DNA of 64,000 bases from a virus (lineage: Duplodnaviria; Heunggongvirae; Uroviricota; Caudoviricetes): IMG/VR virus record IMGVR_UViG_3300027733_000047; one strand, given 5' to 3'. The stretch's first letter is position 1. The number at the start of each line of letters is the position of its first letter. Below are positions 1 through 64,000 of this stretch, one piece after another. The notes under the pieces are model-generated. The model did no database searches. It was not told where the DNA came from and saw only the letters and a list, made by a program, of their open reading frames with translations. The position numbers were made by a program, and so were the translations under genes.

Positions 1-641
1 TGAGGCTCTCGATGTTTGTCAAAACCTGTTTCATCTCCTTCCAAATCTTAAATGTATCTGTGGCTTGGTATTCTTTAAAATGAGCAATTAAAACCTTGAT
101 GACTGGAGCTGGCACCTTGAACTTAAATTTTAAAGCGTCGGTTTGATTAAAAAGCTTATTTCTAACAATCGTGTTAAACGCCATGCCTTGTAAAGCTGGT
201 GTCTCAGATATAAATCTTATCCAAGAAAACTTCTTCATAAAGGCCTTCATTATTGGATGCGTATCGATGCTGTCCCAACTAGCAATATTGCCAACATAAG
301 CACGCAACCCAGCATATGTTAATTGAGAGAATTTACCGTGGCCACGCTTGCTAGAATACCAAAACTTACCCCCCTTATAAATGATGCTCTCCATTTTCTT
401 TTTTCGGATATACATCTTGTTCGTAATGCTAATACCAACGGTCTCATGAAACGTACAAATCTCAAAATCACCATTTTCTTGTGTAAACTTAACAACTCGT
501 GTGATGTAATAACTACCTCGATTGTTGAAATACAAAATCCTAGCCTTGTACTTGTCTTTCGCGTAAACTTCAAATAGTTTGTCAACCAACGAAGATTTGG
601 ACTCCTGTATCAAGGTCCACTCTGGTTTATTTTTTTCCATA
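1..641 (-). CDS. hypothetical protein, partial (C-terminus beyond window start)
   Basis: Minus-strand frame translates without stop from ATG (639-641) to window edge (>=213 codons; MEKNKPEWTLIQESKSS...); not in ORF track because no stop in window. Confidence 0.5.
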
Positions 642-693
642 TGTAAATTGATTTATTTTGGCAAATATACCAAAAAAAATCAAATCACCAAAA

Positions 694-1173
694 TTATTTT
701 TTAAGATTTGCATAATATACTATGTAACTCTTTAAACACTTAGATTTAAAATCTATCCACGTATCCATATTTATCTTAATCCCCAGCCGATTACCCAATT
801 TCAATCCCTCATCCCAAGCAGCAAATTCTTCCTCTAGGCTCGCAACAACATAAGAATCCCTACGCATATATCTTTTATCATTGGTTGTTAAATTAACCTC
901 TTCAGCATACGCCGAAGTTGGAAACCGCTTGGTAAACTTCTTCCAATTCTTTCTAATTTCGTGATGACCCAACTCATGTAACATCAAATAGGTTTTTATC
1001 TCTACACCATATTTACCCTCGATATATATTGATTTTGGCTCATTTAAGGTTTGTAGGTTCCATTTTATCATGGATACACCCTTGTGATTAAGACTTATGT
1101 TAGCATAACCCTCATTAACAGCATATTCAGTTAAATGCCCAATTGCCCTCTTGTAACTATATCTACCTGCCAA
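694..1173 (-). CDS. putative HExxH-motif zinc metallopeptidase-like protein
   Basis: 159-aa ORF with MLHELGHHEI motif. Confidence 0.4.
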   Translation of the reverse strand: MAGRYSYKRAIGHLTEYAVNEGYANISLNHKGVSMIKWNLQTLNEPKSIYIEGKYGVEIKTYLMLHELGHHEIRKNWKKFTKRFPTSAYAEEVNLTTNDKRYMRRDSYVVASLEEEFAAWDEGLKLGNRLGIKINMDTWIDFKSKCLKSYIVYYANLKK

Positions 1174-1279
1174 AACCTTTTTTTTATAAATATCCAGTAT
1201 ATCTATATTAACATGTGAAGGTCAAACAAGCTCTGCAATTTACACTTCCAAAAGCAGGTACGGCGACATCGCCAGCTAC

Positions 1280-1882
1280 CTAGATGGAGCCAGGACCGAC
1301 GTAATTAAATCTAAACTCTGGGTTGACCCAAACATTTCCACCACCAGTTATCTTGGCTGTTCTATCTATTATCAGCTGTCTAACAGCTACCGCATCTGGA
1401 CTAAATGCACTGCCATCAGATGGTCTTAAATATTTCTTGGCCTCCTCTTTAGGGAATTCAACAAACTTTCCACCATCCATTACAGCAAATGAATATTGAG
1501 ACCCCGTAGGATATATAGGCAAATACAAACCACTCTTGCCAGTCTCTAACATATCAAAACCCTCTAATCTTTCATATGTGCCACGGCGTTGACCAGGCTC
1601 CGACTCAATACCCTTGCGCTCCTGAGCCCTGCGATACGTATCTAACCATGGAAACATAAACATTGTATGCTTATATAATTTACCATACATAGGATTGGGC
1701 ATCTTGCCCTCTGGGGTAACAAGGTTCTTATTCATGTTGCTATCCATGCTAGCAACATAATACGCTGTACCAGTTGTCATCTTGCCAAATCCCTGAGCCA
1801 AAAACTCAAAAAGGTCTGTATAACTACCTTCGTTTAAAATAGCCTCAGAAATTAAATCATTTAAAATTTTTTGTATTTTCAT
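1280..1882 (-). CDS. hypothetical protein
   Basis: 200-aa ORF; preceded by R2 repeat element (cccagaaaaaatttttt...ggggtacc). Confidence 0.6.
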   Translation of the reverse strand: MKIQKILNDLISEAILNEGSYTDLFEFLAQGFGKMTTGTAYYVASMDSNMNKNLVTPEGKMPNPMYGKLYKHTMFMFPWLDTYRRAQERKGIESEPGQRRGTYERLEGFDMLETGKSGLYLPIYPTGSQYSFAVMDGGKFVEFPKEEAKKYLRPSDGSAFSPDAVAVRQLIIDRTAKITGGGNVWVNPEFRFNYVGPGSI

Positions 1883-1908
1883 AACTTTTTTTTATATAAA
1901 TATACGGA

Positions 1909-1946
1909 AAAATCCCCCAGAAAAAATTTTTTAAAAGGGGGGTACC
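1909..1946. repeat. R2 intergenic repeat (TCCCAGAAAAAAATTTTTTAAAAAGGGGTACCCC family), copy 1
   Basis: cccccagaaaaaattttttaaaaggggggtacc upstream of the 1280..1882 start. Confidence 0.6.
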
Positions 1947-1954
1947 ACACCTTT

Positions 1955-2707
1955 TTATTTAATCTTTATATGTTCAACAACCTTGATATTATCCGTATTA
2001 AATATTATGTATTCATAATCCTGATAGTCAAACCCATCATATCCACACTTTTTAAAAAATAACGACATGTCTTTTTCGTACTCCGCAGTTTTGTAATTAA
2101 ACGCAAATATAAGAAAATCATTAATGCTCTTATCTGTGTTTTTTTTCAAATCATATAATATCTCGGTGTTTTTATCACCACCCTTTTGGTTGCCTAAAAT
2201 CTCTTTGACATTAGAAAGAACATCCTGTATTTCTTTATACTCCGCATTATTTTTAACACGCATTAACACATCTTCCAGCTTATTGACCAAAAATTTTAAA
2301 TCATCTAAATCATTGATATCGTAATCCCTTAGATTTTCGTATTTAGGATTTGTGTTAATTTCATTCCTAATCTCACTAGTATACTTTAATTTTAATTCAA
2401 TACTTCTAATAAAATCAGAACTTATCTTTTCATCCAAAGATAATAACTTTAAATTTGATTTATCAACTATTGTCATATATGCGCCATAATCCGATGCCTT
2501 AAATGGCGTAGAAGCAAAATATATTCCCCACCCATGTATACCCCTAGAACCACCCTTGATATAATCAGTATGAAATTTGTACCTAAAATCATCACCACAA
2601 TGATACATGATATCTTGCTTTGAATACTTTCTAGCAATATCTTGAGTTATATTACTCACCATTTCATTCAAATACCTTCGTAAACTATTTTTTATAATAT
2701 TTTTCAT
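1955..2707 (-). CDS. hypothetical protein
   Basis: 250-aa ORF; R2 repeat element upstream of ATG. Confidence 0.6.
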   Translation of the reverse strand: MKNIIKNSLRRYLNEMVSNITQDIARKYSKQDIMYHCGDDFRYKFHTDYIKGGSRGIHGWGIYFASTPFKASDYGAYMTIVDKSNLKLLSLDEKISSDFIRSIELKLKYTSEIRNEINTNPKYENLRDYDINDLDDLKFLVNKLEDVLMRVKNNAEYKEIQDVLSNVKEILGNQKGGDKNTEILYDLKKNTDKSINDFLIFAFNYKTAEYEKDMSLFFKKCGYDGFDYQDYEYIIFNTDNIKVVEHIKIK

Positions 2708-2730
2708 ACCCTATAAATATCACGAAAAAT

Positions 2731-2822
2731 TTCCCAGAAAAAAATTTTTAAAAAAGGACCCCCTCTTATATTTTAAGTCGAAAATTTCCCAGAAAAAAAT
2801 TTTTTAAAAAGGGGTACCCCTC
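2731..2822. repeat. R2 repeat, two tandem copies
   Basis: ttcccagaaaaaaatttttaaaaaaggaccccctc and ttcccagaaaaaaattttttaaaaaggggtacccctc between 2823..3526 and 1955..2707. Confidence 0.65.
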
Positions 2823-3526
2823 TTATTTTATCTTTTTACCATCAACAAATAATTTATTCAACATATCATCACTTATAAGATTAAGCTTAATATTACTACC
2901 CAAAATCTTTTGTACAGGAAAATTTCTTAATAACACATTGCTTGATAACCAAAAACCACCAGAACCATTAAAAGCATTGGAAATAACCCTTTTTTTATCT
3001 TTATACGTGTTCTTATTTATAACAAGTATATAATTTGACCCCCCATCCTCAAACGTAAAAAATACCAATTCTTTACCCTTGACATGCGAAGATATATCAG
3101 GATAATCATCTAACTCTTCACTTACCGTAATATTAAAACCTAATCCCATCCCGTTAATCCTATTCATCTCTTTTAAAAATGGTTCGTCATGCTCATGCTC
3201 AATACCCTGTTGAGATAAATAAACATGTATCATCTCATGCGCTAACGTATTCTTAAATTGACTATATGTTAAATCGTAAAACCTAGACATCCTTAAACCA
3301 CGTATAATTTCTTTACCCGATTCATCTTTCGCATAATATACTGTACCAATAAGATTTTTATCCATACCCCACCTTATTGGTATTGGCGCTATCTCACCCC
3401 CAAATAACAACCCATTTAATCTATTAAATTCTGACGTTAAATTAATATCATTAAAATCAATAACATCTTTATCATTAATCGTTTCTAATATCATACGCCT
3501 AAATAACTCCTGTATTAACTTTCTCA
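2823..3526 (-). CDS. SprT-like zinc metallopeptidase domain protein
   Basis: Motif LAHEMIHVYL...EHEHDEPF (HExxH...H..EF, SprT/Wss1-like); start moved to MRKLIQ (ATG 3524-3526) because the track N-terminal extension is a translation of the intergenic repeat. Confidence 0.5.
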
Positions 3527-3550
3527 TATAAAGATAAATATCACGAAAAA

Positions 3551-3640
3551 TTCCCAGAAAAAAATTTTTTAAAAAGGGGGTACCCCTATATGACCTTAAA
3601 AAAATTCCCAGAAAATTTTTGCGTGAAGGGTCACCCCCTA
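3551..3640. repeat. R2 repeat, two copies (second degenerate)
   Basis: ttcccagaaaaaaattttttaaaaagggggtacccct and ttcccagaaaatttttgcgtgaagggtcaccccc. Confidence 0.6.
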
Positions 3641-3735
3641 TGTGGGGTGGCATACGGGGGGGTATGTAAGGGGGGTAACGGGGGGAGGGGGTACGGGGGG
3701 AGGGGTACCCCTTATATATGGGGGAGGGGTACGTA
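3628..3735 (+). repeat. G-rich tract with at least 8 G4-G7 runs (G-quadruplex-prone) built from GGGGTAC / GTACCCC units
   Basis: ggggtggcatacgggggggtatgtaaggggggtaacggggggagggggtacggggggaggggtacccc...gggggaggggtac; unique in an AT-rich genome. Confidence 0.6.
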
Positions 3736-3736
3736 T

Positions 3737-3775
3737 ATAAAAAAACCCCCTTTTGATTTTAAGGGGGTTTTTAGA
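3737..3775. terminator. bidirectional intrinsic terminator hairpin
   Basis: aaaaaaacccccttttgattttaagggggttttt: 9-bp GC stem flanked by A/T runs; downstream of 3791..4345. Confidence 0.6.
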
Positions 3776-3790
3776 CGTTTTAAGGATACC

Positions 3791-4345
3791 TTATTCAGTT
3801 ATAAGGTATTCAGTCCCGCAGAACTTAATTAGTGTTATACGGCTAATGTATGGGGTTATCATACGGAAATCATCTTCAACGGCTACAAGTCCACGTCCTG
3901 CTGTTTTTTTAGGTGTAGGGTTAAAATAGATAGGTGCCCACAAGTCCATACTGATAGCCTCAGCCTCAGTAATTTCCTTGCCGTTATGAAAGTAGCCAAG
4001 TAATTCAACTGCCTCAGTTTTCAATATCTTTGCGTCTAACATCATTTCACCCGTTTTAAGTGAACGGATAAGGGTAGTTGATAGCCTTTCTTTGCCCTTC
4101 ATTTCCTCAGCCTTAAATTCAGTTTCACCCGTTAAATTAATCACTTTGTTAGTGTAATTGTGGTTAAGGTAGGCATTTTTTACCCTTACAAGTTTTTGAA
4201 CTTGCTTTGTACCCTTTACAACACGTGAACGGCTATCGTCCACAAAATACGTTAAACTAATTGAAGTTGAACGTGTAAAGTCCTTTACTAATTCAGCGAA
4301 ATTAGCCACACTGATAGGCTGTTGGTTTAATACTGCTGTTTGCAT
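3791..4345 (-). CDS. hypothetical protein
   Basis: 184-aa ORF followed by hairpin terminator 3737-3775. Confidence 0.6.
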   Translation of the reverse strand: MQTAVLNQQPISVANFAELVKDFTRSTSISLTYFVDDSRSRVVKGTKQVQKLVRVKNAYLNHNYTNKVINLTGETEFKAEEMKGKERLSTTLIRSLKTGEMMLDAKILKTEAVELLGYFHNGKEITEAEAISMDLWAPIYFNPTPKKTAGRGLVAVEDDFRMITPYISRITLIKFCGTEYLITE

Positions 4346-4408
4346 TTTTTGTTGGTTTAATTGTGAAAAGATGATGTAATTTAGTAAAATAAATTCAATA
4401 TACCAAAT

Positions 4409-4636
4409 TTATTTTTTATCATTGTAAATTATAAAAATTGTTGATGTAATAAATAAAACTAATGAAGTAACCCAACCCCAACACAAAAACCAACCTACGT
4501 GCCCTTTATCCATTGCGTGCGCGTATTCGTACATACTGCTTTCACTTGTCCCAGGTTCAGCACCCAAAATAAATAACGTACATAAACCTAAAACGATAAG
4601 GGAAATTTCTTGAGCATAGAAAATAAAATTTTTCAT
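4409..4636 (-). CDS. small membrane protein (paralog of 6418..6687)
   Basis: Shares LGAEPGTSESSMYEY(A/E)H core with 6418..6687 ORF; hydrophobic. Confidence 0.55.
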   Translation of the reverse strand: MKNFIFYAQEISLIVLGLCTLFILGAEPGTSESSMYEYAHAMDKGHVGWFLCWGWVTSLVLFITSTIFIIYNDKK

Positions 4637-4740
4637 AATTTGAATAGTTTAATTGTTAAAAGATGATGCAATTTACAAAATAATTTTGATATAGCAAATT
4701 TATTTTTGAATTATTTTGATATTTTTTTTATTGATATATG

Positions 4741-4795
4741 TTGCTAAAATGTTTAGCAATTTGCTAAATTATTTAGTATGCTAATATTTTTAGCA
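4741..4795. promoter_or_regulatory. cluster of three TGCTAA(A)-N-TTAGCA palindromes
   Basis: ttgctaaaatgtttagcaa, ttgctaaattatttagta, atgctaatatttttagcat. Confidence 0.4.
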
Positions 4796-4799
4796 TTAT

Positions 4800-4900
4800 A
4801 GGGTGCGTTGGAGTATACTTCCCGATTTGTAGTCGTCTGTGCCTTTGCATAGCAAAGGTAAGGAAAGCAATTGATATAAACAAATTTATTTTGAATTATT
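4800..4900 (-). ncRNA. mini-unit E: promoter plus conserved about-65-nt segment ending in GGAGTATACTCC palindrome (candidate sRNA)
   Basis: Minus-strand read ...tgctatgcaaaggcacagacgactacaaatcgggaagtatactccaacgcaccc; member of the 8-copy family. Confidence 0.35.
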
Positions 4901-4975
4901 TTTAAATTATTTTAAATAAAAAAAATCAGGATATAGAAATATCCCGATTTATCCTTATACAATATAAACCCTAAT

Positions 4976-5107
4976 TAAAACGATTGTTGCGTCGTGTCAT
5001 TTTGTCCCACGACTGATTGCCGTGACAACCATATCCAGCACGACAAGATGAACCAAAGATAGCGATTGAACCAAGCAATACCAAAGCAAATAATAATTTT
5101 TTCATTT
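4976..5107 (-). CDS. small secreted Cys-rich peptide (44 aa)
   Basis: My translation MKKLLFALVLLGSIAIFGSSCRAGYGCHGNQSWDKMTRRNNRFN; promoter motif 5120-5180 abuts ATG; below ORF-track cutoff. Confidence 0.4.
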
Positions 5108-5223
5108 TTAAAAGTTTAATTGTTAATTGATAATGCAAATATAGGACAATAAATTCAAACTACCAAATTTATTTTTAAAAAGATTTATTTGTTTATTTGA
5201 AATTAATTTTGTATTATTGCTGA

Positions 5224-5406
5224 ATGAAAAAATTATTATTACTTATTGCGATTGCTACCTTATCGGGTTGCTATGAATATCGTAAATTGCCCAATGTTAA
5301 ACGTGTTAATAAGGGTGATGTAAGAAAAGCAATGAAACATAGCACTTCAAATTATGAAATGCCAAGACAAAGCACTTATAACGTTTCTTATCATTATAAC
5401 CATTAA
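5224..5406 (+). CDS. putative small lipoprotein
   Basis: MKKLLLLIAIATLSGC lipobox-like N-terminus; plus strand. Confidence 0.35.
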   Translation: MKKLLLLIAIATLSGCYEYRKLPNVKRVNKGDVRKAMKHSTSNYEMPRQSTYNVSYHYNH

Positions 5407-5417
5407 ACCAAACTAAA

Positions 5418-5606
5418 ATGAAAATCAAAACAAAATTAAGCCCAGAAAATGAAATGCTATCTTTGTATTTATCAATTATTGTTAGCCTTATATTTTTCGC
5501 CTTGTGGGTGTTTACAGACATCAACCCAACAAAGTTATTTTTTAACTACATCGTGTTTTATTGTGTTGTTGTGCTGATTGGTTTCTTTTATCCTTTCAAA
5601 AAATAA
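5418..5606 (+). CDS. small membrane protein
   Basis: 62-aa hydrophobic ORF in tandem with 5224..5406. Confidence 0.35.
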   Translation: MKIKTKLSPENEMLSLYLSIIVSLIFFALWVFTDINPTKLFFNYIVFYCVVVLIGFFYPFKK

Positions 5607-5628
5607 TTTAAAAAAAGATTAAAAAAGA

Positions 5629-5728
5629 TTTGGTAGAATGAATAATTCTACCTATCTTTGATTTATCAAAGCGATAAGACGACGACAAGTCGGTAGGTAT
5701 ACTCCACGCTACGTGCTATTTTTTTTAT
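5629..5728 (+). ncRNA. mini-unit A (candidate sRNA)
   Basis: TTTGG(5629)-N19-TATCTTTG(5653-5660), then ...gacgacgacaagtcggtaggtatactccacgctacgtgctaTTTTTTTT. Confidence 0.4.
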
Positions 5729-5782
5729 CCAATATATAAAAAAATTGTCAGATATTACTCTGACAATCATATTATAGTTTAT

Positions 5783-6190
5783 TTAACTATAATAAATTTC
5801 CTCCAAATCCTTCAAAACAGCTTTGCCCTTATCCGTCCAAGATATACCTTTGAGCCATACAAAATGCTCAAGGTTTTGAGGGTTGCGCCAATCCATTCCT
5901 TCGCCCTCAAATAGCCATTTTAAAGCCGTTTTATAGTCAGATGCGCCCAATTGGATAGTACGTCCAATTAACAAATCAAAAGCCTTCAAATCGGCTTGTA
6001 AACGCAATTCCTCCTCGATGGCATTCTCACGGCAAACCTCGGAAAAACGAGCGAAATCGGCTTGTAACTGCTCGTCAGACATAGCCGAATAATCCAAGCC
6101 ACGAGGGCGAAAGCCGTATGCGTCCTTGTGAAAATCGCTATAAACTTGTAGCATTTCGTTTCTCTCGGCAAGTGATAAGGTAGTAGTCAT
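5783..6190 (-). CDS. hypothetical protein (GC-rich compositional outlier)
   Basis: 135-aa ORF; clearly higher GC than neighbours; promoter variant 6195-6260. Confidence 0.6.
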   Translation of the reverse strand: MTTTLSLAERNEMLQVYSDFHKDAYGFRPRGLDYSAMSDEQLQADFARFSEVCRENAIEEELRLQADLKAFDLLIGRTIQLGASDYKTALKWLFEGEGMDWRNPQNLEHFVWLKGISWTDKGKAVLKDLEEIYYS

Positions 6191-6293
6191 AATTTGAATG
6201 TTTAAATGTTAAAAGATAATGCAATTTAGCAAAATAAATTCAAAGCACCAAATTTATTTTCATATAATTTTTTTTATAATATATTGGTTTATA

Positions 6294-6412
6294 TCGCATA
6301 AAAAAAATATCGTGTAGGTTGGAGTATACTTCCCGATAGTGTATATCGTATTGCAACTTTGCTAAAGCAAAGATAAGGTAGTTTTTTCAAACTACCAAAT
6401 CTTTTGCAAAGT
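6294..6412 (-). ncRNA. mini-unit F (candidate sRNA)
   Basis: Minus strand TTTGG-N19-TTATCTTTG, then ctttagcaaagttgcaatacgatatacactatcgggaagtatactccaacctacacgataTTTTTTTT. Confidence 0.4.
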
Positions 6413-6417
6413 ATTTT

Positions 6418-6687
6418 TTATATTTTTTTGTATATACGGATTGCAGTAGTAACTACAAACGTAACAAATGATAAACCTAATGCCAAAAGCAAATACCAAC
6501 CAAAATTACCTTTATCGCAAAAATGCTCGTATTCATACATAGAACTCTCACTTGTCCCAGGCTCAGCGCCTAATACACATAATAGGCAAAAAGCAAAAAT
6601 ACACATTGAAAAAAATTGTGCGTTTTCAATAAATTCATTAAAAAACTTTTTCATAATAGATTGTTTAAATGTTAAAAGATAGTGCAA
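6418..6687 (-). CDS. small membrane protein (paralog of 4409..4636)
   Basis: LGAEPGTSESSMYEYEH core; promoter variant 6660-6725. Confidence 0.55.
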   Translation of the reverse strand: MHYLLTFKQSIMKKFFNEFIENAQFFSMCIFAFCLLCVLGAEPGTSESSMYEYEHFCDKGNFGWYLLLALGLSFVTFVVTTAIRIYKKI

Positions 6688-6756
6688 TTTACTAAAATAA
6701 ATTCAAACTACCAAATTTATTTTTAAAAAAATAAATAAAAAATAATTGCCAAAATA

Positions 6757-6853
6757 TTTGTTTTATAATTTAAAAACCCTTACCTTTGCTAAAGCAAAGG
6801 CAAAGACGTTTAAACAACGGGAAGTATACTCCACGCTACGTGTTATTTTTTTT
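6757..6853 (+). ncRNA. mini-unit G (candidate sRNA)
   Basis: TTTG-N19-TTACCTTTG, then ctaaagcaaaggcaaagacgtttaaacaacgggaagtatactccacgctacgtgttaTTTTTTTT. Confidence 0.4.
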
Positions 6854-6907
6854 ATATATGAAAAAAAAATTTTGCAAAGGTACAACATTATTTCCATACT
6901 ACCAAAT

Positions 6908-6946
6908 AAAGTTATCCACATAGGCAAAAAATATGTTAATAACTTT
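6908..6946. promoter_or_regulatory. hairpin AAAGTTAT-CCACA...-ATAACTTT containing a perfect DnaA box (TTATCCACA 6912-6920)
   Basis: 8-bp stem; precedes the plus-strand promoter of 7022..7330. Confidence 0.45.
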
Positions 6947-7021
6947 TCTAAAATAAATTTGGTAGGTTAAAAAAATAGTCCTATTTTTACATCAGTTCTT
7001 TCACATTTAAACCAATCTATT

Positions 7022-7330
7022 ATGACACAATTTGAAACGGCTATTGCCCAAGCCGAAATTGGCGAATTGCAAACTCCAAGTGTTAGTTATGGTAAAACTG
7101 CCATAGATTACTTTTGGTATCAAGTTTCAGTACATCACTTTAACCTTAAAATTATGGCAAGTGGTATGAAATGTCGGGGTATTAAATTTACCGATATTAA
7201 AAAATACTACGGCTTGAAAGGTAATTGCGCTAAAAAATGTCTGGCACAATTTGAAAATGTCGTTACTCGTTACCGATTAAAAATGATTAACGACCATCTC
7301 AACACAATGGAAACTGAATACTCGTTTTAA
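7022..7330 (+). CDS. hypothetical protein (lone plus-strand gene with own terminator)
   Basis: 102-aa ORF; TTTGG-N19-TAtttTTa upstream (6957-6990); strong intrinsic terminator 7345-7371. Confidence 0.6.
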   Translation: MTQFETAIAQAEIGELQTPSVSYGKTAIDYFWYQVSVHHFNLKIMASGMKCRGIKFTDIKKYYGLKGNCAKKCLAQFENVVTRYRLKMINDHLNTMETEYSF

Positions 7331-7344
7331 ACTCCAATCCAACA

Positions 7345-7371
7345 AAGCACCCTTCGGGGTGTTTTTTTTTG
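7345..7371 (+). terminator. rho-independent terminator of 7022..7330
   Basis: gcacccttcggggtgttttttttt: CACCC-TTCG-GGGTG followed by T9. Confidence 0.75.
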
Positions 7372-7375
7372 CCCC

Positions 7376-7395
7376 ATGTACACAAAAGTGTGCAT
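7376..7395. promoter_or_regulatory. 20-bp palindrome ATGTACACAAAAGTGTGCAT (operator-like, copy 1 of 9)
   Basis: Family consensus ATGTACACAA|TTGTGTACAT; lies between the terminator and the unit-B promoter. Confidence 0.5.
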
Positions 7396-7426
7396 TTAAA
7401 ATAATTTAAAAATAATTCAAAATAAA

Positions 7427-7527
7427 TTTGGTAGTATCAAATTAATGTACTACATTTGTATTGTCAATGTGAATGACAGACGATTAAAACTCGGGAGGTA
7501 TACTCCAAGCTACGTCATATTTTTTTA
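7427..7527 (+). ncRNA. mini-unit B (candidate sRNA)
   Basis: TTTGG(7427)-N19-TACATTTG(7451-7458), then tattgtcaatgtgaatgacagacgattaaaactcgggaggtatactccaagctacgtcataTTTTTTT. Confidence 0.45.
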
Positions 7528-7769
7528 GCGCTCCAAAAATCTTTTCATTCTTTCATATTCATAATTTTCATAATATAATATTTTTTTAATGAATTTAAAT
7601 AATGCTTTCATAGTATATGGATTTAATTATATATATTCAAATAATATACCAAACCAAAATTATTTTTCATATCCTATTTGTCAGCTCAAAACTGACAATG
7701 CAGATATAAAACATAACTCATTTTAAGCCGATTTAACGGCATATATTTATCAGATAAGGTAATCATAAG

Positions 7770-7802
7770 GGGCATAAAAAAAGGGGCTAAATTAGCCCCT
7801 TA
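7770..7802 (-). terminator. intrinsic terminator of 7821..8687
   Basis: Perfect palindrome aaggggctaaattagcccctt followed (on minus strand) by T7. Confidence 0.65.
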
Positions 7803-7820
7803 TTCATTCGTATAGCAATT

Positions 7821-8687
7821 TTAATTTGCCGTTGCCATATCGTATATGGTATCAAATATTTTGCCGTCTAGTGTTTTTTGCACATCAAACGATTTCGCAA
7901 ATTTGGTATGCAATATCTCGTTGAAGGCATTGTAACCTAACCACATATTAGGCGAAGTATTAAGGTATCTAGATTCAGCCAATATCGTATCTGCAACTAT
8001 TTCAGCATTTAAGGACGGCTCGGGATTTTTGTCCGATTTTTCATACTTAAATATAGCAGTTTCCTTGCATACGTCCTTTACGAATTTTTGCACATCAGAA
8101 ACGATTGCACCACTCAAAAACTCTGCCTTCGGTTTCAACGTGTAATACTCGTTATTCAAAAAATTGCTAACAAGGGTTTCAATTTCGGGCAATACAAACT
8201 CAACGATACTACCTTTATGCTTTACGTTAAAAGACATTTTGGTTTCAGCAACGTGCAAACCATTAGTACAAACTTGGCGAAAATATCCAAAACTGCCCGA
8301 CGTTTTACAACTGCCGTCATACGAATTAACGAAACGTAACATTGGCTTGATAATATCTTTGCCATTAGCCACAACGATATTATATCTATCATCGTTTAAG
8401 ATATAATCAACTGCGAAACTACGATTATCACGATTAATACTACGTGTGTCGTATTGCACATCAGCATTAATCAAATTTTCTTCCACAACGGCAAAAAACT
8501 GCTCGTTGGGTAAATGTCCGTAATTGTCCGAAAATACGCCTACCAACGTGCCGTTGGAATAGATTGCTTTTTCTAATCCCTTACGTGTAGGAGTGCCTAA
8601 AATTTCGGCTAAATTACGCACTTCGCTATCAACGAATACGTTGTCATTCTGCATTGTTTGCCCCTTAAAATTGATACGTGTAGTCAT
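7821..8687 (-). CDS. DUF932-like phage/plasmid protein
   Basis: Motif VNSYDGSCKTSGSFGYFRQVCTNGL resembles DUF932 signature (NSHDGSSA...FR.VCSNG); paralog of 32805..33701. Confidence 0.5.
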   Translation of the reverse strand: MTTRINFKGQTMQNDNVFVDSEVRNLAEILGTPTRKGLEKAIYSNGTLVGVFSDNYGHLPNEQFFAVVEENLINADVQYDTRSINRDNRSFAVDYILNDDRYNIVVANGKDIIKPMLRFVNSYDGSCKTSGSFGYFRQVCTNGLHVAETKMSFNVKHKGSIVEFVLPEIETLVSNFLNNEYYTLKPKAEFLSGAIVSDVQKFVKDVCKETAIFKYEKSDKNPEPSLNAEIVADTILAESRYLNTSPNMWLGYNAFNEILHTKFAKSFDVQKTLDGKIFDTIYDMATAN

Positions 8688-8740
8688 AACTGGGTTGCAT
8701 TTTAGCCACTCGCATTGTGGTTAGGTTGAATTGTGAGATA

Positions 8741-8780
8741 CAAATATCGCATTAGTTTTTCAAACCACCAAATTTATTTT
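8741..8780 (-). promoter_or_regulatory. Bacteroidota sigma-A-type promoter (TTTGG-N19-TAnnTTTG on minus strand)
   Basis: Plus strand reads caaatatcgc...ccaaatttatttt; drives 7821..8687. Confidence 0.55.
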
Positions 8781-8823
8781 GAATTATTTTTAAAATAGTT
8801 ATACACATATTATTTTTTATAAT

Positions 8824-8836
8824 GTGAATAACTTTG
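8824..8836. promoter_or_regulatory. half-site TGTGAATAACTTT (reverse complement of the TTATTCACA DnaA-box variant)
   Basis: Same extended motif AAGTTATNCACA as the other copies. Confidence 0.3.
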
Positions 8837-8842
8837 CACCCT

Positions 8843-8948
8843 AAAAAAAATAGCGTGTAGGTTGGAGTATACTTCCCGCCATTGTTAGTGCCGTATGTCA
8901 TTCAAATTGACAATACAAATATAGGATAATAAATTGAAACTACCAAAT
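8843..8948 (-). ncRNA. mini-unit D (candidate sRNA)
   Basis: Minus strand TTTGG-N19-TATATTTG, then tattgtcaatttgaatgacatacggcactaacaatggcgggaagtatactccaacctacacgctaTTTTTTTT; near-identical 5' segment to unit B. Confidence 0.45.
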
Positions 8949-9004
8949 TTATTTTAAAAAAAAATGCCCTACATTTGTAAGGCATTTAATTCGTGTGCTG
9001 ATTA

Positions 9005-9162
9005 ACACTGATAAGTTATCGGTATTATCTCAAACGCTTCAATAAAACCAGTTTCTGCTTGTAACACTTCAACAAGTGCAAGAGCATCAACTCTGTGTTC
9101 AAATGCTTTGTGCATAATACCCGCACCATTTTCAAATACGAGCCAAATTGTTTTTTCCATAA
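9005..9162 (-). CDS. small hypothetical protein (52 aa)
   Basis: My translation MEKTIWLVFENGAG...; promoter 9170-9230. Confidence 0.35.
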
Positions 9163-9307
9163 TAGATTGTTTTAATTGTGAGATACAAATATAGGATTAA
9201 TAATTCAAACTACCAAATATTTTTTGAAGTATTTTTAAAATATTTTTTTGGTGGTCTGGAATTAATGTTGTATGTTTGCTTTGTTTAAATGAATAGGTTA
9301 AAAGATA

Positions 9308-9345
9308 ATCCCTGATGTGTCTACATCGGGGATACTTTTTATTTT
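9308..9345 (+). terminator. plus-strand hairpin plus T-run
   Basis: atccctgatgt-gtctac-acatcggggat (11-bp stem, one G-U) then tttttatttt. Confidence 0.5.
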
Positions 9346-9354
9346 GTATAAACT

Positions 9355-9381
9355 AAAAAACCCCACACTTTTGGTGTAGGG
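9355..9381 (-). terminator. intrinsic terminator of 9406..9669
   Basis: Minus strand reads CCCTACAC-caaaa-GTGTGGGG then TTTTTT. Confidence 0.6.
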
Positions 9382-9405
9382 AATTTATTCACAATTAAAC
9401 TAACT

Positions 9406-9669
9406 TTAACTTCGTAGATATGCAATATCTTTGTTATACTTTAATGTCTTGGCTTGGCTTGTGGTCAGTCCAACAAACTCTTGTGGTCTAAAACTAATTT
9501 CATCGGGATAGAATTCAAATAAAAATTCTTCAACCCCATTTTCAAGCGTAACATAAACCTTTGGCATATCATCAAAGAAACTCTTTGGCATTGCCGTAAT
9601 TCTTGCTGATACGATTTTTAATTCTTCTGCTAACATAATTTTATTTTTTGATTGTGAATGAATAAGCAA
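9406..9669 (-). CDS. hypothetical protein
   Basis: ORF; promoter motif 9661-9710; terminator 9355-9381. Confidence 0.6.
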   Translation of the reverse strand: MLIHSQSKNKIMLAEELKIVSARITAMPKSFFDDMPKVYVTLENGVEEFLFEFYPDEISFRPQEFVGLTTSQAKTLKYNKDIAYLRS

Positions 9670-9722
9670 ATTTAAGATTAATTTTCCACACTACCAAATA
9701 TTTTGCAAAGTTTTTTCAACCC

Positions 9723-9742
9723 ATGTACACAAAAGTGTATAT
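9723..9742. promoter_or_regulatory. palindrome ATGTACACAAAAGTGTATAT (copy 2)
   Basis: About 20 bp upstream of the -33 of the 9406..9669 promoter. Confidence 0.5.
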
Positions 9743-9826
9743 CGTGGAATTGATTGAGAGTCGCCCCATGCTCTCATGTATTGCCGTTCTTTGTTGCGTG
9801 GACTTTCGGCACATTAAACAATTCCA

Positions 9827-10168
9827 TTATCTTTTATTCAACCATTCATCAAAGGTGCGATAACCTCCGAATGCTCTCCATTGGTTATACATATCATTCC
9901 TATCTTTGCAAACACGCTTTGCCCACTTGTAAACCAACTCGGTTTCTTTGAATGTGGTAAAGTTATCTCGGCAATAGTTTTCAAGAAACCCTACTGCTTG
10001 GCACCAACGAATATATGATTTTTCGGTAATGCGTCTGTTTATCCAATCATCACTTGTTCTGCCACAATCATTGAATTGTTTAATCGTATCAAACCCAGCA
10101 GACATTTTATCAATATCTACTTTGTTATATAAACTCTCAACAACCCTTGCTATGTAATGTGCTGTCAT
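9827..10168 (-). CDS. hypothetical protein
   Basis: 113-aa ORF on dominant strand. Confidence 0.55.
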   Translation of the reverse strand: MTAHYIARVVESLYNKVDIDKMSAGFDTIKQFNDCGRTSDDWINRRITEKSYIRWCQAVGFLENYCRDNFTTFKETELVYKWAKRVCKDRNDMYNQWRAFGGYRTFDEWLNKR

Positions 10169-10317
10169 ATTATTTTATATTATCTATTAACCAAGCGATA
10201 AATTTGCCTAATGAAGTTACAAACCAAATAAACCCCAATGTAACAAAAAAGCCAATCCAAAATTCTTGAGTGTATAACATACTGCAAATATAAGATAATT
10301 TTTTGAATGTACCAAAT

Positions 10318-10539
10318 TTATTTTATGTTTGTTAATGGGTAAGCGTTGATAAACCTTTCAGTAACTAGCTCAAAATTTTCTTTATCTCTAGGGTAGTATT
10401 CATTAGCAACGGATTCTAAAGCTGCTTCTACGTGTAGTTTGGCAAACTCTTTCATTGCTTGTGGAACACTTTGTTCAAAAGTGTGTCCTTCTTGCCTATG
10501 ATAATTTTTTATAAATTCTTCTGCTGTTTGTATTTTCAT
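10318..10539 (-). CDS. hypothetical protein
   Basis: ORF; consensus promoter 10541-10583 abuts ATG. Confidence 0.6.
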   Translation of the reverse strand: MKIQTAEEFIKNYHRQEGHTFEQSVPQAMKEFAKLHVEAALESVANEYYPRDKENFELVTERFINAYPLTNIK

Positions 10540-10540
10540 A

Positions 10541-10583
10541 CTGCAAATATAAGATTAATAATTGAATGTACCAAATTTATTTT
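10541..10583 (-). promoter_or_regulatory. consensus promoter abutting ATG (leaderless-type)
   Basis: ctgcaaatataagattaataattgaatgtaccaaatttatttt; -7 box ends 4 nt before ATG of 10318..10539. Confidence 0.6.
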
Positions 10584-10798
10584 TCAAATTCTTTTAGTGT
10601 TCTTAATGTTCGTTGTAATTCTTCCATATCACAACAAACTGCAACCCTTCTGCTAAATGGCAACCAAAAAAACCTATGATGTTTTACGACTACATAACCA
10701 ATCTCTAACTTACCTTCGTAGTTATATAATTGTTTATAATATGCGTAGTCATATTCGGTAAATGCTGAATTAAGTATTCTTTTTAATAATTTTTTCAT
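10577..10798 (-). CDS. hypothetical protein
   Basis: ORF; consensus promoter 10800-10842 abuts ATG. Confidence 0.6.
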   Translation of the reverse strand: MKKLLKRILNSAFTEYDYAYYKQLYNYEGKLEIGYVVVKHHRFFWLPFSRRVAVCCDMEELQRTLRTLKEFEK

Positions 10799-10799
10799 A

Positions 10800-10842
10800 C
10801 TGCAAATATAAGATTAATAATTGAATGTACCAAATTTATTTT
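10800..10842 (-). promoter_or_regulatory. consensus promoter abutting ATG
   Basis: Identical motif to 10541-10583; drives 10577..10798. Confidence 0.6.
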
Positions 10843-11153
10843 GCACTTTTTACATTATTAAATTCAACAACTCCAATTGCTCGTCTAACCAATGTCAATG
10901 CTTTTTGGTCGTAGCCACCAATATGCCAATCTGTTATTCTATTTACATCACGATTATTTTTGTAGTCATATATTGTAGCCACAACTGATTGTCCGTGAAT
11001 GCCACCTAATATTGTCCAATGTGCCAATGATTTGTCGTAATTGGTTTCAGGTTTGCCCAATGTCATAACCAATTCTTGATAGGTTATATCCAAATAACCT
11101 TGTAAGTGTGTGCCGTTTATTCTTGTGCTAGGGTGATTAATTTTGAATGCCAT
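10836..11153 (-). CDS. hypothetical protein
   Basis: ORF; consensus promoter 11170-11203. Confidence 0.6.
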   Translation of the reverse strand: MAFKINHPSTRINGTHLQGYLDITYQELVMTLGKPETNYDKSLAHWTILGGIHGQSVVATIYDYKNNRDVNRITDWHIGGYDQKALTLVRRAIGVVEFNNVKSAK

Positions 11154-11169
11154 TGCTTAATTGTTTAGG

Positions 11170-11203
11170 ACACAAATATAAGGATAATAATTCAATGTAC
11201 CAA
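11170..11203 (-). promoter_or_regulatory. consensus promoter
   Basis: cacaaatataaggataataattcaatgtaccaaatttattttt; drives 10836..11153. Confidence 0.55.
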
Positions 11204-11383
11204 ATTTATTTTTAAAATCTTTGTATCCTTGCCAAATGTTCTAATGCGTCTTTATAGGTATCTGCCCAAATACGATAGCCATCTAGTACATATAACTTTT
11301 TGCCATCTTCTCTTACTTGGATTGGTTGCGGTAAACTTGATTCGTTTTGCATTGTTTTTAATTTATAGATTATTTAATTTATT

Positions 11384-11507
11384 ACGACTTAAACTTTTTC
11401 GGATACCAAACTCCGCAACTGCCCTTGCTACAATTACCACTAACGTAATACTTTGAACAAGATGAAAATGCAACTGCGATTAGAATTAAGATGAATAACT
11501 TTTTCAT
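11384..11507 (-). CDS. small secreted Cys-rich peptide (41 aa)
   Basis: My translation MKKLFILILIAVAFSSCSKYYVSGNCSKGSCGVWYPKKFKS; promoter 11534-11573 abuts ATG. Confidence 0.4.
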
Positions 11508-11566
11508 AATAGATTGTTTTTAATTGTGAGATACAAATATAGGACTATTTTTTGTATCTACCAAAT

Positions 11567-11800
11567 TTATTTTAAAGAAAAAGAAATTTCTTTTTTTAAT
11601 GGTTTATCTACATCATAATCTAACTTACTTAATACTTCAACTAATTTATCATTAGTTTTGTGTAACTGGTTTCTAATTTCTTCGATAGTGTAAACTTTAT
11701 CTAGGTCGTTTGTTTGGCTTTCGTCTTTTAGTAAGAATATATCTACATCAGCCATAGTAGATGCAATTAATGTTCTAATTGTAAGTAATTCGTTTTGCAT
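11567..11800 (-). CDS. hypothetical protein
   Basis: ORF; promoter 11821-11860 abuts ATG. Confidence 0.6.
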   Translation of the reverse strand: MQNELLTIRTLIASTMADVDIFLLKDESQTNDLDKVYTIEEIRNQLHKTNDKLVEVLSKLDYDVDKPLKKEISFSLK

Positions 11801-11820
11801 AATTGATTTGTTTTAGAATG

Positions 11821-11860
11821 TAAATATAGGACTATTTTTTGTATCTACCAAATTTATTTT
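11821..11860 (-). promoter_or_regulatory. consensus promoter abutting ATG
   Basis: taaatataggactattttttgtatctaccaaatttatttt; drives 11567..11800. Confidence 0.55.
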
Positions 11861-12290
11861 AGATATTTACCAAAATAATTTCCGCTGATTGATACGATAT
11901 TTCGGGACTAACAAAAACTCCTTCCTTTTGGAATTTCCTTAATCTTGTATTTTCTTGTTTGGTAACTAAATTCCATATACCATACTTTGTAAGATAGATT
12001 TCTTTTAATTCATCTACACTATTAGGTGTTGTGTCCAGCAATATTTTACCAACTATTTTTCTTGGGTATTCGTGTTCTTTAACTCGTTTGTTCTTGGGTA
12101 ACTCCAATGCCTTCTCGCTTATCTTTCCGCTGAATGTTAATCTGTTTGTGGGTAGATAATATATTGCAGCACCAACGATTGTGGATAGAAATTCTTTTTG
12201 GTATTCAGTTGATGTGTCGTAACTTTGTTTTAGATTAACTAAAAGATTAAATACCGATTCAAACTTTTGTTCTGTTTTATTCATACGCAA
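11859..12290 (-). CDS. hypothetical protein
   Basis: ORF; promoter 12291-12330. Confidence 0.6.
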   Translation of the reverse strand: MRMNKTEQKFESVFNLLVNLKQSYDTSTEYQKEFLSTIVGAAIYYLPTNRLTFSGKISEKALELPKNKRVKEHEYPRKIVGKILLDTTPNSVDELKEIYLTKYGIWNLVTKQENTRLRKFQKEGVFVSPEISYQSAEIILVNI

Positions 12291-12316
12291 ATATAAGATT
12301 AATTTTTCAAAGTACC

Positions 12317-12350
12317 AAAAAAAAAGGAAAGTTTTTTTAGGACTTTCCCT
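12317..12350 (-). terminator. intrinsic terminator of 12367..12912
   Basis: Minus strand reads GGAAAGT-cctaaaaaa-ACTTTCC then T9. Confidence 0.65.
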
Positions 12351-12366
12351 TTTAGGTGTTTCACAA

Positions 12367-12912
12367 TTAACCTACTATCTTTTCGTTTATACCAAATTCA
12401 TCTAAAATTGATTCAACTCCGTAATATCCAAAACAACTATCTTCAATTTCGCCGTTTTCGTTTATCAATGTATATCCGTACACTTCGCCTCGCATATAAA
12501 GGTCGTATGTTTCTAATTCAGCCAATAGGACTTTTGTTACCTTCTCAATTTCTTTTTTGGTAACTCGCTTAACTCCGTATTCGTTTTTTACTTTATCTTT
12601 GCTAATAAACACAAACCCTATCTGCCCACTATCCCACTTGCAACTGAATGGTGTTGTTGAAATTGTTATGCCCGAATGGTCGTAAAGATATAAGGGTAAT
12701 ATGATTGCTGGTTTTTCATTTTTAATGATTGCCTTCTCCATTTCTGCCCAACCCGAATAATCTTGATGTTTGTAGGTGTGTTTGTCGCCTAACGAATATC
12801 GTCCGTGAAAACATATCATTGTAGATAGGTTATCATCGTGTCTTGGATTGTTAGGGTACTCGTCTTGTGTTACTTCTAATGTTTTGCCATTGTTTAATTT
12901 GTACGTTTCCAT
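12367..12912 (-). CDS. hypothetical protein
   Basis: Start moved to METYKLNNG (ATG 12910-12912) so it does not overlap promoter 12939-12980; terminator 12317-12350 downstream. Confidence 0.6.
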   Translation of the reverse strand: METYKLNNGKTLEVTQDEYPNNPRHDDNLSTMICFHGRYSLGDKHTYKHQDYSGWAEMEKAIIKNEKPAIILPLYLYDHSGITISTTPFSCKWDSGQIGFVFISKDKVKNEYGVKRVTKKEIEKVTKVLLAELETYDLYMRGEVYGYTLINENGEIEDSCFGYYGVESILDEFGINEKIVG

Positions 12913-13057
12913 TTTATTTGTTTTTAATTGTGAGATACAAATATAATACAATAAATTCAAACTACCAAATTTATTTTGAATTATTTTAAAGTTTTTTTAA
13001 AAAAGCTCCCGATATAGAAATATCGGGATTGATTATTGAATGAAAAAAAGAACTATT

Positions 13058-13255
13058 TTACCACTTGCCAACTATGTCCATAACTTGTTGGTACTGCTTT
13101 AAGTATGCGTCTGCCCAAAGGTCAATGAATTTGTTTTTCTGTTCGCCTAAAATACGATAATTGAATTTGTAACCACTGCCGTCTTCAAATTCTATCATTG
13201 CCAATTTGGCTTGGTGTTTTGATTCCAAAACTTCAACTGCTTGTGCTAATGTCAT
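13058..13255 (-). CDS. hypothetical protein
   Basis: ORF; promoter 13262-13320. Confidence 0.55.
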   Translation of the reverse strand: MTLAQAVEVLESKHQAKLAMIEFEDGSGYKFNYRILGEQKNKFIDLWADAYLKQYQQVMDIVGKW

Positions 13256-13319
13256 AATATATGTTTTTTAATTGTGAGATACAAATGTACGATTATTTTT
13301 TGAATGTACCAAATTTATT

Positions 13320-13577
13320 TTAATAATATTTTGCATAACCCGTCCAAAACCAAACTGAAATTCCTGCAAATATAGACGTAGCAACGATTGTAAACACTCT
13401 ATTATTTTTTCTTTGTTTCTTTAACTTCAACGAATATTGTTGTTTGTATATTACACTATCCGTTATTTTTGAACGAACTGACATATAAAGGTCATTACGT
13501 TTTTGGTAATAGGACGTGTCTTGTGCATTTGTGCTGAAACTGAATAAGATTGCGATTGCAAAGAATAATTTTTTCAT
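13320..13577 (-). CDS. small secreted/membrane protein
   Basis: Signal peptide MKKLFFAIAILFSFSTNAQ; promoter 13590-13640. Confidence 0.55.
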   Translation of the reverse strand: MKKLFFAIAILFSFSTNAQDTSYYQKRNDLYMSVRSKITDSVIYKQQYSLKLKKQRKNNRVFTIVATSIFAGISVWFWTGYAKYY

Positions 13578-13788
13578 CTTTATTTGTTTTTAATTGTGAG
13601 ATACAAATATAGGACTATTTTTTGGAAATACCAAATAAAATTGCAACTAAATATGAAAAAGTTATTAGTGTAAGGAATACATTATTCATCACTCCAATTT
13701 CGGATTCCTCGCCTATGTTGTTTAATATAAAACCACCCACCAATAATACTATTATAATTGCGTGAAATAAACGTAAATTTTTCATTTT

Positions 13789-13992
13789 TTATAGTTTAAA
13801 TAAATTAATAGGAATAAGGTTAAATTCTTCGGGTAATTCTCGCATAGCACCCATACCTTTTCTTTCAGCATTGTGTTGCTTTAACCACTCTTTAAATTCA
13901 GTTTTGTTTCTTACCAATGTTTCAAACTTCTTATCATCACCATTACCAAACCTATCATTGTATTCAACAATGTAAAATGTATTCTTTGTCAT
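13789..13992 (-). CDS. hypothetical protein
   Basis: ORF, start overlaps stop of next gene. Confidence 0.5.
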   Translation of the reverse strand: MTKNTFYIVEYNDRFGNGDDKKFETLVRNKTEFKEWLKQHNAERKGMGAMRELPEEFNLIPINLFKL

Positions 13993-14273
13993 AAACTGGC
14001 TATTATTTTTTTACGATATGCAACATATTTTCCCAAACGATTGATAAAACTTTCTGCTGATTTCTTTGTGCTGAAATAGGCAAAGAATTGACAATACTCA
14101 CTATCCTCGCTTGTTGTAGGTCTAAGTACTTTGTTTTCTTTTAATTTATCTACAATGTCGTAATTGCTTTCGCAGTTACCAAATGTTTCCAACCCACGAA
14201 GGTCAGCCGTTACCGTCCATTTTTTGTCCCACTCGTATTTTGTGGGAATGATTTTGTCTATTGTGTAAGCCAT
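13989..14273 (-). CDS. hypothetical protein
   Basis: ORF; promoter 14282-14340. Confidence 0.6.
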   Translation of the reverse strand: MAYTIDKIIPTKYEWDKKWTVTADLRGLETFGNCESNYDIVDKLKENKVLRPTTSEDSEYCQFFAYFSTKKSAESFINRLGKYVAYRKKIIASL

Positions 14274-14325
14274 TGTTAATTAGTTTAGAATGTAAATATA
14301 GTACTATTTTTTCAAACTACCAAAT

Positions 14326-14679
14326 TTATTTTAATTTTTCTGCTAATTCTTTAATTACTTTAAAATCAAATTCTTGACAACCAACGATTACTTTTTTTGT
14401 CTGCTTATCAATAATCGCAGTATAATCACAATTTAACTTAAAATTACTTCGCGTAGTATTTTCAAGCAAATCAATCATTTCTTCAATGCTAACCACATTA
14501 TAACCATCACCACTAACCGAGCCAACGATTTCATTACGATTACTATTGTATTGAAAATGCTCCCAACCATTACTTTTTTCGCCAAAATAATTCTCACATA
14601 CATCAATACCTCTTTGCTTTGCGATAGTAAACAACCAACCAATTAATTTATCATTTTTTACTCTAACTGAATATATCAT
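14326..14679 (-). CDS. hypothetical protein
   Basis: ORF; promoter 14690-14745. Confidence 0.6.
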   Translation of the reverse strand: MIYSVRVKNDKLIGWLFTIAKQRGIDVCENYFGEKSNGWEHFQYNSNRNEIVGSVSGDGYNVVSIEEMIDLLENTTRSNFKLNCDYTAIIDKQTKKVIVGCQEFDFKVIKELAEKLK

Positions 14680-14730
14680 AATTTTTAATTTAGAATGTAA
14701 ATATAGTACTATTTTTTCAATCTACCAAAT

Positions 14731-15117
14731 TTATTTTAGAATTTCTTCAAAATTATTTTTGGTAATGTTTTCGCTTTCTGCTTTCTTGTCAATCATTAAA
14801 TAAACATCACTCAAAAACTTTTCCTTTATCCCTTCGTTCTTTTCGCTTTCAGCAATGTAATAGGTTAGATAATCTAATACTTCTCTTTTGATATTCCATT
14901 TAACCCCTCTACAATCGTAATAGAAACGACTGCCGTCTTCATTCATTCCACGTTTACCTACCAACACACGCTTAACTCTATCTTCACGCTTTTTTTGTTC
15001 GTGGTGTGCCTTAAATTGATTAAGTGTATTTTCACTGCAAAATCCTGCCATTATAGATATCTTTGCAAAATCCATTGCCAATTCATCTGTCCATTTAAAA
15101 CTTGGTTTGTAACCCAT
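14731..15117 (-). CDS. hypothetical protein
   Basis: ORF; promoter 15130-15185. Confidence 0.6.
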   Translation of the reverse strand: MGYKPSFKWTDELAMDFAKISIMAGFCSENTLNQFKAHHEQKKREDRVKRVLVGKRGMNEDGSRFYYDCRGVKWNIKREVLDYLTYYIAESEKNEGIKEKFLSDVYLMIDKKAESENITKNNFEEILK

Positions 15118-15183
15118 TTTGTTTATTTTTTTAGTGTATGCAAATGTAGTAATAATAATTCAAACTACCTAATTTATTTTGAA

Positions 15184-15384
15184 TTATTTTTTTATAATCC
15201 AAACTTTTTTTAGGTATTCATCAACAACTTGTGCTGGTGTTAAAGGATTCGCACCCCAACCATCATCAGCCATACGATGAAATTCAACCCCAAAAGAATT
15301 TTCTCTTGCTTGGTAATTCTTATTAACCCATTCCAATAGATTAACCATTGAATTGTGCATTTCGTTAAAATCAGTGATATTCAT
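15184..15384 (-). CDS. hypothetical protein
   Basis: Start moved to MNITDFNEMHN (ATG 15382-15384) adjacent to promoter 15398-15445. Confidence 0.5.
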   Translation of the reverse strand: MNITDFNEMHNSMVNLLEWVNKNYQARENSFGVEFHRMADDGWGANPLTPAQVVDEYLKKVWIIKK

Positions 15385-15527
15385 CTTAATTAATTTAGAA
15401 TACAAATATAGCAAATTAAATTCAAACCACCAAATATTTTTTAAACTTTTTTTATACTTCGCCAAAAGTATATTAGATTAGATAGTTTTGGCGAGTTATA
15501 AATTATTTTAAAAATAATTGCACAAAT

Positions 15528-15627
15528 ATTTGGTAGTGTCAATTATTATTACGATATTTGTATTGTCAATGTATGACAGACGATTCGCTCGGTAGGTATA
15601 CTCCAACCTACGCCATATTTTTTTTAG
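15528..15627 (+). ncRNA. mini-unit C (candidate sRNA)
   Basis: TTTGG(15528)-N19-gATATTTG, then tattgtcaatgtatgacagacgattcgctcggtaggtatactccaacctacgccataTTTTTTTT. Confidence 0.45.
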
Positions 15628-15703
15628 GGTATATATAAAAAAATCCCCATATAAACATATAGGGATTATAATTGATACTTTATCAACTATGATAGACAAA
15701 TTC

Positions 15704-15916
15704 TTATTCGTGTCCACCAAATATTTGTTCCCATTCTTTTGGTGAAATTCCCGTTAGGATAAATTCCCTTTCTGCTGGTGTTAGGTTTGGAAATATGGTT
15801 TGAATATACTCACCATTTTCTCTGCGATTGAAAAACCTTTCTAATTGCTCTTCGGTAATATCCAATTCCAATGTTGTTTTGATTCCCGAAATTTGACTTG
15901 TGTTTGTTAATAGCAT
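15704..15916 (-). CDS. hypothetical protein
   Basis: ORF; promoter 15935-15990. Confidence 0.55.
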   Translation of the reverse strand: MLLTNTSQISGIKTTLELDITEEQLERFFNRRENGEYIQTIFPNLTPAEREFILTGISPKEWEQIFGGHE

Positions 15917-15990
15917 TGTTTAAAGTTTAATTGTGATTAATAGAATACAAATATCGCAATAATAATTCAAACTACCAAATTTATTTAATA

Positions 15991-16024
15991 AAAGTTATCC
16001 ACATTTTTAGTGTGGATAACCTTT
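15991..16024. promoter_or_regulatory. inverted pair of perfect DnaA boxes (TTATCCACA 15995-16003 / TGTGGATAA 16011-16019) forming a 13-bp-stem hairpin
   Basis: aaagttatccacatttttagtgtggataaccttt; between the 16034..16612 stop and the next promoter. Confidence 0.5.
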
Positions 16025-16033
16025 ACATATTCA

Positions 16034-16612
16034 TTATTTTTCAAATGATAATTCTTCGCCATTTGTTCGCATTTTCATTCCATTCAATTTGAATTTGAAT
16101 TGGCGATACTTTGTTGATTTCATCATTTGGCGAATTTCATCTTTTGCCTTTGTTTTGGCACTTCTTTTATCTTCGCCATAATCAACTGCTTCAACAACAT
16201 TCTTTTTAACTTTGCTACCAAAAACATATAACTCCAATGTATCAGCGTGTAACTTCAACGCTTCGTTAATGTGGATATACGCTTCTTTTTGTCCTTCGCT
16301 TCTTGCTTTGCTTGGATTGATTAAACTCTCCAATAACTCGGTTTTTGCTACAAGAATATCAACCATAGAACTATTCCATTCCATTGTGGTAACATCTAAA
16401 TTAGAAAGGAATTTAATGTCCTTCTGCTTTGCAGTTTGGTAATTAACACCAATGTTGATTAGATAATCGGCTAATTCGCCTTTGTCATTTACATAACCTT
16501 TAACCGAACAAAAGGTTACATTCGTTAATGATTTGTTCAACGCTGATTTGATTGTTTCAGCGATTGTTTCTGCTTGGTTACTTAAACCAATGATTGTTGC
16601 TTCGTTTTGCAT
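16034..16612 (-). CDS. hypothetical protein
   Basis: 192-aa ORF; promoter 16625-16685. Confidence 0.6.
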   Translation of the reverse strand: MQNEATIIGLSNQAETIAETIKSALNKSLTNVTFCSVKGYVNDKGELADYLINIGVNYQTAKQKDIKFLSNLDVTTMEWNSSMVDILVAKTELLESLINPSKARSEGQKEAYIHINEALKLHADTLELYVFGSKVKKNVVEAVDYGEDKRSAKTKAKDEIRQMMKSTKYRQFKFKLNGMKMRTNGEELSFEK

Positions 16613-16854
16613 TGTTTAATTGTTTAATTGTGAATAATAGAATACAAATATCGCAATAATAATTCAATCTACCAAATTTATTTTGGATATTTTTGAATAT
16701 TTTTTTCTATCATATAACTTCTTGCTTTTATGCACACGATTATACGATACACGACCTGCTTCCAATTCCAACTGGCGATTAACTTTGCGTAGTAATTTGT
16801 CGGTAGATAGTTTCATAATAGCAAATATACTATTATATTTTCAATCCACCAAAT

Positions 16855-17118
16855 TTATTTTGATAATCTTTTTAAATCTTCTTCAAACTCTCTCATCATC
16901 TCGTCAAAATCATATACCTTGTTACCAGCATCATCAAGGTAGTAATACACTCCAACCTCAATGGTTTGTTCAGCGATGGGTTCTCTATTGATAGTTGGTA
17001 ATACATCTTGAAGTAGGTTGATAGCCGTTCCCAACTTTACATTGCCGTAACCCGTTCTGTCTTCAAGTGTGTGCAAAAGGTCTAATGCTTTGGATAATAT
17101 GTCTTTATTTGATTTCAT
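16855..17118 (-). CDS. hypothetical protein
   Basis: ORF; promoter 17125-17163 with TGTACAC palindrome just upstream. Confidence 0.6.
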   Translation of the reverse strand: MKSNKDILSKALDLLHTLEDRTGYGNVKLGTAINLLQDVLPTINREPIAEQTIEVGVYYYLDDAGNKVYDFDEMMREFEEDLKRLSK

Positions 17119-17178
17119 ATCGCAAATATAAGATTAAAAATTCAATGTACCAAATTTATTTTCTCGCGCTCGCGTGTG

Positions 17179-17200
17179 TAGTACACAAAAGTGTACATAG
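17179..17200. promoter_or_regulatory. palindrome TAGTACACAAAAGTGTACATA (copy 3)
   Basis: Immediately upstream of promoter 17125-17163; preceded by ctcgcgctcgcg. Confidence 0.5.
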
Positions 17201-17202
17201 GG

Positions 17203-17481
17203 TTACTTAACCGATAATACTTTTTCAATATCATCATCAGTAATATCTTTGCTTGCGCCGAATTTAAGATATTCCCTTCTGCCAAACTTTTGATGCTCAC
17301 GATGTCTAAACTCGTGAATAATAATATCAGCTTGTTTGAAACTACCCATATACTGCCAACCTTCGCCATTATTCATTGCGATGCTGGGGTGTTCAATACC
17401 TTCGTTGATTGGGTGGGTAGCAACCATATCCCACATTCTTTCCCATTCCTGACTGCCTTCTTTTATTAATACCATTTCCAT
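17203..17481 (-). CDS. hypothetical protein
   Basis: 92-aa ORF on dominant strand. Confidence 0.5.
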   Translation of the reverse strand: MEMVLIKEGSQEWERMWDMVATHPINEGIEHPSIAMNNGEGWQYMGSFKQADIIIHEFRHREHQKFGRREYLKFGASKDITDDDIEKVLSVK

Positions 17482-17492
17482 ATTAGATTGTT

Positions 17493-17690
17493 TTATTCAA
17501 AGATATGCTCAACTACGATTGAAGTCAATGATTTTCTTTCCTTTAATTGTTTGCGTAGATAAGTTCTCCACTTAACATAACCCTTTAAGATATGTTCATC
17601 ATCAACATTTTCAATTTGCTTTTGTTGTCTTGCGATTGTAACCAACGCTAACTGCTTGTGGTTTACTTGGATAACATCAAAGATTGGCAT
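17493..17690 (-). CDS. hypothetical protein
   Basis: ORF; promoter 17705-17760. Confidence 0.5.
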   Translation of the reverse strand: MPIFDVIQVNHKQLALVTIARQQKQIENVDDEHILKGYVKWRTYLRKQLKERKSLTSIVVEHIFE

Positions 17691-18060
17691 AGTTAATTTG
17701 TTTTAATTGTGAGATACAAATATAAGATTAATTATTCAAACTACCAAATATTTTTTGAATTATTTTTTAGATTAATTAGTTTAAAAAAAGAAGGCAAGGT
17801 AGAAACCTCGCCTCGTTTTTAATCCGTACCCTATAAAAACTAACTTTTCAGTTAATCAATGCGAATATACTAAACTAAAAAGAAAATGTCAAGTATATGT
17901 AAATTATTTTTTTTGCAGAATAAAACTGCCTCGCCTTCGGTAGCAAACCCACTATTCAGCAGTTGACCGTTTTGGTTATGTATTGCAAACCAACCCTCAC
18001 ATTCGTATATTATAACTTTCATAATGCAAATATAATGCTTTATTTTTAGATTACCAAATT

Positions 18061-18357
18061 TTATTCCCCACCATAATAAACTTTATAGTATCTTTCATCA
18101 CCTATCAATTCACTTGTAAAGTGTTGCATTCTACCTGTATATTCATTTGGCGAACGTCTTACGATTTGAAATTCAAGGTTTTTACCTTCAAATACTAATT
18201 CCAGCTTTTCTCTTACTTCACTTGCAAATTCCTTGTCTATATACAATTCAGTTGTACGCTCACCTTTATCCAAATTGTTTTGAATTTGCTGAATTTGTTT
18301 TTCAAACAATCTATTAATTGTTTCTTCCCTTGCTGATTTGTTTAGTTTAAATTCCAT
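18061..18357 (-). CDS. hypothetical protein
   Basis: 98-aa ORF. Confidence 0.55.
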   Translation of the reverse strand: MEFKLNKSAREETINRLFEKQIQQIQNNLDKGERTTELYIDKEFASEVREKLELVFEGKNLEFQIVRRSPNEYTGRMQHFTSELIGDERYYKVYYGGE

Positions 18358-18560
18358 ACTTTATTTTTTACGTTTAGATAATGTAATAGGGTTTACCGAT
18401 GCTTTTGATGAATAGGTTAATTTGTCTTGAAATAAGAAAATGCTTTTAGCCATTTCATCTGTAAATAACTCAACAACTTGTTTTGGTTTTTCTACCTTTG
18501 TATCTTTCTTTTTCATACTGCAAATATAAGACAATATTTTGTAACTACCAAATTTATTTT

Positions 18561-18594
18561 AAAAAATAGTGGGACTTTCACCCACTTGTTTTTT
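18561..18594. terminator. bidirectional terminator downstream of 18610..19395
   Basis: agtggg-actttca-cccact flanked by T/A runs on both strands. Confidence 0.6.
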
Positions 18595-18609
18595 ATCATT
18601 ATCAACCTA

Positions 18610-19395
18610 CTACTTTATCTTAAATTCAGCACGATATATATCAATCAAATGTGCTAAAAAATCTGTTTCATTTTCGCTAAATTTAGCATTGGCTTTTGTC
18701 AAATGTTTTGCAGATTTGAGAATGGCTTTGCTCATTCTTTTGTAATCTTTTGACATTCTTAATACTTTAAATAAACTCCTTCTCGCAAATGATTTGTTTG
18801 GTATATCATTCTTAACCAATGTAACGGCATCAAGCATTTCGTAACTATCATCAACATCAAAAAACTTTAAATCACCACTTTTAAACGCTTTACCTTCTTG
18901 GTTTTTTGATGCACCACCCATAAAGATATGTAACAAATCAGTTGTTGTCAAACCCTTATCTTTAATTAATTTATCAAATATTTGATATTCTGGAATGTGA
19001 TAAAATGTACGGATATAGTTATTGTTACTCCACGCTTTTGCAGTATTGTTTAATGATGTAACATATCTCAATACATTCATCAGCGTATCTTCGGTTAAAT
19101 CAACGATAAGGATATTTAAAGGTAAATCTAAACGTGATGCGGCTATGATACTATGTTGCCCATCAGCAATATATTCTTCATTAACCTTACCAAATACCAT
19201 AGTACGAATGATAATTACCTTTGTACCCGCAGTACCATACTTTGAGAAACTCTCCATCAATACCTTAACTTGTGCTTCATCAACACCACGATTGTGATTG
19301 TTAGGTAATTTTGAATACTTTAAATACTCCTTTGGTTTCATCTCTTGGTAGATTTTTAATAATCTCGCAATTAATGTTGACTCTGTTTTTTTCAT
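18610..19395 (-). CDS. ParB/Srx-fold (DGQHR-like) nuclease-domain protein
   Basis: N-terminal LPNNHNRGVDEAQVKVLMESFSKYG...IADGQHSIIAA resembles ParB N-domain / DGQHR motif; promoter 19420-19470; terminator 18561-18594. Confidence 0.45.
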   Translation of the reverse strand: MKKTESTLIARLLKIYQEMKPKEYLKYSKLPNNHNRGVDEAQVKVLMESFSKYGTAGTKVIIIRTMVFGKVNEEYIADGQHSIIAASRLDLPLNILIVDLTEDTLMNVLRYVTSLNNTAKAWSNNNYIRTFYHIPEYQIFDKLIKDKGLTTTDLLHIFMGGASKNQEGKAFKSGDLKFFDVDDSYEMLDAVTLVKNDIPNKSFARRSLFKVLRMSKDYKRMSKAILKSAKHLTKANAKFSENETDFLAHLIDIYRAEFKIK

Positions 19396-19563
19396 TTTGA
19401 AAATGTTTTTAGTGTGATTAATAATGATAGAGCAAATATAATCTTATTTTTTCTAACCACCAAATATTTAATCAATTATTTTTAAAATATTTTTTAGATT
19501 AATTAAAATAAAAAAGGCAAGGTATTACCCTCACCTAATTTAATCTAGAAACCAAACAAACTA

Positions 19564-19941
19564 TTAACTTTCGTAAACTTCCGTAATCTCCTCAATATAT
19601 TCATCAACTGCTTCTTCAACATCAGCCATTACGTTATCAACGATGTCGCTTGTGTTGATACCAATGCTCTCAATTTCAATTTCATTTCCGTTACGAATTT
19701 CAAACTCGCAACTTGAAATATCAACGATGTCATTGTTGCTCATTCCGTCAATAGCATTTTCAACGGCATTTTTTATTTTCTCCAACATTTTTTCTTTGTT
19801 GATAAACCCTTCAAGTTTTTCTTGCTCGGGAACATCAATCCTGTTTACAAGTTGAAGTACGTCTTCTCTACTCCAAATGCTTGGAAACGATGTGTTGATT
19901 GTGTTGATTGCTTCTTCCTTTGTCATTTTTGGATAATTCAT
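19564..19941 (-). CDS. hypothetical acidic protein
   Basis: ORF; promoter 19955-20015. Confidence 0.6.
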   Translation of the reverse strand: MNYPKMTKEEAINTINTSFPSIWSREDVLQLVNRIDVPEQEKLEGFINKEKMLEKIKNAVENAIDGMSNNDIVDISSCEFEIRNGNEIEIESIGINTSDIVDNVMADVEEAVDEYIEEITEVYES

Positions 19942-20006
19942 TTTAATTTAATTTTGATTGTGAGATACAAATATAAGACAATAAATTGAAACCACCAAAT
20001 TTATTT

Positions 20007-20378
20007 TTAAGATTTAAAATATAATTCTCCACTAGCAAACTTTTCTTTATCTAGCTGACTTTGTACAAACTCAACTGCTCTCTTATCAGTTTCATCATAT
20101 ACATACGCTCCATTGCTAGATGTAGGCACAACACTACCATTGCTTAATGATTGGATATAATATCCGTTTATATCATCTAATGGAAGGGATTGTAATGCGT
20201 CAATAAACACATCAGTTAAAATAGGATAAGATATAACCCCACCCGTAAAACTAGATGTGATACCTAACTTCATATTACCACGCTCAATTTCAATGGCTTC
20301 AGTTTCTCTGCCAATGTTTCTTAACCCTTTGATTAAAGGTGCTTTGTACGAACCCGAAGGTGCTTTTGGATAATTCAT
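20007..20378 (-). CDS. hypothetical protein
   Basis: Start moved to MNYPKAP (ATG 20376-20378) adjacent to promoter 20396-20455. Confidence 0.55.
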   Translation of the reverse strand: MNYPKAPSGSYKAPLIKGLRNIGRETEAIEIERGNMKLGITSSFTGGVISYPILTDVFIDALQSLPLDDINGYYIQSLSNGSVVPTSSNGAYVYDETDKRAVEFVQSQLDKEKFASGELYFKS

Positions 20379-20452
20379 TTTGTTTAGATTTAGATTGTGA
20401 AATAAATAATAGAGTGCAAATGTAATCTTATATTTGCACTCTACCAAATTTT

Positions 20453-20701
20453 TTAGTTATTATTATTAAATAAGTTACCCACAACGCTATCCACATTTTC
20501 CATATCTTGAACAACTTTCATTGCTTTCTTTACATCACCTTGTGTAACGTGTCTTAACATTATTAATTGTGAATAAAAGATAATTGCTTTCATTCTGTCA
20601 TCATCTTGACATTCCTTCCATTCAGCGATTGCTTCTTCAAGGTCTTTAACTAATTTTGCTTCGGTTGAAGCAGTTGCCATCATTACTAGCATTGATTTCA
20701 T
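20453..20701 (-). CDS. hypothetical protein
   Basis: ORF; promoter 20725-20775. Confidence 0.55.
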   Translation of the reverse strand: MKSMLVMMATASTEAKLVKDLEEAIAEWKECQDDDRMKAIIFYSQLIMLRHVTQGDVKKAMKVVQDMENVDSVVGNLFNNNN

Positions 20702-20788
20702 AATAATTTGTTTTAGATTGTTAATTGATAGTGCAAATATCGTATTAATAATTCAATCTACCAAATTTATTTTGAAGTATTTTTGGAT

Positions 20789-20815
20789 AAGTTATCCACA
20801 CTATGTTTATAACTT
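20789..20815. promoter_or_regulatory. hairpin AAGTTAT-CCACA..-ATAACTT with a perfect DnaA box (20792-20800)
   Basis: ggataagttatccacactatgtttataactt. Confidence 0.45.
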
Positions 20816-21220
20816 AATTTGTTCAGTATGTGAATTTGTATCAGTTTGCATACCAATAACATTTGACAGTAACTGGTAATTAGTGAAACCCTCTTTGTTA
20901 GGTAAATCCAATTTAATGTTATGCTTCTCAATTATATGCTCAATCATTGTATTCATCATATCATAATCTAAAATGAATTCAGCCAATACCTTTGAAGAAA
21001 ATCTACCCGCTTCCCTGACTAATTGTTTAACGCCAGTGAAGGCTGTATATGAATAACCATTGTTATACTTTGTCAATGGCTGTATTGAAAGATAGTAACC
21101 CCTTCTCTCAACACTACCCGTAAAGTAATTCATTCCACCTTTGTTGTAATATATTTCAACGTCCACGTGTGTAAAACTGCTTTCTAATGTCGGAAACGAT
21201 AATAATAATCTTTTGTGCAT
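20807..21220 (-). CDS. hypothetical protein
   Basis: ORF; promoter 21228-21270. Confidence 0.6.
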   Translation of the reverse strand: MHKRLLLSFPTLESSFTHVDVEIYYNKGGMNYFTGSVERRGYYLSIQPLTKYNNGYSYTAFTGVKQLVREAGRFSSKVLAEFILDYDMMNTMIEHIIEKHNIKLDLPNKEGFTNYQLLSNVIGMQTDTNSHTEQIKL

Positions 21221-21334
21221 AATCTTTTTTTTGCAAATATAGTTTTAAATTTTGTTTCTACCAAACTTTTTTATGTAAAATTTTTAATGGTTTATCGGAT
21301 AATTTCCGATGCTGGTCTTATAATTTTACAATCC

Positions 21335-21354
21335 ATGTACACAATTGTGTATAT
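21335..21354. promoter_or_regulatory. palindrome ATGTACACAATTGTGTATAT (copy 4)
   Basis: Upstream of the 20807..21220 promoter. Confidence 0.5.
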
Positions 21355-21403
21355 GAGTTGGGCTAGGAATCACCCTAGCCCTTCTCTATTCACAATCTAA
21401 ACC

Positions 21404-21859
21404 CTATTCATCAACCTTCTCAATTTCTTCTAATTGCTCTAAAAACTCTTTCGGTGTACCCTCAAATAAAACCTTACCCCTACTAGTTACACACTTTAAA
21501 GTTAATTCCATTGTATCATTATCACCAATTACATAGTAATCGTATTCTTCCCAACAATCCTTTGTACCTGCTGTGTGTAAATAAATGTTACCTGCACCCT
21601 CTTTGAAATTTGCAACCACTTGCGCTGTCAAACAACCCATACCATTAAATAAAAGTTGTGTTTCAGCAAATGAAATACCATTAACCAATTTGCCTTTTAC
21701 CAAAAACTCGGCTAATTGTATTCCGTGTCCACTAGGATAGCCGTCATATTGTCTATACATTACAACAATTTCGGTGTCCTTTACTTTTGGTTTTCTACGT
21801 TTGTCTTTTGGCTGTTCTTTGTACCTTTCAATAAAATGTGTTAAACTGCGTGTTCCCAT
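21404..21859 (-). CDS. hypothetical protein
   Basis: 151-aa ORF; promoter 21875-21935. Confidence 0.6.
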   Translation of the reverse strand: MGTRSLTHFIERYKEQPKDKRRKPKVKDTEIVVMYRQYDGYPSGHGIQLAEFLVKGKLVNGISFAETQLLFNGMGCLTAQVVANFKEGAGNIYLHTAGTKDCWEEYDYYVIGDNDTMELTLKCVTSRGKVLFEGTPKEFLEQLEEIEKVDE

Positions 21860-21925
21860 TTTTAATTTGTTTTAGATTGTGATTTAATAATGCAAATATA
21901 AGATTAAAAAACGAAACTACCAAAT

Positions 21926-22168
21926 TTATTTTGAATTTTTTAATACTTCATCTATCGCAATACGAAGGTCGTTAAGGTCTGCTCTTGTCATAAGTGGTAT
22001 CATTATTCTATTGAACAACATATCTTTTCTTATTGCTCGGCTATCTCTATCGGGGTAAAGGTTATTATCTTCAATAGATATGTAACCAACATTACCAGTC
22101 AATCCAACGGAAACAATATGTCCGTTTGAATAGGTTTGTCTTTGTGCTAATTTTGTTTGCTTAGTCAT
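21926..22168 (-). CDS. hypothetical protein
   Basis: ORF; promoter 22170-22215. Confidence 0.55.
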   Translation of the reverse strand: MTKQTKLAQRQTYSNGHIVSVGLTGNVGYISIEDNNLYPDRDSRAIRKDMLFNRIMIPLMTRADLNDLRIAIDEVLKNSK

Positions 22169-22205
22169 AATGCAAATATAAGATTAAAAAACGAAACTAC
22201 CAAAT

Positions 22206-22451
22206 TTATTTTCGGTTTTTTTCAACATAAAATGTTCCACTACGATATATGCTATCACCATTCTCATTCACATAACGGATTGTTGCGTTACCTGGTAGGT
22301 ATTCAAATTCATTGGTATAATCTTCATAACTATACTTCGCGTAGTTATATTGGATTGTATATTTGTAATTAGTTTGTTGTTTTTCTCTAACAAACATATA
22401 CATTAATATAAACAATGCTACTACCGATAAAATTCCAATTACTAATCTCAT
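22206..22451 (-). CDS. small membrane protein
   Basis: N-terminal TM segment; dominant strand. Confidence 0.5.
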   Translation of the reverse strand: MRLVIGILSVVALFILMYMFVREKQQTNYKYTIQYNYAKYSYEDYTNEFEYLPGNATIRYVNENGDSIYRSGTFYVEKNRK

Positions 22452-22466
22452 TTTAATTTATTTAGA

Positions 22467-22664
22467 TTATGAATTAAATTGTTCAAGTTCAAAAAATTCT
22501 TCCCACTCGTCCTCTGGTAAAAACCCTACAAGATTTTTGGTAGGGCAAAATGAAAGCAAAGCATCTATTGCAGTTGTATCTCCATTGTCAATATCTTTTT
22601 TGATATTATAGATTACCCTATCAATAAGTTGTTGTCTTTTTTCTTCTGCTTGTTCGTTTGTCAT
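22467..22664 (-). CDS. hypothetical protein
   Basis: 65-aa ORF. Confidence 0.45.
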   Translation of the reverse strand: MTNEQAEEKRQQLIDRVIYNIKKDIDNGDTTAIDALLSFCPTKNLVGFLPEDEWEEFFELEQFNS

Positions 22665-22878
22665 AACTTATCTATTATATTTGAATTTTCTATAAAATAA
22701 TGACATCAGTTCTTCATCAGTATAAAACTTTCTTTGCTTACCATTGGTGTATGGTCTTTCATTGGTTGAATACCACGTTCCGTCTTTGTATTGGTGAAAG
22801 TGATTTTCTTTCAACCATTGTAATAATTCTATCATACTGCAAATATAAGATTAAAAAACCAAACTACCAAATTTATTT

Positions 22879-23565
22879 TTAACTTTCTGCAACCAACAAA
22901 TCAGTATATTCTTTTTCAGTCAAATGTCTAACTGCAACCTTATCTTTCTTTTTTATTGGTTTAATTAGAATACAATCACCCTGTCTTATGATTTTCTCAA
23001 TGTTACCTTCTTCAACATCAGTTTGAATAGTCCAAGCTACACATTGAATAGCATTAACTTTCTTAATATCAAAATTCCACCTATCTTCCCACGCAGTAAA
23101 GTTTGTATTATATACACTTCTAACATCAACCCAAATCAAATACTCTCTATCTGTGCTTGTATCTTTACACTTCACAAAATAACAATCTTCCATTTTTTCC
23201 CACGAATTTTTTAACCCTTCGCTAAAATACTTGCCATCAACTTTGTATAGTTCGTAGGTATCTTTGAATTTCTTTGTTACCAACTCACCATTTTCAGCAA
23301 CCCAAGTGGTTTGCTTGTTAATTGCTTTCTTGTTAATCAGTTTAGGATTGACTTCACTCACCAATCTTTCAATACCCAAACAAATTATTCCAACCCTTCT
23401 TTGTTCCAAGTTTTCAAATTGTGCAATATCTTTGAAGGACAACGGCTGAATATCGTTCCATATATCCGATAGTTCCTCAAAAGGACATTCATCACCATTT
23501 TTTAATTTAAGCAATCTGCAACCTTCATTGTAAGGAAATTGTATGTTTTCTATTACTATTTTCAT
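22879..23565 (-). CDS. hypothetical protein
   Basis: 228-aa ORF; promoter 23582-23630. Confidence 0.6.
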   Translation of the reverse strand: MKIVIENIQFPYNEGCRLLKLKNGDECPFEELSDIWNDIQPLSFKDIAQFENLEQRRVGIICLGIERLVSEVNPKLINKKAINKQTTWVAENGELVTKKFKDTYELYKVDGKYFSEGLKNSWEKMEDCYFVKCKDTSTDREYLIWVDVRSVYNTNFTAWEDRWNFDIKKVNAIQCVAWTIQTDVEEGNIEKIIRQGDCILIKPIKKKDKVAVRHLTEKEYTDLLVAES

Positions 23566-23623
23566 TGTATGTTTTTTTTGTTATGCAAATATAAGATTAA
23601 TTTTGTTACCAACCAAATTTATT

Positions 23624-24280
23624 TTAGTCATCACTTTGAGTATAAACAACAAATGTTCTGCTAACTACTAATTTGAGTTTACCTTCATCAATGGTCAATT
23701 CATCAGCATCACGATTTGTTGTATATGAATACCAATCCAACTGCTCACCTTCTGCATTTTCAAAATCGTATTCACACGCAGTATTATCAATCAGTTCAGT
23801 TAATTCAACCATAATTTCATCATCTCTATCAGTCATAATGAAATCTCGGCTAAAATTAAATGTTGCCCTATCACTTTCACCACCATTGATATTGCTAACA
23901 TTTTTAGCAATAAATGTAGCTTGTTCATCAGTCAAATCAATATAAATAGTTTCAGTATATTGTTCGTTATATTCTGCTTCTGCCGATTTTGAATAGGTAA
24001 AACTATGTTCAGCTTCATCTTTGCTTTCGTTATCCAATTCAATATGCACAACACCCCTTTCGCCTTGATAATGTCCGTCAGACGCTTCATAAAAATTTAC
24101 ATTCTTATACACTTGGTCGTCAAAGTAAGTTTCCAAATCACTATTCTCAATGATTTTGTCTTTCTTGTCATAAAAATTGATAGTGGTATCATTCATACTA
24201 TCACCACCACAATCAAATTCAAATTCAGCACGACTAATGCTTAATTCTTTCCATTTGTTTACTGCTTCTTGTAAGTTCAT
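23624..24280 (-). CDS. hypothetical acidic protein
   Basis: 218-aa ORF; promoter 24298-24345. Confidence 0.6.
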   Translation of the reverse strand: MNLQEAVNKWKELSISRAEFEFDCGGDSMNDTTINFYDKKDKIIENSDLETYFDDQVYKNVNFYEASDGHYQGERGVVHIELDNESKDEAEHSFTYSKSAEAEYNEQYTETIYIDLTDEQATFIAKNVSNINGGESDRATFNFSRDFIMTDRDDEIMVELTELIDNTACEYDFENAEGEQLDWYSYTTNRDADELTIDEGKLKLVVSRTFVVYTQSDD

Positions 24281-24333
24281 AATTTATTGTTTTTAGATTG
24301 CAAATATAAGGTTAAAAATCCACACTACCAAAT

Positions 24334-24729
24334 TTATTGTCGTATTTTTTCTAAAAAATCTTCACATATTTTTGTAGCTTCGGGATTGTCTATATCTTTA
24401 ACACCATTACTAAACCAACTTTGTAATTCAATATGTTTTAGATAATCTTGTGGAGTAGGCACAAACTTCATACGGAAATCTTCTGCTATATGTAACATAG
24501 CAATATCAACACTATCAACACTTTTGCCTTCACTATTGATTATGTTATATCCAAATACCTTTGGAATGATTGTATATGCAAACCAAGTATTATGTGTCAG
24601 CATACGACTGCTATTGTTATTCATAGTAGCTTTTGGACTATCTATAAGTTCGTGTATAGCCAAATAATCTTCTACTTTGCCACCCCAACGCTTAACGCTG
24701 GACTTTGAATGAATTAAAGGGTTTGCCAT
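24334..24729 (-). CDS. hypothetical protein
   Basis: ORF; promoter 24745-24790. Confidence 0.6.
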   Translation of the reverse strand: MANPLIHSKSSVKRWGGKVEDYLAIHELIDSPKATMNNNSSRMLTHNTWFAYTIIPKVFGYNIINSEGKSVDSVDIAMLHIAEDFRMKFVPTPQDYLKHIELQSWFSNGVKDIDNPEATKICEDFLEKIRQ

Positions 24730-24759
24730 TGTTTTTAAGTTTAGAATACAAATATAGGA

Positions 24760-25164
24760 CTATTTTTCCAAACCACCAAATTTATTTTTGATTATTTCTA
24801 TTAATTTATTTAGACAAATAAGTTCTGCTTTTTCGTATGAATCTACATCTTCATAATACCACATATGTGCAGGATTACCCATTGTTTTACCTGAAACAAT
24901 ATAACTATATTGTGGTTTGTCCCAATCACCAAACATATTAATAACGTGGTATAATCTATGCTTTTCTCTAAACCATTTAAATGCTTGTTGGTATAGTGGT
25001 GCAGAAAAGTAATCTATTGAATCATTATTATCTTCTTTTAAGTTTCTTAAAGACAATATAAATTGTTGACTTCCCAAGTTATTATAATAACCAAAACAAG
25101 GTTCATCAAAACCAAGTTTTTTAAGTTCTACTGCTTGTTTGTAAGGAATAAATTCTTTGTTCAT
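24760..25164 (-). CDS. hypothetical protein, FIPY...LGFDEPC family (paralog of 38351..38692)
   Basis: Shared N-terminal EFIPY(K/E)QA..LK.LGFDEPC and ..AP...QAF(K/R)WFREK. Confidence 0.6.
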   Translation of the reverse strand: MNKEFIPYKQAVELKKLGFDEPCFGYYNNLGSQQFILSLRNLKEDNNDSIDYFSAPLYQQAFKWFREKHRLYHVINMFGDWDKPQYSYIVSGKTMGNPAHMWYYEDVDSYEKAELICLNKLIEIIKNKFGGLEK

Positions 25165-25284
25165 AATTAATCTATTTTAGTTTTTTTAAATGAGAGGGAA
25201 GTGGAGCTACCACTCCCCAATGTTTCTACTTTTGAATATGCTGGTTAAGTTAACATCACAGCAGAAAGTTCATTTTCGTCTGCT

Positions 25285-25385
25285 TCTCATTTTTTATAAT
25301 GTTCAGATTGTTTTAAACAAGGTTCATCAAACCCAAGTTCTTTAAGTTCTAATTCTTGTTGGTAAGGGATAAATTCTTTTTGCAT
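25285..25385 (-). pseudogene. truncated 5' duplicate of the FIPY...LGFDEPC family gene
   Basis: Region 25318-25385 is roughly 80% identical to 25082-25164; encodes MQKEFIPYQQELELKELGFDEPCLKQSEHYKK then stop; retains own promoter 25395-25440. Confidence 0.5.
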
Positions 25386-25435
25386 TATATTAATTTTAGA
25401 TTGTGAATAGCAAATGTAAGATTATATTTTCAAAC

Positions 25436-25473
25436 TACCAAAAAAAAAGGTAAGAATTTTCTTACCTTTTTTA
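25436..25473. terminator. bidirectional terminator downstream of 25491..25757
   Basis: aaaaaaaaaggtaaga-atttt-cttacctttttt. Confidence 0.65.
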
Positions 25474-25490
25474 ATAGTTTGTTTAATCTA

Positions 25491-25757
25491 TTAATCCCAC
25501 ACTTGACTAATAGTTCGCTTGAATGGATTGTATTCCACTTGCTTACCCATTACCCAATTACCTTTGCTAACTTGTAACGCTTTGTGTTCGTTAGAAAAAT
25601 CGCCATTAGGTTTTTCGTGTTTTAATACACTATCTTTGATAACCTTAATGTTTGGAAATTCCAATACATCAGTTTCCATTGAGAAACCACCATAAAGTGT
25701 GTGCTGATTAATACCTTCACCCTTCAATAGAGTGTGCTTTGTTAATTTTGTCTGCAT
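25491..25757 (-). CDS. hypothetical protein
   Basis: ORF; promoter 25775-25820; terminator 25436-25473. Confidence 0.6.
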   Translation of the reverse strand: MQTKLTKHTLLKGEGINQHTLYGGFSMETDVLEFPNIKVIKDSVLKHEKPNGDFSNEHKALQVSKGNWVMGKQVEYNPFKRTISQVWD

Positions 25758-25794
25758 AATTAAATTGTTTTTAGATTGTAAATATAGGACTATT

Positions 25795-26028
25795 TTATGA
25801 AACCACCAAATTATTTGTAAAAAATTTATACATTTTTGGTGTATAAATTACTTTACTTTCGCCATTGATAACTTGTACTACCTTTAAATATGTTGGTTTA
25901 CCAAATTCATCAAACCTCTGGTGCATATCAACAATACGTGTTATCATATCTTCGGCATTACGTGTTTGAGTTACATAAGTAACAGTTATACCACATTGTG
26001 AGTGGACTTCGTATTTTGTTTTTGTCAT
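25795..26028 (-). CDS. hypothetical protein
   Basis: 77-aa ORF. Confidence 0.5.
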   Translation of the reverse strand: MTKTKYEVHSQCGITVTYVTQTRNAEDMITRIVDMHQRFDEFGKPTYLKVVQVINGESKVIYTPKMYKFFTNNLVVS

Positions 26029-26049
26029 ACTGCAAAGATATGTTTATTT

Positions 26050-26391
26050 TTACAAACCATAAAATAATTTATCCATAGCATCTTTTTGACTAATCAAATC
26101 TTCAACCAACTTAATTGGTAACTCACAAACCTCGCCCAACATGTTGTCCGTCCATTCATCTAAACATATCCCTCTACAAACCTCTACAATGGCAGATTTT
26201 TTGGTTACCTTTATTACCTGATAGTAAGCATATCCATCAGCCACATTGCGCCTGAAATTGCGCCACAGCAACAATCCTTTATCTCGCTGTTCAATATCAA
26301 TACCTTTTAACACATCGTAGTTGTGTTCCGAATTAACTATTGCTCTTTGCCAATCAGTCATATCTGTTGGAAAATGTTGTTTGTACTTCAT
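26050..26391 (-). CDS. hypothetical protein
   Basis: Start moved to internal MKYKQHFPT (ATG 26389-26391); palindrome 26415-26432 upstream. Confidence 0.5.
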   Translation of the reverse strand: MKYKQHFPTDMTDWQRAIVNSEHNYDVLKGIDIEQRDKGLLLWRNFRRNVADGYAYYQVIKVTKKSAIVEVCRGICLDEWTDNMLGEVCELPIKLVEDLISQKDAMDKLFYGL

Positions 26392-26414
26392 ATTATAGTT
26401 TTTAAAATTTAAAA

Positions 26415-26432
26415 GACACAATTGTGTACATA
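26415..26432. promoter_or_regulatory. degenerate palindrome GACACAATTGTGTACATA (copy 5)
   Basis: Right half intact; upstream of the 26050..26391 start. Confidence 0.4.
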
Positions 26433-26434
26433 GG

Positions 26435-26680
26435 TTATAGGTGAGTTTGTAACCCACAATTTAAACATTCAATGTAGGGTTTACCACCCTCTCTAACAGC
26501 AACACTATCACCAGGCAACAACCACCATTCATTGTTGCTACATTCAGGACACTTCGCTTCCTCGCTTCCCATTCTTTCTTCCATTGTTAATTGTTCGCCC
26601 TTTAAATACGGGTAAACTTCATCTAATACGTTACCTTCGATTTCAATTAACTCTGCTCGGTAAAATTTTGGCTTTCTCAT
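26435..26680 (-). CDS. zinc-ribbon protein
   Basis: CPEC...CLNC Cys pairs. Confidence 0.5.
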   Translation of the reverse strand: MRKPKFYRAELIEIEGNVLDEVYPYLKGEQLTMEERMGSEEAKCPECSNNEWWLLPGDSVAVREGGKPYIECLNCGLQTHL

Positions 26681-26701
26681 AATGCAAATATAAGTTTATT
26701 T

Positions 26702-26905
26702 TTATTCAGTAACCTCAAAAACATCTATATCTCTATAATCTATTACCTTTAATCCTTCTGCTTCGGGTAAAAAGTTCTCAACTCCAGTTTTGTCTTCCTC
26801 ATAAAAACAAAGGACGCTTTTGCTTACAACATTGTCCTCGTCATACAAATCAGTATCGTATTCAACCAAAACATTCATACGAATCTCAATAATCTTTTTT
26901 GCCAT
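26702..26905 (-). CDS. hypothetical protein
   Basis: ORF; promoter 26920-26965. Confidence 0.5.
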   Translation of the reverse strand: MAKKIIEIRMNVLVEYDTDLYDEDNVVSKSVLCFYEEDKTGVENFLPEAEGLKVIDYRDIDVFEVTE

Positions 26906-26935
26906 AGTAATTAAGTTTAGATAGCAAATATAGTA

Positions 26936-27355
26936 TTAAAAATCGAATCTACCAAATTTATTTTTATCTTTTAATGAACCTTCAACGACAGCATACATTC
27001 CATAATCAACGGTAATGATTTCACCAATACGTTTGTTATCAACGTCCCAATTATTCCACACCCAATGTGGCTGTTTTCTTGGATTGTAACTTAACTTATC
27101 TTTAACCCAAACCTTCTCAAATTTTTCAAATCTAATTTCAATGCTATCACATATCACCCACGCACATACGTCTTTATTCTCGCCATTGAATATCTTCTCG
27201 GCTGTCTTACGATTGTTCTTTAACTGACAGCCCTTCATAATCAGTTGAACATCACATGGACTATGATATTCAACTCCAGTTTTACTCCATATCTTCCACT
27301 TCATGTAGTTTTTACCTTTGCCTAAATTGAAACGAACTTTGATTTTGTTTTGCAT
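26936..27355 (-). CDS. hypothetical protein
   Basis: ORF; promoter 27370-27420. Confidence 0.6.
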   Translation of the reverse strand: MQNKIKVRFNLGKGKNYMKWKIWSKTGVEYHSPCDVQLIMKGCQLKNNRKTAEKIFNGENKDVCAWVICDSIEIRFEKFEKVWVKDKLSYNPRKQPHWVWNNWDVDNKRIGEIITVDYGMYAVVEGSLKDKNKFGRFDF

Positions 27356-27413
27356 GATTGATTGGTTTAGAAGACAAATATAATCCTATTTATTCAAACT
27401 ACCAAATTTATTT

Positions 27414-27932
27414 TTAAAATCTTTTGTGATATTGGTTTTGTTCCATAATATAAATAATATCTCTTAATGCTCCTTTAAGGTCATCACCATTACGATAGAT
27501 AGGTATAACAAAATTAACAAATCCGTGTCTTGAACTACCTTCACGCAAAAAGTTTTCATCACAAGTTGTTCCGTTAACTTTATACTTCTCATACAACTCA
27601 CCTAACCCCTTAAATTGTTTAGATTCGTAATAACCCAAATTGCTTGACCTAAACTTAATACCTTCCTTATTTACACCGAATGAGAATGAGCCATACCAAC
27701 TACTACCTACACTTCTTTTCATACGAATAATTACACTATCTTGGTCATCAAGAACTTCGTAATTGGTTTGGAATACTCTATCCAAATCATAAATCAGTTG
27801 AAGGGCAAATCCTTTGTTTGCTTTTATTTCATCAATGGCTTTTAGTTTTTCGCTGTCCATTGCATCAAAAAATAGATTGTTGTAATTGTAATTCATTGCT
27901 TTTAGTTTTAGATTATTTAAAGTAGAATGCAA
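27414..27932 (-). CDS. hypothetical protein
   Basis: 172-aa ORF; promoter 27935-27975. Confidence 0.6.
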   Translation of the reverse strand: MHSTLNNLKLKAMNYNYNNLFFDAMDSEKLKAIDEIKANKGFALQLIYDLDRVFQTNYEVLDDQDSVIIRMKRSVGSSWYGSFSFGVNKEGIKFRSSNLGYYESKQFKGLGELYEKYKVNGTTCDENFLREGSSRHGFVNFVIPIYRNGDDLKGALRDIIYIMEQNQYHKRF

Positions 27933-27968
27933 ATATAAAACTATATTTGCAAACTACCAAATTTATTT

Positions 27969-28280
27969 TTAGATACAACCCAAATGTCCACTTGGCTTAC
28001 ACATCATTTTTAATGTTTCATTTGTAAACCCGTCATTGGCTTGTTTCTGTTTAAACCCCTCCAATAACTCTCTTGCAATCTTTTGTGATTGTTCGTTTCT
28101 GCCGTCTGTTCTATACTCAACACTGGCACAATGTTCTAACCATTGTAAGCATAACTTTGTAAATGACTGCTGTAATGTCCTGTGCTCACATGACATTGCT
28201 TCGCAGAATTCTTTACCTTTGTCGTTGAAGGTGTTAACGTAATCGCTAACTTCCTGTACTAATTCTTTTGTTTGTTTCAT
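27969..28280 (-). CDS. hypothetical protein
   Basis: ORF; promoter 28295-28345. Confidence 0.55.
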   Translation of the reverse strand: MKQTKELVQEVSDYVNTFNDKGKEFCEAMSCEHRTLQQSFTKLCLQWLEHCASVEYRTDGRNEQSQKIARELLEGFKQKQANDGFTNETLKMMCKPSGHLGCI

Positions 28281-28337
28281 GTTTTAAAGTTTAGATTGCA
28301 AATATAATCCTATTTTTAATACCATACAAATTTATTT

Positions 28338-28793
28338 TTAAATTGTTGTAATCATTACGTATTGACTATCTTTGGTTAATTCATTTAAAACCAATAATTC
28401 ATCTATGAATGGTTGATAACTACCCCAAGTGATTAACCCTTGTAGTTTTATTTCTTCATCTACTTCACCCAATATGGCTTCAAAGACATCACTGGAATAC
28501 ATTGATTCCTCTAACATATCATCAATATCTGTAAAACTTTCTCTACCCTTTAATTCATTTAATAACTTATCACTTAACTGATGATTAGGTATTTGTATTA
28601 TCTTTAACTCGTTAAGGTGATAATCTCTACCAAAAGGTACGATGCTACCGCCAAACATCTTGGCTTTCTTTGTGGCTTCACGTCTTGTATATAACATCGG
28701 GTCTATCGTTTCATAGCCACCCAAATAATCACCAGCAATTTGGTCAGGCCTTGCTGTGTGTCCTTCGTTTAATCTTACTCGATATAATTGCAT
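28338..28793 (-). CDS. hypothetical protein
   Basis: ORF; promoter 28810-28850 with palindrome 28865-28886 upstream. Confidence 0.6.
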   Translation of the reverse strand: MQLYRVRLNEGHTARPDQIAGDYLGGYETIDPMLYTRREATKKAKMFGGSIVPFGRDYHLNELKIIQIPNHQLSDKLLNELKGRESFTDIDDMLEESMYSSDVFEAILGEVDEEIKLQGLITWGSYQPFIDELLVLNELTKDSQYVMITTI

Positions 28794-28809
28794 AATTGAA
28801 ATGTTTTTA

Positions 28810-28850
28810 CAAATATAGGGTTATTTTTGTTGCCAACCAAATTTATTTTT
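28810..28850 (-). promoter_or_regulatory. consensus promoter
   Basis: acaaatatagggttatttttgttgccaaccaaatttatttt; drives 28338..28793. Confidence 0.55.
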
Positions 28851-28864
28851 TACCCCTCGCGCAC

Positions 28865-28886
28865 ATGGGTACACAAATGTGTACAT
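28865..28886. promoter_or_regulatory. palindrome ATGGGTACACAAATGTGTACAT (copy 6)
   Basis: About 20 bp upstream of the -33 of promoter 28810-28850; preceded by cctcgcgcac. Confidence 0.5.
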
Positions 28887-28964
28887 AAAACACAGATGCC
28901 GTTATCTCTAACGGCACCCATGAATCATCAATCTAAAACTAAAAACAAAAAACAAAAAGCAATA

Positions 28965-29531
28965 TTATTCATCTTCATCATCATAATCATCATCTTCCTC
29001 ATCATCAGGATAAAAGAATCCTTGGTCACCACAACTTTCGGGATAAGGTAAACTCTCCCACCATTGCTTCCAGTCACTATTTGTATTTGGTAACCTCTCA
29101 ACCAACTTGGGCATCTTTAATCCCTGTTTCGCCCATCCCTCAAACTCACCGCTATCACCAAAACTCTCCCAACCATGCTCGGCAACCAATTCATTCGCAC
29201 ATAATCCACCTTCACTCTCAATCGGTGATTGATAATTATCAAAATCCTCACGATGACAATACTTCTTATCACCCTTCTTGATACCTCGAACCCAAATCTT
29301 ATCAAAGAATAACATTCTAGTTTCTTCATCAGTATCACCCTTATACCCATTCATCTCCGCTGATAGTACATGAATATCTTTACCACCAAACACTCCATAA
29401 CCCTCGTAGTTATTCTCGGTGAATATTTGTCCGTCTTCCGTAACCATATGTACTGGAAATGTACTTCTAGTACTATAATGATTTGCAATACTCTTGTTTG
29501 TATCGCTTGTTAGCCAACTAAAAAATCCCAT
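28965..29531 (-). CDS. hypothetical protein with poly-acidic C-terminus
   Basis: 188-aa ORF ending DDEEDDDYDDEDE. Confidence 0.6.
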   Translation of the reverse strand: MGFFSWLTSDTNKSIANHYSTRSTFPVHMVTEDGQIFTENNYEGYGVFGGKDIHVLSAEMNGYKGDTDEETRMLFFDKIWVRGIKKGDKKYCHREDFDNYQSPIESEGGLCANELVAEHGWESFGDSGEFEGWAKQGLKMPKLVERLPNTNSDWKQWWESLPYPESCGDQGFFYPDDEEDDDYDDEDE

Positions 29532-29695
29532 AATATTATGTTTTAGTGTTTGTGAAAATAATCGTAAATGTCAACAACGCAGTTAAATATTAGCATAGCC
29601 ATAATGATAGTACCTAAACCCAATAAGCACCATACCACAAATACTTCGCTGTCGTGTCTTTGTCTTTCTCTATTGTTCATAACGCAAATGTAAGA

Positions 29696-30253
29696 TTAAA
29701 AAATGAATTTACCAAAACTATCTTTTCTTAAACATAATTGAGATAGATTTGTATTTAATATTGTTTCACCTTGGCTATCCAATTCTTTAATTTTTTTTGT
29801 CACATACTCTCTACCATCAACCCTATTTAAGATTTGTTCAAGCGTATATCCCTTCCAACTCAACATCTTATATCCGTTTTCGTTGAAATTTTTGCTATAA
29901 CATATACCCTTAAGCATATCTTTAGCCAACTTCTTTTTATGTTTCTCAATCTTTTTCTTATTGGATATAGCATATACCACTTCATTAATCCAATGTTCAA
30001 GATTACTTTTAATCTCAATAGTTCTTTCACCATAGGTTACAAACTTTGAAGGTAAGGTCTTGCAATACTCCTCTGCTTGTGCAATAATAGGTCGTAACTC
30101 AATAGAATACGCATTATAAAAGGTACAACCACCTCTGCCGTCATTATTAGCATAGGCAACCTTCTTACCATTAACATACAAATCTGCTTTGAACATCAGC
30201 GTTTCTTCGCTGAACGCTTCATTAATCTTTACGTTTTTTAATTCTAATTTCAT
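29696..30253 (-). CDS. hypothetical protein
   Basis: 185-aa ORF; promoter 30270-30315. Confidence 0.6.
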   Translation of the reverse strand: MKLELKNVKINEAFSEETLMFKADLYVNGKKVAYANNDGRGGCTFYNAYSIELRPIIAQAEEYCKTLPSKFVTYGERTIEIKSNLEHWINEVVYAISNKKKIEKHKKKLAKDMLKGICYSKNFNENGYKMLSWKGYTLEQILNRVDGREYVTKKIKELDSQGETILNTNLSQLCLRKDSFGKFIF

Positions 30254-30312
30254 ATTATTTAAGTTTTAGAATACAAATATAAGAAAAAATTTGTTACAAA
30301 CCAAATTTATTT

Positions 30313-30660
30313 TTAATTATCCCAATCATTATAATCACCGTCCTCCAGCGCCTCTAATATCCCTATTAAGATATCCAAAGGTAAATCATCGTAGTTATGT
30401 TCCGATTGGAACTCCAACCAGTAATCATTATCTCCAGTATCAATATGTACCTTACCCGATTCACCGTCAACCCTCTTAACACAATGATTCGTTTGGTCGT
30501 CAACTACGATATAGATTAACGGTGTATGTAATTCAATCACCCTAACATCATTACTCAAAAACATACTCTTGATGTCATTCATGATATCAATCCTTAAATC
30601 TAATATCGCCCTTTTGTATTCTGTACTTTTCATATATAACTTTTTAATAATAATAAGCAA
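30313..30660 (-). CDS. hypothetical protein
   Basis: 115-aa ORF. Confidence 0.5.
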   Translation of the reverse strand: MLIIIKKLYMKSTEYKRAILDLRIDIMNDIKSMFLSNDVRVIELHTPLIYIVVDDQTNHCVKRVDGESGKVHIDTGDNDYWLEFQSEHNYDDLPLDILIGILEALEDGDYNDWDN

Positions 30661-31000
30661 TTGCTACCGTATAAAGATGTAAATCAACTTCATCAACTGA
30701 AACCTCATAATGTTCATAATAGTTAACATTACCAAATACCTTCTTCGCCAGTTTCTCAACAGCATCAGTAATCTTTTTTAGATTATCTAATTTACGATTC
30801 TTTAACATATACTCTGCTACCAACCTATCGGCTTCATTAAGATAACCCTTCTTTAAGGTATCTTTACGAAAGAAATCCACATTCTCAACAAAATCCAAAT
30901 CGTGTGAGAATATTTGAAGCAAACCTTCTTTGATATGACCATCACACATCGTATGCAATTGAAAATGAATTAACCCAAGTGAATTGTTGTAATTGCCCAT
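30644..31000 (-). CDS. hypothetical protein
   Basis: ORF; promoter 31010-31055. Confidence 0.55.
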   Translation of the reverse strand: MGNYNNSLGLIHFQLHTMCDGHIKEGLLQIFSHDLDFVENVDFFRKDTLKKGYLNEADRLVAEYMLKNRKLDNLKKITDAVEKLAKKVFGNVNYYEHYEVSVDEVDLHLYTVAIAYYY

Positions 31001-31025
31001 GATTTATTTTTTTACAAATATAAGA

Positions 31026-31388
31026 TTAAATTTCCGTTTCAACAAATTTATTTTCATAAACTTGTCGTAGCCCGCCGTAACCAATTGGAATCCCGCCGTT
31101 GCCCCACTGAACATCACCCTCGTTGTAATCATCCATGTTACCCTTAACCAATGAAATAAACATATCGTATGCCTCCTTCATTACCTGACTGTCATTACCG
31201 TACATAACATAAAATCCAAATAGATTTTGTTTTGGCTGTCCAACAAATACAATCTTATAACTATCACCGTACTTATGCACGCTTGCTCTGTTCTTGAACC
31301 CTGAATAACTTATTGGTTTGTTTGTACTCAAATTAATCAACCCTAACAATTTTAAATTGTCAACCAACTGCTCATTACTTAACTTCAT
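31026..31388 (-). CDS. hypothetical protein
   Basis: 120-aa ORF. Confidence 0.55.
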   Translation of the reverse strand: MKLSNEQLVDNLKLLGLINLSTNKPISYSGFKNRASVHKYGDSYKIVFVGQPKQNLFGFYVMYGNDSQVMKEAYDMFISLVKGNMDDYNEGDVQWGNGGIPIGYGGLRQVYENKFVETEI

Positions 31389-31417
31389 ATATCTAATTTT
31401 AGTTTACAAATATAGGA

Positions 31418-32239
31418 CTATTGATTCAAATTGTCCGCATTTAATTTTAACTTCATCATTTGTTTAATAGCACCTGCCCTCTCAAATTGCTCATCTTTGA
31501 TAGCCAACTCTAATAACTTCTCCAAAACTGGAAGGGCGTACTCCTCAATTAAATTACCTTCCTCATGGGCAATCTCTACCAACCAAGTATTGAAATCATC
31601 TAACTCGCTGTCATCCTCAACATCATCAATCAATCTTTCCTCAATCCAATATGACATATCACCCAATATCTCCATTGCTAATTTAATCGAATCTTTGCTG
31701 TAATCGGGTTGATAGATATCTACTATCTCACCACCCTGTAAGGTATAGGTCCCAACATTGCTACCAAAATCTTCATCAGCATATCTTACTTCAATAGTAA
31801 TATCCTCAAACATCTCACTCAATTTAACCAACGCCCTGATAGGTGTACTCCACGCTGTTTCAAATATAACAAACCCCTCATCACCCTCGCCTCTATGACT
31901 ATAACAATCCCACTTCGTACCCCAACTATGTATGTGCCAATCATACCAATTATCAGCACCATACTTACGCTTTAAGTTATTTTGCTCATCTTTGGTAATA
32001 GGTCTATAATCTTTCTCCCACTCGTTTAACTCACCTTTGGCTACCTTATCTTTCCACTCCTGTAACTCTGCTTCGGTTACAATCTTTGCTGGACTACTCG
32101 TTCCTATCAACTCATCAGGCATAGGATAAAATGATTGAAAACTAAATGGGCTTTTATCACCCTTACATTTCTCTCTTAACTCTTTAATTCTTTCTGTACT
32201 ACCTAAAAAGGTTACTTCGTTTGTTACGTGGTTTGGCAT
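31418..32239 (-). CDS. hypothetical acidic protein
   Basis: 273-aa ORF; promoter 32265-32310. Confidence 0.6.
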   Translation of the reverse strand: MPNHVTNEVTFLGSTERIKELREKCKGDKSPFSFQSFYPMPDELIGTSSPAKIVTEAELQEWKDKVAKGELNEWEKDYRPITKDEQNNLKRKYGADNWYDWHIHSWGTKWDCYSHRGEGDEGFVIFETAWSTPIRALVKLSEMFEDITIEVRYADEDFGSNVGTYTLQGGEIVDIYQPDYSKDSIKLAMEILGDMSYWIEERLIDDVEDDSELDDFNTWLVEIAHEEGNLIEEYALPVLEKLLELAIKDEQFERAGAIKQMMKLKLNADNLNQ

Positions 32240-32300
32240 TGTTTTATGTTTTAAATTTATGAATACGCAAATATAATACTAATTTTGGTAACTACCAAAT

Positions 32301-32564
32301 TTATTTTTCTGTCTTATCATATCTTATATAAGATATCCAATACTGCTCCAAATCTATCATTTGATTATTACACAAATCCATGAAATCACTTAGGGTAATA
32401 ATATCAATATCATTAGGTATCGCTGTTTCTAATTGATGTATGTCATACAGGTTATTCTCAACCTTCTCAGCAAACCCTCTCCTGTCATACTCATCAATCG
32501 GTATCAATAATATTCTCGTTTCAATATTCATAGCCTTAATGTTTAGATAGCAAATATAAGACAA
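32301..32564 (-). CDS. hypothetical protein
   Basis: ORF; promoter 32550-32595. Confidence 0.55.
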   Translation of the reverse strand: MSYICYLNIKAMNIETRILLIPIDEYDRRGFAEKVENNLYDIHQLETAIPNDIDIITLSDFMDLCNNQMIDLEQYWISYIRYDKTEK

Positions 32565-32605
32565 CTTTTGTTATCAACCAAATTTATTTTAATAAAAAAA
32601 AGATT

Positions 32606-32690
32606 TTTTTATTCCAAAATATAATCCTATATTTGCATAGCAATCATGCAAGACGACTACAAATCGGGAGGTATACTCCAACCTACCCCT
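32606..32690 (+). ncRNA. mini-unit H (candidate sRNA, no T-run)
   Basis: TATATTTG, then catagcaatcatgcaagacgactacaaatcgggaggtatactccaacctacc; shares gacgactacaaatcggga(a/g)gtatactccaac with unit E. Confidence 0.3.
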
Positions 32691-32691
32691 A

Positions 32692-32730
32692 TTTGCTAAA
32701 TTCTTTAGTACTTGCTAAAATCTTTAGTAT
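32692..32730. promoter_or_regulatory. two tandem TTGCTAAA-N3-TTTAGTA palindromes
   Basis: tttgctaaattctttagta / cttgctaaaatctttagtat directly after mini-unit H. Confidence 0.4.
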
Positions 32731-32745
32731 TGGATAAAACAAAAA

Positions 32746-32773
32746 AAGTTATTCACATTGCTGTGAATAACTC
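32746..32773. promoter_or_regulatory. inverted pair TTATTCACA / TGTGAATAA (DnaA-box variant) hairpin
   Basis: aagttattcacattgctgtgaataactc, 12-bp stem. Confidence 0.45.
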
Positions 32774-32804
32774 TTTCGGATTTTAAAGCGGGTTTTTCTA
32801 TATG

Positions 32805-33701
32805 TTAAGCAAGGCTCAACTCGTTTAAAGCAAATTCAAAACTTGCTTGGTTTTTCTTATACGATGTACCAACCAACATGTTTTCCCAATCACCATTTAC
32901 ACGCTTGGGTGCTTTTCTCTCATGTGTTGTCCATGATGTAACACCACTGTGTAACCCCCACATGTTCATTCCCTTCTGCTCCATTTCCTTATTGATGTGT
33001 GTGTATAAATCATCCATGATGTTAATCGACTTTTGTGTTAACTTGTCGAATTCAGCAATGCTGGTAATTACTCTATCATAACCCAATACACTCTTAACCA
33101 TTTTATCGGCTAATCCTTTTGATACTTCTGTAGATACAAATCTACGATATCTCTCAACTTGGCGAAGGCTCTCACCTAATGCTGTTTCAATCAGGGAAGG
33201 AATCGATTTGATTTTCTCATTCAATGTCGCTGTATGTCTAAACTTCGCGTTACCTTCTCTATAGAAACGGAAAAACTGATTCATACAACTCATAGTCAAA
33301 TCACCAATACCAACACTTAACCCTGTACTACCATCATTGCTGTCTATGATTGTAACATAACGTTTGATGATGTCATCACCTACTTTGCTGTCACCTTCGA
33401 TAGCCAACTGCATAAACACCCTACGACCACCATTGATACTTCCAGCCTTGGATACAGTTAACTCACTACCAAACTTCTCCATACCGCGTAATACCATCTC
33501 AACCACATCTGCATTCTGCGATACAGTATAACCTTCTTTTACTGTATTGATACACTCATTCGTTGAACTGTTAAATAAACCGTAATACGGTGTTATCATT
33601 TGCTCACCTTGGTTATTGTGCGCAATCAAGGGCGCTTTCTCAATAGTGAAATCTAAACCATGTACAGATAAAATGTCTTGTACTTTCTCATTGTAATTCA
33701 T
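32805..33701 (-). CDS. DUF932-like phage/plasmid protein
   Basis: 298 aa; IIDSNDGSTGLSVGIGDLTMSCMNQF resembles DUF932 core; paralog of 7821..8687; promoter 33730-33770. Confidence 0.45.
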   Translation of the reverse strand: MNYNEKVQDILSVHGLDFTIEKAPLIAHNNQGEQMITPYYGLFNSSTNECINTVKEGYTVSQNADVVEMVLRGMEKFGSELTVSKAGSINGGRRVFMQLAIEGDSKVGDDIIKRYVTIIDSNDGSTGLSVGIGDLTMSCMNQFFRFYREGNAKFRHTATLNEKIKSIPSLIETALGESLRQVERYRRFVSTEVSKGLADKMVKSVLGYDRVITSIAEFDKLTQKSINIMDDLYTHINKEMEQKGMNMWGLHSGVTSWTTHERKAPKRVNGDWENMLVGTSYKKNQASFEFALNELSLA

Positions 33702-33787
33702 AACTTTAATTTTTTTAAGTGATTAATAGAATGCAAATATACTATTAAATTTAATGCCAACCAAATATAATCTTATTTATTTTAAAA

Positions 33788-33973
33788 TTATTTTTCAGTA
33801 TAGATAAACTTAACCTTGCTACCTTGTTTGGTATTTGGCTCCAATTTATCTATATTTGTCCAGCCCCACTTCCATTCAACCTTGGTGGCACCAACCCAAC
33901 CAATGGTACGAAGGAATCTACCGTATTGGTTTACTACATATAATCTGTCACCTACTTTGATATCTTTTACCAT
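33788..33973 (-). CDS. hypothetical protein
   Basis: 61-aa ORF overlapping stop of next gene. Confidence 0.45.
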   Translation of the reverse strand: MVKDIKVGDRLYVVNQYGRFLRTIGWVGATKVEWKWGWTNIDKLEPNTKQGSKVKFIYTEK

Positions 33974-34188
33974 TCTACTTTAAATTTATCTAATGTGTCT
34001 AAATATACAATCTCATAATTCAAGCAAATATACTCTCTATTATCCATTTCACTATCCAACCATACTTTGATTATACCTACAGGCCTATCATCAACATACA
34101 GGGTAACCTCGGGCTCACCTTCATCTTGATATGATAATTGTTTGTAATCTTTGAACCTGACTTCCGTTTCTTCCTTGATACGTTTCAT
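33967..34188 (-). CDS. hypothetical protein
   Basis: ORF; promoter variant 34192-34235; palindrome 34238-34260 upstream. Confidence 0.5.
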   Translation of the reverse strand: MKRIKEETEVRFKDYKQLSYQDEGEPEVTLYVDDRPVGIIKVWLDSEMDNREYICLNYEIVYLDTLDKFKVEW

Positions 34189-34237
34189 ACAGCAAATGTA
34201 ATTTTAATTATTCAAATAAACAAATCTATTTTTATAA

Positions 34238-34260
34238 GGGGTACACAATTGTGTACACCC
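34238..34260. promoter_or_regulatory. palindrome GGTACACAATTGTGTACACC (copy 7)
   Basis: Abuts the promoter of 33967..34188. Confidence 0.5.
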
Positions 34261-34262
34261 AC

Positions 34263-34988
34263 CTATATAGCAATGGCAAACCCTGTGGTAAATGCTACCT
34301 TATTATCAGCACCTTTGCCTGTTTGGTTTTTATACTTCAAACCAACTATAACACCCTGTTCGTCCAGAAAACGTAAATCAGTTTCATCACCGTTAACTAC
34401 TCTATAACCGTTATACGTTTCAGGTAACTTATTAAATACCATGGCTACATTATAACCTTTCTTTAATACCGCCATGGCATGTTTGTCGTTATCTTCACTC
34501 CTGCTAAAGGTTAAATGATAATTGCTAGGCATGGACCCGTCAAACCTTTTAGGATTCTTGGTATAATCATAAAATTGTATATCAGGATATAATTCGAAAA
34601 TATTCTTACCTTCACGTATCTTTAATTTTTCCCAACGTATATCACTAGTACCGTTTAACCTGAATACTGGTATTGCTTTACCTTCATGTTTTTTGATAGC
34701 TTTGCTCACCTCTAAATCTAATTGAGCTAAAAACTCTTTGCGATTGGCTAAATACCATTCAGTTTTATTACGACGACCTTCCTGAACTGTATCGTACATC
34801 CCACCAAACCCTGACTTAAATAAACAGGCCGATGAACACCCTGAACTAGCATGTGGACATAAATTAACACCCTGACTATTATCAGTATAAGGTGACATGT
34901 ACATAATATAGGTTATATAACCTAATTTAGCACCTTTGATTGTTTTGTGGTTGTTTGTGGTTAACAACGTACTTTTGTAGTAAGACAT
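34263..34988 (-). CDS. hypothetical Cys-cluster protein
   Basis: 241 aa; CPHASSGCSSAC cluster; promoter 35000-35055. Confidence 0.6.
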   Translation of the reverse strand: MSYYKSTLLTTNNHKTIKGAKLGYITYIMYMSPYTDNSQGVNLCPHASSGCSSACLFKSGFGGMYDTVQEGRRNKTEWYLANRKEFLAQLDLEVSKAIKKHEGKAIPVFRLNGTSDIRWEKLKIREGKNIFELYPDIQFYDYTKNPKRFDGSMPSNYHLTFSRSEDNDKHAMAVLKKGYNVAMVFNKLPETYNGYRVVNGDETDLRFLDEQGVIVGLKYKNQTGKGADNKVAFTTGFAIAI

Positions 34989-35061
34989 AAGCTTTAATGT
35001 TTTAGATTAAGAAAGTACAAATGTATGGCTATTTTTGATACGTTCCAAATTTATTTTGCCT

Positions 35062-35090
35062 GGCACATAACAAAGTTATCCACATCATGT
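35062..35090. promoter_or_regulatory. hairpin AAAGTTAT-CCACAtcatgtgc-ATAACTTT with a perfect DnaA box (35066-35074)
   Basis: At the edge of the ORF-free region, abutting the promoter of 34263..34988. Confidence 0.45.
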
Positions 35091-35547
35091 GCATAACTTT
35101 ATTTGGATAGGTAAATTATCCTATCATAAATTTGTAACCTCACTAACCTCGAAGTTATGATTCTGTTAATGTACCTAACCACAAAACAACCTAAATCCTT
35201 AAACAGTATCCCCGCTGCTATATCGCTGGACATGTTAATCCTCTGGACCCCTGAGCGGCGTCACCTGCAATATGAAAGGTTCATCGGCCCTGCTCCAGAA
35301 CCGCGAGTCGGTTAATCTAATATTAATTTTGGATTACTAGTTGACCTGAACCCCTTTTTTTCGTATACTTGTAAATAATATGTCTACATCGATAACTAGA
35401 ACCACAGTTGGACCTAAGTCAGGATTTGTTGACCCCCTAAAGAAAACATTCCCTCCTCTCATCTCCCGCTGCACACACAGCCTCCTGCATCAGGATGGCC
35501 ATTCTCAGATTTCCCCGTTAGACCCGCGCGGCGCCTAGCCCGAACCC

Positions 35548-35567
35548 ATGTACACTTTTGTGTATAT
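35548..35567. promoter_or_regulatory. palindrome ATGTACACTTTTGTGTATAT (copy 8)
   Basis: Inside the 1-kb ORF-free region. Confidence 0.5.
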
Positions 35568-35603
35568 AACTTAAAGATGATACGTTTAAGGATGCTCACA
35601 AAA

Positions 35604-35620
35604 TGCTAAATTCTTTAGCA
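35604..35620. promoter_or_regulatory. TGCTAAA-ttc-TTTAGCA palindrome
   Basis: Same family as 4741-4795 and 32692-32730; inside the ORF-free region. Confidence 0.4.
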
Positions 35621-35919
35621 CGGCTTCTCCCACGAAAAAAAAATTTCAGCCGAAAAAAGGGGGAGAGTTTACGGAGAGGGTAACCCTAAATGGCTTATCA
35701 CCCCAAAAGAAAAGTGGGTGCTAGGCATGAAAATGGGGTGCAAAAGTGTTCACCCCCATTTTAGGGGTGCAAATTCAACACATTTTAACACTTTTTACCA
35801 CTCCCTGACATTTTTTCAAAAAAAATACTGTAGAATGTTAAGGTGTCCAACATTAGTTTTATGGTACATATAAATAATAATATTTTTAGCAAATCGGAAA
35901 TTCTAGGTCCCGAAAAATC

Positions 35920-35939
35920 ATGTACACTTTTGTGTACAT
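35920..35939. promoter_or_regulatory. palindrome ATGTACACTTTTGTGTACAT (copy 9)
   Basis: Inside the ORF-free region, 30 bp from the HNH gene stop. Confidence 0.5.
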
Positions 35940-35969
35940 AATTTGTCCGATGGCCTTCGGCACATAATA

Positions 35970-36614
35970 TTAAAGATTCATTTTATCCCAGAATATGTCG
36001 TTATATGTTACGCCATTAATTATATCTGAGATTGCTCTATACTTTCTACCATAGATTTTTGCAATATCAGTCATGGTTAATCCGTCTTTATGTTTTTGTT
36101 TAATTTCTAATATTGTTTCTCTAGAAAAGAAAGTATGTCCACCTCTATTTTTAAAAGCTCCAGATTCCACAGCGTGTTTAATATTATCTTTATTATTTAT
36201 CCATTCTAAGTTATTAACTGTAGCGTTTCTTTTATCTAGGTCTATATGATTTACTTCGTTTTTATTTTCCATTCTGGGTATGAATGTTTTTGCTACTAGT
36301 CTATGTATGTATTGTTGTTTGGTTTCTAGTGTTTCATCTTTAGATAAAGCACATTTAGGGTAACCTTTATCAGATATATGAATAGATGTATAGTCGTGAT
36401 ACTTTAAGTCAAATATTCTACCCCAAGATGAGATTAGGTATCTATTTTGTTGTACATTATCATCATTTATTGTTTCCCAGATTTCTTCATCTAAATTATC
36501 TGGGATTACATTAAGTGGGTTTGTTACTCTAGCGTATTCTATATTGTTTTGTTGCAGATATTCATCTGTGAATGGTTCTAGGAGTTTTCTAAGTATTTGG
36601 GTTTCTTTGTTCAT
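35970..36614 (-). CDS. HNH homing endonuclease (NUMOD4-like + HNH)
   Basis: YLISSWGRIFDLKYHD (NUMOD4-like) and HIDLDKRNATVNNLEWINNKDN (HNH) motifs. Confidence 0.75.
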   Translation of the reverse strand: MNKETQILRKLLEPFTDEYLQQNNIEYARVTNPLNVIPDNLDEEIWETINDDNVQQNRYLISSWGRIFDLKYHDYTSIHISDKGYPKCALSKDETLETKQQYIHRLVAKTFIPRMENKNEVNHIDLDKRNATVNNLEWINNKDNIKHAVESGAFKNRGGHTFFSRETILEIKQKHKDGLTMTDIAKIYGRKYRAISDIINGVTYNDIFWDKMNL

Positions 36615-36858
36615 TTACTAATCTATTTTGTATATCCATGAGTGTTAAATTGGCTTCTTGGATTATATCCATTTGTTTTTGTACTATTGGGAGTAGTTTG
36701 CAGACTTCTTCTTTATCTTCATAATTTATTTGTTTGGCTAGGTTTCTCATAGCCAATATGGATAAATTTTTAACGTTGAAGGTATCGCTATAAATTTCTT
36801 TTAATAGTTGTTGTGTTGCGTTTTCGGATAATAGGTTTGTTTTTGCTTTTCTAGGCAT
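36589..36858 (-). CDS. hypothetical protein
   Basis: ORF in tightly packed cluster with shifted G+T-rich composition. Confidence 0.5.
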   Translation of the reverse strand: MPRKAKTNLLSENATQQLLKEIYSDTFNVKNLSILAMRNLAKQINYEDKEEVCKLLPIVQKQMDIIQEANLTLMDIQNRLVNEQRNPNT

Positions 36859-36888
36859 ATATTTTAATTTTTTGGGTTATGTTATATA

Positions 36889-37071
36889 TCAAGGGTACTG
36901 ATTCATGATATCATCTACCTGAGATTCTGTAATATTATACAGGTCTTCTCCTAGTAGTTCTATTATTTTGCTTAGCTGTGATACGGTAACCATTCGTTCT
37001 ACTAGGTTATCCGTGGGGTTATCTAGTGATGTAGGGTTGTCTTTTTTTACTCTGATTAATTCTAAGTCCAT
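36889..37071 (-). CDS. hypothetical protein
   Basis: 60-aa ORF in the same cluster. Confidence 0.4.
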   Translation of the reverse strand: MDLELIRVKKDNPTSLDNPTDNLVERMVTVSQLSKIIELLGEDLYNITESQVDDIMNQYP

Positions 37072-37082
37072 GTTAATTTATT

Positions 37083-37334
37083 TTATATGGGGATGTTATT
37101 GTTATCTTCGTCTTTTATTTTTATGAGGGTTCTATCTAGTTTTACTAGCTGGGATTTAGCGTACCAATTTAGGGAATCTTTTTTTTCCCATAGGAGGTTT
37201 TCTTTTTCTTGTTGTATCAAGGTATCGAGTTCTTCCTGTGAGTTAGCGATAACATCTTGAGTTATGATGGTATCAAGGTTATCTTCTTGGTCTTCGTATT
37301 CTGCTGATGTCAGGAAGTGTAGTGTGTATATCAT
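37083..37334 (-). CDS. hypothetical protein
   Basis: 83-aa ORF. Confidence 0.45.
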   Translation of the reverse strand: MIYTLHFLTSAEYEDQEDNLDTIITQDVIANSQEELDTLIQQEKENLLWEKKDSLNWYAKSQLVKLDRTLIKIKDEDNNNIPI

Positions 37335-37345
37335 ATGTTTTAGGT

Positions 37346-37534
37346 TTATATTCTGTCTAGGATAGTTCTTTCGAATATTATTAAGTAGCCGCCTCTAATT
37401 TGTCCTGTTGAGCCAGCTACGTTTTGTGCTGATACGGATGTAATCATCCAACCTTGTTCTAGTATTTCTTCTACCCTTCGTTGTATTAGGTTAGGTGGTT
37501 CATCTGATACCACCAATACTTTTTGTTCTTTCAT
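37346..37534 (-). CDS. hypothetical protein
   Basis: 62-aa ORF. Confidence 0.4.
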   Translation of the reverse strand: MKEQKVLVVSDEPPNLIQRRVEEILEQGWMITSVSAQNVAGSTGQIRGGYLIIFERTILDRI

Positions 37535-37701
37535 GTTATTCTTTTATATATTCAACTTCGTTCCAATCTCCAAAACTACCTATCCATCCGAAATTGTATT
37601 TTAATAATCTTTTTGCTTTTAGTATGTTTTCGGCCATAACGTATTTATAGCCAGCATCTACTCCAGTCTTGCGTCTTACAAATATTTTAAACAGTTTCAT
37701 A

Positions 37702-38139
37702 TTAATTTTTTATTTCTATCAAGAGTCCTTTATCGAACATTGGTTTGAATTTCTCTTGGATTGTTTCATCGTATTGGGTGATGGTTAGGTCCATACCTTT
37801 TATGATGGCCACGACATCCTCCAATGTGGTTATTTTGGGGAAGTCAATCTTAAAGGTTTTAGGGTATGCTGGCACCGCTTTTGGTCTCCTGTCATCGATA
37901 AGTCCACTACTATTTTCATAATAGATTTCATTTCCATTATTATCATATTCGTTTTTCCGCCAAAATCCATTACTATCTTCCCAATAGATTTTATTACCTT
38001 TATCGTCATACTCTCTTTTACACCACCATCCATCACTCCTTTCAAAATAGATTTCTTTTCCATCGTCATCTTTGATGGTGAATGGAAACTTTGTTACCCC
38101 TAGTTGTTGAGCTATTGTTTTAGATAATGTTCCTTTCAT
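37702..38139 (-). CDS. tandem-repeat protein (MORN/YWE-like repeats)
   Basis: Repeated D..G.EIY.E.S.G(W/F)W.K.EYD..GN.IY(W/Y)E.S.G units. Confidence 0.5.
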   Translation of the reverse strand: MKGTLSKTIAQQLGVTKFPFTIKDDDGKEIYFERSDGWWCKREYDDKGNKIYWEDSNGFWRKNEYDNNGNEIYYENSSGLIDDRRPKAVPAYPKTFKIDFPKITTLEDVVAIIKGMDLTITQYDETIQEKFKPMFDKGLLIEIKN

Positions 38140-38320
38140 TTTTTTCTTTTTTTGTTACGCTATTATGTAGGTGGATTACGTTTTCGATAATCTCTTTAAT
38201 CCATTCATTGGTATCATCTGGTAGACCATGTCTACTGTAGCCTGTTTTGGTTTCTTCTACGTTGTCTTCGAATGTTAGGTCTACTTCTGATGTTTTGATT
38301 GTTATTTTCATAATGTGCAA
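38120..38320 (-). CDS. hypothetical protein
   Basis: 66-aa ORF overlapping the downstream start. Confidence 0.4.
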   Translation of the reverse strand: MHIMKITIKTSEVDLTFEDNVEETKTGYSRHGLPDDTNEWIKEIIENVIHLHNSVTKKEKNERNII

Positions 38321-38350
38321 ATATACTATATAAAATTTAAAGTGACAAAT

Positions 38351-38692
38351 TTATTTTTTTATTATTTGGATTAGTTTTTTAAGACATTCGAGTTCTGCTT
38401 CTTCGTAGGTATCAAATGACTCATTGGTTTGTGTTACACCTTCTTTATAAGTTTCATAACCAAATCCTTCATCAAACTTAAATACAAAAGAATACAGTTC
38501 ATACTTCTCTCTAAACCATCTAAAGGCTTGTGAGAATGTTGGGGCGGATATAGCGCAATGTGGCATTTCTTTTATCATCAGATGTCCACCACCATCTCTA
38601 TAACCCATACAAGGTTCATCAAACCCCAGTTGTTTAAGTGCTTGGGCTTGTTCGTAAGGGATAAACTCTTCTGCTGTTGGTATATTACTCAT
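38351..38692 (-). CDS. hypothetical protein, FIPY...LGFDEPC family (paralog of 24760..25164)
   Basis: EEFIPYEQAQALKQLGFDEPCMGY ... ISAPTFSQAFRWFREKYELY. Confidence 0.6.
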   Translation of the reverse strand: MSNIPTAEEFIPYEQAQALKQLGFDEPCMGYRDGGGHLMIKEMPHCAISAPTFSQAFRWFREKYELYSFVFKFDEGFGYETYKEGVTQTNESFDTYEEAELECLKKLIQIIKK

Positions 38693-38882
38693 AGCTTTCT
38701 TTGTTTATGGTTCTATCGGTGCCAAATGTTTTGTTGGTCCAGCTTTTCATTTCTTGCATTGACTCATCGCCTTCTTCAAATTCGTAGATGTCCATTTCAT
38801 CTGCGAGGCCGCATACTTCATAAAAGTTATCTAATAGCTTTTGAAGCGTTTCTTTTTTGATTAGTACAAATCCTTTTTCCAT
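38685..38882 (-). CDS. hypothetical protein
   Basis: 65-aa ORF overlapping the neighbouring start. Confidence 0.45.
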   Translation of the reverse strand: MEKGFVLIKKETLQKLLDNFYEVCGLADEMDIYEFEEGDESMQEMKSWTNKTFGTDRTINKESYE

Positions 38883-38893
38883 AATTTTATATT

Positions 38894-39100
38894 TTAATAA
38901 TTATTAAGTTTTAATAGTTCGTCTTTCTCATATGATATTTCAAATTCTCTATAATTGGCACAATCATCTATTGAATTTAATTGATAAAGATAATAATCAT
39001 GTGTATATATTGTGATTGAAATTATAATTTTAGGGTTCTGTTCTTTATCGGTTTTGATATAAACATTGTCACCTATATTATATTTTGTTTTTATATTCAT
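38894..39100 (-). CDS. hypothetical protein
   Basis: 68-aa ORF. Confidence 0.45.
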   Translation of the reverse strand: MNIKTKYNIGDNVYIKTDKEQNPKIIISITIYTHDYYLYQLNSIDDCANYREFEISYEKDELLKLNNY

Positions 39101-39254
39101 GGCTTTCTATTGTTTTATTTGATTAACTACGCTTACTATACTCTTCATCCAAGCACCCATAATATCTCTTCTTCCGAACAATACATTCCATATTGACATA
39201 TCTGCATCCCAGATTTCTTTTGGTACTTCTACTTTAATAACTTGTCTATCTTCT

Positions 39255-39629
39255 TTATTCATAACTTTCTATTTTTGTTATTTTTGTTGTTGTGATTAGT
39301 TTGGTTGGTATGTTATTTCTATCCCAAGATTCAACTGTCATAGGTGATACAAATACAGAATCATAATTAGCCAATTTTCTTCTCTCTTCCAAACTCAATT
39401 CTCGTTCCTCAATATTTAATCCCCACCTTTCACTGAACTCTGTATCGGTTTTACATTTGTTGATGAACTCTTCTTGTGAGTAATGAACATAATTAGGATA
39501 TCCGCTATTAAATTCAAGTCCATCTGATTTGAAATGTTTACCCCTCTCACTAAAAGTAATTGAATCTATTAAAGTGGTGTAATACTTCTCATACGCTTCA
39601 TCCAATAATTCTTGTTGTTCGTTATTCAT
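39255..39629 (-). CDS. hypothetical protein with ThyA-insert-like EEFINKCKTDTEFSERWG motif (paralog of 39760..40149)
   Basis: Shares MNNEQ(Q/K)ELLDE.YE.Y N-terminus and SxEEFINKCKT.TEFSERWGL.IEERELS with tandem neighbour; motif resembles ThyA residues EEFINKIKTDDEFAKKWGDLG (54303..55433). Confidence 0.55.
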   Translation of the reverse strand: MNNEQQELLDEAYEKYYTTLIDSITFSERGKHFKSDGLEFNSGYPNYVHYSQEEFINKCKTDTEFSERWGLNIEERELSLEERRKLANYDSVFVSPMTVESWDRNNIPTKLITTTKITKIESYE

Positions 39630-39759
39630 AACTTTCTATTTTTTTGGATATATTCCGTTTTCAATTTCATTAAGAATCCTACTTTGATATTCTTCGGAGC
39701 ATTTTTTAAGTTCAAATAATACCCATAATCCAAACAAAGGTTCAATATCTTTTGGTAAT

Positions 39760-40149
39760 TTACTCATAACTTTCTATTGTTTTATCGTTATATGTTATTG
39801 TGATTGCTCTGGTTGGTATATTAAAATCATCTAAAAAGCGATGTGATGGTAATGCCATTCTATCCCACGGAAATTGTTTATCTTTTGGATAATAATCAAA
39901 ACGGATACGCCACCTTTCTTCTTCACTCAACTCCCTTTCCTCAATCTGCAATCCCCACCTTTCACTAAACTCTGTATTGGTTTTACATTTATTGATGAAT
40001 TCTTCTTTTGATAATATTAATCTATGTATAACATCTTCACTTAATGGATATTGGTTTAATTTTAAATTTTCTCCATTGTATTTTTTTGTAAAAATTGAAC
40101 AATAGTTCTCATACACCTCATCCAATAATTCTTTTTGTTCGTTATTCAT
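39760..40149 (-). CDS. hypothetical protein with ThyA-insert-like motif (paralog of 39255..39629)
   Basis: As above. Confidence 0.55.
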   Translation of the reverse strand: MNNEQKELLDEVYENYCSIFTKKYNGENLKLNQYPLSEDVIHRLILSKEEFINKCKTNTEFSERWGLQIEERELSEEERWRIRFDYYPKDKQFPWDRMALPSHRFLDDFNIPTRAITITYNDKTIESYE

Positions 40150-40152
40150 ATT

Positions 40153-40389
40153 TTATTCTTTTACGTAATCCATCATTTCTCTCAGCTTGGCAATCATTGC
40201 TTCTAGTGTTTCAGCATTTAGGTATAAGCGTGCGTCGTAGGTAGAAGATTGAGATTCTTTTATTTCTAGTACCACACCATCAAATGTTTCTGTTGGTTGG
40301 ATTCTGATATTTTGTTCAAATTCGGTATGTAATTCTGTGGTAATCCAAATTTTTTTCTTTGTCATATTATTTTTTAAAAAAGGTATCAA
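40153..40389 (-). CDS. hypothetical protein
   Basis: 78-aa ORF. Confidence 0.5.
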   Translation of the reverse strand: MIPFLKNNMTKKKIWITTELHTEFEQNIRIQPTETFDGVVLEIKESQSSTYDARLYLNAETLEAMIAKLREMMDYVKE

Positions 40390-40396
40390 CGATTTA

Positions 40397-40433
40397 ACAT
40401 AGACATGGTGTCTATGTTCATGTCTATGTTCAT
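40397..40433. repeat. palindrome AACATAGACA-tgg-TGTCTATGTT overlapping direct repeat GTCTATGTTCAT x2, next to the tRNA-like element
   Basis: Read directly from the sequence. Confidence 0.55.
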
Positions 40434-40442
40434 CATTTAGTT

Positions 40443-40525
40443 GTCAGGCAAGGACTTGAACCTTGAACGCCGTTTTTAACTCGGCCTCTCTTTATAGATA
40501 GCGTCTACCCTTCCGCCACCTGACT
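40443..40525 (-). tRNA. tRNA-like element (possible type-II tRNA, or a tRNA 3' portion serving as an att core)
   Basis: Minus-strand read GTCAGGT...GGCGTTCAAGGTTCAAGTCCTTGCCTGACA: canonical T-arm (CAAGG-TTCAAGT-CCTTG), 7-bp acceptor with one G-U, D-loop with GG, candidate long variable arm; I could not fold a convincing anticodon arm by hand. Confidence 0.4.
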
Positions 40526-40530
40526 ATTTG

Positions 40531-40719
40531 TTATTGAATATAAAGTACTTCATTTAGATTTAAAGCCATACATGGATTACCATCTTGGTCATAAAATGCT
40601 TGAAGAAGTTTACTAAAGTTTACATAACCGTAATTTTCATTGTAGATGTTCTCCATAATTCTTTTACCCAATTCTTTACTTACTTCTAAAGTCATTCCGT
40701 TTTTAAAATAAATTGTCAT
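40531..40719 (-). CDS. hypothetical protein
   Basis: 62-aa ORF. Confidence 0.45.
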   Translation of the reverse strand: MTIYFKNGMTLEVSKELGKRIMENIYNENYGYVNFSKLLQAFYDQDGNPCMALNLNEVLYIQ

Positions 40720-40725
40720 ATCTTT

Positions 40726-40932
40726 TTATTCTTGGGTATAGATTTCGTTATAGAATAATGTGCAAGCAAAGGTGGAAAACGAGATTACAAAACCTAATAC
40801 CAAGTAGTTGAATATGATGTTAAGAGTACCTCCATTCGGTGAATGCCATATAACCCCTATTGACCATGTAATAAGGATTAGACACGCTAAGAGTATCATT
40901 GAGCCCAGCGCAATCTTTTCAAGTTTTTTCAT
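40726..40932 (-). CDS. small membrane protein
   Basis: Two hydrophobic segments. Confidence 0.5.
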   Translation of the reverse strand: MKKLEKIALGSMILLACLILITWSIGVIWHSPNGGTLNIIFNYLVLGFVISFSTFACTLFYNEIYTQE

Positions 40933-40936
40933 AAGT

Positions 40937-41263
40937 TTATTTTGTTTTTCTCCATTTGATAAATTCCCAAATTGACATTCTTTTTAGTTCACGGATGTTA
41001 GGGCGACTATTTCTTAAGTGATTACATTCATTATTTAACTCTTCGTTAATAGCTGATAGTCTATCGTTTCGGCCCAATAGTTCTTTCACCGCCATATCCG
41101 TTGTGATATACTTTACTGATGGTAGAGGGGAGTAATTGTTTAACCATGAAGTGTAAGTGTGGGGTTGGGGTACCACATAGGTGTTACCTTTTTCCATCTT
41201 CTCTTTAAATTCTCTTAACTCGTTATAATCCGATAGAGTTAATACTACTGTGTTTGTTTCCAT
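40937..41263 (-). CDS. hypothetical protein
   Basis: Start moved to METNTVVL (ATG 41261-41263) so it does not overlap promoter 41283-41335. Confidence 0.55.
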   Translation of the reverse strand: METNTVVLTLSDYNELREFKEKMEKGNTYVVPQPHTYTSWLNNYSPLPSVKYITTDMAVKELLGRNDRLSAINEELNNECNHLRNSRPNIRELKRMSIWEFIKWRKTK

Positions 41264-41344
41264 ATTATTTTGTTTTATTATTGGAATACAAATATACAAC
41301 ACTTGATTTAATATTCCAAATTTATTTTAAAGATTTATTGTGTA

Positions 41345-41638
41345 TTATATTTCGTATTTTGTTTCTGGATAAAATTCTATGCAATATACTTTGATGGCAT
41401 CAACATATGTTGTTTCAATACCATGTGTTGTTGTTTTACATATATAGCCCCAGTATCCCATATAATCATCTGGGTATTTGGTTTCATAGATAACGAACCC
41501 TGTGCATATTGTGTCTGTTTTATCTACGGCGTAGTATTCGTCAACGCCTCGTTTAAGGTCATCGAAGTTATCGGCTGACATGATGGGTCTGTTGCCATCG
41601 GCGTCCATTGCTATGTATGTTACTTTTAATCTGGTCAT
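41345..41638 (-). CDS. hypothetical protein
   Basis: 97-aa ORF. Confidence 0.55.
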   Translation of the reverse strand: MTRLKVTYIAMDADGNRPIMSADNFDDLKRGVDEYYAVDKTDTICTGFVIYETKYPDDYMGYWGYICKTTTHGIETTYVDAIKVYCIEFYPETKYEI

Positions 41639-41648
41639 TTGTTTAAGT

Positions 41649-42590
41649 TTAAATGAAATACTTTATATTCAATAATCTGTCAATTACATCTTGGCCAGTG
41701 TGTCCATCAAATGGATATTTTGCTTTTTCAACTTCGGGTATCTTAAACAAATCCCAATCTGATGCTGGGTAGTGATTGCTTATCTGTCCTGTGGGAAGAA
41801 CGGCCATTACAATAAACCAACCGCCACCAAAACATAATTCACCATCGTGGTGTTTCCAAGATTTATGTACATCATACTTTAATTTAAAATCTACAAGTAT
41901 GCTACCCCACTGATTAAACAGTGCTACATTATAAGCTTTCCTAAACTCATAGAGTTCTTTGAATGTATGGTAGCCGTCGGATGTGTCTTCGTTAATCTCT
42001 GTTTCAGTTTGGGAAGATTCAACAAGTTTTTCAAGTTCAGAAATATATCTTAACACACTAATAGGTGTGGTAATATAATCTTCTTCACAATTATTCTTCC
42101 AATAGTTTATATCTTTTTCTTGTTGGGGAAGTTTGGAATTTAACATTTGAGCTTCTATTGGAATGTTTATTTTGTGTTGCCATTTTTTATCTAAAGGGTA
42201 GTTCCAATTTTCATCAACCTCCACTTCCTTACAACTTGGATTCTTCACAAACCATTCTAAAAACTCATCATCAATGGCTTGTACACCATCTAATGATTGG
42301 TCTGTTGTTAGGATTATTTTTTTAGTAATTGGTTGGATTCCATAATAATATTTAAGAAAATAAACTTCATTGGTATTAGTGTTTAATACCCAACAATTTT
42401 CAATTTCTTCATCGCTAGTAATATAGAGGTGTTGATAATTACTACTTGGTAGTATTTTTTCTAAATTAGAATAAGTATCACCATCTAATAGTAATTTATT
42501 ATTCACTTTATTTAAGAATAACCTACTTGGTTTATCCGTTGGTAGTAAGTATATGTTTCTCATATTGCTTTTATCTTGGTCCTGTCTCAT
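41649..42590 (-). CDS. hypothetical protein
   Basis: 313-aa ORF. Confidence 0.65.
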   Translation of the reverse strand: MRQDQDKSNMRNIYLLPTDKPSRLFLNKVNNKLLLDGDTYSNLEKILPSSNYQHLYITSDEEIENCWVLNTNTNEVYFLKYYYGIQPITKKIILTTDQSLDGVQAIDDEFLEWFVKNPSCKEVEVDENWNYPLDKKWQHKINIPIEAQMLNSKLPQQEKDINYWKNNCEEDYITTPISVLRYISELEKLVESSQTETEINEDTSDGYHTFKELYEFRKAYNVALFNQWGSILVDFKLKYDVHKSWKHHDGELCFGGGWFIVMAVLPTGQISNHYPASDWDLFKIPEVEKAKYPFDGHTGQDVIDRLLNIKYFI

Positions 42591-42804
42591 AGGTAATTGT
42601 GGTTGTATTTTCTGATTCTTTTATTAGCTTCTGTATCTCTGCTACAGTCTCTCTTACATGTCGTCTATCACCTGCCACTGTGTATACTTTTGCATGTATT
42701 AATAGCTCAGCTGAACATGGTCGTACTTCCTGTAGTGTTGTTATCATCATTGGATTGATTAAGACTTTGAGTCCTTCGTTATCTGTTAGTGTTATGAATT
42801 TCAT
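42571..42804 (-). CDS. hypothetical protein
   Basis: 77-aa ORF overlapping start. Confidence 0.45.
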   Translation of the reverse strand: MKFITLTDNEGLKVLINPMMITTLQEVRPCSAELLIHAKVYTVAGDRRHVRETVAEIQKLIKESENTTTITYETGPR

Positions 42805-42815
42805 ATTATATGTTT

Positions 42816-43076
42816 TTATTTTGATTTTTTGTTAAACATCAAAGGTGCATCTGTAAGATAAACGAACCCATCTTTTGTTGTCTTAAAGGTTTCTTTGTAA
42901 TATTGTTCTGCCATATAATTTATATTATCATCAAATCTTAATGATTGACCTTCCTTATAAGCTGCTAGTATCTCTTGGTGATGCATCGCTTGAGCTTGTT
43001 GGATTTCTTCATCTGTTACAACTTGTGCAAATCCTTGTTTATTAAGTTGGTTAATTAACCATTCAATTGATGTCAT
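42816..43076 (-). CDS. hypothetical protein
   Basis: ORF; promoter 43090-43135. Confidence 0.55.
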   Translation of the reverse strand: MTSIEWLINQLNKQGFAQVVTDEEIQQAQAMHHQEILAAYKEGQSLRFDDNINYMAEQYYKETFKTTKDGFVYLTDAPLMFNKKSK

Positions 43077-43104
43077 ATATCTTTTGATTTAGAATACAAA
43101 TATA

Positions 43105-43341
43105 CTAGTTAGTTTTGAATCTACCAAATTTATTTTTGGATTTAAAGGATGGTGTTGTTGCGTAGTATTGGAATGTCATGAATCCAGTTGTGGTGGAGTC
43201 TTGTATCTTATATTTGAATGCGTTTCCTAATATATGTGTTAGGGTGCAGTATTTGCCTTTGAATATGAATGAGTCACCTACACCCATAATATTCCAAGTA
43301 GCTATTTTTGGGTTATCCATTGAGTTGGGTTCTTTTTGCAT
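43105..43341 (-). CDS. hypothetical protein
   Basis: 78-aa ORF. Confidence 0.45.
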   Translation of the reverse strand: MQKEPNSMDNPKIATWNIMGVGDSFIFKGKYCTLTHILGNAFKYKIQDSTTTGFMTFQYYATTPSFKSKNKFGRFKTN

Positions 43342-43343
43342 AT

Positions 43344-43778
43344 CTATTTTTTTCTCTTGGGTTTTTTGTATGTGTTTTTGATATAGTTGATAGCTCTTAG
43401 TGGGACATAAACATCTAGTTTAGATTCTAGGTCCATGAATAATTCGTCCCAAGTTATTTTTTCTGATTCTTTGTGTTCGTATGCGCCGTCTGGTCCTATT
43501 TGAAAGTCGTCTGATACGTATGGTGCTTGGGGTTTATCTACATCGGTTAATACCGCAACTTTATATGCTTGTTTCAATCCCGTTTCCAAAAAGTCTTCTA
43601 TTTCAAACTCAACTTTTTTGCCATCCACCAATGGAATGATAGGTTGTTTTGTTGTTGGGTCAAATGTTTCTTGATGTAATGGTACCCATTCGCCGCAATA
43701 CATAATATCATACGCCTTTTCTGAATCAAAATATCTTACAACCCAACCTTGTTCTTTTTTTTGTAGTGTTCCTTTCAT
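43344..43778 (-). CDS. hypothetical protein
   Basis: 144-aa ORF. Confidence 0.6.
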   Translation of the reverse strand: MKGTLQKKEQGWVVRYFDSEKAYDIMYCGEWVPLHQETFDPTTKQPIIPLVDGKKVEFEIEDFLETGLKQAYKVAVLTDVDKPQAPYVSDDFQIGPDGAYEHKESEKITWDELFMDLESKLDVYVPLRAINYIKNTYKKPKRKK

Positions 43779-43905
43779 GTTATTTACAATTTTCTATATA
43801 ATATACTATTATCATTCCAACTAGTAGAAATATTCCTAGAGCGGTTAAAAATAAACATCCTTCTTTTCTCTTTTTTTCGTTTAATGGTAGGTCTCTCATA
43901 ATTTT

Positions 43906-44289
43906 TTATTTTTTAGGTGTAAAGTTATTTGCTTCGATTATGTATTCTTCTGATATGAATGTGTTTAGTCCTGTATAAAATCTATCACCCATTTTGAAGG
44001 CTCGATGCTTTTCTGTTTTTCTTTTTATTTTGGTTATAACTTCGTATTGGTTATCTGGGTCAAACCTAGCGTGGAATACTTGTGTATCTTCTTCTGTTTC
44101 AAGACTTTTTTTGTACCAATCGTTTAGGTTCATCCAAACGAATAGATGTGCTCTTTCACCTTCTGTCATTTGTGCCCAGTATTTTCTTGTAAGGTCTTGC
44201 CAGAACATTGCTCTTGAGATGGGTCTTGGTGGTATGCAGGCTTCAGCTAGAAAGCTTAGCTCAAAGAAATCAATATTGAATGTGCTCAT
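43906..44289 (-). CDS. hypothetical protein
   Basis: 127-aa ORF. Confidence 0.55.
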   Translation of the reverse strand: MSTFNIDFFELSFLAEACIPPRPISRAMFWQDLTRKYWAQMTEGERAHLFVWMNLNDWYKKSLETEEDTQVFHARFDPDNQYEVITKIKRKTEKHRAFKMGDRFYTGLNTFISEEYIIEANNFTPKK

Positions 44290-44343
44290 TTGGTTTATTT
44301 TTTATTATATTTTGGTACCCAGAGTACTAAAATATGATTATTT

Positions 44344-44580
44344 TTAAACTGCGTCAGTTCTTTCGAATACCACGCCTTTAACTACTTGGTATTCATCTTC
44401 TGATACCAATGTTTTATATTGGTGTGGCCCGTAGTACCAATAGTCGTGGTAGTTAAGAGCCACTTCATGAACTTCAGTTGATATGTTTGCATCACATAGA
44501 CCACCTTCGTATCCTTGGGTGAATACGTGTAAGTCTTGTGGTAGTTGTTGTAGTTGTTCGATTAGTTCTTTTACTGTCAT
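44344..44580 (-). CDS. hypothetical protein
   Basis: 78-aa ORF overlapping start. Confidence 0.5.
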   Translation of the reverse strand: MTVKELIEQLQQLPQDLHVFTQGYEGGLCDANISTEVHEVALNYHDYWYYGPHQYKTLVSEDEYQVVKGVVFERTDAV

Positions 44581-44942
44581 AATGATTCGATTTCAATTTT
44601 AACTTGTGTCCAGAATTCGTAGCCTCTATCGGCACCCATGTGGCCTAGAACTTCATCAGCAACTTTATTCGCGAATAATTTAGCTGTGGGTGAATAAACA
44701 TATGAATAATCTGATAATTTGGTTGTATGTTGTCCCATAAAGAATGCTAATAATTCTTCAGCTTTATCTTTTGGTGTTGGCGCATTTTTTGGTAGTTCAG
44801 AAACAAACATATCACCTTCAAAAGTTGTACTGCATTCGGTGCAGAATACTTCTTTAATAGGTCTATGTTGTTTTGTGTAATCGTAAGTGCATTGTAATTT
44901 TTCATTTTCACCACACTTCGGGCACGTATAGATAAGTTCCAT
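44577..44942 (-). CDS. zinc-ribbon protein
   Basis: CPKC...CTEC. Confidence 0.55.
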   Translation of the reverse strand: MELIYTCPKCGENEKLQCTYDYTKQHRPIKEVFCTECSTTFEGDMFVSELPKNAPTPKDKAEELLAFFMGQHTTKLSDYSYVYSPTAKLFANKVADEVLGHMGADRGYEFWTQVKIEIESL

Positions 44943-45055
44943 ATTTTATTTTTTATTGTCCATTTTTTTTATTTGTTTTAATACATCGATGATACCCCAG
45001 ATGCAAATTCCAAATAATAATACAAATATACCAATTATTATCATAAAAATCAAAT

Positions 45056-45247
45056 TTAATGTTTAAATGTATAGGGTGAATATTTTCCTTTATCATCTAT
45101 TTCGGTTATACCTATGTAGTATTCTTTTTCACCACAGTGTTTGCATGTGCGAATAAGTTTATCTTCATAGAATGTTTTACCCCTTTCAGATAGTTTCCAT
45201 CCATTCCAATTGTGAAGCCCTAGATTGCAGAATATTTCTCTTAACAT
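45056..45247 (-). CDS. hypothetical protein
   Basis: 63-aa ORF with CKHC pair. Confidence 0.45.
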   Translation of the reverse strand: MLREIFCNLGLHNWNGWKLSERGKTFYEDKLIRTCKHCGEKEYYIGITEIDDKGKYSPYTFKH

Positions 45248-45495
45248 TATTCAATATTTCTTAGTAATGAATCAATTTTGTATAGTGTTTTTTCATCGAG
45301 TTCTTCAAATAGTATTTCGTATCTCTGAAGTTGATATTCTTTGATATTAGATTCCATTCGTAGTGAATCGATTGTGCGTTTTTTTAATTCGTTATCTTGC
45401 ATTAACTTTGTATTTTCTGATTTGGCAAACCATAGTGTTAATAGGTTTGTTGTTAAAGCAGTTATTGCAATTGTAAATAAAATTTTCAAGTTCAT
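45247..45495 (-). CDS. small membrane protein
   Basis: N-terminal TM helix. Confidence 0.5.
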   Translation of the reverse strand: MNLKILFTIAITALTTNLLTLWFAKSENTKLMQDNELKKRTIDSLRMESNIKEYQLQRYEILFEELDEKTLYKIDSLLRNIE

Positions 45496-45630
45496 ATTTT
45501 TATTAGTATTCTAAAAAGTCATCACCCTTATAATCTGGGTGTTTATCTTTCATGTTATGGATACCTCTAACCCATAATATTGAAAGGATTGTTGAGATTG
45601 TTAGTGATATGATTATTGCTGTCATGTTAT

Positions 45631-45873
45631 TTAGTGTGTTCCGTTAGTTAATGATATACCATGTCTAAGTCCGTGGATTAAATCTGTTATTTGTCCTTCG
45701 GTCATATTTTTTATGATAAGACCTACAGAGTGCCCGATTTCGTTTCCAAGGTCGGAGATATCGCCGTAGTATTTGGTTTTTTTTGTTTTGTCCAATAAAT
45801 CTGTACCTAGTGTATGCATACATCCAACTAGGGTGTATGGTAATTCGTTTTCGCAAAAATCTTTGTTATCCAT
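45631..45873 (-). CDS. hypothetical protein
   Basis: 80-aa ORF. Confidence 0.45.
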   Translation of the reverse strand: MDNKDFCENELPYTLVGCMHTLGTDLLDKTKKTKYYGDISDLGNEIGHSVGLIIKNMTEGQITDLIHGLRHGISLTNGTH

Positions 45874-46591
45874 TGTTAAATAGTTTAAAGTTTTTAATGA
45901 ATTCTTTGGTGTAGGGTTTTAACTTTTCATCATCTAGTTTACTATAAAGCCCAGTTGACATGAATGCTTGTATTTCATCATCGATAATTTTTTTGTTGTT
46001 GAGATAACCGATACCTACAAGTGCCTTGTTTAGTCTGTTGTAGTCTGATTTTTTAATCTTAGAGATTAGCGCATCACAATTTCTTTTGTACTCTGGATTG
46101 GTGTAATATAAGGCATGTGCCATTTCATGGTTCATCGTTCTAGACTTAAAATTATCTGTACCGATTAGATACCAATTATGTTTGGTGCCGTTGTTTAAGC
46201 TATATGATTTGGTTTCACATTCTGAAACAATATGTTGCATTATTTCGTCATATTCGGTCATGTACTTATCACCAAATTTTTCGATAGCCTTTTCCAATGA
46301 GTATGATGGTATGTTATAACCAGCCCAATCTTCTGGGTAGGTGAATGTCTCTTTCTTGTAATGGTCTCTGTAGCGCTTCATGAGGCCTTCTAGGGTAAAG
46401 AATCTGTTTCTTATACCTTTGATAGGTGACTCGTAGAACTCTTGGTATCTAGAGAATAGCATTGCCCTGTCGTAAGCATCTTCAACAGCAACACAGTATA
46501 TGTGTGGTGCTACTTCTTTAAGTTCTCCTTTTACTAAATAGTGTTTTATTTTCATATTAATATAAGTCTTCGCTGAATAATCTGTTTTCAA
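45866..46591 (-). CDS. putative HExxH-motif metallopeptidase-like protein
   Basis: 241 aa with TMNHEMAHALYY motif. Confidence 0.45.
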   Translation of the reverse strand: MKTDYSAKTYINMKIKHYLVKGELKEVAPHIYCVAVEDAYDRAMLFSRYQEFYESPIKGIRNRFFTLEGLMKRYRDHYKKETFTYPEDWAGYNIPSYSLEKAIEKFGDKYMTEYDEIMQHIVSECETKSYSLNNGTKHNWYLIGTDNFKSRTMNHEMAHALYYTNPEYKRNCDALISKIKKSDYNRLNKALVGIGYLNNKKIIDDEIQAFMSTGLYSKLDDEKLKPYTKEFIKNFKLFNNG

Positions 46592-46880
46592 AATCTATCG
46601 TATGTCCATTGGCTATATGGATTTGGGCACCTTCTTCTCTATCTACAAACCGATTTTTGCTTGTTAGGAATCCTTGTACATGTTCACCAGAACAGTCTTC
46701 ACCAATTTCACAAGTTCGTAAACCTGTTAATGAACTCATAGTCCACATACACTGACCATGACGATGTCCTAAGACTACTAAACCCTTATCGCAATTCTTT
46801 GGAAGTACTTCGGGTATCTCTTTCTTAAGAGGTATTTCTTTATACCATATAGCAGCACATAATATGTATTCTTGTTCCAT
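46557..46880 (-). CDS. hypothetical protein
   Basis: 107-aa ORF. Confidence 0.5.
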   Translation of the reverse strand: MEQEYILCAAIWYKEIPLKKEIPEVLPKNCDKGLVVLGHRHGQCMWTMSSLTGLRTCEIGEDCSGEHVQGFLTSKNRFVDREEGAQIHIANGHTIDFENRLFSEDLY

Positions 46881-46924
46881 GTGATAAATTTTTAAAAAAA
46901 ATAGTCTTTTGAACCACCAAAGGA

Positions 46925-47060
46925 TTCTACCGATACTTACACATGAAGCGTAAGCGCTATAGCCTCGGAACGGCTAGGAAAACAGAAGATGGGCGAGTGG
47001 ACATCTGTTTTTATGATTGGCATTACTGTTACGCACCTCAGGTATTTCTACCGTTCCCAA
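46925..47060. other. GC-rich non-coding segment with long-range complementarity (ggaacggctag ... ctaccgttcc)
   Basis: Between 47075..47293 and 46557..46880; composition unlike the flanking AT-rich spacers. Confidence 0.3.
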
Positions 47061-47074
47061 TCAACCTAATAGTT

Positions 47075-47293
47075 TTAACTTTCCAAATTTAATTTAAAGA
47101 CCAAACCGTTTTTTATTATTTTATCCTCGTAAATAAGCGAATCAACGATATCTCGTTTAACGTTGTATAAAGGATTATGTTCGCCGTCCATAACTCTACA
47201 TAACTTTGGCCCATGTCCCTTGATATAACCATCTTTATTAAATAAATCGGTTAAGACAAGTTTTTTCAATTTAATTGTTTCGTCTAGTGTCAT
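47075..47293 (-). CDS. hypothetical protein
   Basis: 72-aa ORF. Confidence 0.45.
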   Translation of the reverse strand: MTLDETIKLKKLVLTDLFNKDGYIKGHGPKLCRVMDGEHNPLYNVKRDIVDSLIYEDKIIKNGLVFKLNLES

Positions 47294-47296
47294 CGT

Positions 47297-48256
47297 TTAT
47301 CTTGGGTTGTATATCATTGAAGTGCCTGAACCAAGTACTGTTGATGGTACGCGTGGTACATCACCATTAGCATTTACCCAACGGATGTATTCAACATAAG
47401 TAGGGCTAAGTTCACGTGTTTTAAGTCTAATAGCCTCGGCCTCACCTGCTGCAGAGATAACTGCTTTGGCTGAGTCACCTTTTGCTGTTGCAATTTTAGT
47501 TTCAGCATCAGCAACAGCTGTAAGTTTATCAAGTTCAGCTTGTTGTGCTTTTTGAATTGCTTCTGTTTTTGCTTTGATAACATCAGCCAATTCTTTTGGT
47601 GGTACGACGCCTGGGTTGATTTGTGATACCGTAAAGTACAAGCTTAATTCTTTATTTAACTCTCTTGTAACATCTTCTTGATACTTTTGTTTGTGATTAA
47701 AGATGCTATCAATCGTGTAGCTATTGCTTGCGTTGGCTAGAGCAATGTTAGTGGCTGTTGACAACCAATTATCTTCTAATGAAGTGAAACTACCACCCTT
47801 TAATAGATTGACATACAAGTCAACCGCTTTTTCTGGTTTCAACGAATAGTTAAAACTAGGGTTAACTTGAATAGGGAAACCACCTCTTGTTGTTACACTG
47901 AACGCTTGATACGATACGTGGTTTTGACGAATTGAATACTCAACTACATCGCTAATCCAAGAGTTGTAGAATACCCAACCTTTAACTGGGATAGCAACAG
48001 GAATACCTTTGCTATTACCGATGCGGTCAATCTTAAGACCAACATTACCAGCATCAATTCTTTGGATGGTAACTGGGTTCATTAGTGATAGTGATAGGGA
48101 TATGAGAATTACCCCTACGAGTTTAGCAACCATCAATGGTTTTAAACTTCGGTCACCGTACCTATCAGGTTCGTTAAAATAATTTTTCGGGTTAAAGATA
48201 CCGAACGTTACGCCTAGTAACGCAATTGCAAGAATAAATGTTAATGTTCCAATCAT
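47297..48256 (-). CDS. SPFH/band-7 (HflK/C-like) membrane protein
   Basis: N-terminal TM; core resembling SPFH fold; C-terminal coiled coil with AEAEAIRLK typical of HflK/C. Confidence 0.55.
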   Translation of the reverse strand: MIGTLTFILAIALLGVTFGIFNPKNYFNEPDRYGDRSLKPLMVAKLVGVILISLSLSLMNPVTIQRIDAGNVGLKIDRIGNSKGIPVAIPVKGWVFYNSWISDVVEYSIRQNHVSYQAFSVTTRGGFPIQVNPSFNYSLKPEKAVDLYVNLLKGGSFTSLEDNWLSTATNIALANASNSYTIDSIFNHKQKYQEDVTRELNKELSLYFTVSQINPGVVPPKELADVIKAKTEAIQKAQQAELDKLTAVADAETKIATAKGDSAKAVISAAGEAEAIRLKTRELSPTYVEYIRWVNANGDVPRVPSTVLGSGTSMIYNPR

Positions 48257-48498
48257 TGTTTTGTGTGTTTTTTAAAGTAAAAAAATAAATGTTTAGTGTG
48301 TAAAATAATGCTTATCAAAATTAATGATAGCAATAGTCCTTCGAATAGGGTGATAAAGATGCTTTGTTGTTGTGACATCAAGCTACCCAACATATCAATG
48401 AATATTGCTGATAGCGCGAGGTGAACAAAGGCCCCTAAAATTTTAAATAATAATTCCATGTGTTTAAGTGTATTAGAATACAAATATACTAAACGCAT
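48253..48498 (-). CDS. small membrane protein
   Basis: Hydrophobic; start overlaps SPFH stop. Confidence 0.5.
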   Translation of the reverse strand: MRLVYLYSNTLKHMELLFKILGAFVHLALSAIFIDMLGSLMSQQQSIFITLFEGLLLSLILISIILHTKHLFFYFKKHTKQ

Positions 48499-48530
48499 TT
48501 TGATTATCCAAATAAAATTTGATTTATTTT

Positions 48531-49901
48531 TTAATTAAATTGGATAGGGCTAGGTGGTGATGGTAATGGATGAACAATTACGGGTTGTTGTATTGTTGCA
48601 CTGCAGAGTGTTCCAACGGTTGTTGCTGTTAGACTAACATTAAATGTTCCAGCACTTGAATAGATGTGAGTTGGGTTTGTAAGTATTGATGTTGTGTTGT
48701 CACCAAAACCCCATTGATATGTTATTGAGTGGTTTGGTATTTGGGGTGTTGTATTCGTGAATACAGTAGTACCACCCAAACAAACTGGTGGTACATTAAA
48801 ACTTGGGTCTGGTGTTGGCTCTATAGTAACTATTATCGTTGTATCTCTTCCGCATCCTAAGTTAGATGATATGTATAAATTTACAGAATAGGTACCAGCT
48901 TGAAATGTATGGATTGGATTTTGTAATGTAGATATTGTACCATCATCAAATGTCCATAAGTAATTAATTGGTGAGTAGCTAGCAGAGCTGGTATTTGTAA
49001 ATTGTACTACCCCAGCACAGTTTGGTGTATATGTGAAGTTTGGAAACCCAGGGGCCATATCTAAAATATAGTACAGCGTTAATTGACACCCTAGAAAGGT
49101 TGTAACTTGACATGTGATTGTATCGTATAATTGTGGGTTGATTGTTGTGCTTTGTGTTGTATCTCCATTCTCCCAAAGATAACTAGCAAAACCACCTAAG
49201 CCATCTATCGTTAATGTTGTATCATTTTCACAATATGTTACGTGGTTAGTTGATTGACCACATTGAACAGCATCTATATAAGCGTAGCCGTAGTGTCCTC
49301 TAAGTCTGCAGTCACCTGTTTCAAATTCAAGTGTCACTGATTGTCCAACATAAGCACTTAAGTCAACTGCCACTTCAGTCCAATCTCTCCAAGCAACCGA
49401 AACAGTATCTGGCGGGTTTGGCCCACAATATTGAAACCCAGCCAAATTTGATGCTGCTGTTACGGTATAGTCAGTACAAGGTATAACGGTGCCGTTTGCT
49501 AATCTAACTCTAGATTGAAATCTAGGTTGGTCTGCTACCAAGTGGTTTGGGTCTTGGAATACCACAGCATATGCGTATCTAATGATTGTTGTTGCTGGTG
49601 TTACTGTAAATTGATAATAAAGTGCTTCTGCTTGAGCACCTACTCTATTATTTCCGAGTCTAGCTGAGTATGTACCTTGGTAAACTGTTCTTAATCCGCC
49701 ACATGTGTTTGGGTCAGTACCTTGTGTCATTATTGTTTGTCTGTTTGCTCCAAAACCATTTGTTGGTAATACGATTGGGCAGCATGTGCCTAGTCTGGCT
49801 GACCAACCAGTAAAGTTACCAAGTTCAAAATCAGTATTACCACATTGCGAATATGTTGCAACGGAAATGAATAATGATATAATAAATAAAACGTTTTTCA
49901 T
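48531..49901 (-). CDS. secreted protein with C-terminal PKD repeats
   Basis: Signal peptide MKNVLFIISLFISVATYSQ; two PKD-like units (YLWTFDDGT...NPIHTFQAGTYSVNL; YQWGFGDNT...NPTHIYSSAGTFNVSL); GC-richer than the phage background. Confidence 0.65.
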   Translation of the reverse strand: MKNVLFIISLFISVATYSQCGNTDFELGNFTGWSARLGTCCPIVLPTNGFGANRQTIMTQGTDPNTCGGLRTVYQGTYSARLGNNRVGAQAEALYYQFTVTPATTIIRYAYAVVFQDPNHLVADQPRFQSRVRLANGTVIPCTDYTVTAASNLAGFQYCGPNPPDTVSVAWRDWTEVAVDLSAYVGQSVTLEFETGDCRLRGHYGYAYIDAVQCGQSTNHVTYCENDTTLTIDGLGGFASYLWENGDTTQSTTINPQLYDTITCQVTTFLGCQLTLYYILDMAPGFPNFTYTPNCAGVVQFTNTSSASYSPINYLWTFDDGTISTLQNPIHTFQAGTYSVNLYISSNLGCGRDTTIIVTIEPTPDPSFNVPPVCLGGTTVFTNTTPQIPNHSITYQWGFGDNTTSILTNPTHIYSSAGTFNVSLTATTVGTLCSATIQQPVIVHPLPSPPSPIQFN

Positions 49902-49907
49902 AATTTA

Positions 49908-50105
49908 TTAATAACGAGGAGATGAAAGTCTTAGGGGGTCAATTGTTCTTGTTTCCCTTCTATCTAACCTACGTATTTGTCTTTCGTACTTTCTAGTATT
50001 AGTTTCAAATTTATGTCTTGGGTTTGCCGCAGCATATGGTGACATATATGTAGTACAGCCATTTGAAATGGCAATAATAAAAATTAAAATAAATATTTTT
50101 TTCAT
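49908..50105 (-). CDS. small lipoprotein
   Basis: MKKIFILIFIIAISNGC lipobox. Confidence 0.5.
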   Translation of the reverse strand: MKKIFILIFIIAISNGCTTYMSPYAAANPRHKFETNTRKYERQIRRLDRRETRTIDPLRLSSPRY

Positions 50106-50662
50106 CGTATTAAAATTAAATTTCCTTTTTTAAAACCTGTTTTACCGTCAATTCCTTTCCACCAACATTGAAAAACAAAATTAAAGATTCCTTGTTGTGC
50201 ACCTTTATATATTCCATTCCATTTATCACCCAATTTATTTGTTTGATAAACCATCTCCCCGTATCTATTATATACCTGCCAACGAATTTCGGTTATTTTA
50301 AACGGAATTGGTGACCAAGCGTCATTAAGCCCATCTCCATTAGGTGTAAATGCGTTAGGAAAAAATATTGCCGATTCTGGACATTTTACAACCTTTACCC
50401 GATATATTCTAGTTGGGTTGCCGCATTCATCTTTATAATAGACTCTTATTAGATAATATCCTGTATCTCTCCAAGTTATTCTAACATTTGAATTTGTTGA
50501 TATTGTATCGCTATTAAGTGTCCATAACCAACCACCACTACTTGTTGATGCATTTGCCCAATAGTTAAAAGTATTCCTAACGTTTGGACATAGTTCAATC
50601 TCTTGCTGAGCTTTTACCGACAGGCTCACCGTAATTAATAATATAGATATGATATATCTCAT
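50102..50662 (-). CDS. secreted protein with T9SS type-B C-terminal sorting domain (CHU_C / gliding-motility-associated CTD)
   Basis: Signal peptide; C-terminus FFPNAFTPNGDGLNDAW...VYNRYGEMVYQT...WNGIYKG...GIFNFVF...GNLILIR matches the TIGR04131-type signature (FTPNGDGINDxF ... IFNRWG..VF ... WdGtykG ... GvYvY ... GtvtLiR). Confidence 0.75.
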   Translation of the reverse strand: MRYIISILLITVSLSVKAQQEIELCPNVRNTFNYWANASTSSGGWLWTLNSDTISTNSNVRITWRDTGYYLIRVYYKDECGNPTRIYRVKVVKCPESAIFFPNAFTPNGDGLNDAWSPIPFKITEIRWQVYNRYGEMVYQTNKLGDKWNGIYKGAQQGIFNFVFQCWWKGIDGKTGFKKGNLILIR

Positions 50663-51207
50663 TAATCATGTTGTATTGGGCTTATTGTTGGTAATGGATT
50701 TACAACCACAGGATTGGTAACGCTAAACGTACAACCACCTAGGCTATATGTATATGTTACGTTTGATGTACCTACACCTGCTGTTGTTGGGCAGAATTGG
50801 TTACCAGTTACACCATTTCCAGACCAGATACCGCCATCAGGTGAGCCAACTAAGGTCACACAAGGTGCGTTAACACAGAACGGTCCAGATTGAAATGTTG
50901 GTGTTATGTTTAGCACAAACACATTTAAAAGGACTGGTGGGCCTACGCAACCAAATTCATTGGTTGGGAAAACGGTCACAGCATTTGTTATTAGGCCAGC
51001 GTTTGCTGTACCCCAATCAACGGTGATTATGTGTGTTCCTTGGCCTGAGGTAATGATACCTGGGCTGGCTACGGTCCAAGTATATGTATTATTTGGTACG
51101 TTTACAACCTGATATGTAGAGCTATTTGAACGATAACAAACAGTATCTGTTTGTGCTTTAACCAAAAAAGGTGTAAAAAATAGGAGGATAAAGAGTAACT
51201 TTTTCAT
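50662..51207 (-). CDS. secreted Ig-like/Cys-rich protein
   Basis: Signal peptide MKKLLFILLFFTPFLVKAQ; ends PLPTISPIQHD, similar to the PKD protein C-terminus PLPSPPSPIQFN. Confidence 0.55.
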   Translation of the reverse strand: MKKLLFILLFFTPFLVKAQTDTVCYRSNSSTYQVVNVPNNTYTWTVASPGIITSGQGTHIITVDWGTANAGLITNAVTVFPTNEFGCVGPPVLLNVFVLNITPTFQSGPFCVNAPCVTLVGSPDGGIWSGNGVTGNQFCPTTAGVGTSNVTYTYSLGGCTFSVTNPVVVNPLPTISPIQHD

Positions 51208-51257
51208 TGGGATTAGGGTTTACTATAAATATTTTATTAAGCAACAAAAGTACCGAA

Positions 51258-51983
51258 TTATATTGTAATTATTTTTAAATTATCATCCCCATCTAAAATT
51301 ATAGCTGTCCTATTTTCAACCCAGTCCCCAGAGTTAAGATAATGGTCATTGTTGATGACCAAATCTGAGGGTTGGTGTATATGTCCGCATATTACACCAT
51401 TGCAATCTTTTTTGTGTGCCATCTTTATTGCGGCATTCTCAAAGTCATTTATATAATTGGTAGCTTGTTTAACACTTGCTTTAATTTTTTGGGAAATTGA
51501 CTGATATGGAAGTTTTCTCCATGCTCTGTATCGATTATACCATCTGTTTAACCATAGGGCCATATCGTATCCAACTGAACCAATCTTTGCTAACCATTTA
51601 TATTTGCTAATAAAAACATCTATTACATCACCGTGGAATATATAATATTTTTTATCTTTAACATTCAGGATATAGTCCTCAACAATCATTATGTTTCCAA
51701 AACTAGAACCAATGAATTCAGCTATGAATTCGTCGTGATTACCTCTAATCCAAACTACTTTTATCTTGTTTGATAGCTTTAATATCTTGGATATAACCAT
51801 CGTATGTTTCTTTTTCCATTTTGAGCCTCTATTTAACGCCCAACCATCAATGATATCACCATTTAGAATTAATAATTCAGTTGGATTATTGTCCAGAAAT
51901 TCAATAAAGTCTTTGGCTTTAGAGTCTTTGGTCCCAAGATGTAAATCAGATACGATTATAGCTTTGGATTTCATATTCCACAA
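51258..51983 (-). CDS. LpxH-family metallophosphoesterase (UDP-2,3-diacylglucosamine hydrolase-like)
   Basis: SDLHLG...NGDIIDGW...RGNHDEF...FHGDVID...GHIHQP...NSGDW: calcineurin-like motifs in LpxH order. Confidence 0.6.
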   Translation of the reverse strand: MWNMKSKAIIVSDLHLGTKDSKAKDFIEFLDNNPTELLILNGDIIDGWALNRGSKWKKKHTMVISKILKLSNKIKVVWIRGNHDEFIAEFIGSSFGNIMIVEDYILNVKDKKYYIFHGDVIDVFISKYKWLAKIGSVGYDMALWLNRWYNRYRAWRKLPYQSISQKIKASVKQATNYINDFENAAIKMAHKKDCNGVICGHIHQPSDLVINNDHYLNSGDWVENRTAIILDGDDNLKIITI

Positions 51984-52059
51984 AATAGTTTTGTTAGAAT
52001 TATTAAAACGGCTGCTGTTGTTACAACAATAAACTCAAATTTGATATCAACTTTCTTTT

Positions 52060-52758
52060 TCATCGCCAATAATTAAAATCTTTTTTAAAAAACTCGTCGT
52101 TATTTCTATTCCACCAGCACATAACCATTAGTTTAATCATATACCATAAACCTTTTTCCTCAAATCTTCTAGAAGGAGTATGAACAAATAGATTCGAAAT
52201 CTTAAACCTTTTAGTGTTAATTTTTGAGCTAATGTGGTAGTCTTCTGCAATTTTATCCTCATTATTAAATCCTCCAATTTTATTAAATGCATCGGTTTTA
52301 AACATCATAAACCCACCCAATGCGAATGGGGTTGTTTTAGAACTAAACCATTGTATAGTATTAAATATTTTGTAAACCCAATCAAATTTACCGTCAAATG
52401 TTTTAAATTTACAAGTCAGCAAATCATAGTCATTTTCAACCATTTCTTTTAAACATTTAACAATTAATTCATTATCGTATATGTGTATGTCAGCATCAAG
52501 AAATAAAACATAGGGTGTTTTTACCAGTTTGGCACCGTTGTTTCTAGCCACGGATGGTAGGCCACCATCAATTATTGTTACTTGCGAACTATATTTTTTT
52601 TGATATTTTTTTAGTAGTATGGTGCTGATTTCATCGTTTGATGAATCCGCAATAATTACTTTAAACTTTTCAGTTTGTTGTACAATAAAAATGAGGGTGT
52701 CTATTACTAAACGACCCTCATTTTTACTAGGTATTACTATGGTTATATCTTTATTCAT
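52060..52758 (-). CDS. family-2 glycosyltransferase
   Basis: ITIVIPSKNE N-terminus and LFLDADIHI (DxD) motif. Confidence 0.6.
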   Translation of the reverse strand: MNKDITIVIPSKNEGRLVIDTLIFIVQQTEKFKVIIADSSNDEISTILLKKYQKKYSSQVTIIDGGLPSVARNNGAKLVKTPYVLFLDADIHIYDNELIVKCLKEMVENDYDLLTCKFKTFDGKFDWVYKIFNTIQWFSSKTTPFALGGFMMFKTDAFNKIGGFNNEDKIAEDYHISSKINTKRFKISNLFVHTPSRRFEEKGLWYMIKLMVMCWWNRNNDEFFKKDFNYWR

Positions 52759-52800
52759 ACATATAAATATTGATATTTTTATATAAATTTTTAAAAAATG

Positions 52801-53154
52801 TTAATAACAAACTGTACCAATAAGATTATAGTTAGTTGTTATTTCATCCCCAATATTAATATCGATTGACGCAACAGTAGTTAAAGTATCTGGTTCAATT
52901 GTGTTTGGGTTATCGCTATGATTCATAAATCTATCATTATCTAATGAACATTTCCAAACATCATCTAAAAAATAACAATAGTGTTTAATATATTCTTTTT
53001 GTAGTTGTGGTAACTGTTCGTATTCTTGTTCAGTAAATTTTTTTGTGAAAATTGATTCTTTAAATATTACAGTTCCTTTAGGGATAAATTCATCGGCAAA
53101 TAGTCCGATACCATTAATCGCGCTTTCTTTTAACTTTGTTTTTACTCTTAACAT
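52801..53154 (-). CDS. SET-domain protein (putative protein lysine methyltransferase)
   Basis: 117 aa with GIGLFADEFIPKGTVI (GxG), RFMNHSDNPN (NHSCxPN-like) and GDEITTNY (ELxFDY-like) in SET order. Confidence 0.6.
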   Translation of the reverse strand: MLRVKTKLKESAINGIGLFADEFIPKGTVIFKESIFTKKFTEQEYEQLPQLQKEYIKHYCYFLDDVWKCSLDNDRFMNHSDNPNTIEPDTLTTVASIDINIGDEITTNYNLIGTVCY

Positions 53155-53513
53155 AATTTTTTAATATTGTGTGGTTTTGGTCTACCTTCATCATCTAATA
53201 ATACAAATACTATTTTATCTATCTTGATTATTGTTTCTTTGGTTGTCTTGCATCTAACGTCACACGCTAGAGTAATAGAAGTAGTACCTATGCTGACTAG
53301 TTCGGTACCAAACTCTACTATGTCTCCTTGCTTAGCCGTCTTAACAAAATTGACTTCACTCATTGCTTTGGTTACGATGTTAGGTGAACCTAGCTGACAT
53401 ATAGCAAAGATAGCAGCCTCTTCATCAATCCATTCTAATACCCTTCCCCCGAAGAGTGTACCTCTTGAGTTTAGGTCACCTGGTTTTACTAGTTTTCTTG
53501 TTCTGTATTTCAT
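53148..53513 (-). CDS. hotdog-fold acyl-CoA thioesterase
   Basis: LNSRGTLFGGRVLEWIDEEAAIFA resembles the 4HBT/YbgC acyl-CoA hydrolase core. Confidence 0.55.
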   Translation of the reverse strand: MKYRTRKLVKPGDLNSRGTLFGGRVLEWIDEEAAIFAICQLGSPNIVTKAMSEVNFVKTAKQGDIVEFGTELVSIGTTSITLACDVRCKTTKETIIKIDKIVFVLLDDEGRPKPHNIKKLC

Positions 53514-53540
53514 ATTTTATTTTGTTTTAACTACTTTAAA

Positions 53541-53759
53541 TTAAGATTTTTCAAGTAATGAATTATCCAATTCTATACCTAAACCAAATAGTGATTTTTC
53601 GATTACTTCACGTATTGTCAATGTTGTATCTTCTTTCATAATATTTAAACAAACTAACATAAGTTCATTTGTTCTATCAATTTGATTAATGAATTTAATC
53701 ACATAATCAATAAATTTTAAATCGTCAAAATTTTTCATAATTTTCCAAGATGTTTCCAT
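53541..53759 (-). CDS. hypothetical protein
   Basis: 72-aa ORF. Confidence 0.45.
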   Translation of the reverse strand: METSWKIMKNFDDLKFIDYVIKFINQIDRTNELMLVCLNIMKEDTTLTIREVIEKSLFGLGIELDNSLLEKS

Positions 53760-53762
53760 TTT

Positions 53763-54113
53763 TTATTTTATTTTAACTACTTTAAATAATCCTTTCTCTA
53801 TTGTGTAACCGTTATTAATAAAATGTTTTAGGCTATCGACATTGCAGTGGGCATAAACTATTTTATCTGTATCTTTAATTTTTGAATCTCTGTAGTTCCA
53901 CAATAGTTTATATATCCCTTTGCTCCTGTGTTCTTCTTTAACATAGGCATGACATAAGTAGATTACAGATTCGTGTTCAACATAAGATACAACACCAACC
54001 AATTCATTTTTAATTAGGCATCCGTAGTAAGTAGCGTGTTTATCTAATAGGTCAGGTTTGAGTTCTTTAAACTCATCCTCAACATCATTATATGTAATCT
54101 TTTTAATTTCCAT
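53763..54113 (-). CDS. GNAT-family N-acetyltransferase
   Basis: VGVVSY...HAYVKEEHRSKGIYKLL resembles GNAT motif A. Confidence 0.45.
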   Translation of the reverse strand: MEIKKITYNDVEDEFKELKPDLLDKHATYYGCLIKNELVGVVSYVEHESVIYLCHAYVKEEHRSKGIYKLLWNYRDSKIKDTDKIVYAHCNVDSLKHFINNGYTIEKGLFKVVKIK

Positions 54114-54302
54114 TGGTTAATTACTTTACTCTTTTTTTAATTTCCAATAATTCTGCGGCAGTTTCGTAATCTTCTTCGTTAACAGATAATTTTTCGGCAT
54201 CCTCACAAATTTCTTTTAACATATCAACAATAAAATATCTAATCTCTTCTTTACTTTTACCTTTGAGGTTTTCTAATATTTTTTCTTTTTCTGTCATATA
54301 AT

Positions 54303-55433
54303 TTAATTAGAAAGTGGCATTTTTATCGCTGGATGACTTTGATATCCTTCAATAATAAAATCACCGATTTCATAATGTGCGATATCATCAACTTTACTAT
54401 CTAATATTTTTAACTTTGGTAATGGATATGGTTCTCTTGTTAATTGTTCTACAACACCTTCCTTTTGATTCAGGTAAATATGACAATCTCCCATATTTGC
54501 AATTAATTCATCAGGAACCATATTAACTTCTTTGGCTATGATTTCTAAAAGTAGAGCATAACTTGCGATGTTGAATGGTGTGCCTAACGGAACATCTTGA
54601 CTTCTAGTATTATACATTAAAGAGATTGCTCGGGTTGGTAGGTTATTATCAAGTAATTTATTCGTCCAAGCATTCACATCTCCAACTGATTTGAACTCGG
54701 GTACTACAATCTCACCTTTTTCTCTCTTTTGATTAAAAATTGAAACTCTCTCTTCAATACTTAACTCTCTCGTATAAAATTGAAAATCAGTATGACAGGG
54801 TGGAAGCGTCATTTTTTGTAACTCACCTACATTCCAAGCATTAACTTTATTGCGTCTAGAATCTGGGTCTATTTTAAGCAAATTGATTGAATTTGCGATT
54901 TGGTCTATGGTCTGTTTTTCCATATATCTCAACCCATTGCCATTAGGTATTTCCAAATCATGATTAACCCAACTTCTCCACTGTCTACCATAAATTGGTC
55001 CTAAATCTCCCCACTTCTTAGCAAACTCGTCATCGGTTTTGATTTTGTTGATGAACTCTTCTTGTGATAGAATTTTTATCTCTGAAAGATATTCTTGATA
55101 TCTCTCCTCAGTCGAAAATGATTTTTGTAATTTATTAGCGTGTTCCCACCCTTTCAAATACGCTTTATAAGCATCGCCATCCCATATATGACATCCATTA
55201 TCAACAAGGTATTTGATATTGGTATCACCACGTAAGAACCATAGTAGTTCTGTCACCATAGTTTTCCAAGCCATCTTCTTTGTTGTTAGTAATGGAAATC
55301 CTTCGCTCATTTTGTGGCGGATTTGTCTACCGAATACGCTTATGGTTCCTGTACCAGTGCGGTCTTTCTTTTCAACTCCATTATGGATTATATCCTGAAG
55401 TAGTCTTTGATATTGTTTGTCGATGTTATTCAT
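54303..55433 (-). CDS. thyA: thymidylate synthase (ThyA, long form with L. casei-type insertion)
   Basis: DRTGTGTISVFG, WGDLGPIYGRQWRSW, DPDSRR, LPPCH (catalytic Cys), PFNIASYALL; 376 aa, with the insert before WGDLG. Confidence 0.85.
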   Translation of the reverse strand: MNNIDKQYQRLLQDIIHNGVEKKDRTGTGTISVFGRQIRHKMSEGFPLLTTKKMAWKTMVTELLWFLRGDTNIKYLVDNGCHIWDGDAYKAYLKGWEHANKLQKSFSTEERYQEYLSEIKILSQEEFINKIKTDDEFAKKWGDLGPIYGRQWRSWVNHDLEIPNGNGLRYMEKQTIDQIANSINLLKIDPDSRRNKVNAWNVGELQKMTLPPCHTDFQFYTRELSIEERVSIFNQKREKGEIVVPEFKSVGDVNAWTNKLLDNNLPTRAISLMYNTRSQDVPLGTPFNIASYALLLEIIAKEVNMVPDELIANMGDCHIYLNQKEGVVEQLTREPYPLPKLKILDSKVDDIAHYEIGDFIIEGYQSHPAIKMPLSN

Positions 55434-55439
55434 AATCTT

Positions 55440-55718
55440 CTATTGTTTTTTAAATTCATATCTAACACTATAAATAGTATCTTCAATCCAATCATCTTGA
55501 CTATTTCCATTTGCTATTTTGCCTATCCAAGATTTAATCTCATATAGATAAACAACATCGGGATTAACTCTTTCTAGTTCTTTAAACCACAAACTCATAC
55601 CACCATCTGCTTCTCTATACATTGATTCCTTAACACACCATTTTTCACCTAAATATTGTACATTGTCTAGTGTTGTGTATTCGTCTTGAAGTGGTTTTTT
55701 TACTATTTTAAGTTCCAT
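55440..55718 (-). CDS. hypothetical protein
   Basis: 92-aa ORF. Confidence 0.5.
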   Translation of the reverse strand: MELKIVKKPLQDEYTTLDNVQYLGEKWCVKESMYREADGGMSLWFKELERVNPDVVYLYEIKSWIGKIANGNSQDDWIEDTIYSVRYEFKKQ

Positions 55719-55724
55719 AATCTT

Positions 55725-55946
55725 TTATTGTATTTCTTCGAAAGGTAAATCTTCGAGAATCCAAGTTATTAATTCTCTATCGATTATTTCTTTCCATATA
55801 CCGTCTTCAAGTATAAAAAAGTCACTACCTTTGCTATGTTCGCTAAATCTTATCTCCTGTTGTACACCATTTTTATCTTCTATGGTGCACTCTTTAGTTT
55901 CCATATAGTAAACTACTTCAGGTTCAGTTTTTAATTTGTATTGCAT
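55725..55946 (-). CDS. hypothetical protein
   Basis: 73-aa ORF. Confidence 0.5.
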   Translation of the reverse strand: MQYKLKTEPEVVYYMETKECTIEDKNGVQQEIRFSEHSKGSDFFILEDGIWKEIIDRELITWILEDLPFEEIQ

Positions 55947-55953
55947 ATCTTTA

Positions 55954-56340
55954 TTATTGAGTTGTTTCGTATTCGTACATTACCATATCTTCTGGGTATA
56001 GTATAGCGTATAACATGTGTGTGCTTATTTCTGGTTTAAACTTCTTCATCAAGAACATACACTTGTTGCCATCCTTATCGATACATTTCCAAGTATAGCA
56101 TACGTGGGTGTCGTAAGTTGTCTTATCAGGTGTATCGTATGTCCTGAATTTATAGGAACCTATTTTAATATCCCACTCATTAATAATGATGAACATATCA
56201 GTTGGTTGGTTGGAAGATATTATATTCCATTTATCGCCGTCCCATGTGCTTTTGGTAATATTTGTAACCCTGTTAAAGTCTTGAGAATAACTAAAGAGTG
56301 TTGTGAGTAGACTTACTACTATGAGTGATAATTTTTTCAT
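55954..56340 (-). CDS. secreted hypothetical protein
   Basis: Start moved to internal MKKLSLIVVSLLTTLFSYSQ signal peptide (ATG 56338-56340), which resolves the overlap with 56345..56584. Confidence 0.5.
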   Translation of the reverse strand: MKKLSLIVVSLLTTLFSYSQDFNRVTNITKSTWDGDKWNIISSNQPTDMFIIINEWDIKIGSYKFRTYDTPDKTTYDTHVCYTWKCIDKDGNKCMFLMKKFKPEISTHMLYAILYPEDMVMYEYETTQ

Positions 56341-56344
56341 TTTT

Positions 56345-56584
56345 TTAATGTGATTCAATATGTTTATAAAAAAGGTTTGTAATTTCGTCGCATTCTTCTT
56401 GGGTTTCATTATACTCCATATCAGAAAACATAACACCATGTACAAACCAACCATCATCTATATCCCATTCACTATAGATTATAAATTCTTTTCCATCAGA
56501 TGTATGGCCGATAAATTTCTGAACCATTGATAATGTTTCTGGTTCTTTTAGATTGATATTCATGTTTAAAATTTTATAAAACAA
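56345..56584 (-). CDS. hypothetical protein
   Basis: 79-aa ORF. Confidence 0.45.
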   Translation of the reverse strand: MFYKILNMNINLKEPETLSMVQKFIGHTSDGKEFIIYSEWDIDDGWFVHGVMFSDMEYNETQEECDEITNLFYKHIESH

Positions 56585-56644
56585 ATATACGTATACAACT
56601 ATAAAAATGCAAGAGTTATTAATAATTTGTGGACAATGTTGAGG

Positions 56645-56989
56645 TTAAAGATATATTTGTACCAAAACAATACATAACGCTAAGAATATAGATACACTTA
56701 CTTTAAGTGTTATTGGTTCTCCGAATAGATACCTACTCATCAAGGCAAATACTATCATACCTAAGCTGAATCCAATAAATCTGCTAGGCCATATTTTTCC
56801 ATCAAATGCTATAACAAAGTATTCGACAGATTTTATGTACAACCAAGATAGGGGAATCGCTGCGGCTAACAATAATACAGGATACTTTTGATACCAACCA
56901 TATTTTATGTTACCCTGCAATTGAAGAAACGTACCGATTTGCGCAATAAGACCATAAATAATACCTAAACTTAAACTATTCCAATTCAT
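56645..56989 (-). CDS. membrane protein
   Basis: Multiple TM helices. Confidence 0.55.
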   Translation of the reverse strand: MNWNSLSLGIIYGLIAQIGTFLQLQGNIKYGWYQKYPVLLLAAAIPLSWLYIKSVEYFVIAFDGKIWPSRFIGFSLGMIVFALMSRYLFGEPITLKVSVSIFLALCIVLVQIYL

Positions 56990-57161
56990 TATTCTTCATC
57001 TTTAATTGTTTTTTTTTCAAGTCCTTCTAAAATTGTAACTGGTACGAATGTAATCCAAAATTCCCAAGTTGAAGGACCATAACCGAAATAACCCAAACAA
57101 CCACCAAGCCATACTGACCAAAGAATTCCATAAATTGTACTTTTTTTCATATGTTTATTTT

Positions 57162-57587
57162 TTATCCGATTTCATCTCGGTTTATTTGTGAATAATTAAA
57201 TGCTCTTTGTCTGTACATTGCTTCGTCCAATATATCTAGCGCGGCAGGTAATGCTGCTCTATCATCTAAGAAGTGGTTGCAATAAGGTTTACTACCTTTT
57301 TGGCCGTAGGGTAACTCGATTGGTGTTTGGTTGATTGAATCAACCTTGATACCAATTTTATCGCAATACTCCATTATATGTTGGTGTCTATCTTCGTTGC
57401 ACGCTGTGTGTATAACGGTGTAGCAGCCAACCCCTTGACACTCCTTTAGAAGCTTGATTGTTCTATCGATATCTTCTTGGTTATCTAGAGTATGGTAAGG
57501 TGAAATGGTGCTGTCAAAATCCACACCTATGATTATCTTACCATGAGATTGCCATTCTTGTACTAGGCGGTCTATATATTTTTTCAT
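57162..57587 (-). CDS. HAD-superfamily phosphatase-like protein (possible nucleotidase)
   Basis: GVDFDSTIS (DxDxT motif I). Confidence 0.4.
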   Translation of the reverse strand: MKKYIDRLVQEWQSHGKIIIGVDFDSTISPYHTLDNQEDIDRTIKLLKECQGVGCYTVIHTACNEDRHQHIMEYCDKIGIKVDSINQTPIELPYGQKGSKPYCNHFLDDRAALPAALDILDEAMYRQRAFNYSQINRDEIG

Positions 57588-57595
57588 GTTTATAA

Positions 57596-57805
57596 TTATT
57601 TTTTATCTTTTATAAATTCATTGTAAAGTAATTCCCAATCGTCAGATAAATAATCTTTTTCTCCGAGCCATTTAAAGACATCTTTGATTGTAAATCCATT
57701 AACGGATTTGGTCATTGTTTCTCTGTATGTTGGTGATACGTTTTTAAATTCATGACCACATTGACAAGGGGTTGACCAGCATTCTGAACAATCTGATAAT
57801 GCCAT
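57596..57805 (-). CDS. small Cys-rich zinc-finger-like protein
   Basis: CSECWSTPCQCGH. Confidence 0.45.
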   Translation of the reverse strand: MALSDCSECWSTPCQCGHEFKNVSPTYRETMTKSVNGFTIKDVFKWLGEKDYLSDDWELLYNEFIKDKK

Positions 57806-57806
57806 A

Positions 57807-58286
57807 TTAAAGTGTTTTTAATTCTTGTTTAACAAGTGTTAGTGCTTGACCTAATAGGTTTAAGCCAAACCAATATGATGGATTATCAATACCTTCGGCA
57901 TCTTCTGCCAACCCTATACCCCAGATGTTATCTAGTGGTGATGCTTCAACAAAGATTCTATCTTCGGTTTCTAACATTTGTTCTTTAAGGTCTTGGTTCT
58001 GACTAAACTTAGCCAAGTTGCCTTCGTAAACGATGGCCAAGCAATTCTTATCCCAAATAGCTTTGTCAAAGTTTCTAATCATTCTGCCGAATCTTTTTTG
58101 TTCTCTTGGGTTTTTTTCTTCCATGATTTGTTCAGCGATTTCCATGTCATTGAATAACAAGGCTTTCTGATACATCATGTATTGTTCGCATGAATTGTAT
58201 TCAATCCCATCGATTGTCATGTCGGCTTTATGCCATTGGGAATATATCCCATTCCAGAAGAATACGTATTTGTCTGTTATTTTCAT
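57807..58286 (-). CDS. NADAR-domain protein (YbiA-like)
   Basis: FFWNGIYSQW...IDGIEYNSCEQYMMYQKALLF...GNLAKFSQN...VEASPLDNIWGIG matches the NADAR/DUF1768 pattern. Confidence 0.7.
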   Translation of the reverse strand: MKITDKYVFFWNGIYSQWHKADMTIDGIEYNSCEQYMMYQKALLFNDMEIAEQIMEEKNPREQKRFGRMIRNFDKAIWDKNCLAIVYEGNLAKFSQNQDLKEQMLETEDRIFVEASPLDNIWGIGLAEDAEGIDNPSYWFGLNLLGQALTLVKQELKTL

Positions 58287-58290
58287 TTTA

Positions 58291-58632
58291 TTAATTTTTA
58301 TATTCTACATATGTTATTTTAATTCCTAAGTCTTTTGCGTAAGCTATTTCTTCGGCTACGCCCTTAGATTTGTCCCAACCTTCCATCATGTAAACAATCA
58401 TTTCATCACATCTATTTAAGAATGTCAGACAAAAGTTTTCCCAAAAAGGCCAATCGGTTGGCATGTCAGGTTGAAAGTTTACTGCGGTATGTCCGTATAG
58501 TATTGGGCTAAAAGCTACAACGCCATTGTTGATAAGTTCAGCTGTATACTTGGAAACCTTTTGATAGTTTTCTTCTCTAACATTGTCATCAGGATGACTA
58601 TATGGAGATGAAACAAAGATTAGTTTTCTCAC
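58291..58632 (-). CDS. DUF4406 / nucleoside 2-deoxyribosyltransferase-like protein
   Basis: IFVSSPYS... ...CDEMIVYMMEGWDKSKGVAEEIAYAKDLG pattern. Confidence 0.5.
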   Translation of the reverse strand: MRKLIFVSSPYSHPDDNVREENYQKVSKYTAELINNGVVAFSPILYGHTAVNFQPDMPTDWPFWENFCLTFLNRCDEMIVYMMEGWDKSKGVAEEIAYAKDLGIKITYVEYKN

Positions 58633-59408
58633 TTCAAACGATTTTTAATTTCAGTTAATGTTGTTTGGTTTTCAAAGTTACCATCTAGGTAAAGTGTTTT
58701 CAATTGACCTTTGGTTTCTGTTTCCCAAGTTACTTTATCGAATAGTTTTAATTCACCATCGTCATCATTTTTACCAACGTACAAAAGTCCTGTAGCTGAT
58801 TTCTTCATACCATCATCTGTAATTGGGTCTTTAAAGATTTCACGACCTTCAAAATTAACCTCAACATATGTTGCTTTCATTGCAAACCCGAATGTATCGC
58901 GAGTGTTGAATTGGTAAGTGAATGAACCAACACCCAACACGATATTTGTGCTTGCAAATCCTTTTGCTTCTAATCTAGAACAGATTTCTTCTGCTCTGTC
59001 GATTGTGATGCTGTCACCATAGATTGCACCGATGTGTGAATCTAGGACCTTGTAACCTTGTTCGTTAATGGTTCCACCGAATACATCCCAAAGCAATTCA
59101 ATAACTCCTTTGTAAGATGGGTCTTCGTCATCAACTAAACTTACCATTTTAGAACGGGTATTATATCCGCAAACAATATCAACAGGGTCGCCTGAATCAG
59201 GACGTATTACCAATTTACCATCACGAGCTAGGATTTCTTCTTTGAGAATAGGTAAATACTCTGTACACATTCTCCAGAGGTCAAATGTATCACTTACCAT
59301 ACTAAGTATTCCTGTAGGATATTTTGCTAATAACCCTCTAATACCGTTTAATTCATCAGTAACTGTTTTTGTTACAGTTCTTTTTCTAGTTTCAATAACT
59401 TTTTTCAT
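58629..59408 (-). CDS. nicotinamide phosphoribosyltransferase-family protein, C-terminal half (split gene)
   Basis: KLVIRPDSGDPVDIV, IVLGVGSFTYQ, EIFKDPITD align with the NAMPT C-terminal half (LIIRPDSGNPLD, IAFGSGGGLLQ, NVFKDPVAD). Confidence 0.75.
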   Translation of the reverse strand: MKKVIETRKRTVTKTVTDELNGIRGLLAKYPTGILSMVSDTFDLWRMCTEYLPILKEEILARDGKLVIRPDSGDPVDIVCGYNTRSKMVSLVDDEDPSYKGVIELLWDVFGGTINEQGYKVLDSHIGAIYGDSITIDRAEEICSRLEAKGFASTNIVLGVGSFTYQFNTRDTFGFAMKATYVEVNFEGREIFKDPITDDGMKKSATGLLYVGKNDDDGELKLFDKVTWETETKGQLKTLYLDGNFENQTTLTEIKNRLK

Positions 59409-60476
59409 TATTTAAGTTTTAATTATACTTTTATTTATTCCTTTCTAAAAAATCCATCACTTCAATTTCTTTTGGAACATCTATATTTTTGAACTGTTCT
59501 TTGAACTTTTCAATTAGATGGTCAGCAATTTCCATTGATTCTACCGTAAATTTTATTCTTGTAATATCATCTGGATAATTCTCAAAATTTTCATCTTCGT
59601 ATTTTAAATAATATACTTTCATTGTTTAGGTTGTTTAAGTTTAGAATACAAATATACGAACAATATTTGAAATAACAAAATTAATTTTAAAGGTTTGTAT
59701 TAATTTAATACATTTTTTAGTTTTTTTATGTCTTTTGTGTAGGTAGTAGATATTTATTAGTATGAACCACGAACAAATATACAATAAAATCATTAATAAC
59801 GCAAAATCTCAAATAAGGTCTAAAAAAGATTCTTATTTTGAAAGACATCACATTATCCCTAAAACCGCTGGTGGTGATAATTCAAAAGAAAATATCGTTC
59901 TACTAACAGCTAAAGAACACTTTGTTTGCCACCGTCTATTATGTTTCATATACCCTGAATCAAAATCCCTACGTTTTGCTTTTTGGGCGATGTGTAACCA
60001 ATTAAAAGGCGATGTTAAACGAGATTATAAAGTAACATCAAGAACATACGAAGATGCAAAACTAAAATTCAAAGAAGTTAATTCATCTTTACATAAAGGT
60101 AAAAAACTTTCAGACGAACATCTGTTAAAAATTACCAAAAGAATGTTATCTGATGATAATCCAATGAAAGGTAGAAAAGGTTCTGATAATCCATTATATA
60201 AAAAAGAACGAAGTGAATACACCAAATCTAAAATTTCAAATACCAAACTCTTAAACCCAACAAAAAATTGTAATTTTAAAGGCTTATATGTTACACCTTT
60301 AGGTAAGTTTTATACTTCGGCAGAAGCATCTAAAATACATAAATTAGATAGGTCTGTCATAATTGAAAGATGTAAAGTAAAGTCCGATAAAGTTATTACA
60401 AAAAAAGGTGTATTCTTTTCTAAAGATTTAACAATTAATGATATTGGTAAAACATATAAAGAGGTTGGATGGGATT
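59409..60476. mobile_element. homing-endonuclease-bearing insertion splitting the NAMPT-family gene
   Basis: About 1.07 kb separates the N- and C-terminal NAMPT halves; it contains the HNH ORF and one small ORF. Confidence 0.55.
59431..59622 (-). CDS. hypothetical protein inside the insertion that splits the NAMPT gene
   Basis: 63-aa ORF with promoter variant 59640-59690. Confidence 0.45.
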   Translation of the reverse strand: MKVYYLKYEDENFENYPDDITRIKFTVESMEIADHLIEKFKEQFKNIDVPKEIEVMDFLERNK

Positions 60477-60499
60477 TTATATCTCAACCTCAGAAATAA
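59762..60499 (+). CDS. HNH homing endonuclease
   Basis: FERHHIIPKTAGGDNSKENIVLLTAKEHFVCH HNH motif; plus strand between the two NAMPT halves. Confidence 0.7.
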   Translation: MNHEQIYNKIINNAKSQIRSKKDSYFERHHIIPKTAGGDNSKENIVLLTAKEHFVCHRLLCFIYPESKSLRFAFWAMCNQLKGDVKRDYKVTSRTYEDAKLKFKEVNSSLHKGKKLSDEHLLKITKRMLSDDNPMKGRKGSDNPLYKKERSEYTKSKISNTKLLNPTKNCNFKGLYVTPLGKFYTSAEASKIHKLDRSVIIERCKVKSDKVITKKGVFFSKDLTINDIGKTYKEVGWDFISQPQK

Positions 60500-61307
60500 T
60501 GTTTCCATTATCATCATAAGTTATCTCTACTTTATATTCTTCTTCAACTTCAACCTTTTTAAACTCGGTTATAGAGCACATTACCGAGTGTTCGGTTGCG
60601 TTTACGCTACCACCAACGAATCCTGTTTCACCATAATACTTTCTAGCACCGCCGATAGCTGGCAATGAATCGGTACCTGAGAATGATGTCAAGTGACCTA
60701 ACCCTGAGCTTATTGTTGCATCGATTGAATCCAATCCTCTCATTGAGAAATCATGTCCTTGCCAGTCGATAAACCATGCTCTTTCAGCATCAGTTTTTTC
60801 TTGCCACTTGGTTAATACCTTACGATATTGGTGAGCGATGGTAGCAGATGTTGTTGGTTTCCACAAAAGGTTTGAAATGATTGTTTCAAGGTAATTTGTT
60901 ATCCAATAGAAATCAGGATGTGTGTTGTGGATTGTAAGAATAGGAATTCTCATTGGTACTAGTGTTCCTTCTTCTAGTATCTTTACATGGATAGGTAAGT
61001 AACCCAAGTCATGTAGTTTTTCAAAGTGTGTAACATCGTAATCGGTACCTAAGTACATTGATAGTTCGCGTTTAATTTCACCACAAACTTCAGATTTCAT
61101 TCTATTAAAGAAATCATCTCTGAATGCTTCGTTGATTTGTTTCATTACCATTTGTTGACCAAATGATACAACTTTATCACAACCCTTTGGAGCGTATTTG
61201 TTGCTACGTGGTGTAAAGTTTGAATAAACTAATGTTGTACCTTGTGGATACATTTGATGGTGTGCTGTTTTATAACCATCGGTAAGTAAAAGTGGATTGA
61301 TTTTCAT
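60477..61307 (-). CDS. nicotinamide phosphoribosyltransferase-family protein, N-terminal half (split gene)
   Basis: INPLLLTDGYKTAHHQMYPQGT ... FSGTDSLPAIGGARKYYG ... ATEHSVM align with the NAMPT N-terminal half (NILLATDSYKVTHYKQYP ... FKGTDTVAGLALIKKYYG ... AAEHSTI); the C-terminal roughly 30 aa do not align. Confidence 0.75.
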   Translation of the reverse strand: MKINPLLLTDGYKTAHHQMYPQGTTLVYSNFTPRSNKYAPKGCDKVVSFGQQMVMKQINEAFRDDFFNRMKSEVCGEIKRELSMYLGTDYDVTHFEKLHDLGYLPIHVKILEEGTLVPMRIPILTIHNTHPDFYWITNYLETIISNLLWKPTTSATIAHQYRKVLTKWQEKTDAERAWFIDWQGHDFSMRGLDSIDATISSGLGHLTSFSGTDSLPAIGGARKYYGETGFVGGSVNATEHSVMCSITEFKKVEVEEEYKVEITYDDNGNIISEVEI

Positions 61308-61317
61308 AATTTTATTT

Positions 61318-62085
61318 TTAAAAATGTGTATAAATTGTTAAGTTAGATAATTCGTATTTATCGTATTTGCTATTGGTGCAATAGATTTTTTCGTATAGGT
61401 TTTCTAATTCTTTATTAGGGTTAGGCACAGTAATGTGACTTACTGCAAGATAAAGCTTACCAACATTTTTTGTTTTAAGTAGCTTGGCCAAGCCTACAAA
61501 TGTTCCACCGAACACACATAAGTCATCTAGGACTAGGATGTCAGCACCTTCAAAATCTTCTTTGTCGATGGTTTGTGTCAATTTGTGTGTTACCAAATCT
61601 CTAGACTTGCTAGCAGCATATACGCCACCTTCGTGATGTAATGTATCAGCAAGTTTGTTAATCCATTTGAATGACCCAGCGTCTGTTGATAAGAAGATGG
61701 GTGTTGATTTGATATCTTCCAATACAGAACCGATAAAGATAGAGTTATCTATAACCCTGCTGTTATTTAAACCCATTAGGGTTGAATCGCTATGTGGGTG
61801 ATATACATAAACCCTTGCAAAGTTGCATGAGTTGATAAAATCACATACCAATTTTAATTCAAACGATTGGTTGGTTTCAAATCTGCGGTCATGTTGTTGT
61901 TGAAACATGCAAGGGATTTTAAGAACAACATTTTGAATCTGATTAAAATCACATATGTCTTTAAGTGACTTGATAAAGAATAAATCTTCGTAGGTGTTGA
62001 TTCTTTCTGTGATTACTGGTTCTCTGAAATCGGTAATCTCTGCGTAAACGGTACCGTCTGGGTATTTGATTCGATTGTAAAGCAT
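61318..62085 (-). CDS. ribose-phosphate pyrophosphokinase-family protein (Prs / ADPR-PP-synthetase-like)
   Basis: KIPCMFQQQHDRR (compare YARQDRR), STDAGSFKWINKLA, ILVLDDLCVFGGT (compare DDIIDTAGT) in Prs order. Confidence 0.7.
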   Translation of the reverse strand: MLYNRIKYPDGTVYAEITDFREPVITERINTYEDLFFIKSLKDICDFNQIQNVVLKIPCMFQQQHDRRFETNQSFELKLVCDFINSCNFARVYVYHPHSDSTLMGLNNSRVIDNSIFIGSVLEDIKSTPIFLSTDAGSFKWINKLADTLHHEGGVYAASKSRDLVTHKLTQTIDKEDFEGADILVLDDLCVFGGTFVGLAKLLKTKNVGKLYLAVSHITVPNPNKELENLYEKIYCTNSKYDKYELSNLTIYTHF

Positions 62086-62107
62086 TTGTTTTATTTTTTA
62101 ATTGTTA

Positions 62108-62896
62108 TTATTTATATTGCCATATATATCCAATGGCTGTTTTTGCTCTTCCATTAAGACAATTTGATATGTTGGTCCCAGTTTTTAAATTAAGTTCTTT
62201 AATAATATCTTGAATACTATTCCATTCTTTAATTAAATTCATATTTTTATCATACTGAATTACTTTTTTAAATTTTAAATTAATGTATGGTTTAACACTT
62301 TTTAATTTTTTTGTTAAAAATAATTTTTTATTTTTCTTCAGATAGGCACCATTGTAAATTGAATTCCGTAGAGTACTTAATTTTATGTTGTAGTAATCAG
62401 AAGCAACTTTAATCGATTCCCATTCTTTAATGAAAAAACCCGTTTCATCGTATTCGTAACATTTTTGACATATTTGTTTTTTCCACATTGAAGAGTCTCG
62501 TTTCACACCTAATTTACTATCTGAAATTTTTTTTCTTGTTTCATATGAAAATTTTCGCAAAGTTTTATTATACTCACCAATTTTTCTTTTAGCCTCGGAT
62601 GTATGTTTTCGACCTTCACAATTTCCAGCAACTGGGCATACATTATATTGTGATGGTGTATTATCAATCCACCACTGCTCTCTCTCTATCAATTTATCCT
62701 TATTTTCAATATGTTCTAAAATAATAAATTCAAAATTTTCTTTACCGTATTTATTCCAAGCGTTTTGTAAAATAATTGAATGGTGTTCATTTTTTTTAAG
62801 TTTAGATAAATGAGAATTTTTTCTTTTATTAAATTTAATTGTTGACCCGACGTATCGTTTCATATTGATTTTATTAAGTATACAATATATTACCAT
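62108..62896 (-). CDS. GIY-YIG homing endonuclease
   Basis: VIYCILNKINMKRYVGST...R..SH and NAWNKYGKENFEFIILE (I-TevI-like). Confidence 0.7.
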   Translation of the reverse strand: MVIYCILNKINMKRYVGSTIKFNKRKNSHLSKLKKNEHHSIILQNAWNKYGKENFEFIILEHIENKDKLIEREQWWIDNTPSQYNVCPVAGNCEGRKHTSEAKRKIGEYNKTLRKFSYETRKKISDSKLGVKRDSSMWKKQICQKCYEYDETGFFIKEWESIKVASDYYNIKLSTLRNSIYNGAYLKKNKKLFLTKKLKSVKPYINLKFKKVIQYDKNMNLIKEWNSIQDIIKELNLKTGTNISNCLNGRAKTAIGYIWQYK

Positions 62897-62985
62897 GACA
62901 TTTTAGTTTATGTAATATAAATATACTAATTATCTAAAAAAAGTCTAATTTATTGATACCTGTGTCTTGTGTATATCATAATTTG

Positions 62986-63180
62986 TTATTTAAAAAAATC
63001 ATTATCTTCAAAAAATTCTTTTATTCTTGGTAGGTATATTATGAATAACACACCTAATAGTACTATTGATAGTATCATAATTAACACAAATAGTGGGTGC
63101 CAAAACACCAGATAAAAAGCAATAAACAATGCTAGTATTTTTGCTATATTTTTTAATATTCTTTCTTGATTAGGTCTCAT
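62986..63180 (-). CDS. small membrane protein
   Basis: Two TM helices. Confidence 0.45.
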   Translation of the reverse strand: MRPNQERILKNIAKILALFIAFYLVFWHPLFVLIMILSIVLLGVLFIIYLPRIKEFFEDNDFFK

Positions 63181-63186
63181 AATATT

Positions 63187-63465
63187 TTAATTTTTTGATT
63201 TCCAAAACTGATACCACTTACGTACCTTAGGTGGATTACATTTGCTAAAAGGATTATGACCAAATGATACTTTATTTAAGTATTTTGACGTTAACATATT
63301 AATCATAATCTCATGGTACTCAATTGGGATATCTTTAAAATCGGCAGATACATCAACTTTTAAATCGATGGTACCATTTTCGGTTTGAAGCGTGAAATAT
63401 TCATTCATTCTAACCACTGTGGATGATGTTACATAAATAACATCAGCGTTTAAATTAATTTCCAT
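63187..63465 (-). CDS. hypothetical protein
   Basis: 92-aa ORF. Confidence 0.5.
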   Translation of the reverse strand: MEINLNADVIYVTSSTVVRMNEYFTLQTENGTIDLKVDVSADFKDIPIEYHEIMINMLTSKYLNKVSFGHNPFSKCNPPKVRKWYQFWKSKN

Positions 63466-63541
63466 ATTGCAAATATATGCTTTTTTGATGTAAAAAACAA
63501 TTTTTTTGGTAAAAACTTTATATTTATAGTAAACTATTTTT

Positions 63542-63913
63542 ATGAAAGAACAATTAGTAACAATGATGCTTCAAATACAAAACCAAATTAAAATTTTACA
63601 TTGGCAAACATTTTCTGAAGCAAGACACGTAGCATATGGTAATTATTATGACAGCCTTGGTGGAAACATTGATGAATTTGTTGAGGTTATGATGGGTAAA
63701 TATGGTAGATTTCAGTTACCAGAAGAAGGTACTAAATTAGAAATATTCAACCTTAAAACCTTGGAAATCAATTCATTCCTAGATACCGTAACTGATTTTT
63801 TAATTAACATGACTGACCAATTAGACGCTAGAAAAGATACCGATTTATTAAATATCAGAGACGAAATGTTAAGTGATACAAATAAATTAAGATATCTATT
63901 AACTCAAAAGTAA
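63542..63913 (+). CDS. hypothetical protein
   Basis: 123-aa plus-strand ORF after the strand switch near 63.5 kb. Confidence 0.5.
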   Translation: MKEQLVTMMLQIQNQIKILHWQTFSEARHVAYGNYYDSLGGNIDEFVEVMMGKYGRFQLPEEGTKLEIFNLKTLEINSFLDTVTDFLINMTDQLDARKDTDLLNIRDEMLSDTNKLRYLLTQK

Positions 63914-64000
63914 TTGATACTGTTCCCTGTATTTTAATACAGCTAAATCCTTAGCCTTTGCTTCAATCTCAATATCGAAGTCCAGACCAAAAGTCTGGAT

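Follow-up and report, generated by a model that had tools for sequence, protein, structure and literature searches.

A repeated promoter-like module in an uncultured Bacteroidota phage precedes small genes and appears to mark sites of gene cassette exchange

Introduction

Promoter cassettes are known from T4-type phages, and the modules described here, considered as cassette-swap sites, are much like them. The proposed exchange also matches PeSL-type shuffling, but involves neither stem-loops nor Shine-Dalgarno (SD) sequences. The locus is a 26.3 kb array (8741..35058, minus strand) of an uncultured Bacteroidota phage, within a window (the whole stretch analysed) of 64,000 nucleotides; it holds 51 modules and, on the minus strand, 67 ORFs of 30 aa or more, all transcribed from right to left in window coordinates. 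The array varies an established design and is not a new kind of system; new here is the gain, loss and replacement of cassettes between the window and a relative, L115.

Results and discussion

Sequence and distribution of the module

The module has the extended form AAAATAAA-TTTGGTAG-N16-TATATTTG; its plus-strand description in a first-pass annotation of this DNA, CAAATATAnGAyTAA ... ACCAAATTTATTTT, is the reverse complement of AAAATAAATTTGGT...TTArTCnTATATTTG. The pattern TTTGG-N17-21-TAnnTTTG has 55 matches in the window vs 1.10 expected (at most 4 in 100 shuffles), and the module was found where that annotation had placed it, far above chance. A weight matrix (top shuffle score not above 10) found 51 minus-strand copies in the array vs 2 in 35.1-47.3 kb and none in 47.3-64 kb. 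The copies, listed below with the gap to the start codon, are oriented with the genes and lie directly ahead of start codons, as had been claimed.

8741..8781, minus, module; next gene 8687..7821 (DUF932, 288 aa) starts 53 nt downstream
8916..8956, minus, module; assigned to 49-aa ORF 8901..8752, 14 nt
9186..9226, minus, module; 25 nt; gene 9160..9002, 52 aa; terminators both sides
9667..9707, minus, module; 30 nt; gene 9636..9406, 76 aa
10285..10325, minus, module; 4 nt, leaderless geometry CAGTATG; gene 10280..10170, 36 aa, membrane span
10544..10584, minus, module; 4 nt, leaderless geometry; gene 10539..10318, 73 aa
10803..10843, minus, module; 4 nt, leaderless geometry; gene 10798..10577, 73 aa
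11173..11213, minus, module; 19 nt; gene 11153..10836, 105 aa
11534..11574, minus, module; 26 nt; gene 11507..11382, 41 aa, lipoprotein-like signal; indel 8 right-hand partner
11821..11861, minus, module; 20 nt; gene 11800..11567, 77 aa; cassette absent in L115
12288..12328, minus, module; 3 nt, leaderless geometry; gene 12284..11859, 141 aa
12938..12978, minus, module; 25 nt; gene 12912..12367, 181 aa; terminators both sides
13282..13322, minus, module; 26 nt; gene 13255..13058, 65 aa
13604..13644, minus, module; 26 nt; gene 13577..13320, 85 aa, signal-peptide-like
14293..14333, minus, module; 19 nt; gene 14273..13989, 94 aa; indel 7 right-hand partner
14698..14738, minus, module; 18 nt; gene 14679..14326, 117 aa; cassette absent in L115
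15141..15181, minus, module; 23 nt; gene 15117..14731, 128 aa
15403..15443, minus, module; 18 nt; gene 15384..15184, 66 aa
15948..15988, minus, module; 31 nt; gene 15916..15704, 70 aa
16645..16685, minus, module; 32 nt; gene 16612..16034, 192 aa
16822..16862, minus, module; 5 nt, leaderless geometry; gene 16816..16664, 50 aa
17123..17163, minus, module; 4 nt, leaderless geometry; gene 17118..16855, 87 aa
17717..17757, minus, module; 26 nt; gene 17690..17493, 65 aa; indel 6 site
18027..18067, minus, module; 4 nt, leaderless geometry; gene 18022..17870, 50 aa
18521..18561, minus, module; 4 nt, leaderless geometry; gene 18516..18361, 51 aa
19433..19473, minus, module; 37 nt; gene 19395..18610, 261 aa, ParB-like PHROG; terminators both sides
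19968..20008, minus, module; 26 nt; gene 19941..19564, 125 aa
20417..20457, minus, module; 38 nt; gene 20378..20007, 123 aa
20734..20774, minus, module; 32 nt; gene 20701..20453, 82 aa
21234..21274, minus, module; 13 nt; gene 21220..20807, 137 aa
21893..21933, minus, module; 33 nt; gene 21859..21404, 151 aa
22173..22213, minus, module; 4 nt, leaderless geometry; gene 22168..21926, 80 aa
22840..22880, minus, module; 4 nt, leaderless geometry; gene 22835..22668, 55 aa
23586..23626, minus, module; 20 nt; gene 23565..22879, 228 aa
24301..24341, minus, module; 20 nt; gene 24280..23624, 218 aa
24749..24789, minus, module; 19 nt; gene 24729..24334, 131 aa, DUF6915; indel 2 right-hand partner
25411..25451, minus, module; 25 nt; 32-aa fragment 25385..25287
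25779..25819, minus, module; 21 nt; gene 25757..25491, 88 aa
26925..26965, minus, module; 19 nt; gene 26905..26702, 67 aa, then three promoterless genes
27375..27415, minus, module; 19 nt; gene 27355..26936, 139 aa; indel 1 right-hand partner
27930..27970, minus, module; 33 nt; gene 27896..27414, 160 aa; cassette absent in L115
28299..28339, minus, module; 18 nt; gene 28280..27969, 103 aa
28810..28850, minus, module; 16 nt; gene 28793..28338, 151 aa
29685..29725, minus, module; 4 nt, leaderless geometry; gene 29680..29543, 45 aa, membrane span
30274..30314, minus, module; 20 nt; gene 30253..29696, 185 aa
31015..31055, minus, module; 14 nt; gene 31000..30644, 118 aa
32268..32308, minus, module; 28 nt; gene 32239..31418, 273 aa, DUF1281_C
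32551..32591, minus, module; 19 nt; gene 32531..32301, 76 aa
33734..33774, minus, module; 32 nt; gene 33701..32805, 298 aa, DUF932
34193..34233, minus, module; 4 nt, leaderless geometry; gene 34188..33967, 73 aa
35018..35058, minus, module, first of array; 29 nt; gene 34988..34263, 241 aa, GP88 family

The motif logo (TTTG and TA..TTTG invariant, 19-nt spacing, no G at either "nn" position) matches the Bacteroidota consensus TTTG / TAHHTTTG (PMC6847099), and a box placement at -12..-5 agrees with the module (PMC9723704); E. coli-type promoter consensus sequences were not enriched (127 vs 111 and 90 vs 94). The geometry is that of Bacteroidota sigma-A, which bears out the proposed host-type -33/-7 assignment, and by analogy with other Bacteroidota we infer that the module is an active promoter of this class in an extended form. 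At about 45 bp, the cassette would be a promoter optimised for the primary sigma factor of the host. Its -33 box (TTTGGTAG) is extended and preceded by an A-rich upstream element (AAAATAAA), and a 16-nt spacer rich in A and T separates it from the -7 box (TATATTTG). The sigma-contact positions of the module are selectively conserved: between the window and L115, identity is 98.8% at the TTTGG and TA..TTTG positions, 94.7% elsewhere (P = 2.5e-5) and 91.3% in the spacer. In L107, 6/6 modules are kept.

A search of 185,579 species genomes places the strict 24-base module in 8 stretches, of which 7 belong to Bacteroidota MAGs, and IMG/VR has it in 82 stretches. As viral sequence has the extended consensus so much more often than bacterial sequence does (82 vs 8 stretches), a phage-encoded factor with a preference for it may be involved. 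The module is also found in intergenic DNA of cultured Elizabethkingia, Riemerella, Bacteroides, Chryseobacterium and Cellulophaga phages, and the top protein match is to Flavobacterium phages (54%). The region is best explained overall, and probably correctly, as a hyperplastic accessory block of a large uncultured phage with a Bacteroidota host.

Spacing to the start codon

The -7 box had been described as lying 3-20 nt before the ATG; in fact the distances are bimodal and span 3-38 nt: 12 genes have 3-5 nt (exactly 4 nt in 10) and 38 have 13-38 nt. A 4-nt peak is likewise seen in other viral contigs. The proposed leaderless architecture holds for these 12 of the 50 promoter-gene pairs, a proportion above the 5.5% host leaderless rate (P = 1.3e-5), and fails for the other 38, which have predicted leaders of 9-34 nt. 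In L115 orthologues 7/7 leaderless spacings are identical, and at 9 modules the length of the leader has shifted by 1-5 nt. The RNA polymerase of Flavobacterium starts 4-5 nt past the -7 box, so that, by analogy, the A of AUG would be the first transcribed base in the 12 genes, and these would be translated from true leaderless mRNAs. The 38 genes of the second format would carry a leader without SD, with AAA at -13..-11 and A at -3: among leadered genes, A occupies -13/-12/-11 in 84-97% and -3 in 84%. Both are known from Flavobacterium as translation determinants, and in F. johnsoniae they have been shown to increase translation.

In the array and in the 36-64 kb block, 0/134 genes tested are preceded by SD-like 4-mers, vs a background rate of 6.6%. 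The first-pass annotation ascribed this to lack of room, but SD is equally absent from the operon block, where room exists; it is thus a phylum trait, missing SD being a general Bacteroidota property (PMC6847099).

Terminators and transcripts

The idea of one promoter and one terminator per gene does not survive counting: a simple hairpin-plus-T-run rule, which leaves out Rho-dependent termination and hairpins without T-runs (34241, 21337-21381, 17181, 20782, 35076), gives about 13 terminators vs 51 promoters. The three hairpins offered as examples do exist (12326-12348, 18568-18586 and 25443-25472).

8962..8987, minus, terminator-like hairpin with T-run
9361..9381, minus, terminator-like hairpin with T-run
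12326..12348, minus, terminator-like hairpin, T-run into -33 box of module 12288 (formerly "12317")
13007..13028, minus, terminator-like hairpin with T-run
15642..15667, minus, terminator-like hairpin with T-run
15995..16019, minus, hairpin from inverted TTATCCACA box pair, weak T tail
17791..17814, minus, terminator-like hairpin with T-run
18568..18586, minus, terminator-like hairpin with T-run (formerly "18561")
19515..19536, minus, terminator-like hairpin with T-run
25196..25218, minus, G+C-rich hairpin, weak T tail, between 32-aa fragment and gene 25164..24760
25443..25472, minus, terminator-like hairpin, T-run into -33 box of module 25411 (formerly "25436")
28891..28922, minus, terminator-like hairpin with T-run
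32742..32777, minus, terminator-like hairpin (inverted TTATTCACA boxes) with T-run

Only about 5 units have terminators on both sides. At most junctions the module takes up the available room, leaving no space for a terminator, and in 30/50 it contains the upstream stop codon. Since terminators are also about fourfold rarer than promoters, nested read-through transcripts are expected, and the units are mostly not monocistronic. We propose co-terminal families of such transcripts, in blocks of 1-13 genes. Nor does almost every small gene carry a module: 50 of the 67 ORFs do and 17 have no promoter of their own, as where gene 22835..22668 is followed by the promoterless genes 22664..22467 and 22451..22206. 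The contrast drawn with 36-47 kb is real, the median intergenic gap being 6 nt there vs 58 nt in the array.

Proposed cassette exchange

L115, 90-95% identical to the window, differs from it by cassette gain, loss and replacement. Both edges lie within about 50 nt of a module -7 box at 6 of the 11 junctions, and one edge does at 3 more; as the -45..+25 zone around modules makes up 14.7% of the sequence, the coincidence has P of about 4e-8. At indel 6, L115 has an extra 87-aa cassette at module 17717. A three-way comparison of 5 junctions placed the crossover in the leader at 1 of them and within the module at the other 4, which are seamless chimeras. The sequences thus show junctions at modules between two natural variants, with seamlessly chimeric modules at four of them. 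Neighbouring modules have exact runs of 32-51 nt in common (51 nt for 10544 and 10803, 46 nt for 21893 and 22173), and their spacers are more alike (observed value reached in 0/5000 permutations). The fragment 25385..25287 repeats the leader of gene 25164..24760 together with its first ~23 codons, and looks like a recombination scar. Strong internal stem-loops were found in two modules, 20417 (-17.5 kcal/mol, z = -6.1) and 27930 (-16.8 kcal/mol, z = -6.2).

Judging from these sequence comparisons, the modules appear to be sites where related phages swap gene cassettes. The near-identical cassettes would act as portable homology patches, and recombination between them would delete, insert or replace cassettes while each gene keeps a working promoter. 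The comparison is of two metagenomic assemblies, and repeats as long as 40-51 nt might conceivably have led to chimeric joins; the window arrangement, however, was found again in several independent samples, and L115 differs by 5-10% throughout and has genes of its own. Selection on breakpoint survival, as opposed to mechanism, could account for part of the coincidence of junctions with modules, since an indel that survives has to fall between genes, where most of the DNA here is module, but the seamless chimeras, being in register, favour homologous exchange.

Encoded proteins and small non-coding units

The modules do mark a block of small ORFan genes, unlike the operon-style block upstream. 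No PHROG family matched 27 of the 30 array proteins tested, and the few Pfam matches (DUF932, GP88, DUF1281_C, DUF6915 and, weakly, Phage_L5_gp82) have no assigned function. Where several signal-peptide peptides of 40-50 aa had been reported, inspection by eye and a hydropathy scan identified one 41-aa lipoprotein-like (11507-11382) and one 85-aa signal-peptide-like product (13577-13320), together with four small membrane-span proteins. By analogy with T4, the array may be expressed early by the unmodified host RNA polymerase, as proposed, and its products are a putative host-takeover or anti-defence arsenal.

For module 8916, a more probable target than ORF 8901..8752 is a non-coding unit of roughly 70 nt (8833-8916, T8 run at its end). 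Two plus-strand units, the first antisense to the array, occupy wide gaps:

15560..15635, plus, module with ~70-nt non-coding unit (GTATACTCC core, T8 run), in gap 15704-15384
32635..32710, plus, module with a copy of the 15560..15635-type non-coding unit, in gap 32805-32531

The repeated module of the array

The pattern TTTGG-N17-21-TAnnTTTG matches the window 55 times against 1.10 matches expected, with a maximum of 4 in dinucleotide-preserving shuffles. A weight matrix located 51 minus-strand copies of the module, a promoter cassette of ~45 bp, at 8741-35018 (the array), two at 35.1-47.3 kb and, above the same score, none at 47.3-64 kb; the real copies score 30-53, and no shuffled sequence exceeds 10. 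The counts bear out the repeated module recognised in the first-pass annotation, which had read the array as ~50 monocistronic, leaderless units forming an early host-takeover or anti-defence arsenal. The aligned copies give the consensus AAAATAAA-TTTGGTAG-(16 nt, A/T-rich, often ending TAATCT)-TATATTTG-C/T, and the motif logo over the copies shows invariant -33 and -7 boxes within a consensus much longer than the pattern first described. E. coli-type -35/-10 promoters were not enriched in a scan. The array reaches a density of 1.9 modules/kb, about three times that of the densest among 82 other viral loci searched with the same matrix. Its median intergenic gap is 58 nt against 6 nt in the operon-style block at 35-47 kb, in agreement with the contrast drawn earlier between the array and the block at 36-47 kb.

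The module as a predicted Bacteroidota sigma-A promoter

The primary sigma promoter of Bacteroidota has TTTG at -33 and TAnnTTTG at -7 (PMC6847099, PMC7366714, PMC9723704), the latter refined in F. johnsoniae to TAHHTTTG at -12 to -5, with the start site 4-5 nt beyond the box (PMC6847099, PMC9723704). In the array, the -7 element TA..TTTG is present in 42 of 42 seed copies, its variable positions being T/C/A and A and never G, and a few weight-matrix copies carry TATATTTA or GATATTTG as the -7 box. The -33 element TTTGG is invariant, and 19-nt spacing in nearly all copies gives matches of 32 nt. The module shares with the host promoter both boxes, the 19-nt spacing, the exclusion of G from the variable -7 positions and an A/T-rich spacer. 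Unlike host promoters, whose -33 box is weak or undetectable genome-wide (PMC6847099), it has an invariant TTTGG and further conserved flanks.

Among 185,579 species genomes, a strict 24-base form of the module was found in 8 stretches, of which Bacteroidota MAGs account for 7; IMG/VR has 82 stretches. Most of the module also occurs in unannotated intergenic DNA of cultured Elizabethkingia, Riemerella, Bacteroides, Chryseobacterium and Cellulophaga phages, Chryseobacterium phage MA9V-1 and Cellulophaga phage phi4:1 among them, and in the Elizabethkingia phage TCUEAP1 it lies between a terminator hairpin and a small hypothetical gene. By these searches, the module appears restricted to Bacteroidota and their mobile elements. 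The core is, on sequence grounds, of host type, and the extended super-consensus is typical of phages and not of bacterial chromosomes.

Comparison with L115, a relative 90-95% identical to the window, showed 98.8% identity at TTTGG and TA..TTTG against 94.7% at all other aligned positions (P = 2.5e-5) and 91.3% in the spacer. In L107, a shorter relative (95.7% identical over 2.9 kb) and one of the only two short contigs that a metagenome scan with the ParB-like protein retrieved, 6 of 6 modules are kept, and substitutions fall only in spacer positions or in a 4-nt gap. Boxes, spacing and Bacteroidota occurrence agree with the host-type -33/-7 promoter proposed at the outset, promoter activity being predicted. 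Three minus-strand modules outside the array (4376, 6221 and 6684) have a normal upstream half (AAAATAAATTTGGT...) and a -7 region of TAAATTGC or TAAATTAC, not TAnnTTTG; two of them fit the F. psychrophilum variant TAnnTTGY (motif SM5, PMC9723704).

Two predicted formats of translation start

Each module was paired with the first ATG opening a downstream ORF, and the gap was measured from the last G of the -7 box to this ATG. The gap is bimodal (n=50), with 3 nt in one, 4 nt in ten and 5 nt in one gene, 13-38 nt in the other 38, and no value in between. With the box G at -5 and the start site 4-5 nt later, a 4-nt gap places the A of the ATG at +1; the 12 genes with a gap of 3-5 nt (starts at 34188, 29680, 22835, 22168, 18516, 18022, 17118, 16816, 12284, 10798, 10539 and 10280) would therefore have true leaderless geometry, with the ATG where the start site is expected. 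All 12 start with ATG, and most share the junction TATATTTG-CAGT-ATG. Leaderless mRNAs make up 5.5% of those of F. psychrophilum (PMC9723704), and 5' UTRs <10 nt 3.7% in B. thetaiotaomicron (PMC7366714). The array genes resemble these host mRNAs in having an ATG at the start site predicted from the -7 box, whereas they differ in frequency (12/50, or 24%, of promoter-bearing genes, above the F. psychrophilum rate at P = 1.3e-5) and in the reuse of one stereotyped junction. The 4-nt peak is also seen in unrelated viral contigs, where 23 of 120 modules have a 3-5-nt gap. All seven orthologous leaderless gaps are unchanged in L115, and leadered gaps drift by 1-5 nt at 9 modules; the 14-nt difference at module 27930 arises only because the module of this first window/L115 difference (indel 1) is chimeric.

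The remaining 38 genes have predicted leaders of 9-34 nt, ordinary for a phylum in which the leader-length mode is 23 nt in B. thetaiotaomicron (PMC7366714). When they are aligned on the ATG, A occupies -13/-12/-11 in 84-97% and -3 in 84%, positions at which A raises translation in F. johnsoniae according to ribosome profiling and reporter mutagenesis. Because its distance to the ATG is constant across leader lengths, the A-tract reads as a translation signal and not as part of the promoter. The proposed leaderless architecture agrees with the geometry of the 12 genes and fails for the 38 with a longer gap and a positioned A-tract.

SD-like (Shine-Dalgarno) 4-mers are found in none of 134 genes (the array and the 36-64 kb block, 67 of them operon-block genes) against 6.6% of random 15-nt windows. 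The tight promoter-ATG packing had been said to leave no room for an SD; since the operon-block genes also lack one, its absence is not architectural, and the SD is simply unused, as is known for Bacteroidota (PMC6847099).

Terminators and transcription units

About 13 minus-strand hairpin-plus-T-run sites, including the three examples originally named, serve 51 promoters, a count that covers intrinsic hairpin terminators with a T-run only. Most stop-to-ATG junctions are 37-66 nt long and wholly filled by the module, and the assumption of one terminator per gene does not hold. Of 50 junctions, 30 have the stop codon of the preceding gene within the following module: as a TAA within AAAATAAA in 11, as the TAA opening the A-tract in 10, and in 5 as a TAA/TAG in the spacer, 13 nt ahead of where the -7 box ends. 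Sometimes the module also encodes the C-terminal residues of the upstream protein (...KINLVD*, ...NKFGGLKN*; junctions such as 10577-10584, 16664-16685 and 8752-8781).

One promoter per gene is true of the 50 genes paired with one of the 51 promoters but not of 17 ORFs, which have no module and begin -7 to 43 nt after their neighbour, save for 25164..24760, whose 122-nt gap holds a hairpin at 25196-25218. The terminators divide the array into blocks of 1-13 genes with 1-10 promoters each, and only ~5 units (modules 25411, 19433, 15948, 12938 and 9186) are terminator-bounded on both sides. From this layout, transcripts would be expected to be nested and co-terminal and to read strongly through the junctions, instead of forming an insulated message for each gene. 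The original reading needs correcting on three counts: leaderless geometry concerns a quarter of the genes, the absence of an SD is a trait of the phylum, and the units are not insulated.

Gene cassettes are apparently exchanged at the modules

L115 (JGI 3300045484), a 72.9-kb contig obtained by look-up with the ParB-like protein, covers window positions 29395-8610 and is 87-95% identical to the window in the main collinear blocks. BLAST blocks delimit 11 junctions of differing gene content between the two. In 6 of the 11, either the genome without the cassette shows a 49-92-nt overlap of the flanking blocks, or a module borders the replaced segment on each side; three further junctions have one edge at a module. 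As the -45..+25 zone of the modules makes up 14.7% of the sequence, six double hits in eleven have P about 4e-8. At five junctions, a three-way comparison set the left and right modules in register with the lone module of the other genome, and four proved to be seamless chimeras with the crossover inside the module:

27896-27414, minus strand: 160-aa gene, seamless chimera
module 17717, minus strand: 87-aa gene present only in L115, seamless chimera
14679-14326, minus strand: 117-aa gene, seamless chimera
11800-11567, minus strand: 77-aa gene, seamless chimera
25385-24760, minus strand: fifth junction, crossover in the leader

Three leaderless cassettes (10798-10170) are missing in L115, where this leaderless module joins directly onto the ATG of a 113-aa gene that is promoterless in the window. 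Two 80-aa genes are permuted in L115. Within the window, neighbouring modules share exact runs of 32-51 nt, and spacers are more similar between neighbours (0.62) than between distant copies (0.55), a value reached in 0 of 5000 permutations. Module 25411 is followed by a duplicate (~85% identical) of the leader and first ~23 codons of gene 25164..24760, then by ~120 nt of unrelated DNA with a G+C-rich hairpin, and then by the intact, promoterless gene itself. Judged by its sequence, 25164-25451 looks like a recombination or insertion scar, and the whole segment is missing from L115. Together, the comparisons are evidence that the promoter copies may also act as recombination joints of a cassette system. 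Both the window and L115 are metagenomic assemblies; an assembly artefact is disfavoured because the window arrangement is found in several samples and L115 is diverged throughout, with genes of its own.

At 3600-5550 of L115, the 218-aa and 228-aa gene pair of window 24341-22879 has an additional tandem copy that has diverged to 70-77% identity, together with an 88-aa gene, each gene being preceded by its own module. An apparent two-gene replacement between the sister contigs L083 and L085 was rejected as a gene-calling difference, their DNA being 99.99% identical.

Genome and gene content

The G+C content of the window is 27-37%, and coding is nearly all on the minus strand. The window lacks tRNA genes, no Rfam family reaches gathering thresholds (weak hits are at chance level only), and megablast with 12 kb and 21 kb of it retrieved no near match among 50,697 reference phage records. 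Exact-protein look-ups showed that its DNA recurs, 99.8-100% identical and ungapped, in several independent environmental assemblies, one of them the 75-kb JGI contig 3300027734 Ga0209087_1000028. Phage affiliation is indicated by a thymidylate synthase, GP88, DUF932, a WDGH-domain protein and a ParB-like PHROG; one DUF932 protein has its closest relatives in Flavobacterium psychrophilum phages (54% identity). In the upstream block at 47-64 kb there are genes for NAMPT/NAPRTase, a phosphoribosyltransferase, NADAR, ThyA, a SET domain and a glycosyltransferase. Over the ~73 kb seen, neither structural nor replication core genes turned up, and because structural genes are missing from so long a stretch, a large phage is suggested, though the contig may be incomplete.

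In the array, 27 of 30 proteins of 87-228 aa match no PHROG family, and the three matches are to families of unknown function. The precomputed Pfam assignments comprise only GP88, DUF932, DUF1281_C, DUF6915 and a weak Phage_L5_gp82. As to the several small signal-peptide proteins reported initially, inspection supports a 41-aa lipoprotein-like peptide and an 85-aa signal-peptide-like protein; there are also four small proteins with a membrane span. No usable link between DUF932 and anti-defence was found in the literature; a role of the array in early takeover or anti-defence is plausible by analogy with the hyperplastic regions of T4-type phages.

The nicotinamide phosphoribosyltransferase gene appears to be in two pieces (58629-61307), the N-terminal one of 276 aa (60477-61307) and the NAPRTase one of 259 aa (58629-59408), with an opposite-strand 245-aa ORF (59762-60499) and a 63-aa ORF between them; a GIY-YIG/NUMOD endonuclease gene (62108-62896) is located nearby.

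Alternative readings

An array produced by faulty assembly or annotation, or by chance in A+T-rich DNA, might be suspected from metagenomic data, an A/T-rich motif and a genome of 30-34% G+C. This reading is effectively refuted by the dinucleotide-preserving shuffles, by the identical sequence assembled independently from several samples and by the modules that diverged relatives, L115 among them, have kept. If the modules were read not by the unmodified host holoenzyme but by a polymerase that the phage directs or modifies (through a sigma-like factor of its own, an appropriator or covalent modification of the host enzyme), the conserved flanks would be a recognition signal, so that timing need not be immediate-early. 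Conservation does extend beyond the host consensus (AAAATAAA upstream, GGTAG after TTTG), and the exact extended module is far commoner in viral contigs than in bacterial genomes. We nevertheless hold this for fairly unlikely: the invariant and best-conserved positions are exactly the host -33/-7 contacts, the A-rich tract resembles the UP-like elements of strong host-dependent phage promoters (PMC2839356), the module occurs in many unrelated phages, 40-50-kb ones included, and no sigma or polymerase gene was noticed in ~73 kb, where a minority of the genes was scanned and most are devoid of detectable homology.

The literal form of the original model, some 50 insulated monocistronic units with their own terminators, transcribed early by the unmodified host polymerase as an arsenal, draws on real per-gene promoters, the 12 genes of leaderless geometry, the ~5 units bounded on both sides and a content of small ORFans, as is usual for early accessory genes of large phages. 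Set against it are the 38 leadered genes with their positioned A-tract, 13 terminators for 51 promoters with junctions filled by the module, the 17 promoterless ORFs and the lack of any homology pointing to takeover or anti-defence functions, which make it quite improbable. That the repeats are mainly recombination or mobility sites, integron-like and served by a dedicated recombinase, with the promoter resemblance secondary, would explain why cassettes are gained, lost and replaced at junctions that coincide with the repeats, as well as the scars of duplicated promoter, leader and N-terminus. However, the seamless crossovers fall at differing points of module and leader, as in general homologous recombination and not site-specific cleavage; orientation, fixed ATG distance and conserved sigma contacts are promoter properties; and no integrase-like gene was seen in the window, so that we consider it very improbable. 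Our preferred reading is that of a host-type promoter that may double as a recombination joint.

Comparison with known systems

The closest described system is that of the promoter-early stem-loops (PeSLs) of the T4-type phages RB49/phi1, PST and nt-1 (Arbiol et al. 2010, PMC2839356; Comeau et al. 2014, PMC4122927). There are 51-52 of these strong sigma-70-type early promoters, with an A/T-rich upstream tract, per RB49/phi1 genome; they lie before ORFans in hyperplastic regions, up to 8 in ~5 kb, and crossovers within them produce the indels and replacements by which sister phages differ (PMC2839356, PMC4122927). The array is alike in every respect testable save two defining features, stem-loop and SD. 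It shares the presence of strong host-type promoters in dozens of nearly identical copies, each with an A/T-rich tract upstream (51 in 26 kb), their position directly upstream of small ORFans in a hyperplastic region (27 of the 30 tested proteins being PHROG-less), the cassette between two copies in one genome facing a single copy in the other, and the crossovers within the element, which in PeSLs fall between the A/T-rich tract and the ATG. It differs in its promoter grammar (Bacteroidota -33/-7 instead of sigma-70 -35/-10), in the rarity of the defining stem-loop (2, at most 4, of 51 modules), so that the cassettes are not transcriptionally insulated, and in the absence of an SD, the ATG following either the module directly or an A-rich leader; a quarter of its genes have leaderless geometry, and the upstream stop codon is often inside the module. 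Folding of the modules gave a mean z of -0.17, with z < -2 in 4 of 51 and a strong fold in two (27930 and 20417), and a stem-loop inside the module was ruled out for 47 of 51. With the stem-loop so rare, the SD missing, another promoter grammar and an added leaderless class, the array is not a PeSL.

Many strong host-polymerase promoters before small non-essential genes in one orientation also characterise the T4 early promoters and the takeover blocks of large lytic phages, such as the terminal-repeat module of SPO1. The array is similar in having promoters before small genes in a single orientation. In T4 and SPO1, timing and function are established experimentally, whereas early expression of the array is an expectation by analogy. 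As in morons and integron cassettes, single genes travel with their own expression signal; morons, however, have unrelated promoters and terminators and insert by illegitimate recombination, and integrons rely on attC sites, an integrase and one common promoter, whereas in the array the shared promoter itself provides the homology.

Literature searches turned up no earlier description, for phages of Bacteroidota, of promoter arrays, PeSL-like cassettes or leaderless genes. The design is recognisable to a large-phage specialist; what is new is the Bacteroidota implementation, the leaderless class and the evidence from natural variants.

We tentatively propose, as a possible rather than a probable reading, that Bacteroidota phages independently evolved one ~45-bp cassette element with four jobs, together with the GTATACTCC small-RNA family described below. 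The module would act as a super-consensus host promoter, provide the stop codon of the upstream gene, set the context in which translation of the downstream gene begins, with a zero-UTR leaderless format as one variant, and offer a homology patch for gene swapping between phages; a promoter of the same type would also drive a multi-copy non-coding RNA family of ~65 nt (GTATACTCC core), common to several phages and without an Rfam match. If this is true, gene flow in the accessory genome is channelled through the promoter itself. Independently of this proposal, the comparison with L115 indicates that promoter-mediated cassette shuffling, documented so far only in T4-type phages of Proteobacteria, also operates under a completely different promoter grammar, and this supports it as a general route by which large phages renew accessory genes. 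The promoter and translation rules of Bacteroidota phages are almost undescribed, and 51 natural variants of one strong (predicted) promoter with two translation formats make a parts list for Flavobacterium and Bacteroides genetics. For annotation, the module allows small ORFs to be called and start codons to be fixed, and the absence of an SD should not be over-interpreted.

A small non-coding unit and other repeats

The window holds eight copies of an ORF-less unit of ~60-70 nt, each behind a -33/-7 promoter:

4775-4853, minus strand: small unit
5660-5735, plus strand: small unit
6290-6368, minus strand: small unit
6787-6862, plus strand: small unit
7458-7535, plus strand: small unit
8833-8916, minus strand: small unit
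15560-15635, plus strand: small unit
32635-32710, plus strand: small unit

The unit comprises two sequence-variable hairpins and a conserved core, CGG.A.GTATACTCCA..CTAC, and ends in a T7-8 run in 6 of 8 copies; the GTATACTCC core is present 8 times where 0.34 would be expected. When copies are folded singly, the hairpins persist although their sequences differ. MAFFT with RNAalifold gave no consensus structure, the variable hairpins not being alignable by sequence, and Rfam gave no match to the unit. The core recurs behind a like promoter in 9 stretches of 7 other viral contigs, matches that came from a looser pattern; one with fixed spacing found nothing. On this basis the GTATACTCC unit is a candidate multi-copy phage small RNA, conceivably an RNA decoy, and the 49-aa ORF 8901-8752 is probably spurious, owing to the small unit. 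At 9247-9333(+), a weak plus-strand module (score 18.7), whose -7 box ends at 9278, lies ~30 nt ahead of a strong hairpin with a T-run (9308-9333); this may be another short transcript antisense to the array, within one of its wide gaps.

Between the operon-style block and the array lies an 870-bp gene-free stretch of higher G+C (35100-35970), immediately after a 214-aa gene that matches HNH_3 weakly. It was rejected as a structured RNA (fold z = -0.9, no Rfam match). Two copies of the palindrome GTACAC-N4-GTGTAC lie inside it; with up to one mismatch, the window has 8 copies against 0.08 expected:

7378: GTACAC palindrome, 16 nt
9725: GTACAC palindrome, 16 nt
17181: GTACAC palindrome, 16 nt
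21337: GTACAC palindrome, 16 nt
28869: GTACAC palindrome, 16 nt
34241: GTACAC palindrome, 16 nt
35550: GTACAC palindrome, 16 nt
35922: GTACAC palindrome, 16 nt

Five of them are ~8-25 nt upstream of the A-tract of a module (P34193, P28810, P17123, P9667 and the plus-strand P7458). The palindrome may serve as the operator of a phage regulator or may be a hairpin that lacks a T-run.

Hairpins of inverted boxes resembling TTATCCACA, which we take to be the E. coli DnaA-box consensus, are situated just past the stop codons of four genes:

15995-16019: hairpin of TTATCCACA-like boxes
32749-32770: hairpin of TTATCCACA-like boxes
35076-35096: hairpin of TTATCCACA-like boxes
20782-20800: hairpin of TTATCCACA-like boxes
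6912: single TTATCCACA-like box

These hairpins may be terminators, DnaA-type binding sites, or both.

Follow-up and report, generated by a model that had tools for sequence, protein, structure and literature searches.

A conserved gene-free region at the head of an early-type gene array in a putative large Bacteroidota phage: a candidate genome-end and early-control site

Positions 34989-35969 (981 nt) form the longest gap in the 64-kb window, that is, the whole stretch of DNA that was analysed, in which none of the six frames holds an open reading frame of at least 60 aa. The runner-up, at 8688-9405, measures 718 nt, and the preliminary description of this DNA was thus right to single out the former as the only long ORF-free stretch. 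Gene calls made by JGI on independent assemblies of the window phage likewise place no genes there, a tRNA scan found none, and DNA similarity searches against 50,697 phage records, in both near and distant modes, returned no match. The stretch is flanked by a GP88-family gene on one side and, as had been noted before, directly by an HNH endonuclease gene on the other, while the other neighbours are small ORFs without a Pfam family. It is best read as protein-free cis-acting DNA that is a composite of three parts, here denoted A, B and C, with the following features.

34263-34988, minus strand: GP88-family gene (PF17338; Pfam E = 1.7e-45), the first gene downstream of the region
34989-35140: part C, two divergent Bacteroidota-type promoters around an inverted DnaA-box-like pair
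35018-35049, minus strand: GP88 promoter TTTGGAACGTATCAAAAATAGCCATACATTTG, the first of a 50-promoter array reaching down to coordinate 662
35069-35103: inverted pair of DnaA-box consensus sites, TTATCCACA-TCA-TGTGCATAA on the plus strand, between the divergent promoters
35102-35134, plus strand: Bacteroidota-type promoter TTTG-N21-TAAATTTG, a strict match, pointing from GP88 into the GC-rich part
35190-35546, no strand: part B, GC-rich (0.48) filler, lineage-specific, without a conserved ORF or stable fold
35547-35944: part A, a conserved module of ~400 bp between two TGTACAC-N4-GTGTACA palindromes
35547-35572 (core 35549-35566), read on the minus strand: palindrome 2, TATACAC-AAAA-GTGTACA, the downstream border of the module
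35604-35620, no strand: palindrome TGCTAAA-TTC-TTTAGCA
35630-35681, minus strand: conserved block ACCCTCTCCGTAAACTCTCCCCCTTTTTTCGGCTGAAATTTTTTTTT, whose first base, 35681, is position X
35691-35770, minus strand: three imperfect direct repeats GCACCC(C/A) with complementary GGGGTG copies, directly upstream of position X
35771-35829, minus strand: T8/A6 tract followed by 10-bp helically phased repeats TGTCAGGGAG, TGGTAAAAAG, TGTTAAAATG, TGTTGAATTT
35919-35944 (core 35921-35938), no strand: palindrome 1, TGTACAC-AAAA-GTGTACA, the upstream border of the module
35945-35963, minus strand: small GGCC-centred hairpin GTGCCGAAGGCCATCGGAC, predicted from the sequence, immediately upstream of palindrome 1
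35970-36614, minus strand: HNH_3 endonuclease gene (Pfam HNH_3)
35970-36887, minus strand: mobile cassette of the HNH_3 gene and an 89-aa ORF (36589-36858), adjoining the region

The base composition of the region is uneven. The GC shift that had been ascribed to the entire stretch is real in part B, whose GC content of 0.482 tops all 357-nt segments (mean 0.324, s.d. 0.042), but it is only local, as the module has 0.352 and positions 34989-35189 have 0.299. Both TGTACAC palindromes and the TGCTAAA palindrome pointed out earlier are present, the former as 26-nt repeats; the GC hairpins with T-runs listed alongside them did not hold up, a terminator scan of 34500-36700 giving 0 matches.

The region also marks a boundary in the genome. 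On the gene strand, 50 of the 57 strict promoters lie at or below 35049 and 7 at 36-64 kb, and the same asymmetry is seen in 21 related loci, where promoter density is 1.42 per kb on the downstream side and 0.26 per kb on the upstream side, while both the GC skew and the AT skew change regime at 35-36 kb. The upstream side is evidently variable, since only a 113-aa paralogous family recurs there. GP88, the protein of which is just 45-50% identical to that of the closest isolates, is best read as the first gene of a promoter-dense, early-type array of a large Bacteroidota phage. A host search by a scan of GTDB genomes turned up nothing but misbinned MAG contigs whose taxon labels were inconsistent. 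The window yielded no terminase, and neither a terminase gene nor a packaging protein could be tied to the site. The HNH gene stands apart from these features. A 90%-identical relative (L083) keeps the whole region at ~90-97% identity and has 33 bp in place of window positions 35970-36887, with both flanks aligning; the cassette is therefore not part of the region.

Part A is conserved across related phages. In the comparison, for which all loci were anchored on GP88 homologues, iterated nhmmer searches covered 160 loci on uncultured phage contigs and detected the module ahead of GP88 in more than 45, with its blocks in order, and in about 25 divergent loci it lies 470-620 nt before GP88. First, the bordering palindromes recur: copies are paired 270-600 bp apart in ~38 related loci, and the left-arm variant TATACAC is likewise found in palindrome 2 of L006, L007, L008, L017, L022, L083, L087 and L138. 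The 26-nt repeats hold the pattern TGTACAC-N4-GTGTA(C/T)A, of which the window has 6 matches at up to three mismatches, where 0 would be expected. The GGCC-centred hairpin next to palindrome 1 is present in two copies in L083, and motifs resembling GTGCCG..GGCCA..CGGAC stand beside the palindromes in L004, L017, L022, L072 and L104. Next, the phased repeats conform to GTGGtAaAAaGTGG.Aaaatgtg, the consensus of the family; L007, L125, L104 and L006 have 3-4 such units, repeated every 10 bp exactly. The GCACCC(C/A) zone is lineage-specific, other short tandem repeats occupying the same place in L412, L007, L008, L106 and L151. Finally, the block at 35630-35681 is, palindromes aside, among the best conserved stretches of the module. 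Two copies related to the TGCTAAA palindrome, CTAAAGAnTTTAGCAA, are located in an intergenic region at ~32.7 kb. Pattern scans of IMG/VR with TTTTTCRGCYNAAATTTT and AGTGGTAAAAAGTGG gave only 3 new family members, and were of no use for mapping ends because the matches were mostly unrelated AT-rich sequence.

Contigs of related phages repeatedly begin inside the module. Seven contigs (L094, L423, L085, L099, L135, L409 and L413), which represent at least six related phages, start at model positions 226-228, within 1-2 nt of the position homologous to position X, although L409 and L413 represent one phage and may share reads. These are 7 of the 27 metagenome loci that have their 5′ end in or near the module; L148 and L149 among these are limited by their flanks and do not mark true contig ends, which leaves the picture unchanged. 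The phages and datasets behind the contigs that start at X differ, as do the naming schemes (SPAdes-style NODE, JGI, ENA scaffold and Logan), and the starts of these contigs lie outside the upstream tandem repeats, where an artefact of the assembly graph would be expected. In isolated podophages, the GP88 homologues are found 0.5-2.5 kb from the left end of the records. A second, looser cluster of contig starts falls at model positions 54-80, and the contigs of the P0016, P0024 and P0081 phages start at positions other than X. For the window phage, the contigs from the four assemblies shown (10 contigs read) run through X or break elsewhere, that of L404 at palindrome 1, and the terminus appears to be visible in the contigs of relatives only. 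The module is internal in contigs of 353-368 kb, which fits circular or concatemeric assemblies and lends no support to an end. A matching right end was not found in a lookup of the upstream gene of the P0040 phage, which gave a single 632-nt scaffold (sample ERZ28613002); this ends 29 nt before X, within the tandem repeat, and a repeat-driven failure of assembly may therefore also lie behind such breaks.

Because the assembled DNA of at least six related phages begins at the first base of the conserved block, we infer that the module holds an end-making site. The region as a whole would then be a terminal and early-control element that works in cis and heads the early array, a reading that, together with the genome-end site in the module, has in our judgement about an even chance of being correct. 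The option of a regulatory hub or cis-acting DNA site, raised in the preliminary description, gains support from the conserved non-coding architecture, the operator-like palindromes and the phased repeats, and further from the divergent promoters with their DnaA-box-like sites and from the position at the head of a promoter-dense array.

A narrower version of that option would make the region purely a transcriptional control hub or boundary, in which the palindromes are operators of a phage regulator, the module insulates the operon-like genes upstream from the early array, and the repeated contig starts arise because the variable tandem repeats directly upstream of X break the assembly. Six further intergenic sites in the window do carry the 18-bp palindrome, at four of which the -33 element of a promoter follows within ~30 nt, and elsewhere in the genome it would be an operator-like site directly upstream of promoters; within the module, however, neither palindrome is followed by a canonical promoter as judged by the strict pattern. 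The shift in promoter density falls exactly at the region, as a boundary would have it. As to the contig starts, many members of the family have short tandem repeats directly upstream of X and the one upstream scaffold ends there, but a break in the assembly graph would put the starts k-1 nt earlier, inside the repeat, which is not the case here, and the 7 contigs begin within 1-2 nt of X across different datasets and naming schemes. A purely transcriptional role is, on this evidence, unlikely.

Part C brings in a further alternative. The DnaA-box hairpin that had been placed at 35062-35090 turns out to be a genuine box pair located instead at 35069-35103, with TTATCCACA at 35076-35084 (plus strand) and TTATGCACA at 35088-35096 (minus strand) separated by 3 bp. 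It probably forms no hairpin, since the arm mismatches fall at the N position and the spacers vary. The pair is retained in L083-L085 and L425 with a spacer of 3 to ~16 nt, the box variants TTATCAACA and TTATTAACA are present in relatives, and the plus-strand promoter at 35102-35134, as the reverse-complement pattern CAAAnnTA-N20/21-CAAA, is retained in L084, L085 and L425 despite a different transcribed sequence. Much of part C is repeated in the genome: positions 34991-35057 match 9 other intergenic sites, an inverted AAGTTATnCACA..TGTGnATAACTT followed by AAAATAAATTTGG-N19-TAnnTTTG is found at 6.9, 8.8, 16.0 and 20.8 kb, with the inverted repeat alone at 32.7 kb, and the box-pair cassette has at least 5 other copies in the window. 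Part C is therefore a copy of a recurrent intergenic cassette of a kind like the promoter-early stem-loop (PeSL), in which an inverted repeat and a putative early promoter stand together at many sites.

Two perfect DnaA-box consensus sites 3 bp apart would also suit a replication origin, with host DnaA acting on the two boxes, a phage initiator on the 10-bp or GCACCC repeats, melting of the T8/A6 tract or of an AT-rich flank, and activation by transcription from the flanking promoters. Boxes are indeed ~6-fold enriched between the module and GP88 in 29 related loci (0.69 against 0.11 per kb), yet strict boxes are present there in only 6 of the 29. Over the whole window, the motif TTATNCACA is found 20 times where 5.7 would be expected, and since at least four intergenic regions of the window carry inverted box pairs (~8.8, 16.0 and 32.75 kb among them), the others beside ordinary promoters, the pair at 35069-35103 is no unique cluster. 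The phased repeats are iteron-like and, together with the A/T tract, conserved in the family as part of a conserved non-coding island, and the repeats, the tract and the DnaA-like boxes would in fact suit an origin as well as they suit a terminus. An iteron-type origin in the classical sense, with at least three direct repeats of ~17-22 bp and an adjacent initiator gene, was nevertheless rejected, as the units here are of 10 bp in 3-4 copies and the neighbours are GP88, the HNH gene and small ORFs. The cumulative GC skew changes slope at the region as it might at an origin, but its sign does not change and the slope change coincides with a change in gene class. An origin would, moreover, leave the contig starts at X unexplained, and altogether it appears improbable.

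Part B is specific to this lineage. L083 matches positions 35190-35546 at ~97% identity, apart from 42-nt and 4-nt indels in L083, whereas the segment cannot be aligned in L084 or L085 (GP88 89% and 81%, respectively) or in any other locus; tblastx and blastn searches of the more than 400 fetched loci, and of the window outside this segment, retrieved L083 and L082 only. Two plus-strand ORFs of 52 aa, neither of which was assigned to a family in a Pfam search, are found in and around it, of which the one at 35157-35315, after the plus-strand promoter, is not conserved in L084, and the second, at 35380-35538, is frameshifted in L083. In relatives, the slot after palindrome 2 holds a conserved antisense gene of ~71-74 aa (L001, L430, L437 and L427) or other small antisense ORFs. 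An antisense HNH-like ORF in L006-L008, which overlaps palindrome 2, was rejected as a homologue because the window matches only its six palindrome-encoded residues. Part B would fill the slot that in relatives is taken by a small antisense gene or a small hairpin element, and its transcription, if any, would start from the antisense promoter at 35102-35134.

These antisense genes, the HNH-like ORFs of L006-L008 included, raise the question of whether part B is itself a decayed gene, a remnant of the relatives' small antisense gene or of some other insert, and the region long only because of it. The antisense promoter is retained and the composition looks foreign (GC of 0.48 against 0.32), but protein similarity to the antisense genes of relatives is not significant (best tblastn E = 0.43), tblastx of part B against all fetched loci finds nothing in favour of such a remnant, and ~620 nt of conserved gene-free sequence would be left without part B, which makes this explanation quite improbable. 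The suspicion that relatives carry a normal gene at this place is thus correct for some of them, which have the small antisense gene past the second palindrome, but no significant similarity to it is found in the window.

A structured non-coding RNA, a ribozyme or an HNH-linked group I intron remnant, as had also been considered, is highly improbable and largely refuted: the region is GC-enriched within an AT-rich genome, adjoins an HNH gene and has a module that folds somewhat better than shuffles (z = -2.5 and -2.9), but these scores mostly come from short hairpins, the two palindromes among them. The GC-rich part (35185-35550) shows no excess fold (z = 0.0 and -0.72 against shuffles), RNAalifold run for both strands of 31 module homologues recovers only a 4-bp palindrome core, and the Rfam scan proposed earlier found no family at gathering in the whole window and, for 34700-36200 at E<=10, no credible match or intron model. 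The region is not flanked by a split gene, and the degenerate intron shell suggested around the HNH gene is refuted by L083, which has the region intact without the cassette.

In the reading of the region as cis-acting terminal and early-control DNA, the module would carry the recognition and cutting site for one end of the packaged genome, of the cos, pac or short-terminal-repeat type, and the phased repeats would be an array bound by packaging proteins. The first genes to reach the cell, and the first expressed, would be GP88 and the many small ones that follow, with part C, a standard cassette of the window phage with back-to-back host-type promoters, driving GP88. In such a model the contig starts would be genuine virion ends, the window phage would have an end of this kind too, and the repeats, palindromes and boxes would each have their binders. 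A more far-reaching version, in which large freshwater Bacteroidota phages, some of ~360 kb, package from a fixed site in the module and enter the cell GP88-end first, and in which host DnaA or a phage mimic provides T5-iss-like gating of the entering end and of the early promoters via the box pairs and the 18-bp palindromes, is a long shot.

If the reading holds, the module would provide a sequence landmark for a genome end in widespread uncultured freshwater Bacteroidota phages, some apparently of ~360 kb, and would locate the start of the early genes, which would aid the orientation of contigs, the separation of early from later gene sets and the prediction of promoters. Whether host DnaA takes part in the entry or early control of phages would become testable in another phylum, and T5-iss-like gating, if true, would be an entry and early-control device new outside the T5 group.

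Among known systems, oriC, P1 oriR and plasmid oriV combine DnaA-box consensus sites with helically phased direct repeats and an A/T tract. The region described here differs from these in having two boxes that are not unique to the locus, repeat units of 10 bp and no adjacent initiator gene. The cosQ-cosN-cosB region of lambda, the pacL-pacC-pacR region of SPP1 and the T7 left end are gene-free segments with phased short repeats near a defined cut; the short repeat arrays lie beside the end, and the first early promoters and an early gene come next. Here, too, a gene-free segment with phased repeats precedes the first early promoters and an early gene. In contrast to the known examples, no terminase gene is adjacent, no right end or terminal repeat was found, and the end is seen as the contig starts of relatives only.

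Part C has a likely counterpart in the PeSL cassettes of T4-type phages (PMC2839356, PMC4122927). The resemblance lies in a stem-loop-like inverted repeat joined to a host-type early promoter and repeated before many small genes of a hyperplastic region. The two differ in the promoter, which here is of the Bacteroidota type (TTTG / TAnnTTTG) rather than a sigma-70 promoter, and in the inverted repeat, the arms of which in part C keep the DnaA-box consensus rather than their pairing, at a spacing of 3 to 16 nt.

The injection stop signal region in the first-step-transfer DNA of T5 has untranslated repeats of ~1.2 kb (bioRxiv 10.1101/866236, Davison). That untranslated region is better conserved than the neighbouring ORFs, is rich in palindromes and in direct and inverted repeats, and has eight DnaA boxes or variants of them (TTATCCACA, TTATGCACA, TTATCAACA) with pairs 3 bp apart; it sits within a terminal repeat of 10 kb, at the distal end of the pre-early genes, and in some T5 members an HNH endonuclease gene lies between the repeat regions (10.1101/866236). 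The two regions share no sequence similarity, the hosts belong to different phyla, there are two boxes here against eight, and the position here is ahead of the array's first gene instead of at the far end of the pre-early genes. In their sequence features, nevertheless, both are large, untranslated, repeat-packed regions of the early genome that are better conserved than the neighbouring ORFs, and the likeness extends to a box pair with 3-bp spacing, to variant boxes in relatives and to an HNH cassette at the edge. The region would thus represent a second case, unrelated to T5, in which palindromes and paired DnaA-box-like sites occur together in untranslated DNA that is conserved.

The 981 nt at 34989-35969, flanked by a GP88-family gene and an HNH_3 gene, constitute the longest stretch without any ORF of at least 60 aa in the 64-kb window (the runner-up measures 718 nt), and independent JGI assemblies of the window phage have zero called genes there, which confirms the ORF-free stretch claimed in the preliminary description. 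The credible genes of the window are all on the - strand. The raised GC that had been attributed to the whole stretch is real but confined to 35190-35546, where the value of 0.482 is the maximum among all 357-nt windows (mean 0.324, sd 0.042). Both the TGTACAC palindromes and the TGCTAAA palindrome were recovered, and the DnaA-box hairpin indeed consists of two perfect DnaA-box consensus sites in inverted orientation, located not at 35062-35090 but at 35069-35103; a terminator scan returned zero of the GC hairpins with T-runs that had been listed.

Features of the region and its flanks
34263-34988: GP88-family gene, one flank
34989 to ~35140: part C, with two strict matches to the Bacteroidota promoter pattern TTTG-N18-21-TAnnTTTG
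35018-35049, - strand: promoter toward GP88, strict pattern match
35102-35134, + strand: opposite-facing promoter, strict pattern match
35546 to 35190: part B, GC-rich filler
35944 to 35547, - strand (read on the gene strand): part A, the module, bounded by both palindromes
35919-35944 and 35547-35572: palindromes 1 and 2, 26-nt repeats with TGTACAC-N4-GTGTACA
Module element 1, in order: T8/A6 tract
Module element 2: four units of 10 bp, exactly in phase with the helix, TGTCAGGGAG, TGGTAAAAAG, TGTTAAAATG and TGTTGAATTT
Module element 3: three GCACCC(C/A) repeats and complementary GGGGTG copies
Module element 4: conserved block ACCCTCTCCGTAAACTCTCCCCCTTTTTTCGGCTGAAATTTTTTTTT
Module element 5: TGCTAAA palindrome, 35604-35620
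35970-36614: HNH_3 gene, other flank

The module has counterparts in a comparison set assembled via GP88 homologues (80 IMG/VR loci, 80 metagenome loci and further assemblies; L-numbers denote these loci of related phages). About 38 loci have a pair of these palindromes ahead of GP88, spaced 270-600 bp, and iterated nhmmer searches, seeded with the window module and run to convergence, recover the family in over 45 of the 160 loci fetched first. Its blocks keep a constant order, running from a palindrome through GTACC-N10-CACGT, a T-run and 3-4 tandem GTGGTAAAAA units of 10-bp period to AAAATGGGAAA and TTAtgCTCT..AAAAACtCTC..TTTTTCaGCCaAAATTTT, often followed by one or two ATGTTCCACGTGGAACAT palindromes, absent from the window, before the closing palindrome. 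RNAalifold detected no structure shared by 31 non-redundant members on either strand beyond the palindrome, and it is therefore the linear motifs that are conserved, as would be expected for protein-binding DNA. In about 25 divergent loci, an ORF-poor interval of 470-620 nt separates the module end from the start of GP88. The module has no match in Rfam or the phage record collection and thus represents a previously undescribed family within a familiar class of elements.

The 18-bp palindrome TGTACAC-N4-GTGTACA has six further copies in the window (7377, 9724, 17180, 21336, 28868 and 34240), all intergenic, four of which directly follow a stop codon and lie at most ~30 nt upstream of a promoter -33 element; both L108 palindromes are the symmetric variant TGTACAG-AAAT-CTGTACA. 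The CTAAAGAnTTTAGCAA palindrome, present once in the region at 35604-35620, occurs as two tandem copies at ~32690-32730 on the - strand, with a DnaA-like box pair on one side and a copy of a three-hairpin element on the other.

In part C, the inverted box pair sits between the divergent promoters. Nine other intergenic sites match window 34991-35057, and the unit, AAGTTATnCACA-loop-TGTGnATAACTT followed by AAAATAAATTTGG-N19-TAnnTTTG, recurs at ~6.9, 8.8, 16.0 and 20.8 kb, with the inverted repeat alone at 32.7 kb; TTATNCACA occurs 20 times in the window against 5.7 expected. The box arms hold their consensus while their spacing varies from 3 to ~16 nt, arm mismatches are located at the N position of the box, and L084, L085 and L425 retain both boxes around an altered spacer. 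All this fits a site bound sequence-specifically by DnaA or a look-alike protein better than it fits a hairpin.

The promoter toward GP88 is the first of an array. On the gene strand the strict pattern occurs 57 times, 50 of them in 662-35049 (about one per 0.7 kb) and seven in 36-64 kb; the array promoters are mostly near-identical (TTTGGTAGTTTGAATTATTAATCTTATATTTG), and nearly each small gene there has its own. Across 21 related loci, promoter density is 1.42 per kb downstream of GP88 versus 0.26 per kb upstream of the module, and at 35-36 kb both skews, GC and AT, switch to another regime. The region therefore marks a conserved boundary, with an operon-like part upstream and, downstream, an array of small genes dense in promoters, of the kind typical of phage early regions. 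The promoter type places the host in Bacteroidota, together with the phage gene at 50102-50662, which combines a PKD domain with a CHU_C type IX secretion sorting domain. With ordered conserved motifs, a border position and shared operator-like sites, the earlier option of a regulatory hub or cis site is thus supported and refined.

A more specific clue comes from contig ends. Among 27 metagenome loci whose 5′ end lies in or near the module (two of which, L148 and L149, are flank-limited and not true contig ends), seven start at positions 226-228 of the module profile: L094 (a 57-kb SPAdes-style NODE contig), L135, L099, L085 and L423 (JGI), L409 (an ENA scaffold) and L413 (a Logan contig). 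They represent at least six different phages, L409 and L413 being one phage with possibly identical reads. The starts fall 23-25 nt ahead of the T-run of the conserved block, and the homologous window base is 35681, at the junction of agggtt and ACCCTCTCCG. Other assemblies of these phages continue through the position, as circular or concatemeric cell-associated DNA would lead one to expect. The contigs of the window phage itself either run across it or break at palindrome 1; in one sample an upstream scaffold ends 29 nt before the base homologous to 35681, within a repeat, and a search for the right genome end found none. A second, looser cluster of contig starts lies at model positions 54-80, near GTACC..CACGT (L132, L418, L438, L104, L088 and L096). 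The starts at positions 226-228 fall outside the short tandem repeats just upstream, where a de Bruijn-graph break would fall, and are good but indirect evidence for what would be a physical genome end. Were the region a purely regulatory hub, which is unlikely, these starts would be artefactual contig breaks.

We propose that the region is a cis-acting terminal and early-control region. The module would be the cut site of the packaged genome, or at least its end, the phased repeats a putative protein-binding array, the palindromes and box pairs putative operators common to other early promoters, and GP88 the first gene expressed. That the region is non-coding and acts at the DNA level is very probable, while a terminus function specifically has close to an even chance. 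A replication origin, an improbable alternative, fits the boxes, the repeats and the A/T tract, but it leaves the contig starts unaccounted for, and the boxes are not specific to the locus.

Part B appears to be filler specific to this lineage, perhaps the remains of a gene once inserted there. Its closest comparison is L083, a 68-kb freshwater contig of a close relative (GP88 91% identical), alignable over the whole region with ~97% identity downstream of palindrome 2, filler included, and lower identity in the upstream half of the module; relative to the window, L083 also has a 734-bp insertion near the GP88 3′ end (L083:4671-5405, against window 34316-34318). The 42-nt indel and the 4-nt microsatellite indel that interrupt the filler alignment argue against coding. 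Two 52-aa + strand ORFs of part B have no Pfam family, and one is frameshifted in L083, the other not kept in L084. Beyond L083, no locus, L084, L085 and L425 included, showed a counterpart of the filler; the antisense promoter is kept, in contrast to the sequence transcribed from it. Relatives carry in the same slot a small antisense gene of a 71-74-aa family (L001, L430, L437, L427), other small antisense ORFs, an antisense HNH-like ORF overlapping palindrome 2 (L006-L008), or the three-hairpin element with its own antisense promoter, none with significant similarity to the window (best match E = 0.43). A decayed gene, compatible with the other readings, is a quite doubtful explanation of part B.

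The ~71-74-aa protein (MAKxYxYG..F.SFLAKEHWIL.MNLRSLEYI.DHGHVTHPAD...; L001:5572-5796, L430:2060-2284, L437:2123-2272 as a 49-aa ORF, L428:1048-1263), conserved between module and GP88 in part of the family, has no Pfam family. Nor does the antisense 138-139-aa ORF (L006:5204-5620, L007:5029-5448, L008:4372-4791), with the HNH-like motif DHIVPV...N..DNRLKG, have a Pfam match; within it the palindrome codes MYTNVY. Together with the window HNH cassette beside palindrome 1, this ORF suggests that endonuclease genes insert preferentially at the edges of the module. The three-hairpin element reads ..AAAAAATAT..GTAGGTTGGAGTATACCTCCCG, a variable hairpin, GTCCCGT, a second variable hairpin and aCAAAGATAGG-N19-CTACCAAATTTATTT. 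Since its 3′ part is the reverse complement of the standard phage promoter, transcription of the element would run opposite to the genes and give a ~100-nt RNA with a T-run at its end. Judged by eye, the two variable hairpins show covariation across 33 non-redundant copies, and Rfam has no match. It occurs in many related loci (e.g. L007:5807, L122:872), in most relatives with one copy ~250 nt upstream of GP88.

Other elements in the window
~32679, 15604, 7506, 6832 and 5705, - strand: three-hairpin element copies
~4810, 6321 and 8864, + strand: three-hairpin element copies
58629-61307: apparently split nicotinamide phosphoribosyltransferase gene
60477-61307, - strand: its N-terminal part
58629-59408, - strand: its C-terminal NAPRTase part
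59762-60499, + strand: HNH/NUMOD3 endonuclease ORF, 245 aa, between both parts

The split locus, where no Rfam intron was found, may be an intron or a free-standing endonuclease insertion.

A structured RNA or intron is the least probable reading, with hardly any chance of being correct. Across the whole window no Rfam family reached its gathering score, and over 34700-36200 no credible match appeared at E<=10; no tRNAs were found in the window. The GC-rich part folds no better than shuffles (z = 0.0 and -0.72 on the two strands); the inter-palindrome module reaches z = -2.5 and -2.9, much of it from the palindromes and other short hairpins. With the RNAalifold result, the suggested long non-coding RNA is not supported and a ribozyme is rejected. 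Also rejected is a degenerate group I intron shell around the HNH gene, given the Rfam blank and L083, which keeps the region and has 33 bp in place of window 35970-36887, lacking the HNH gene and an 89-aa ORF; the endonuclease cassette is therefore an independent insertion.

Among known systems, two resemblances may be drawn, neither with sequence similarity nor as a claim of membership. Part C is reminiscent of the PeSL cassettes (promoter plus stem-loop) known from T4-type phages (PMC2839356, PMC4122927). The nearest described match in appearance, by sequence features alone, lies in the first-step-transfer DNA of T5. It is an untranslated repeat region, a gene-free stretch of ~1.2 kb with palindromes and repeats better conserved than ORFs and with DnaA and variant boxes paired 3 bp apart, where some members of the T5 group have an HNH gene inserted between repeat regions (bioRxiv 10.1101/866236).
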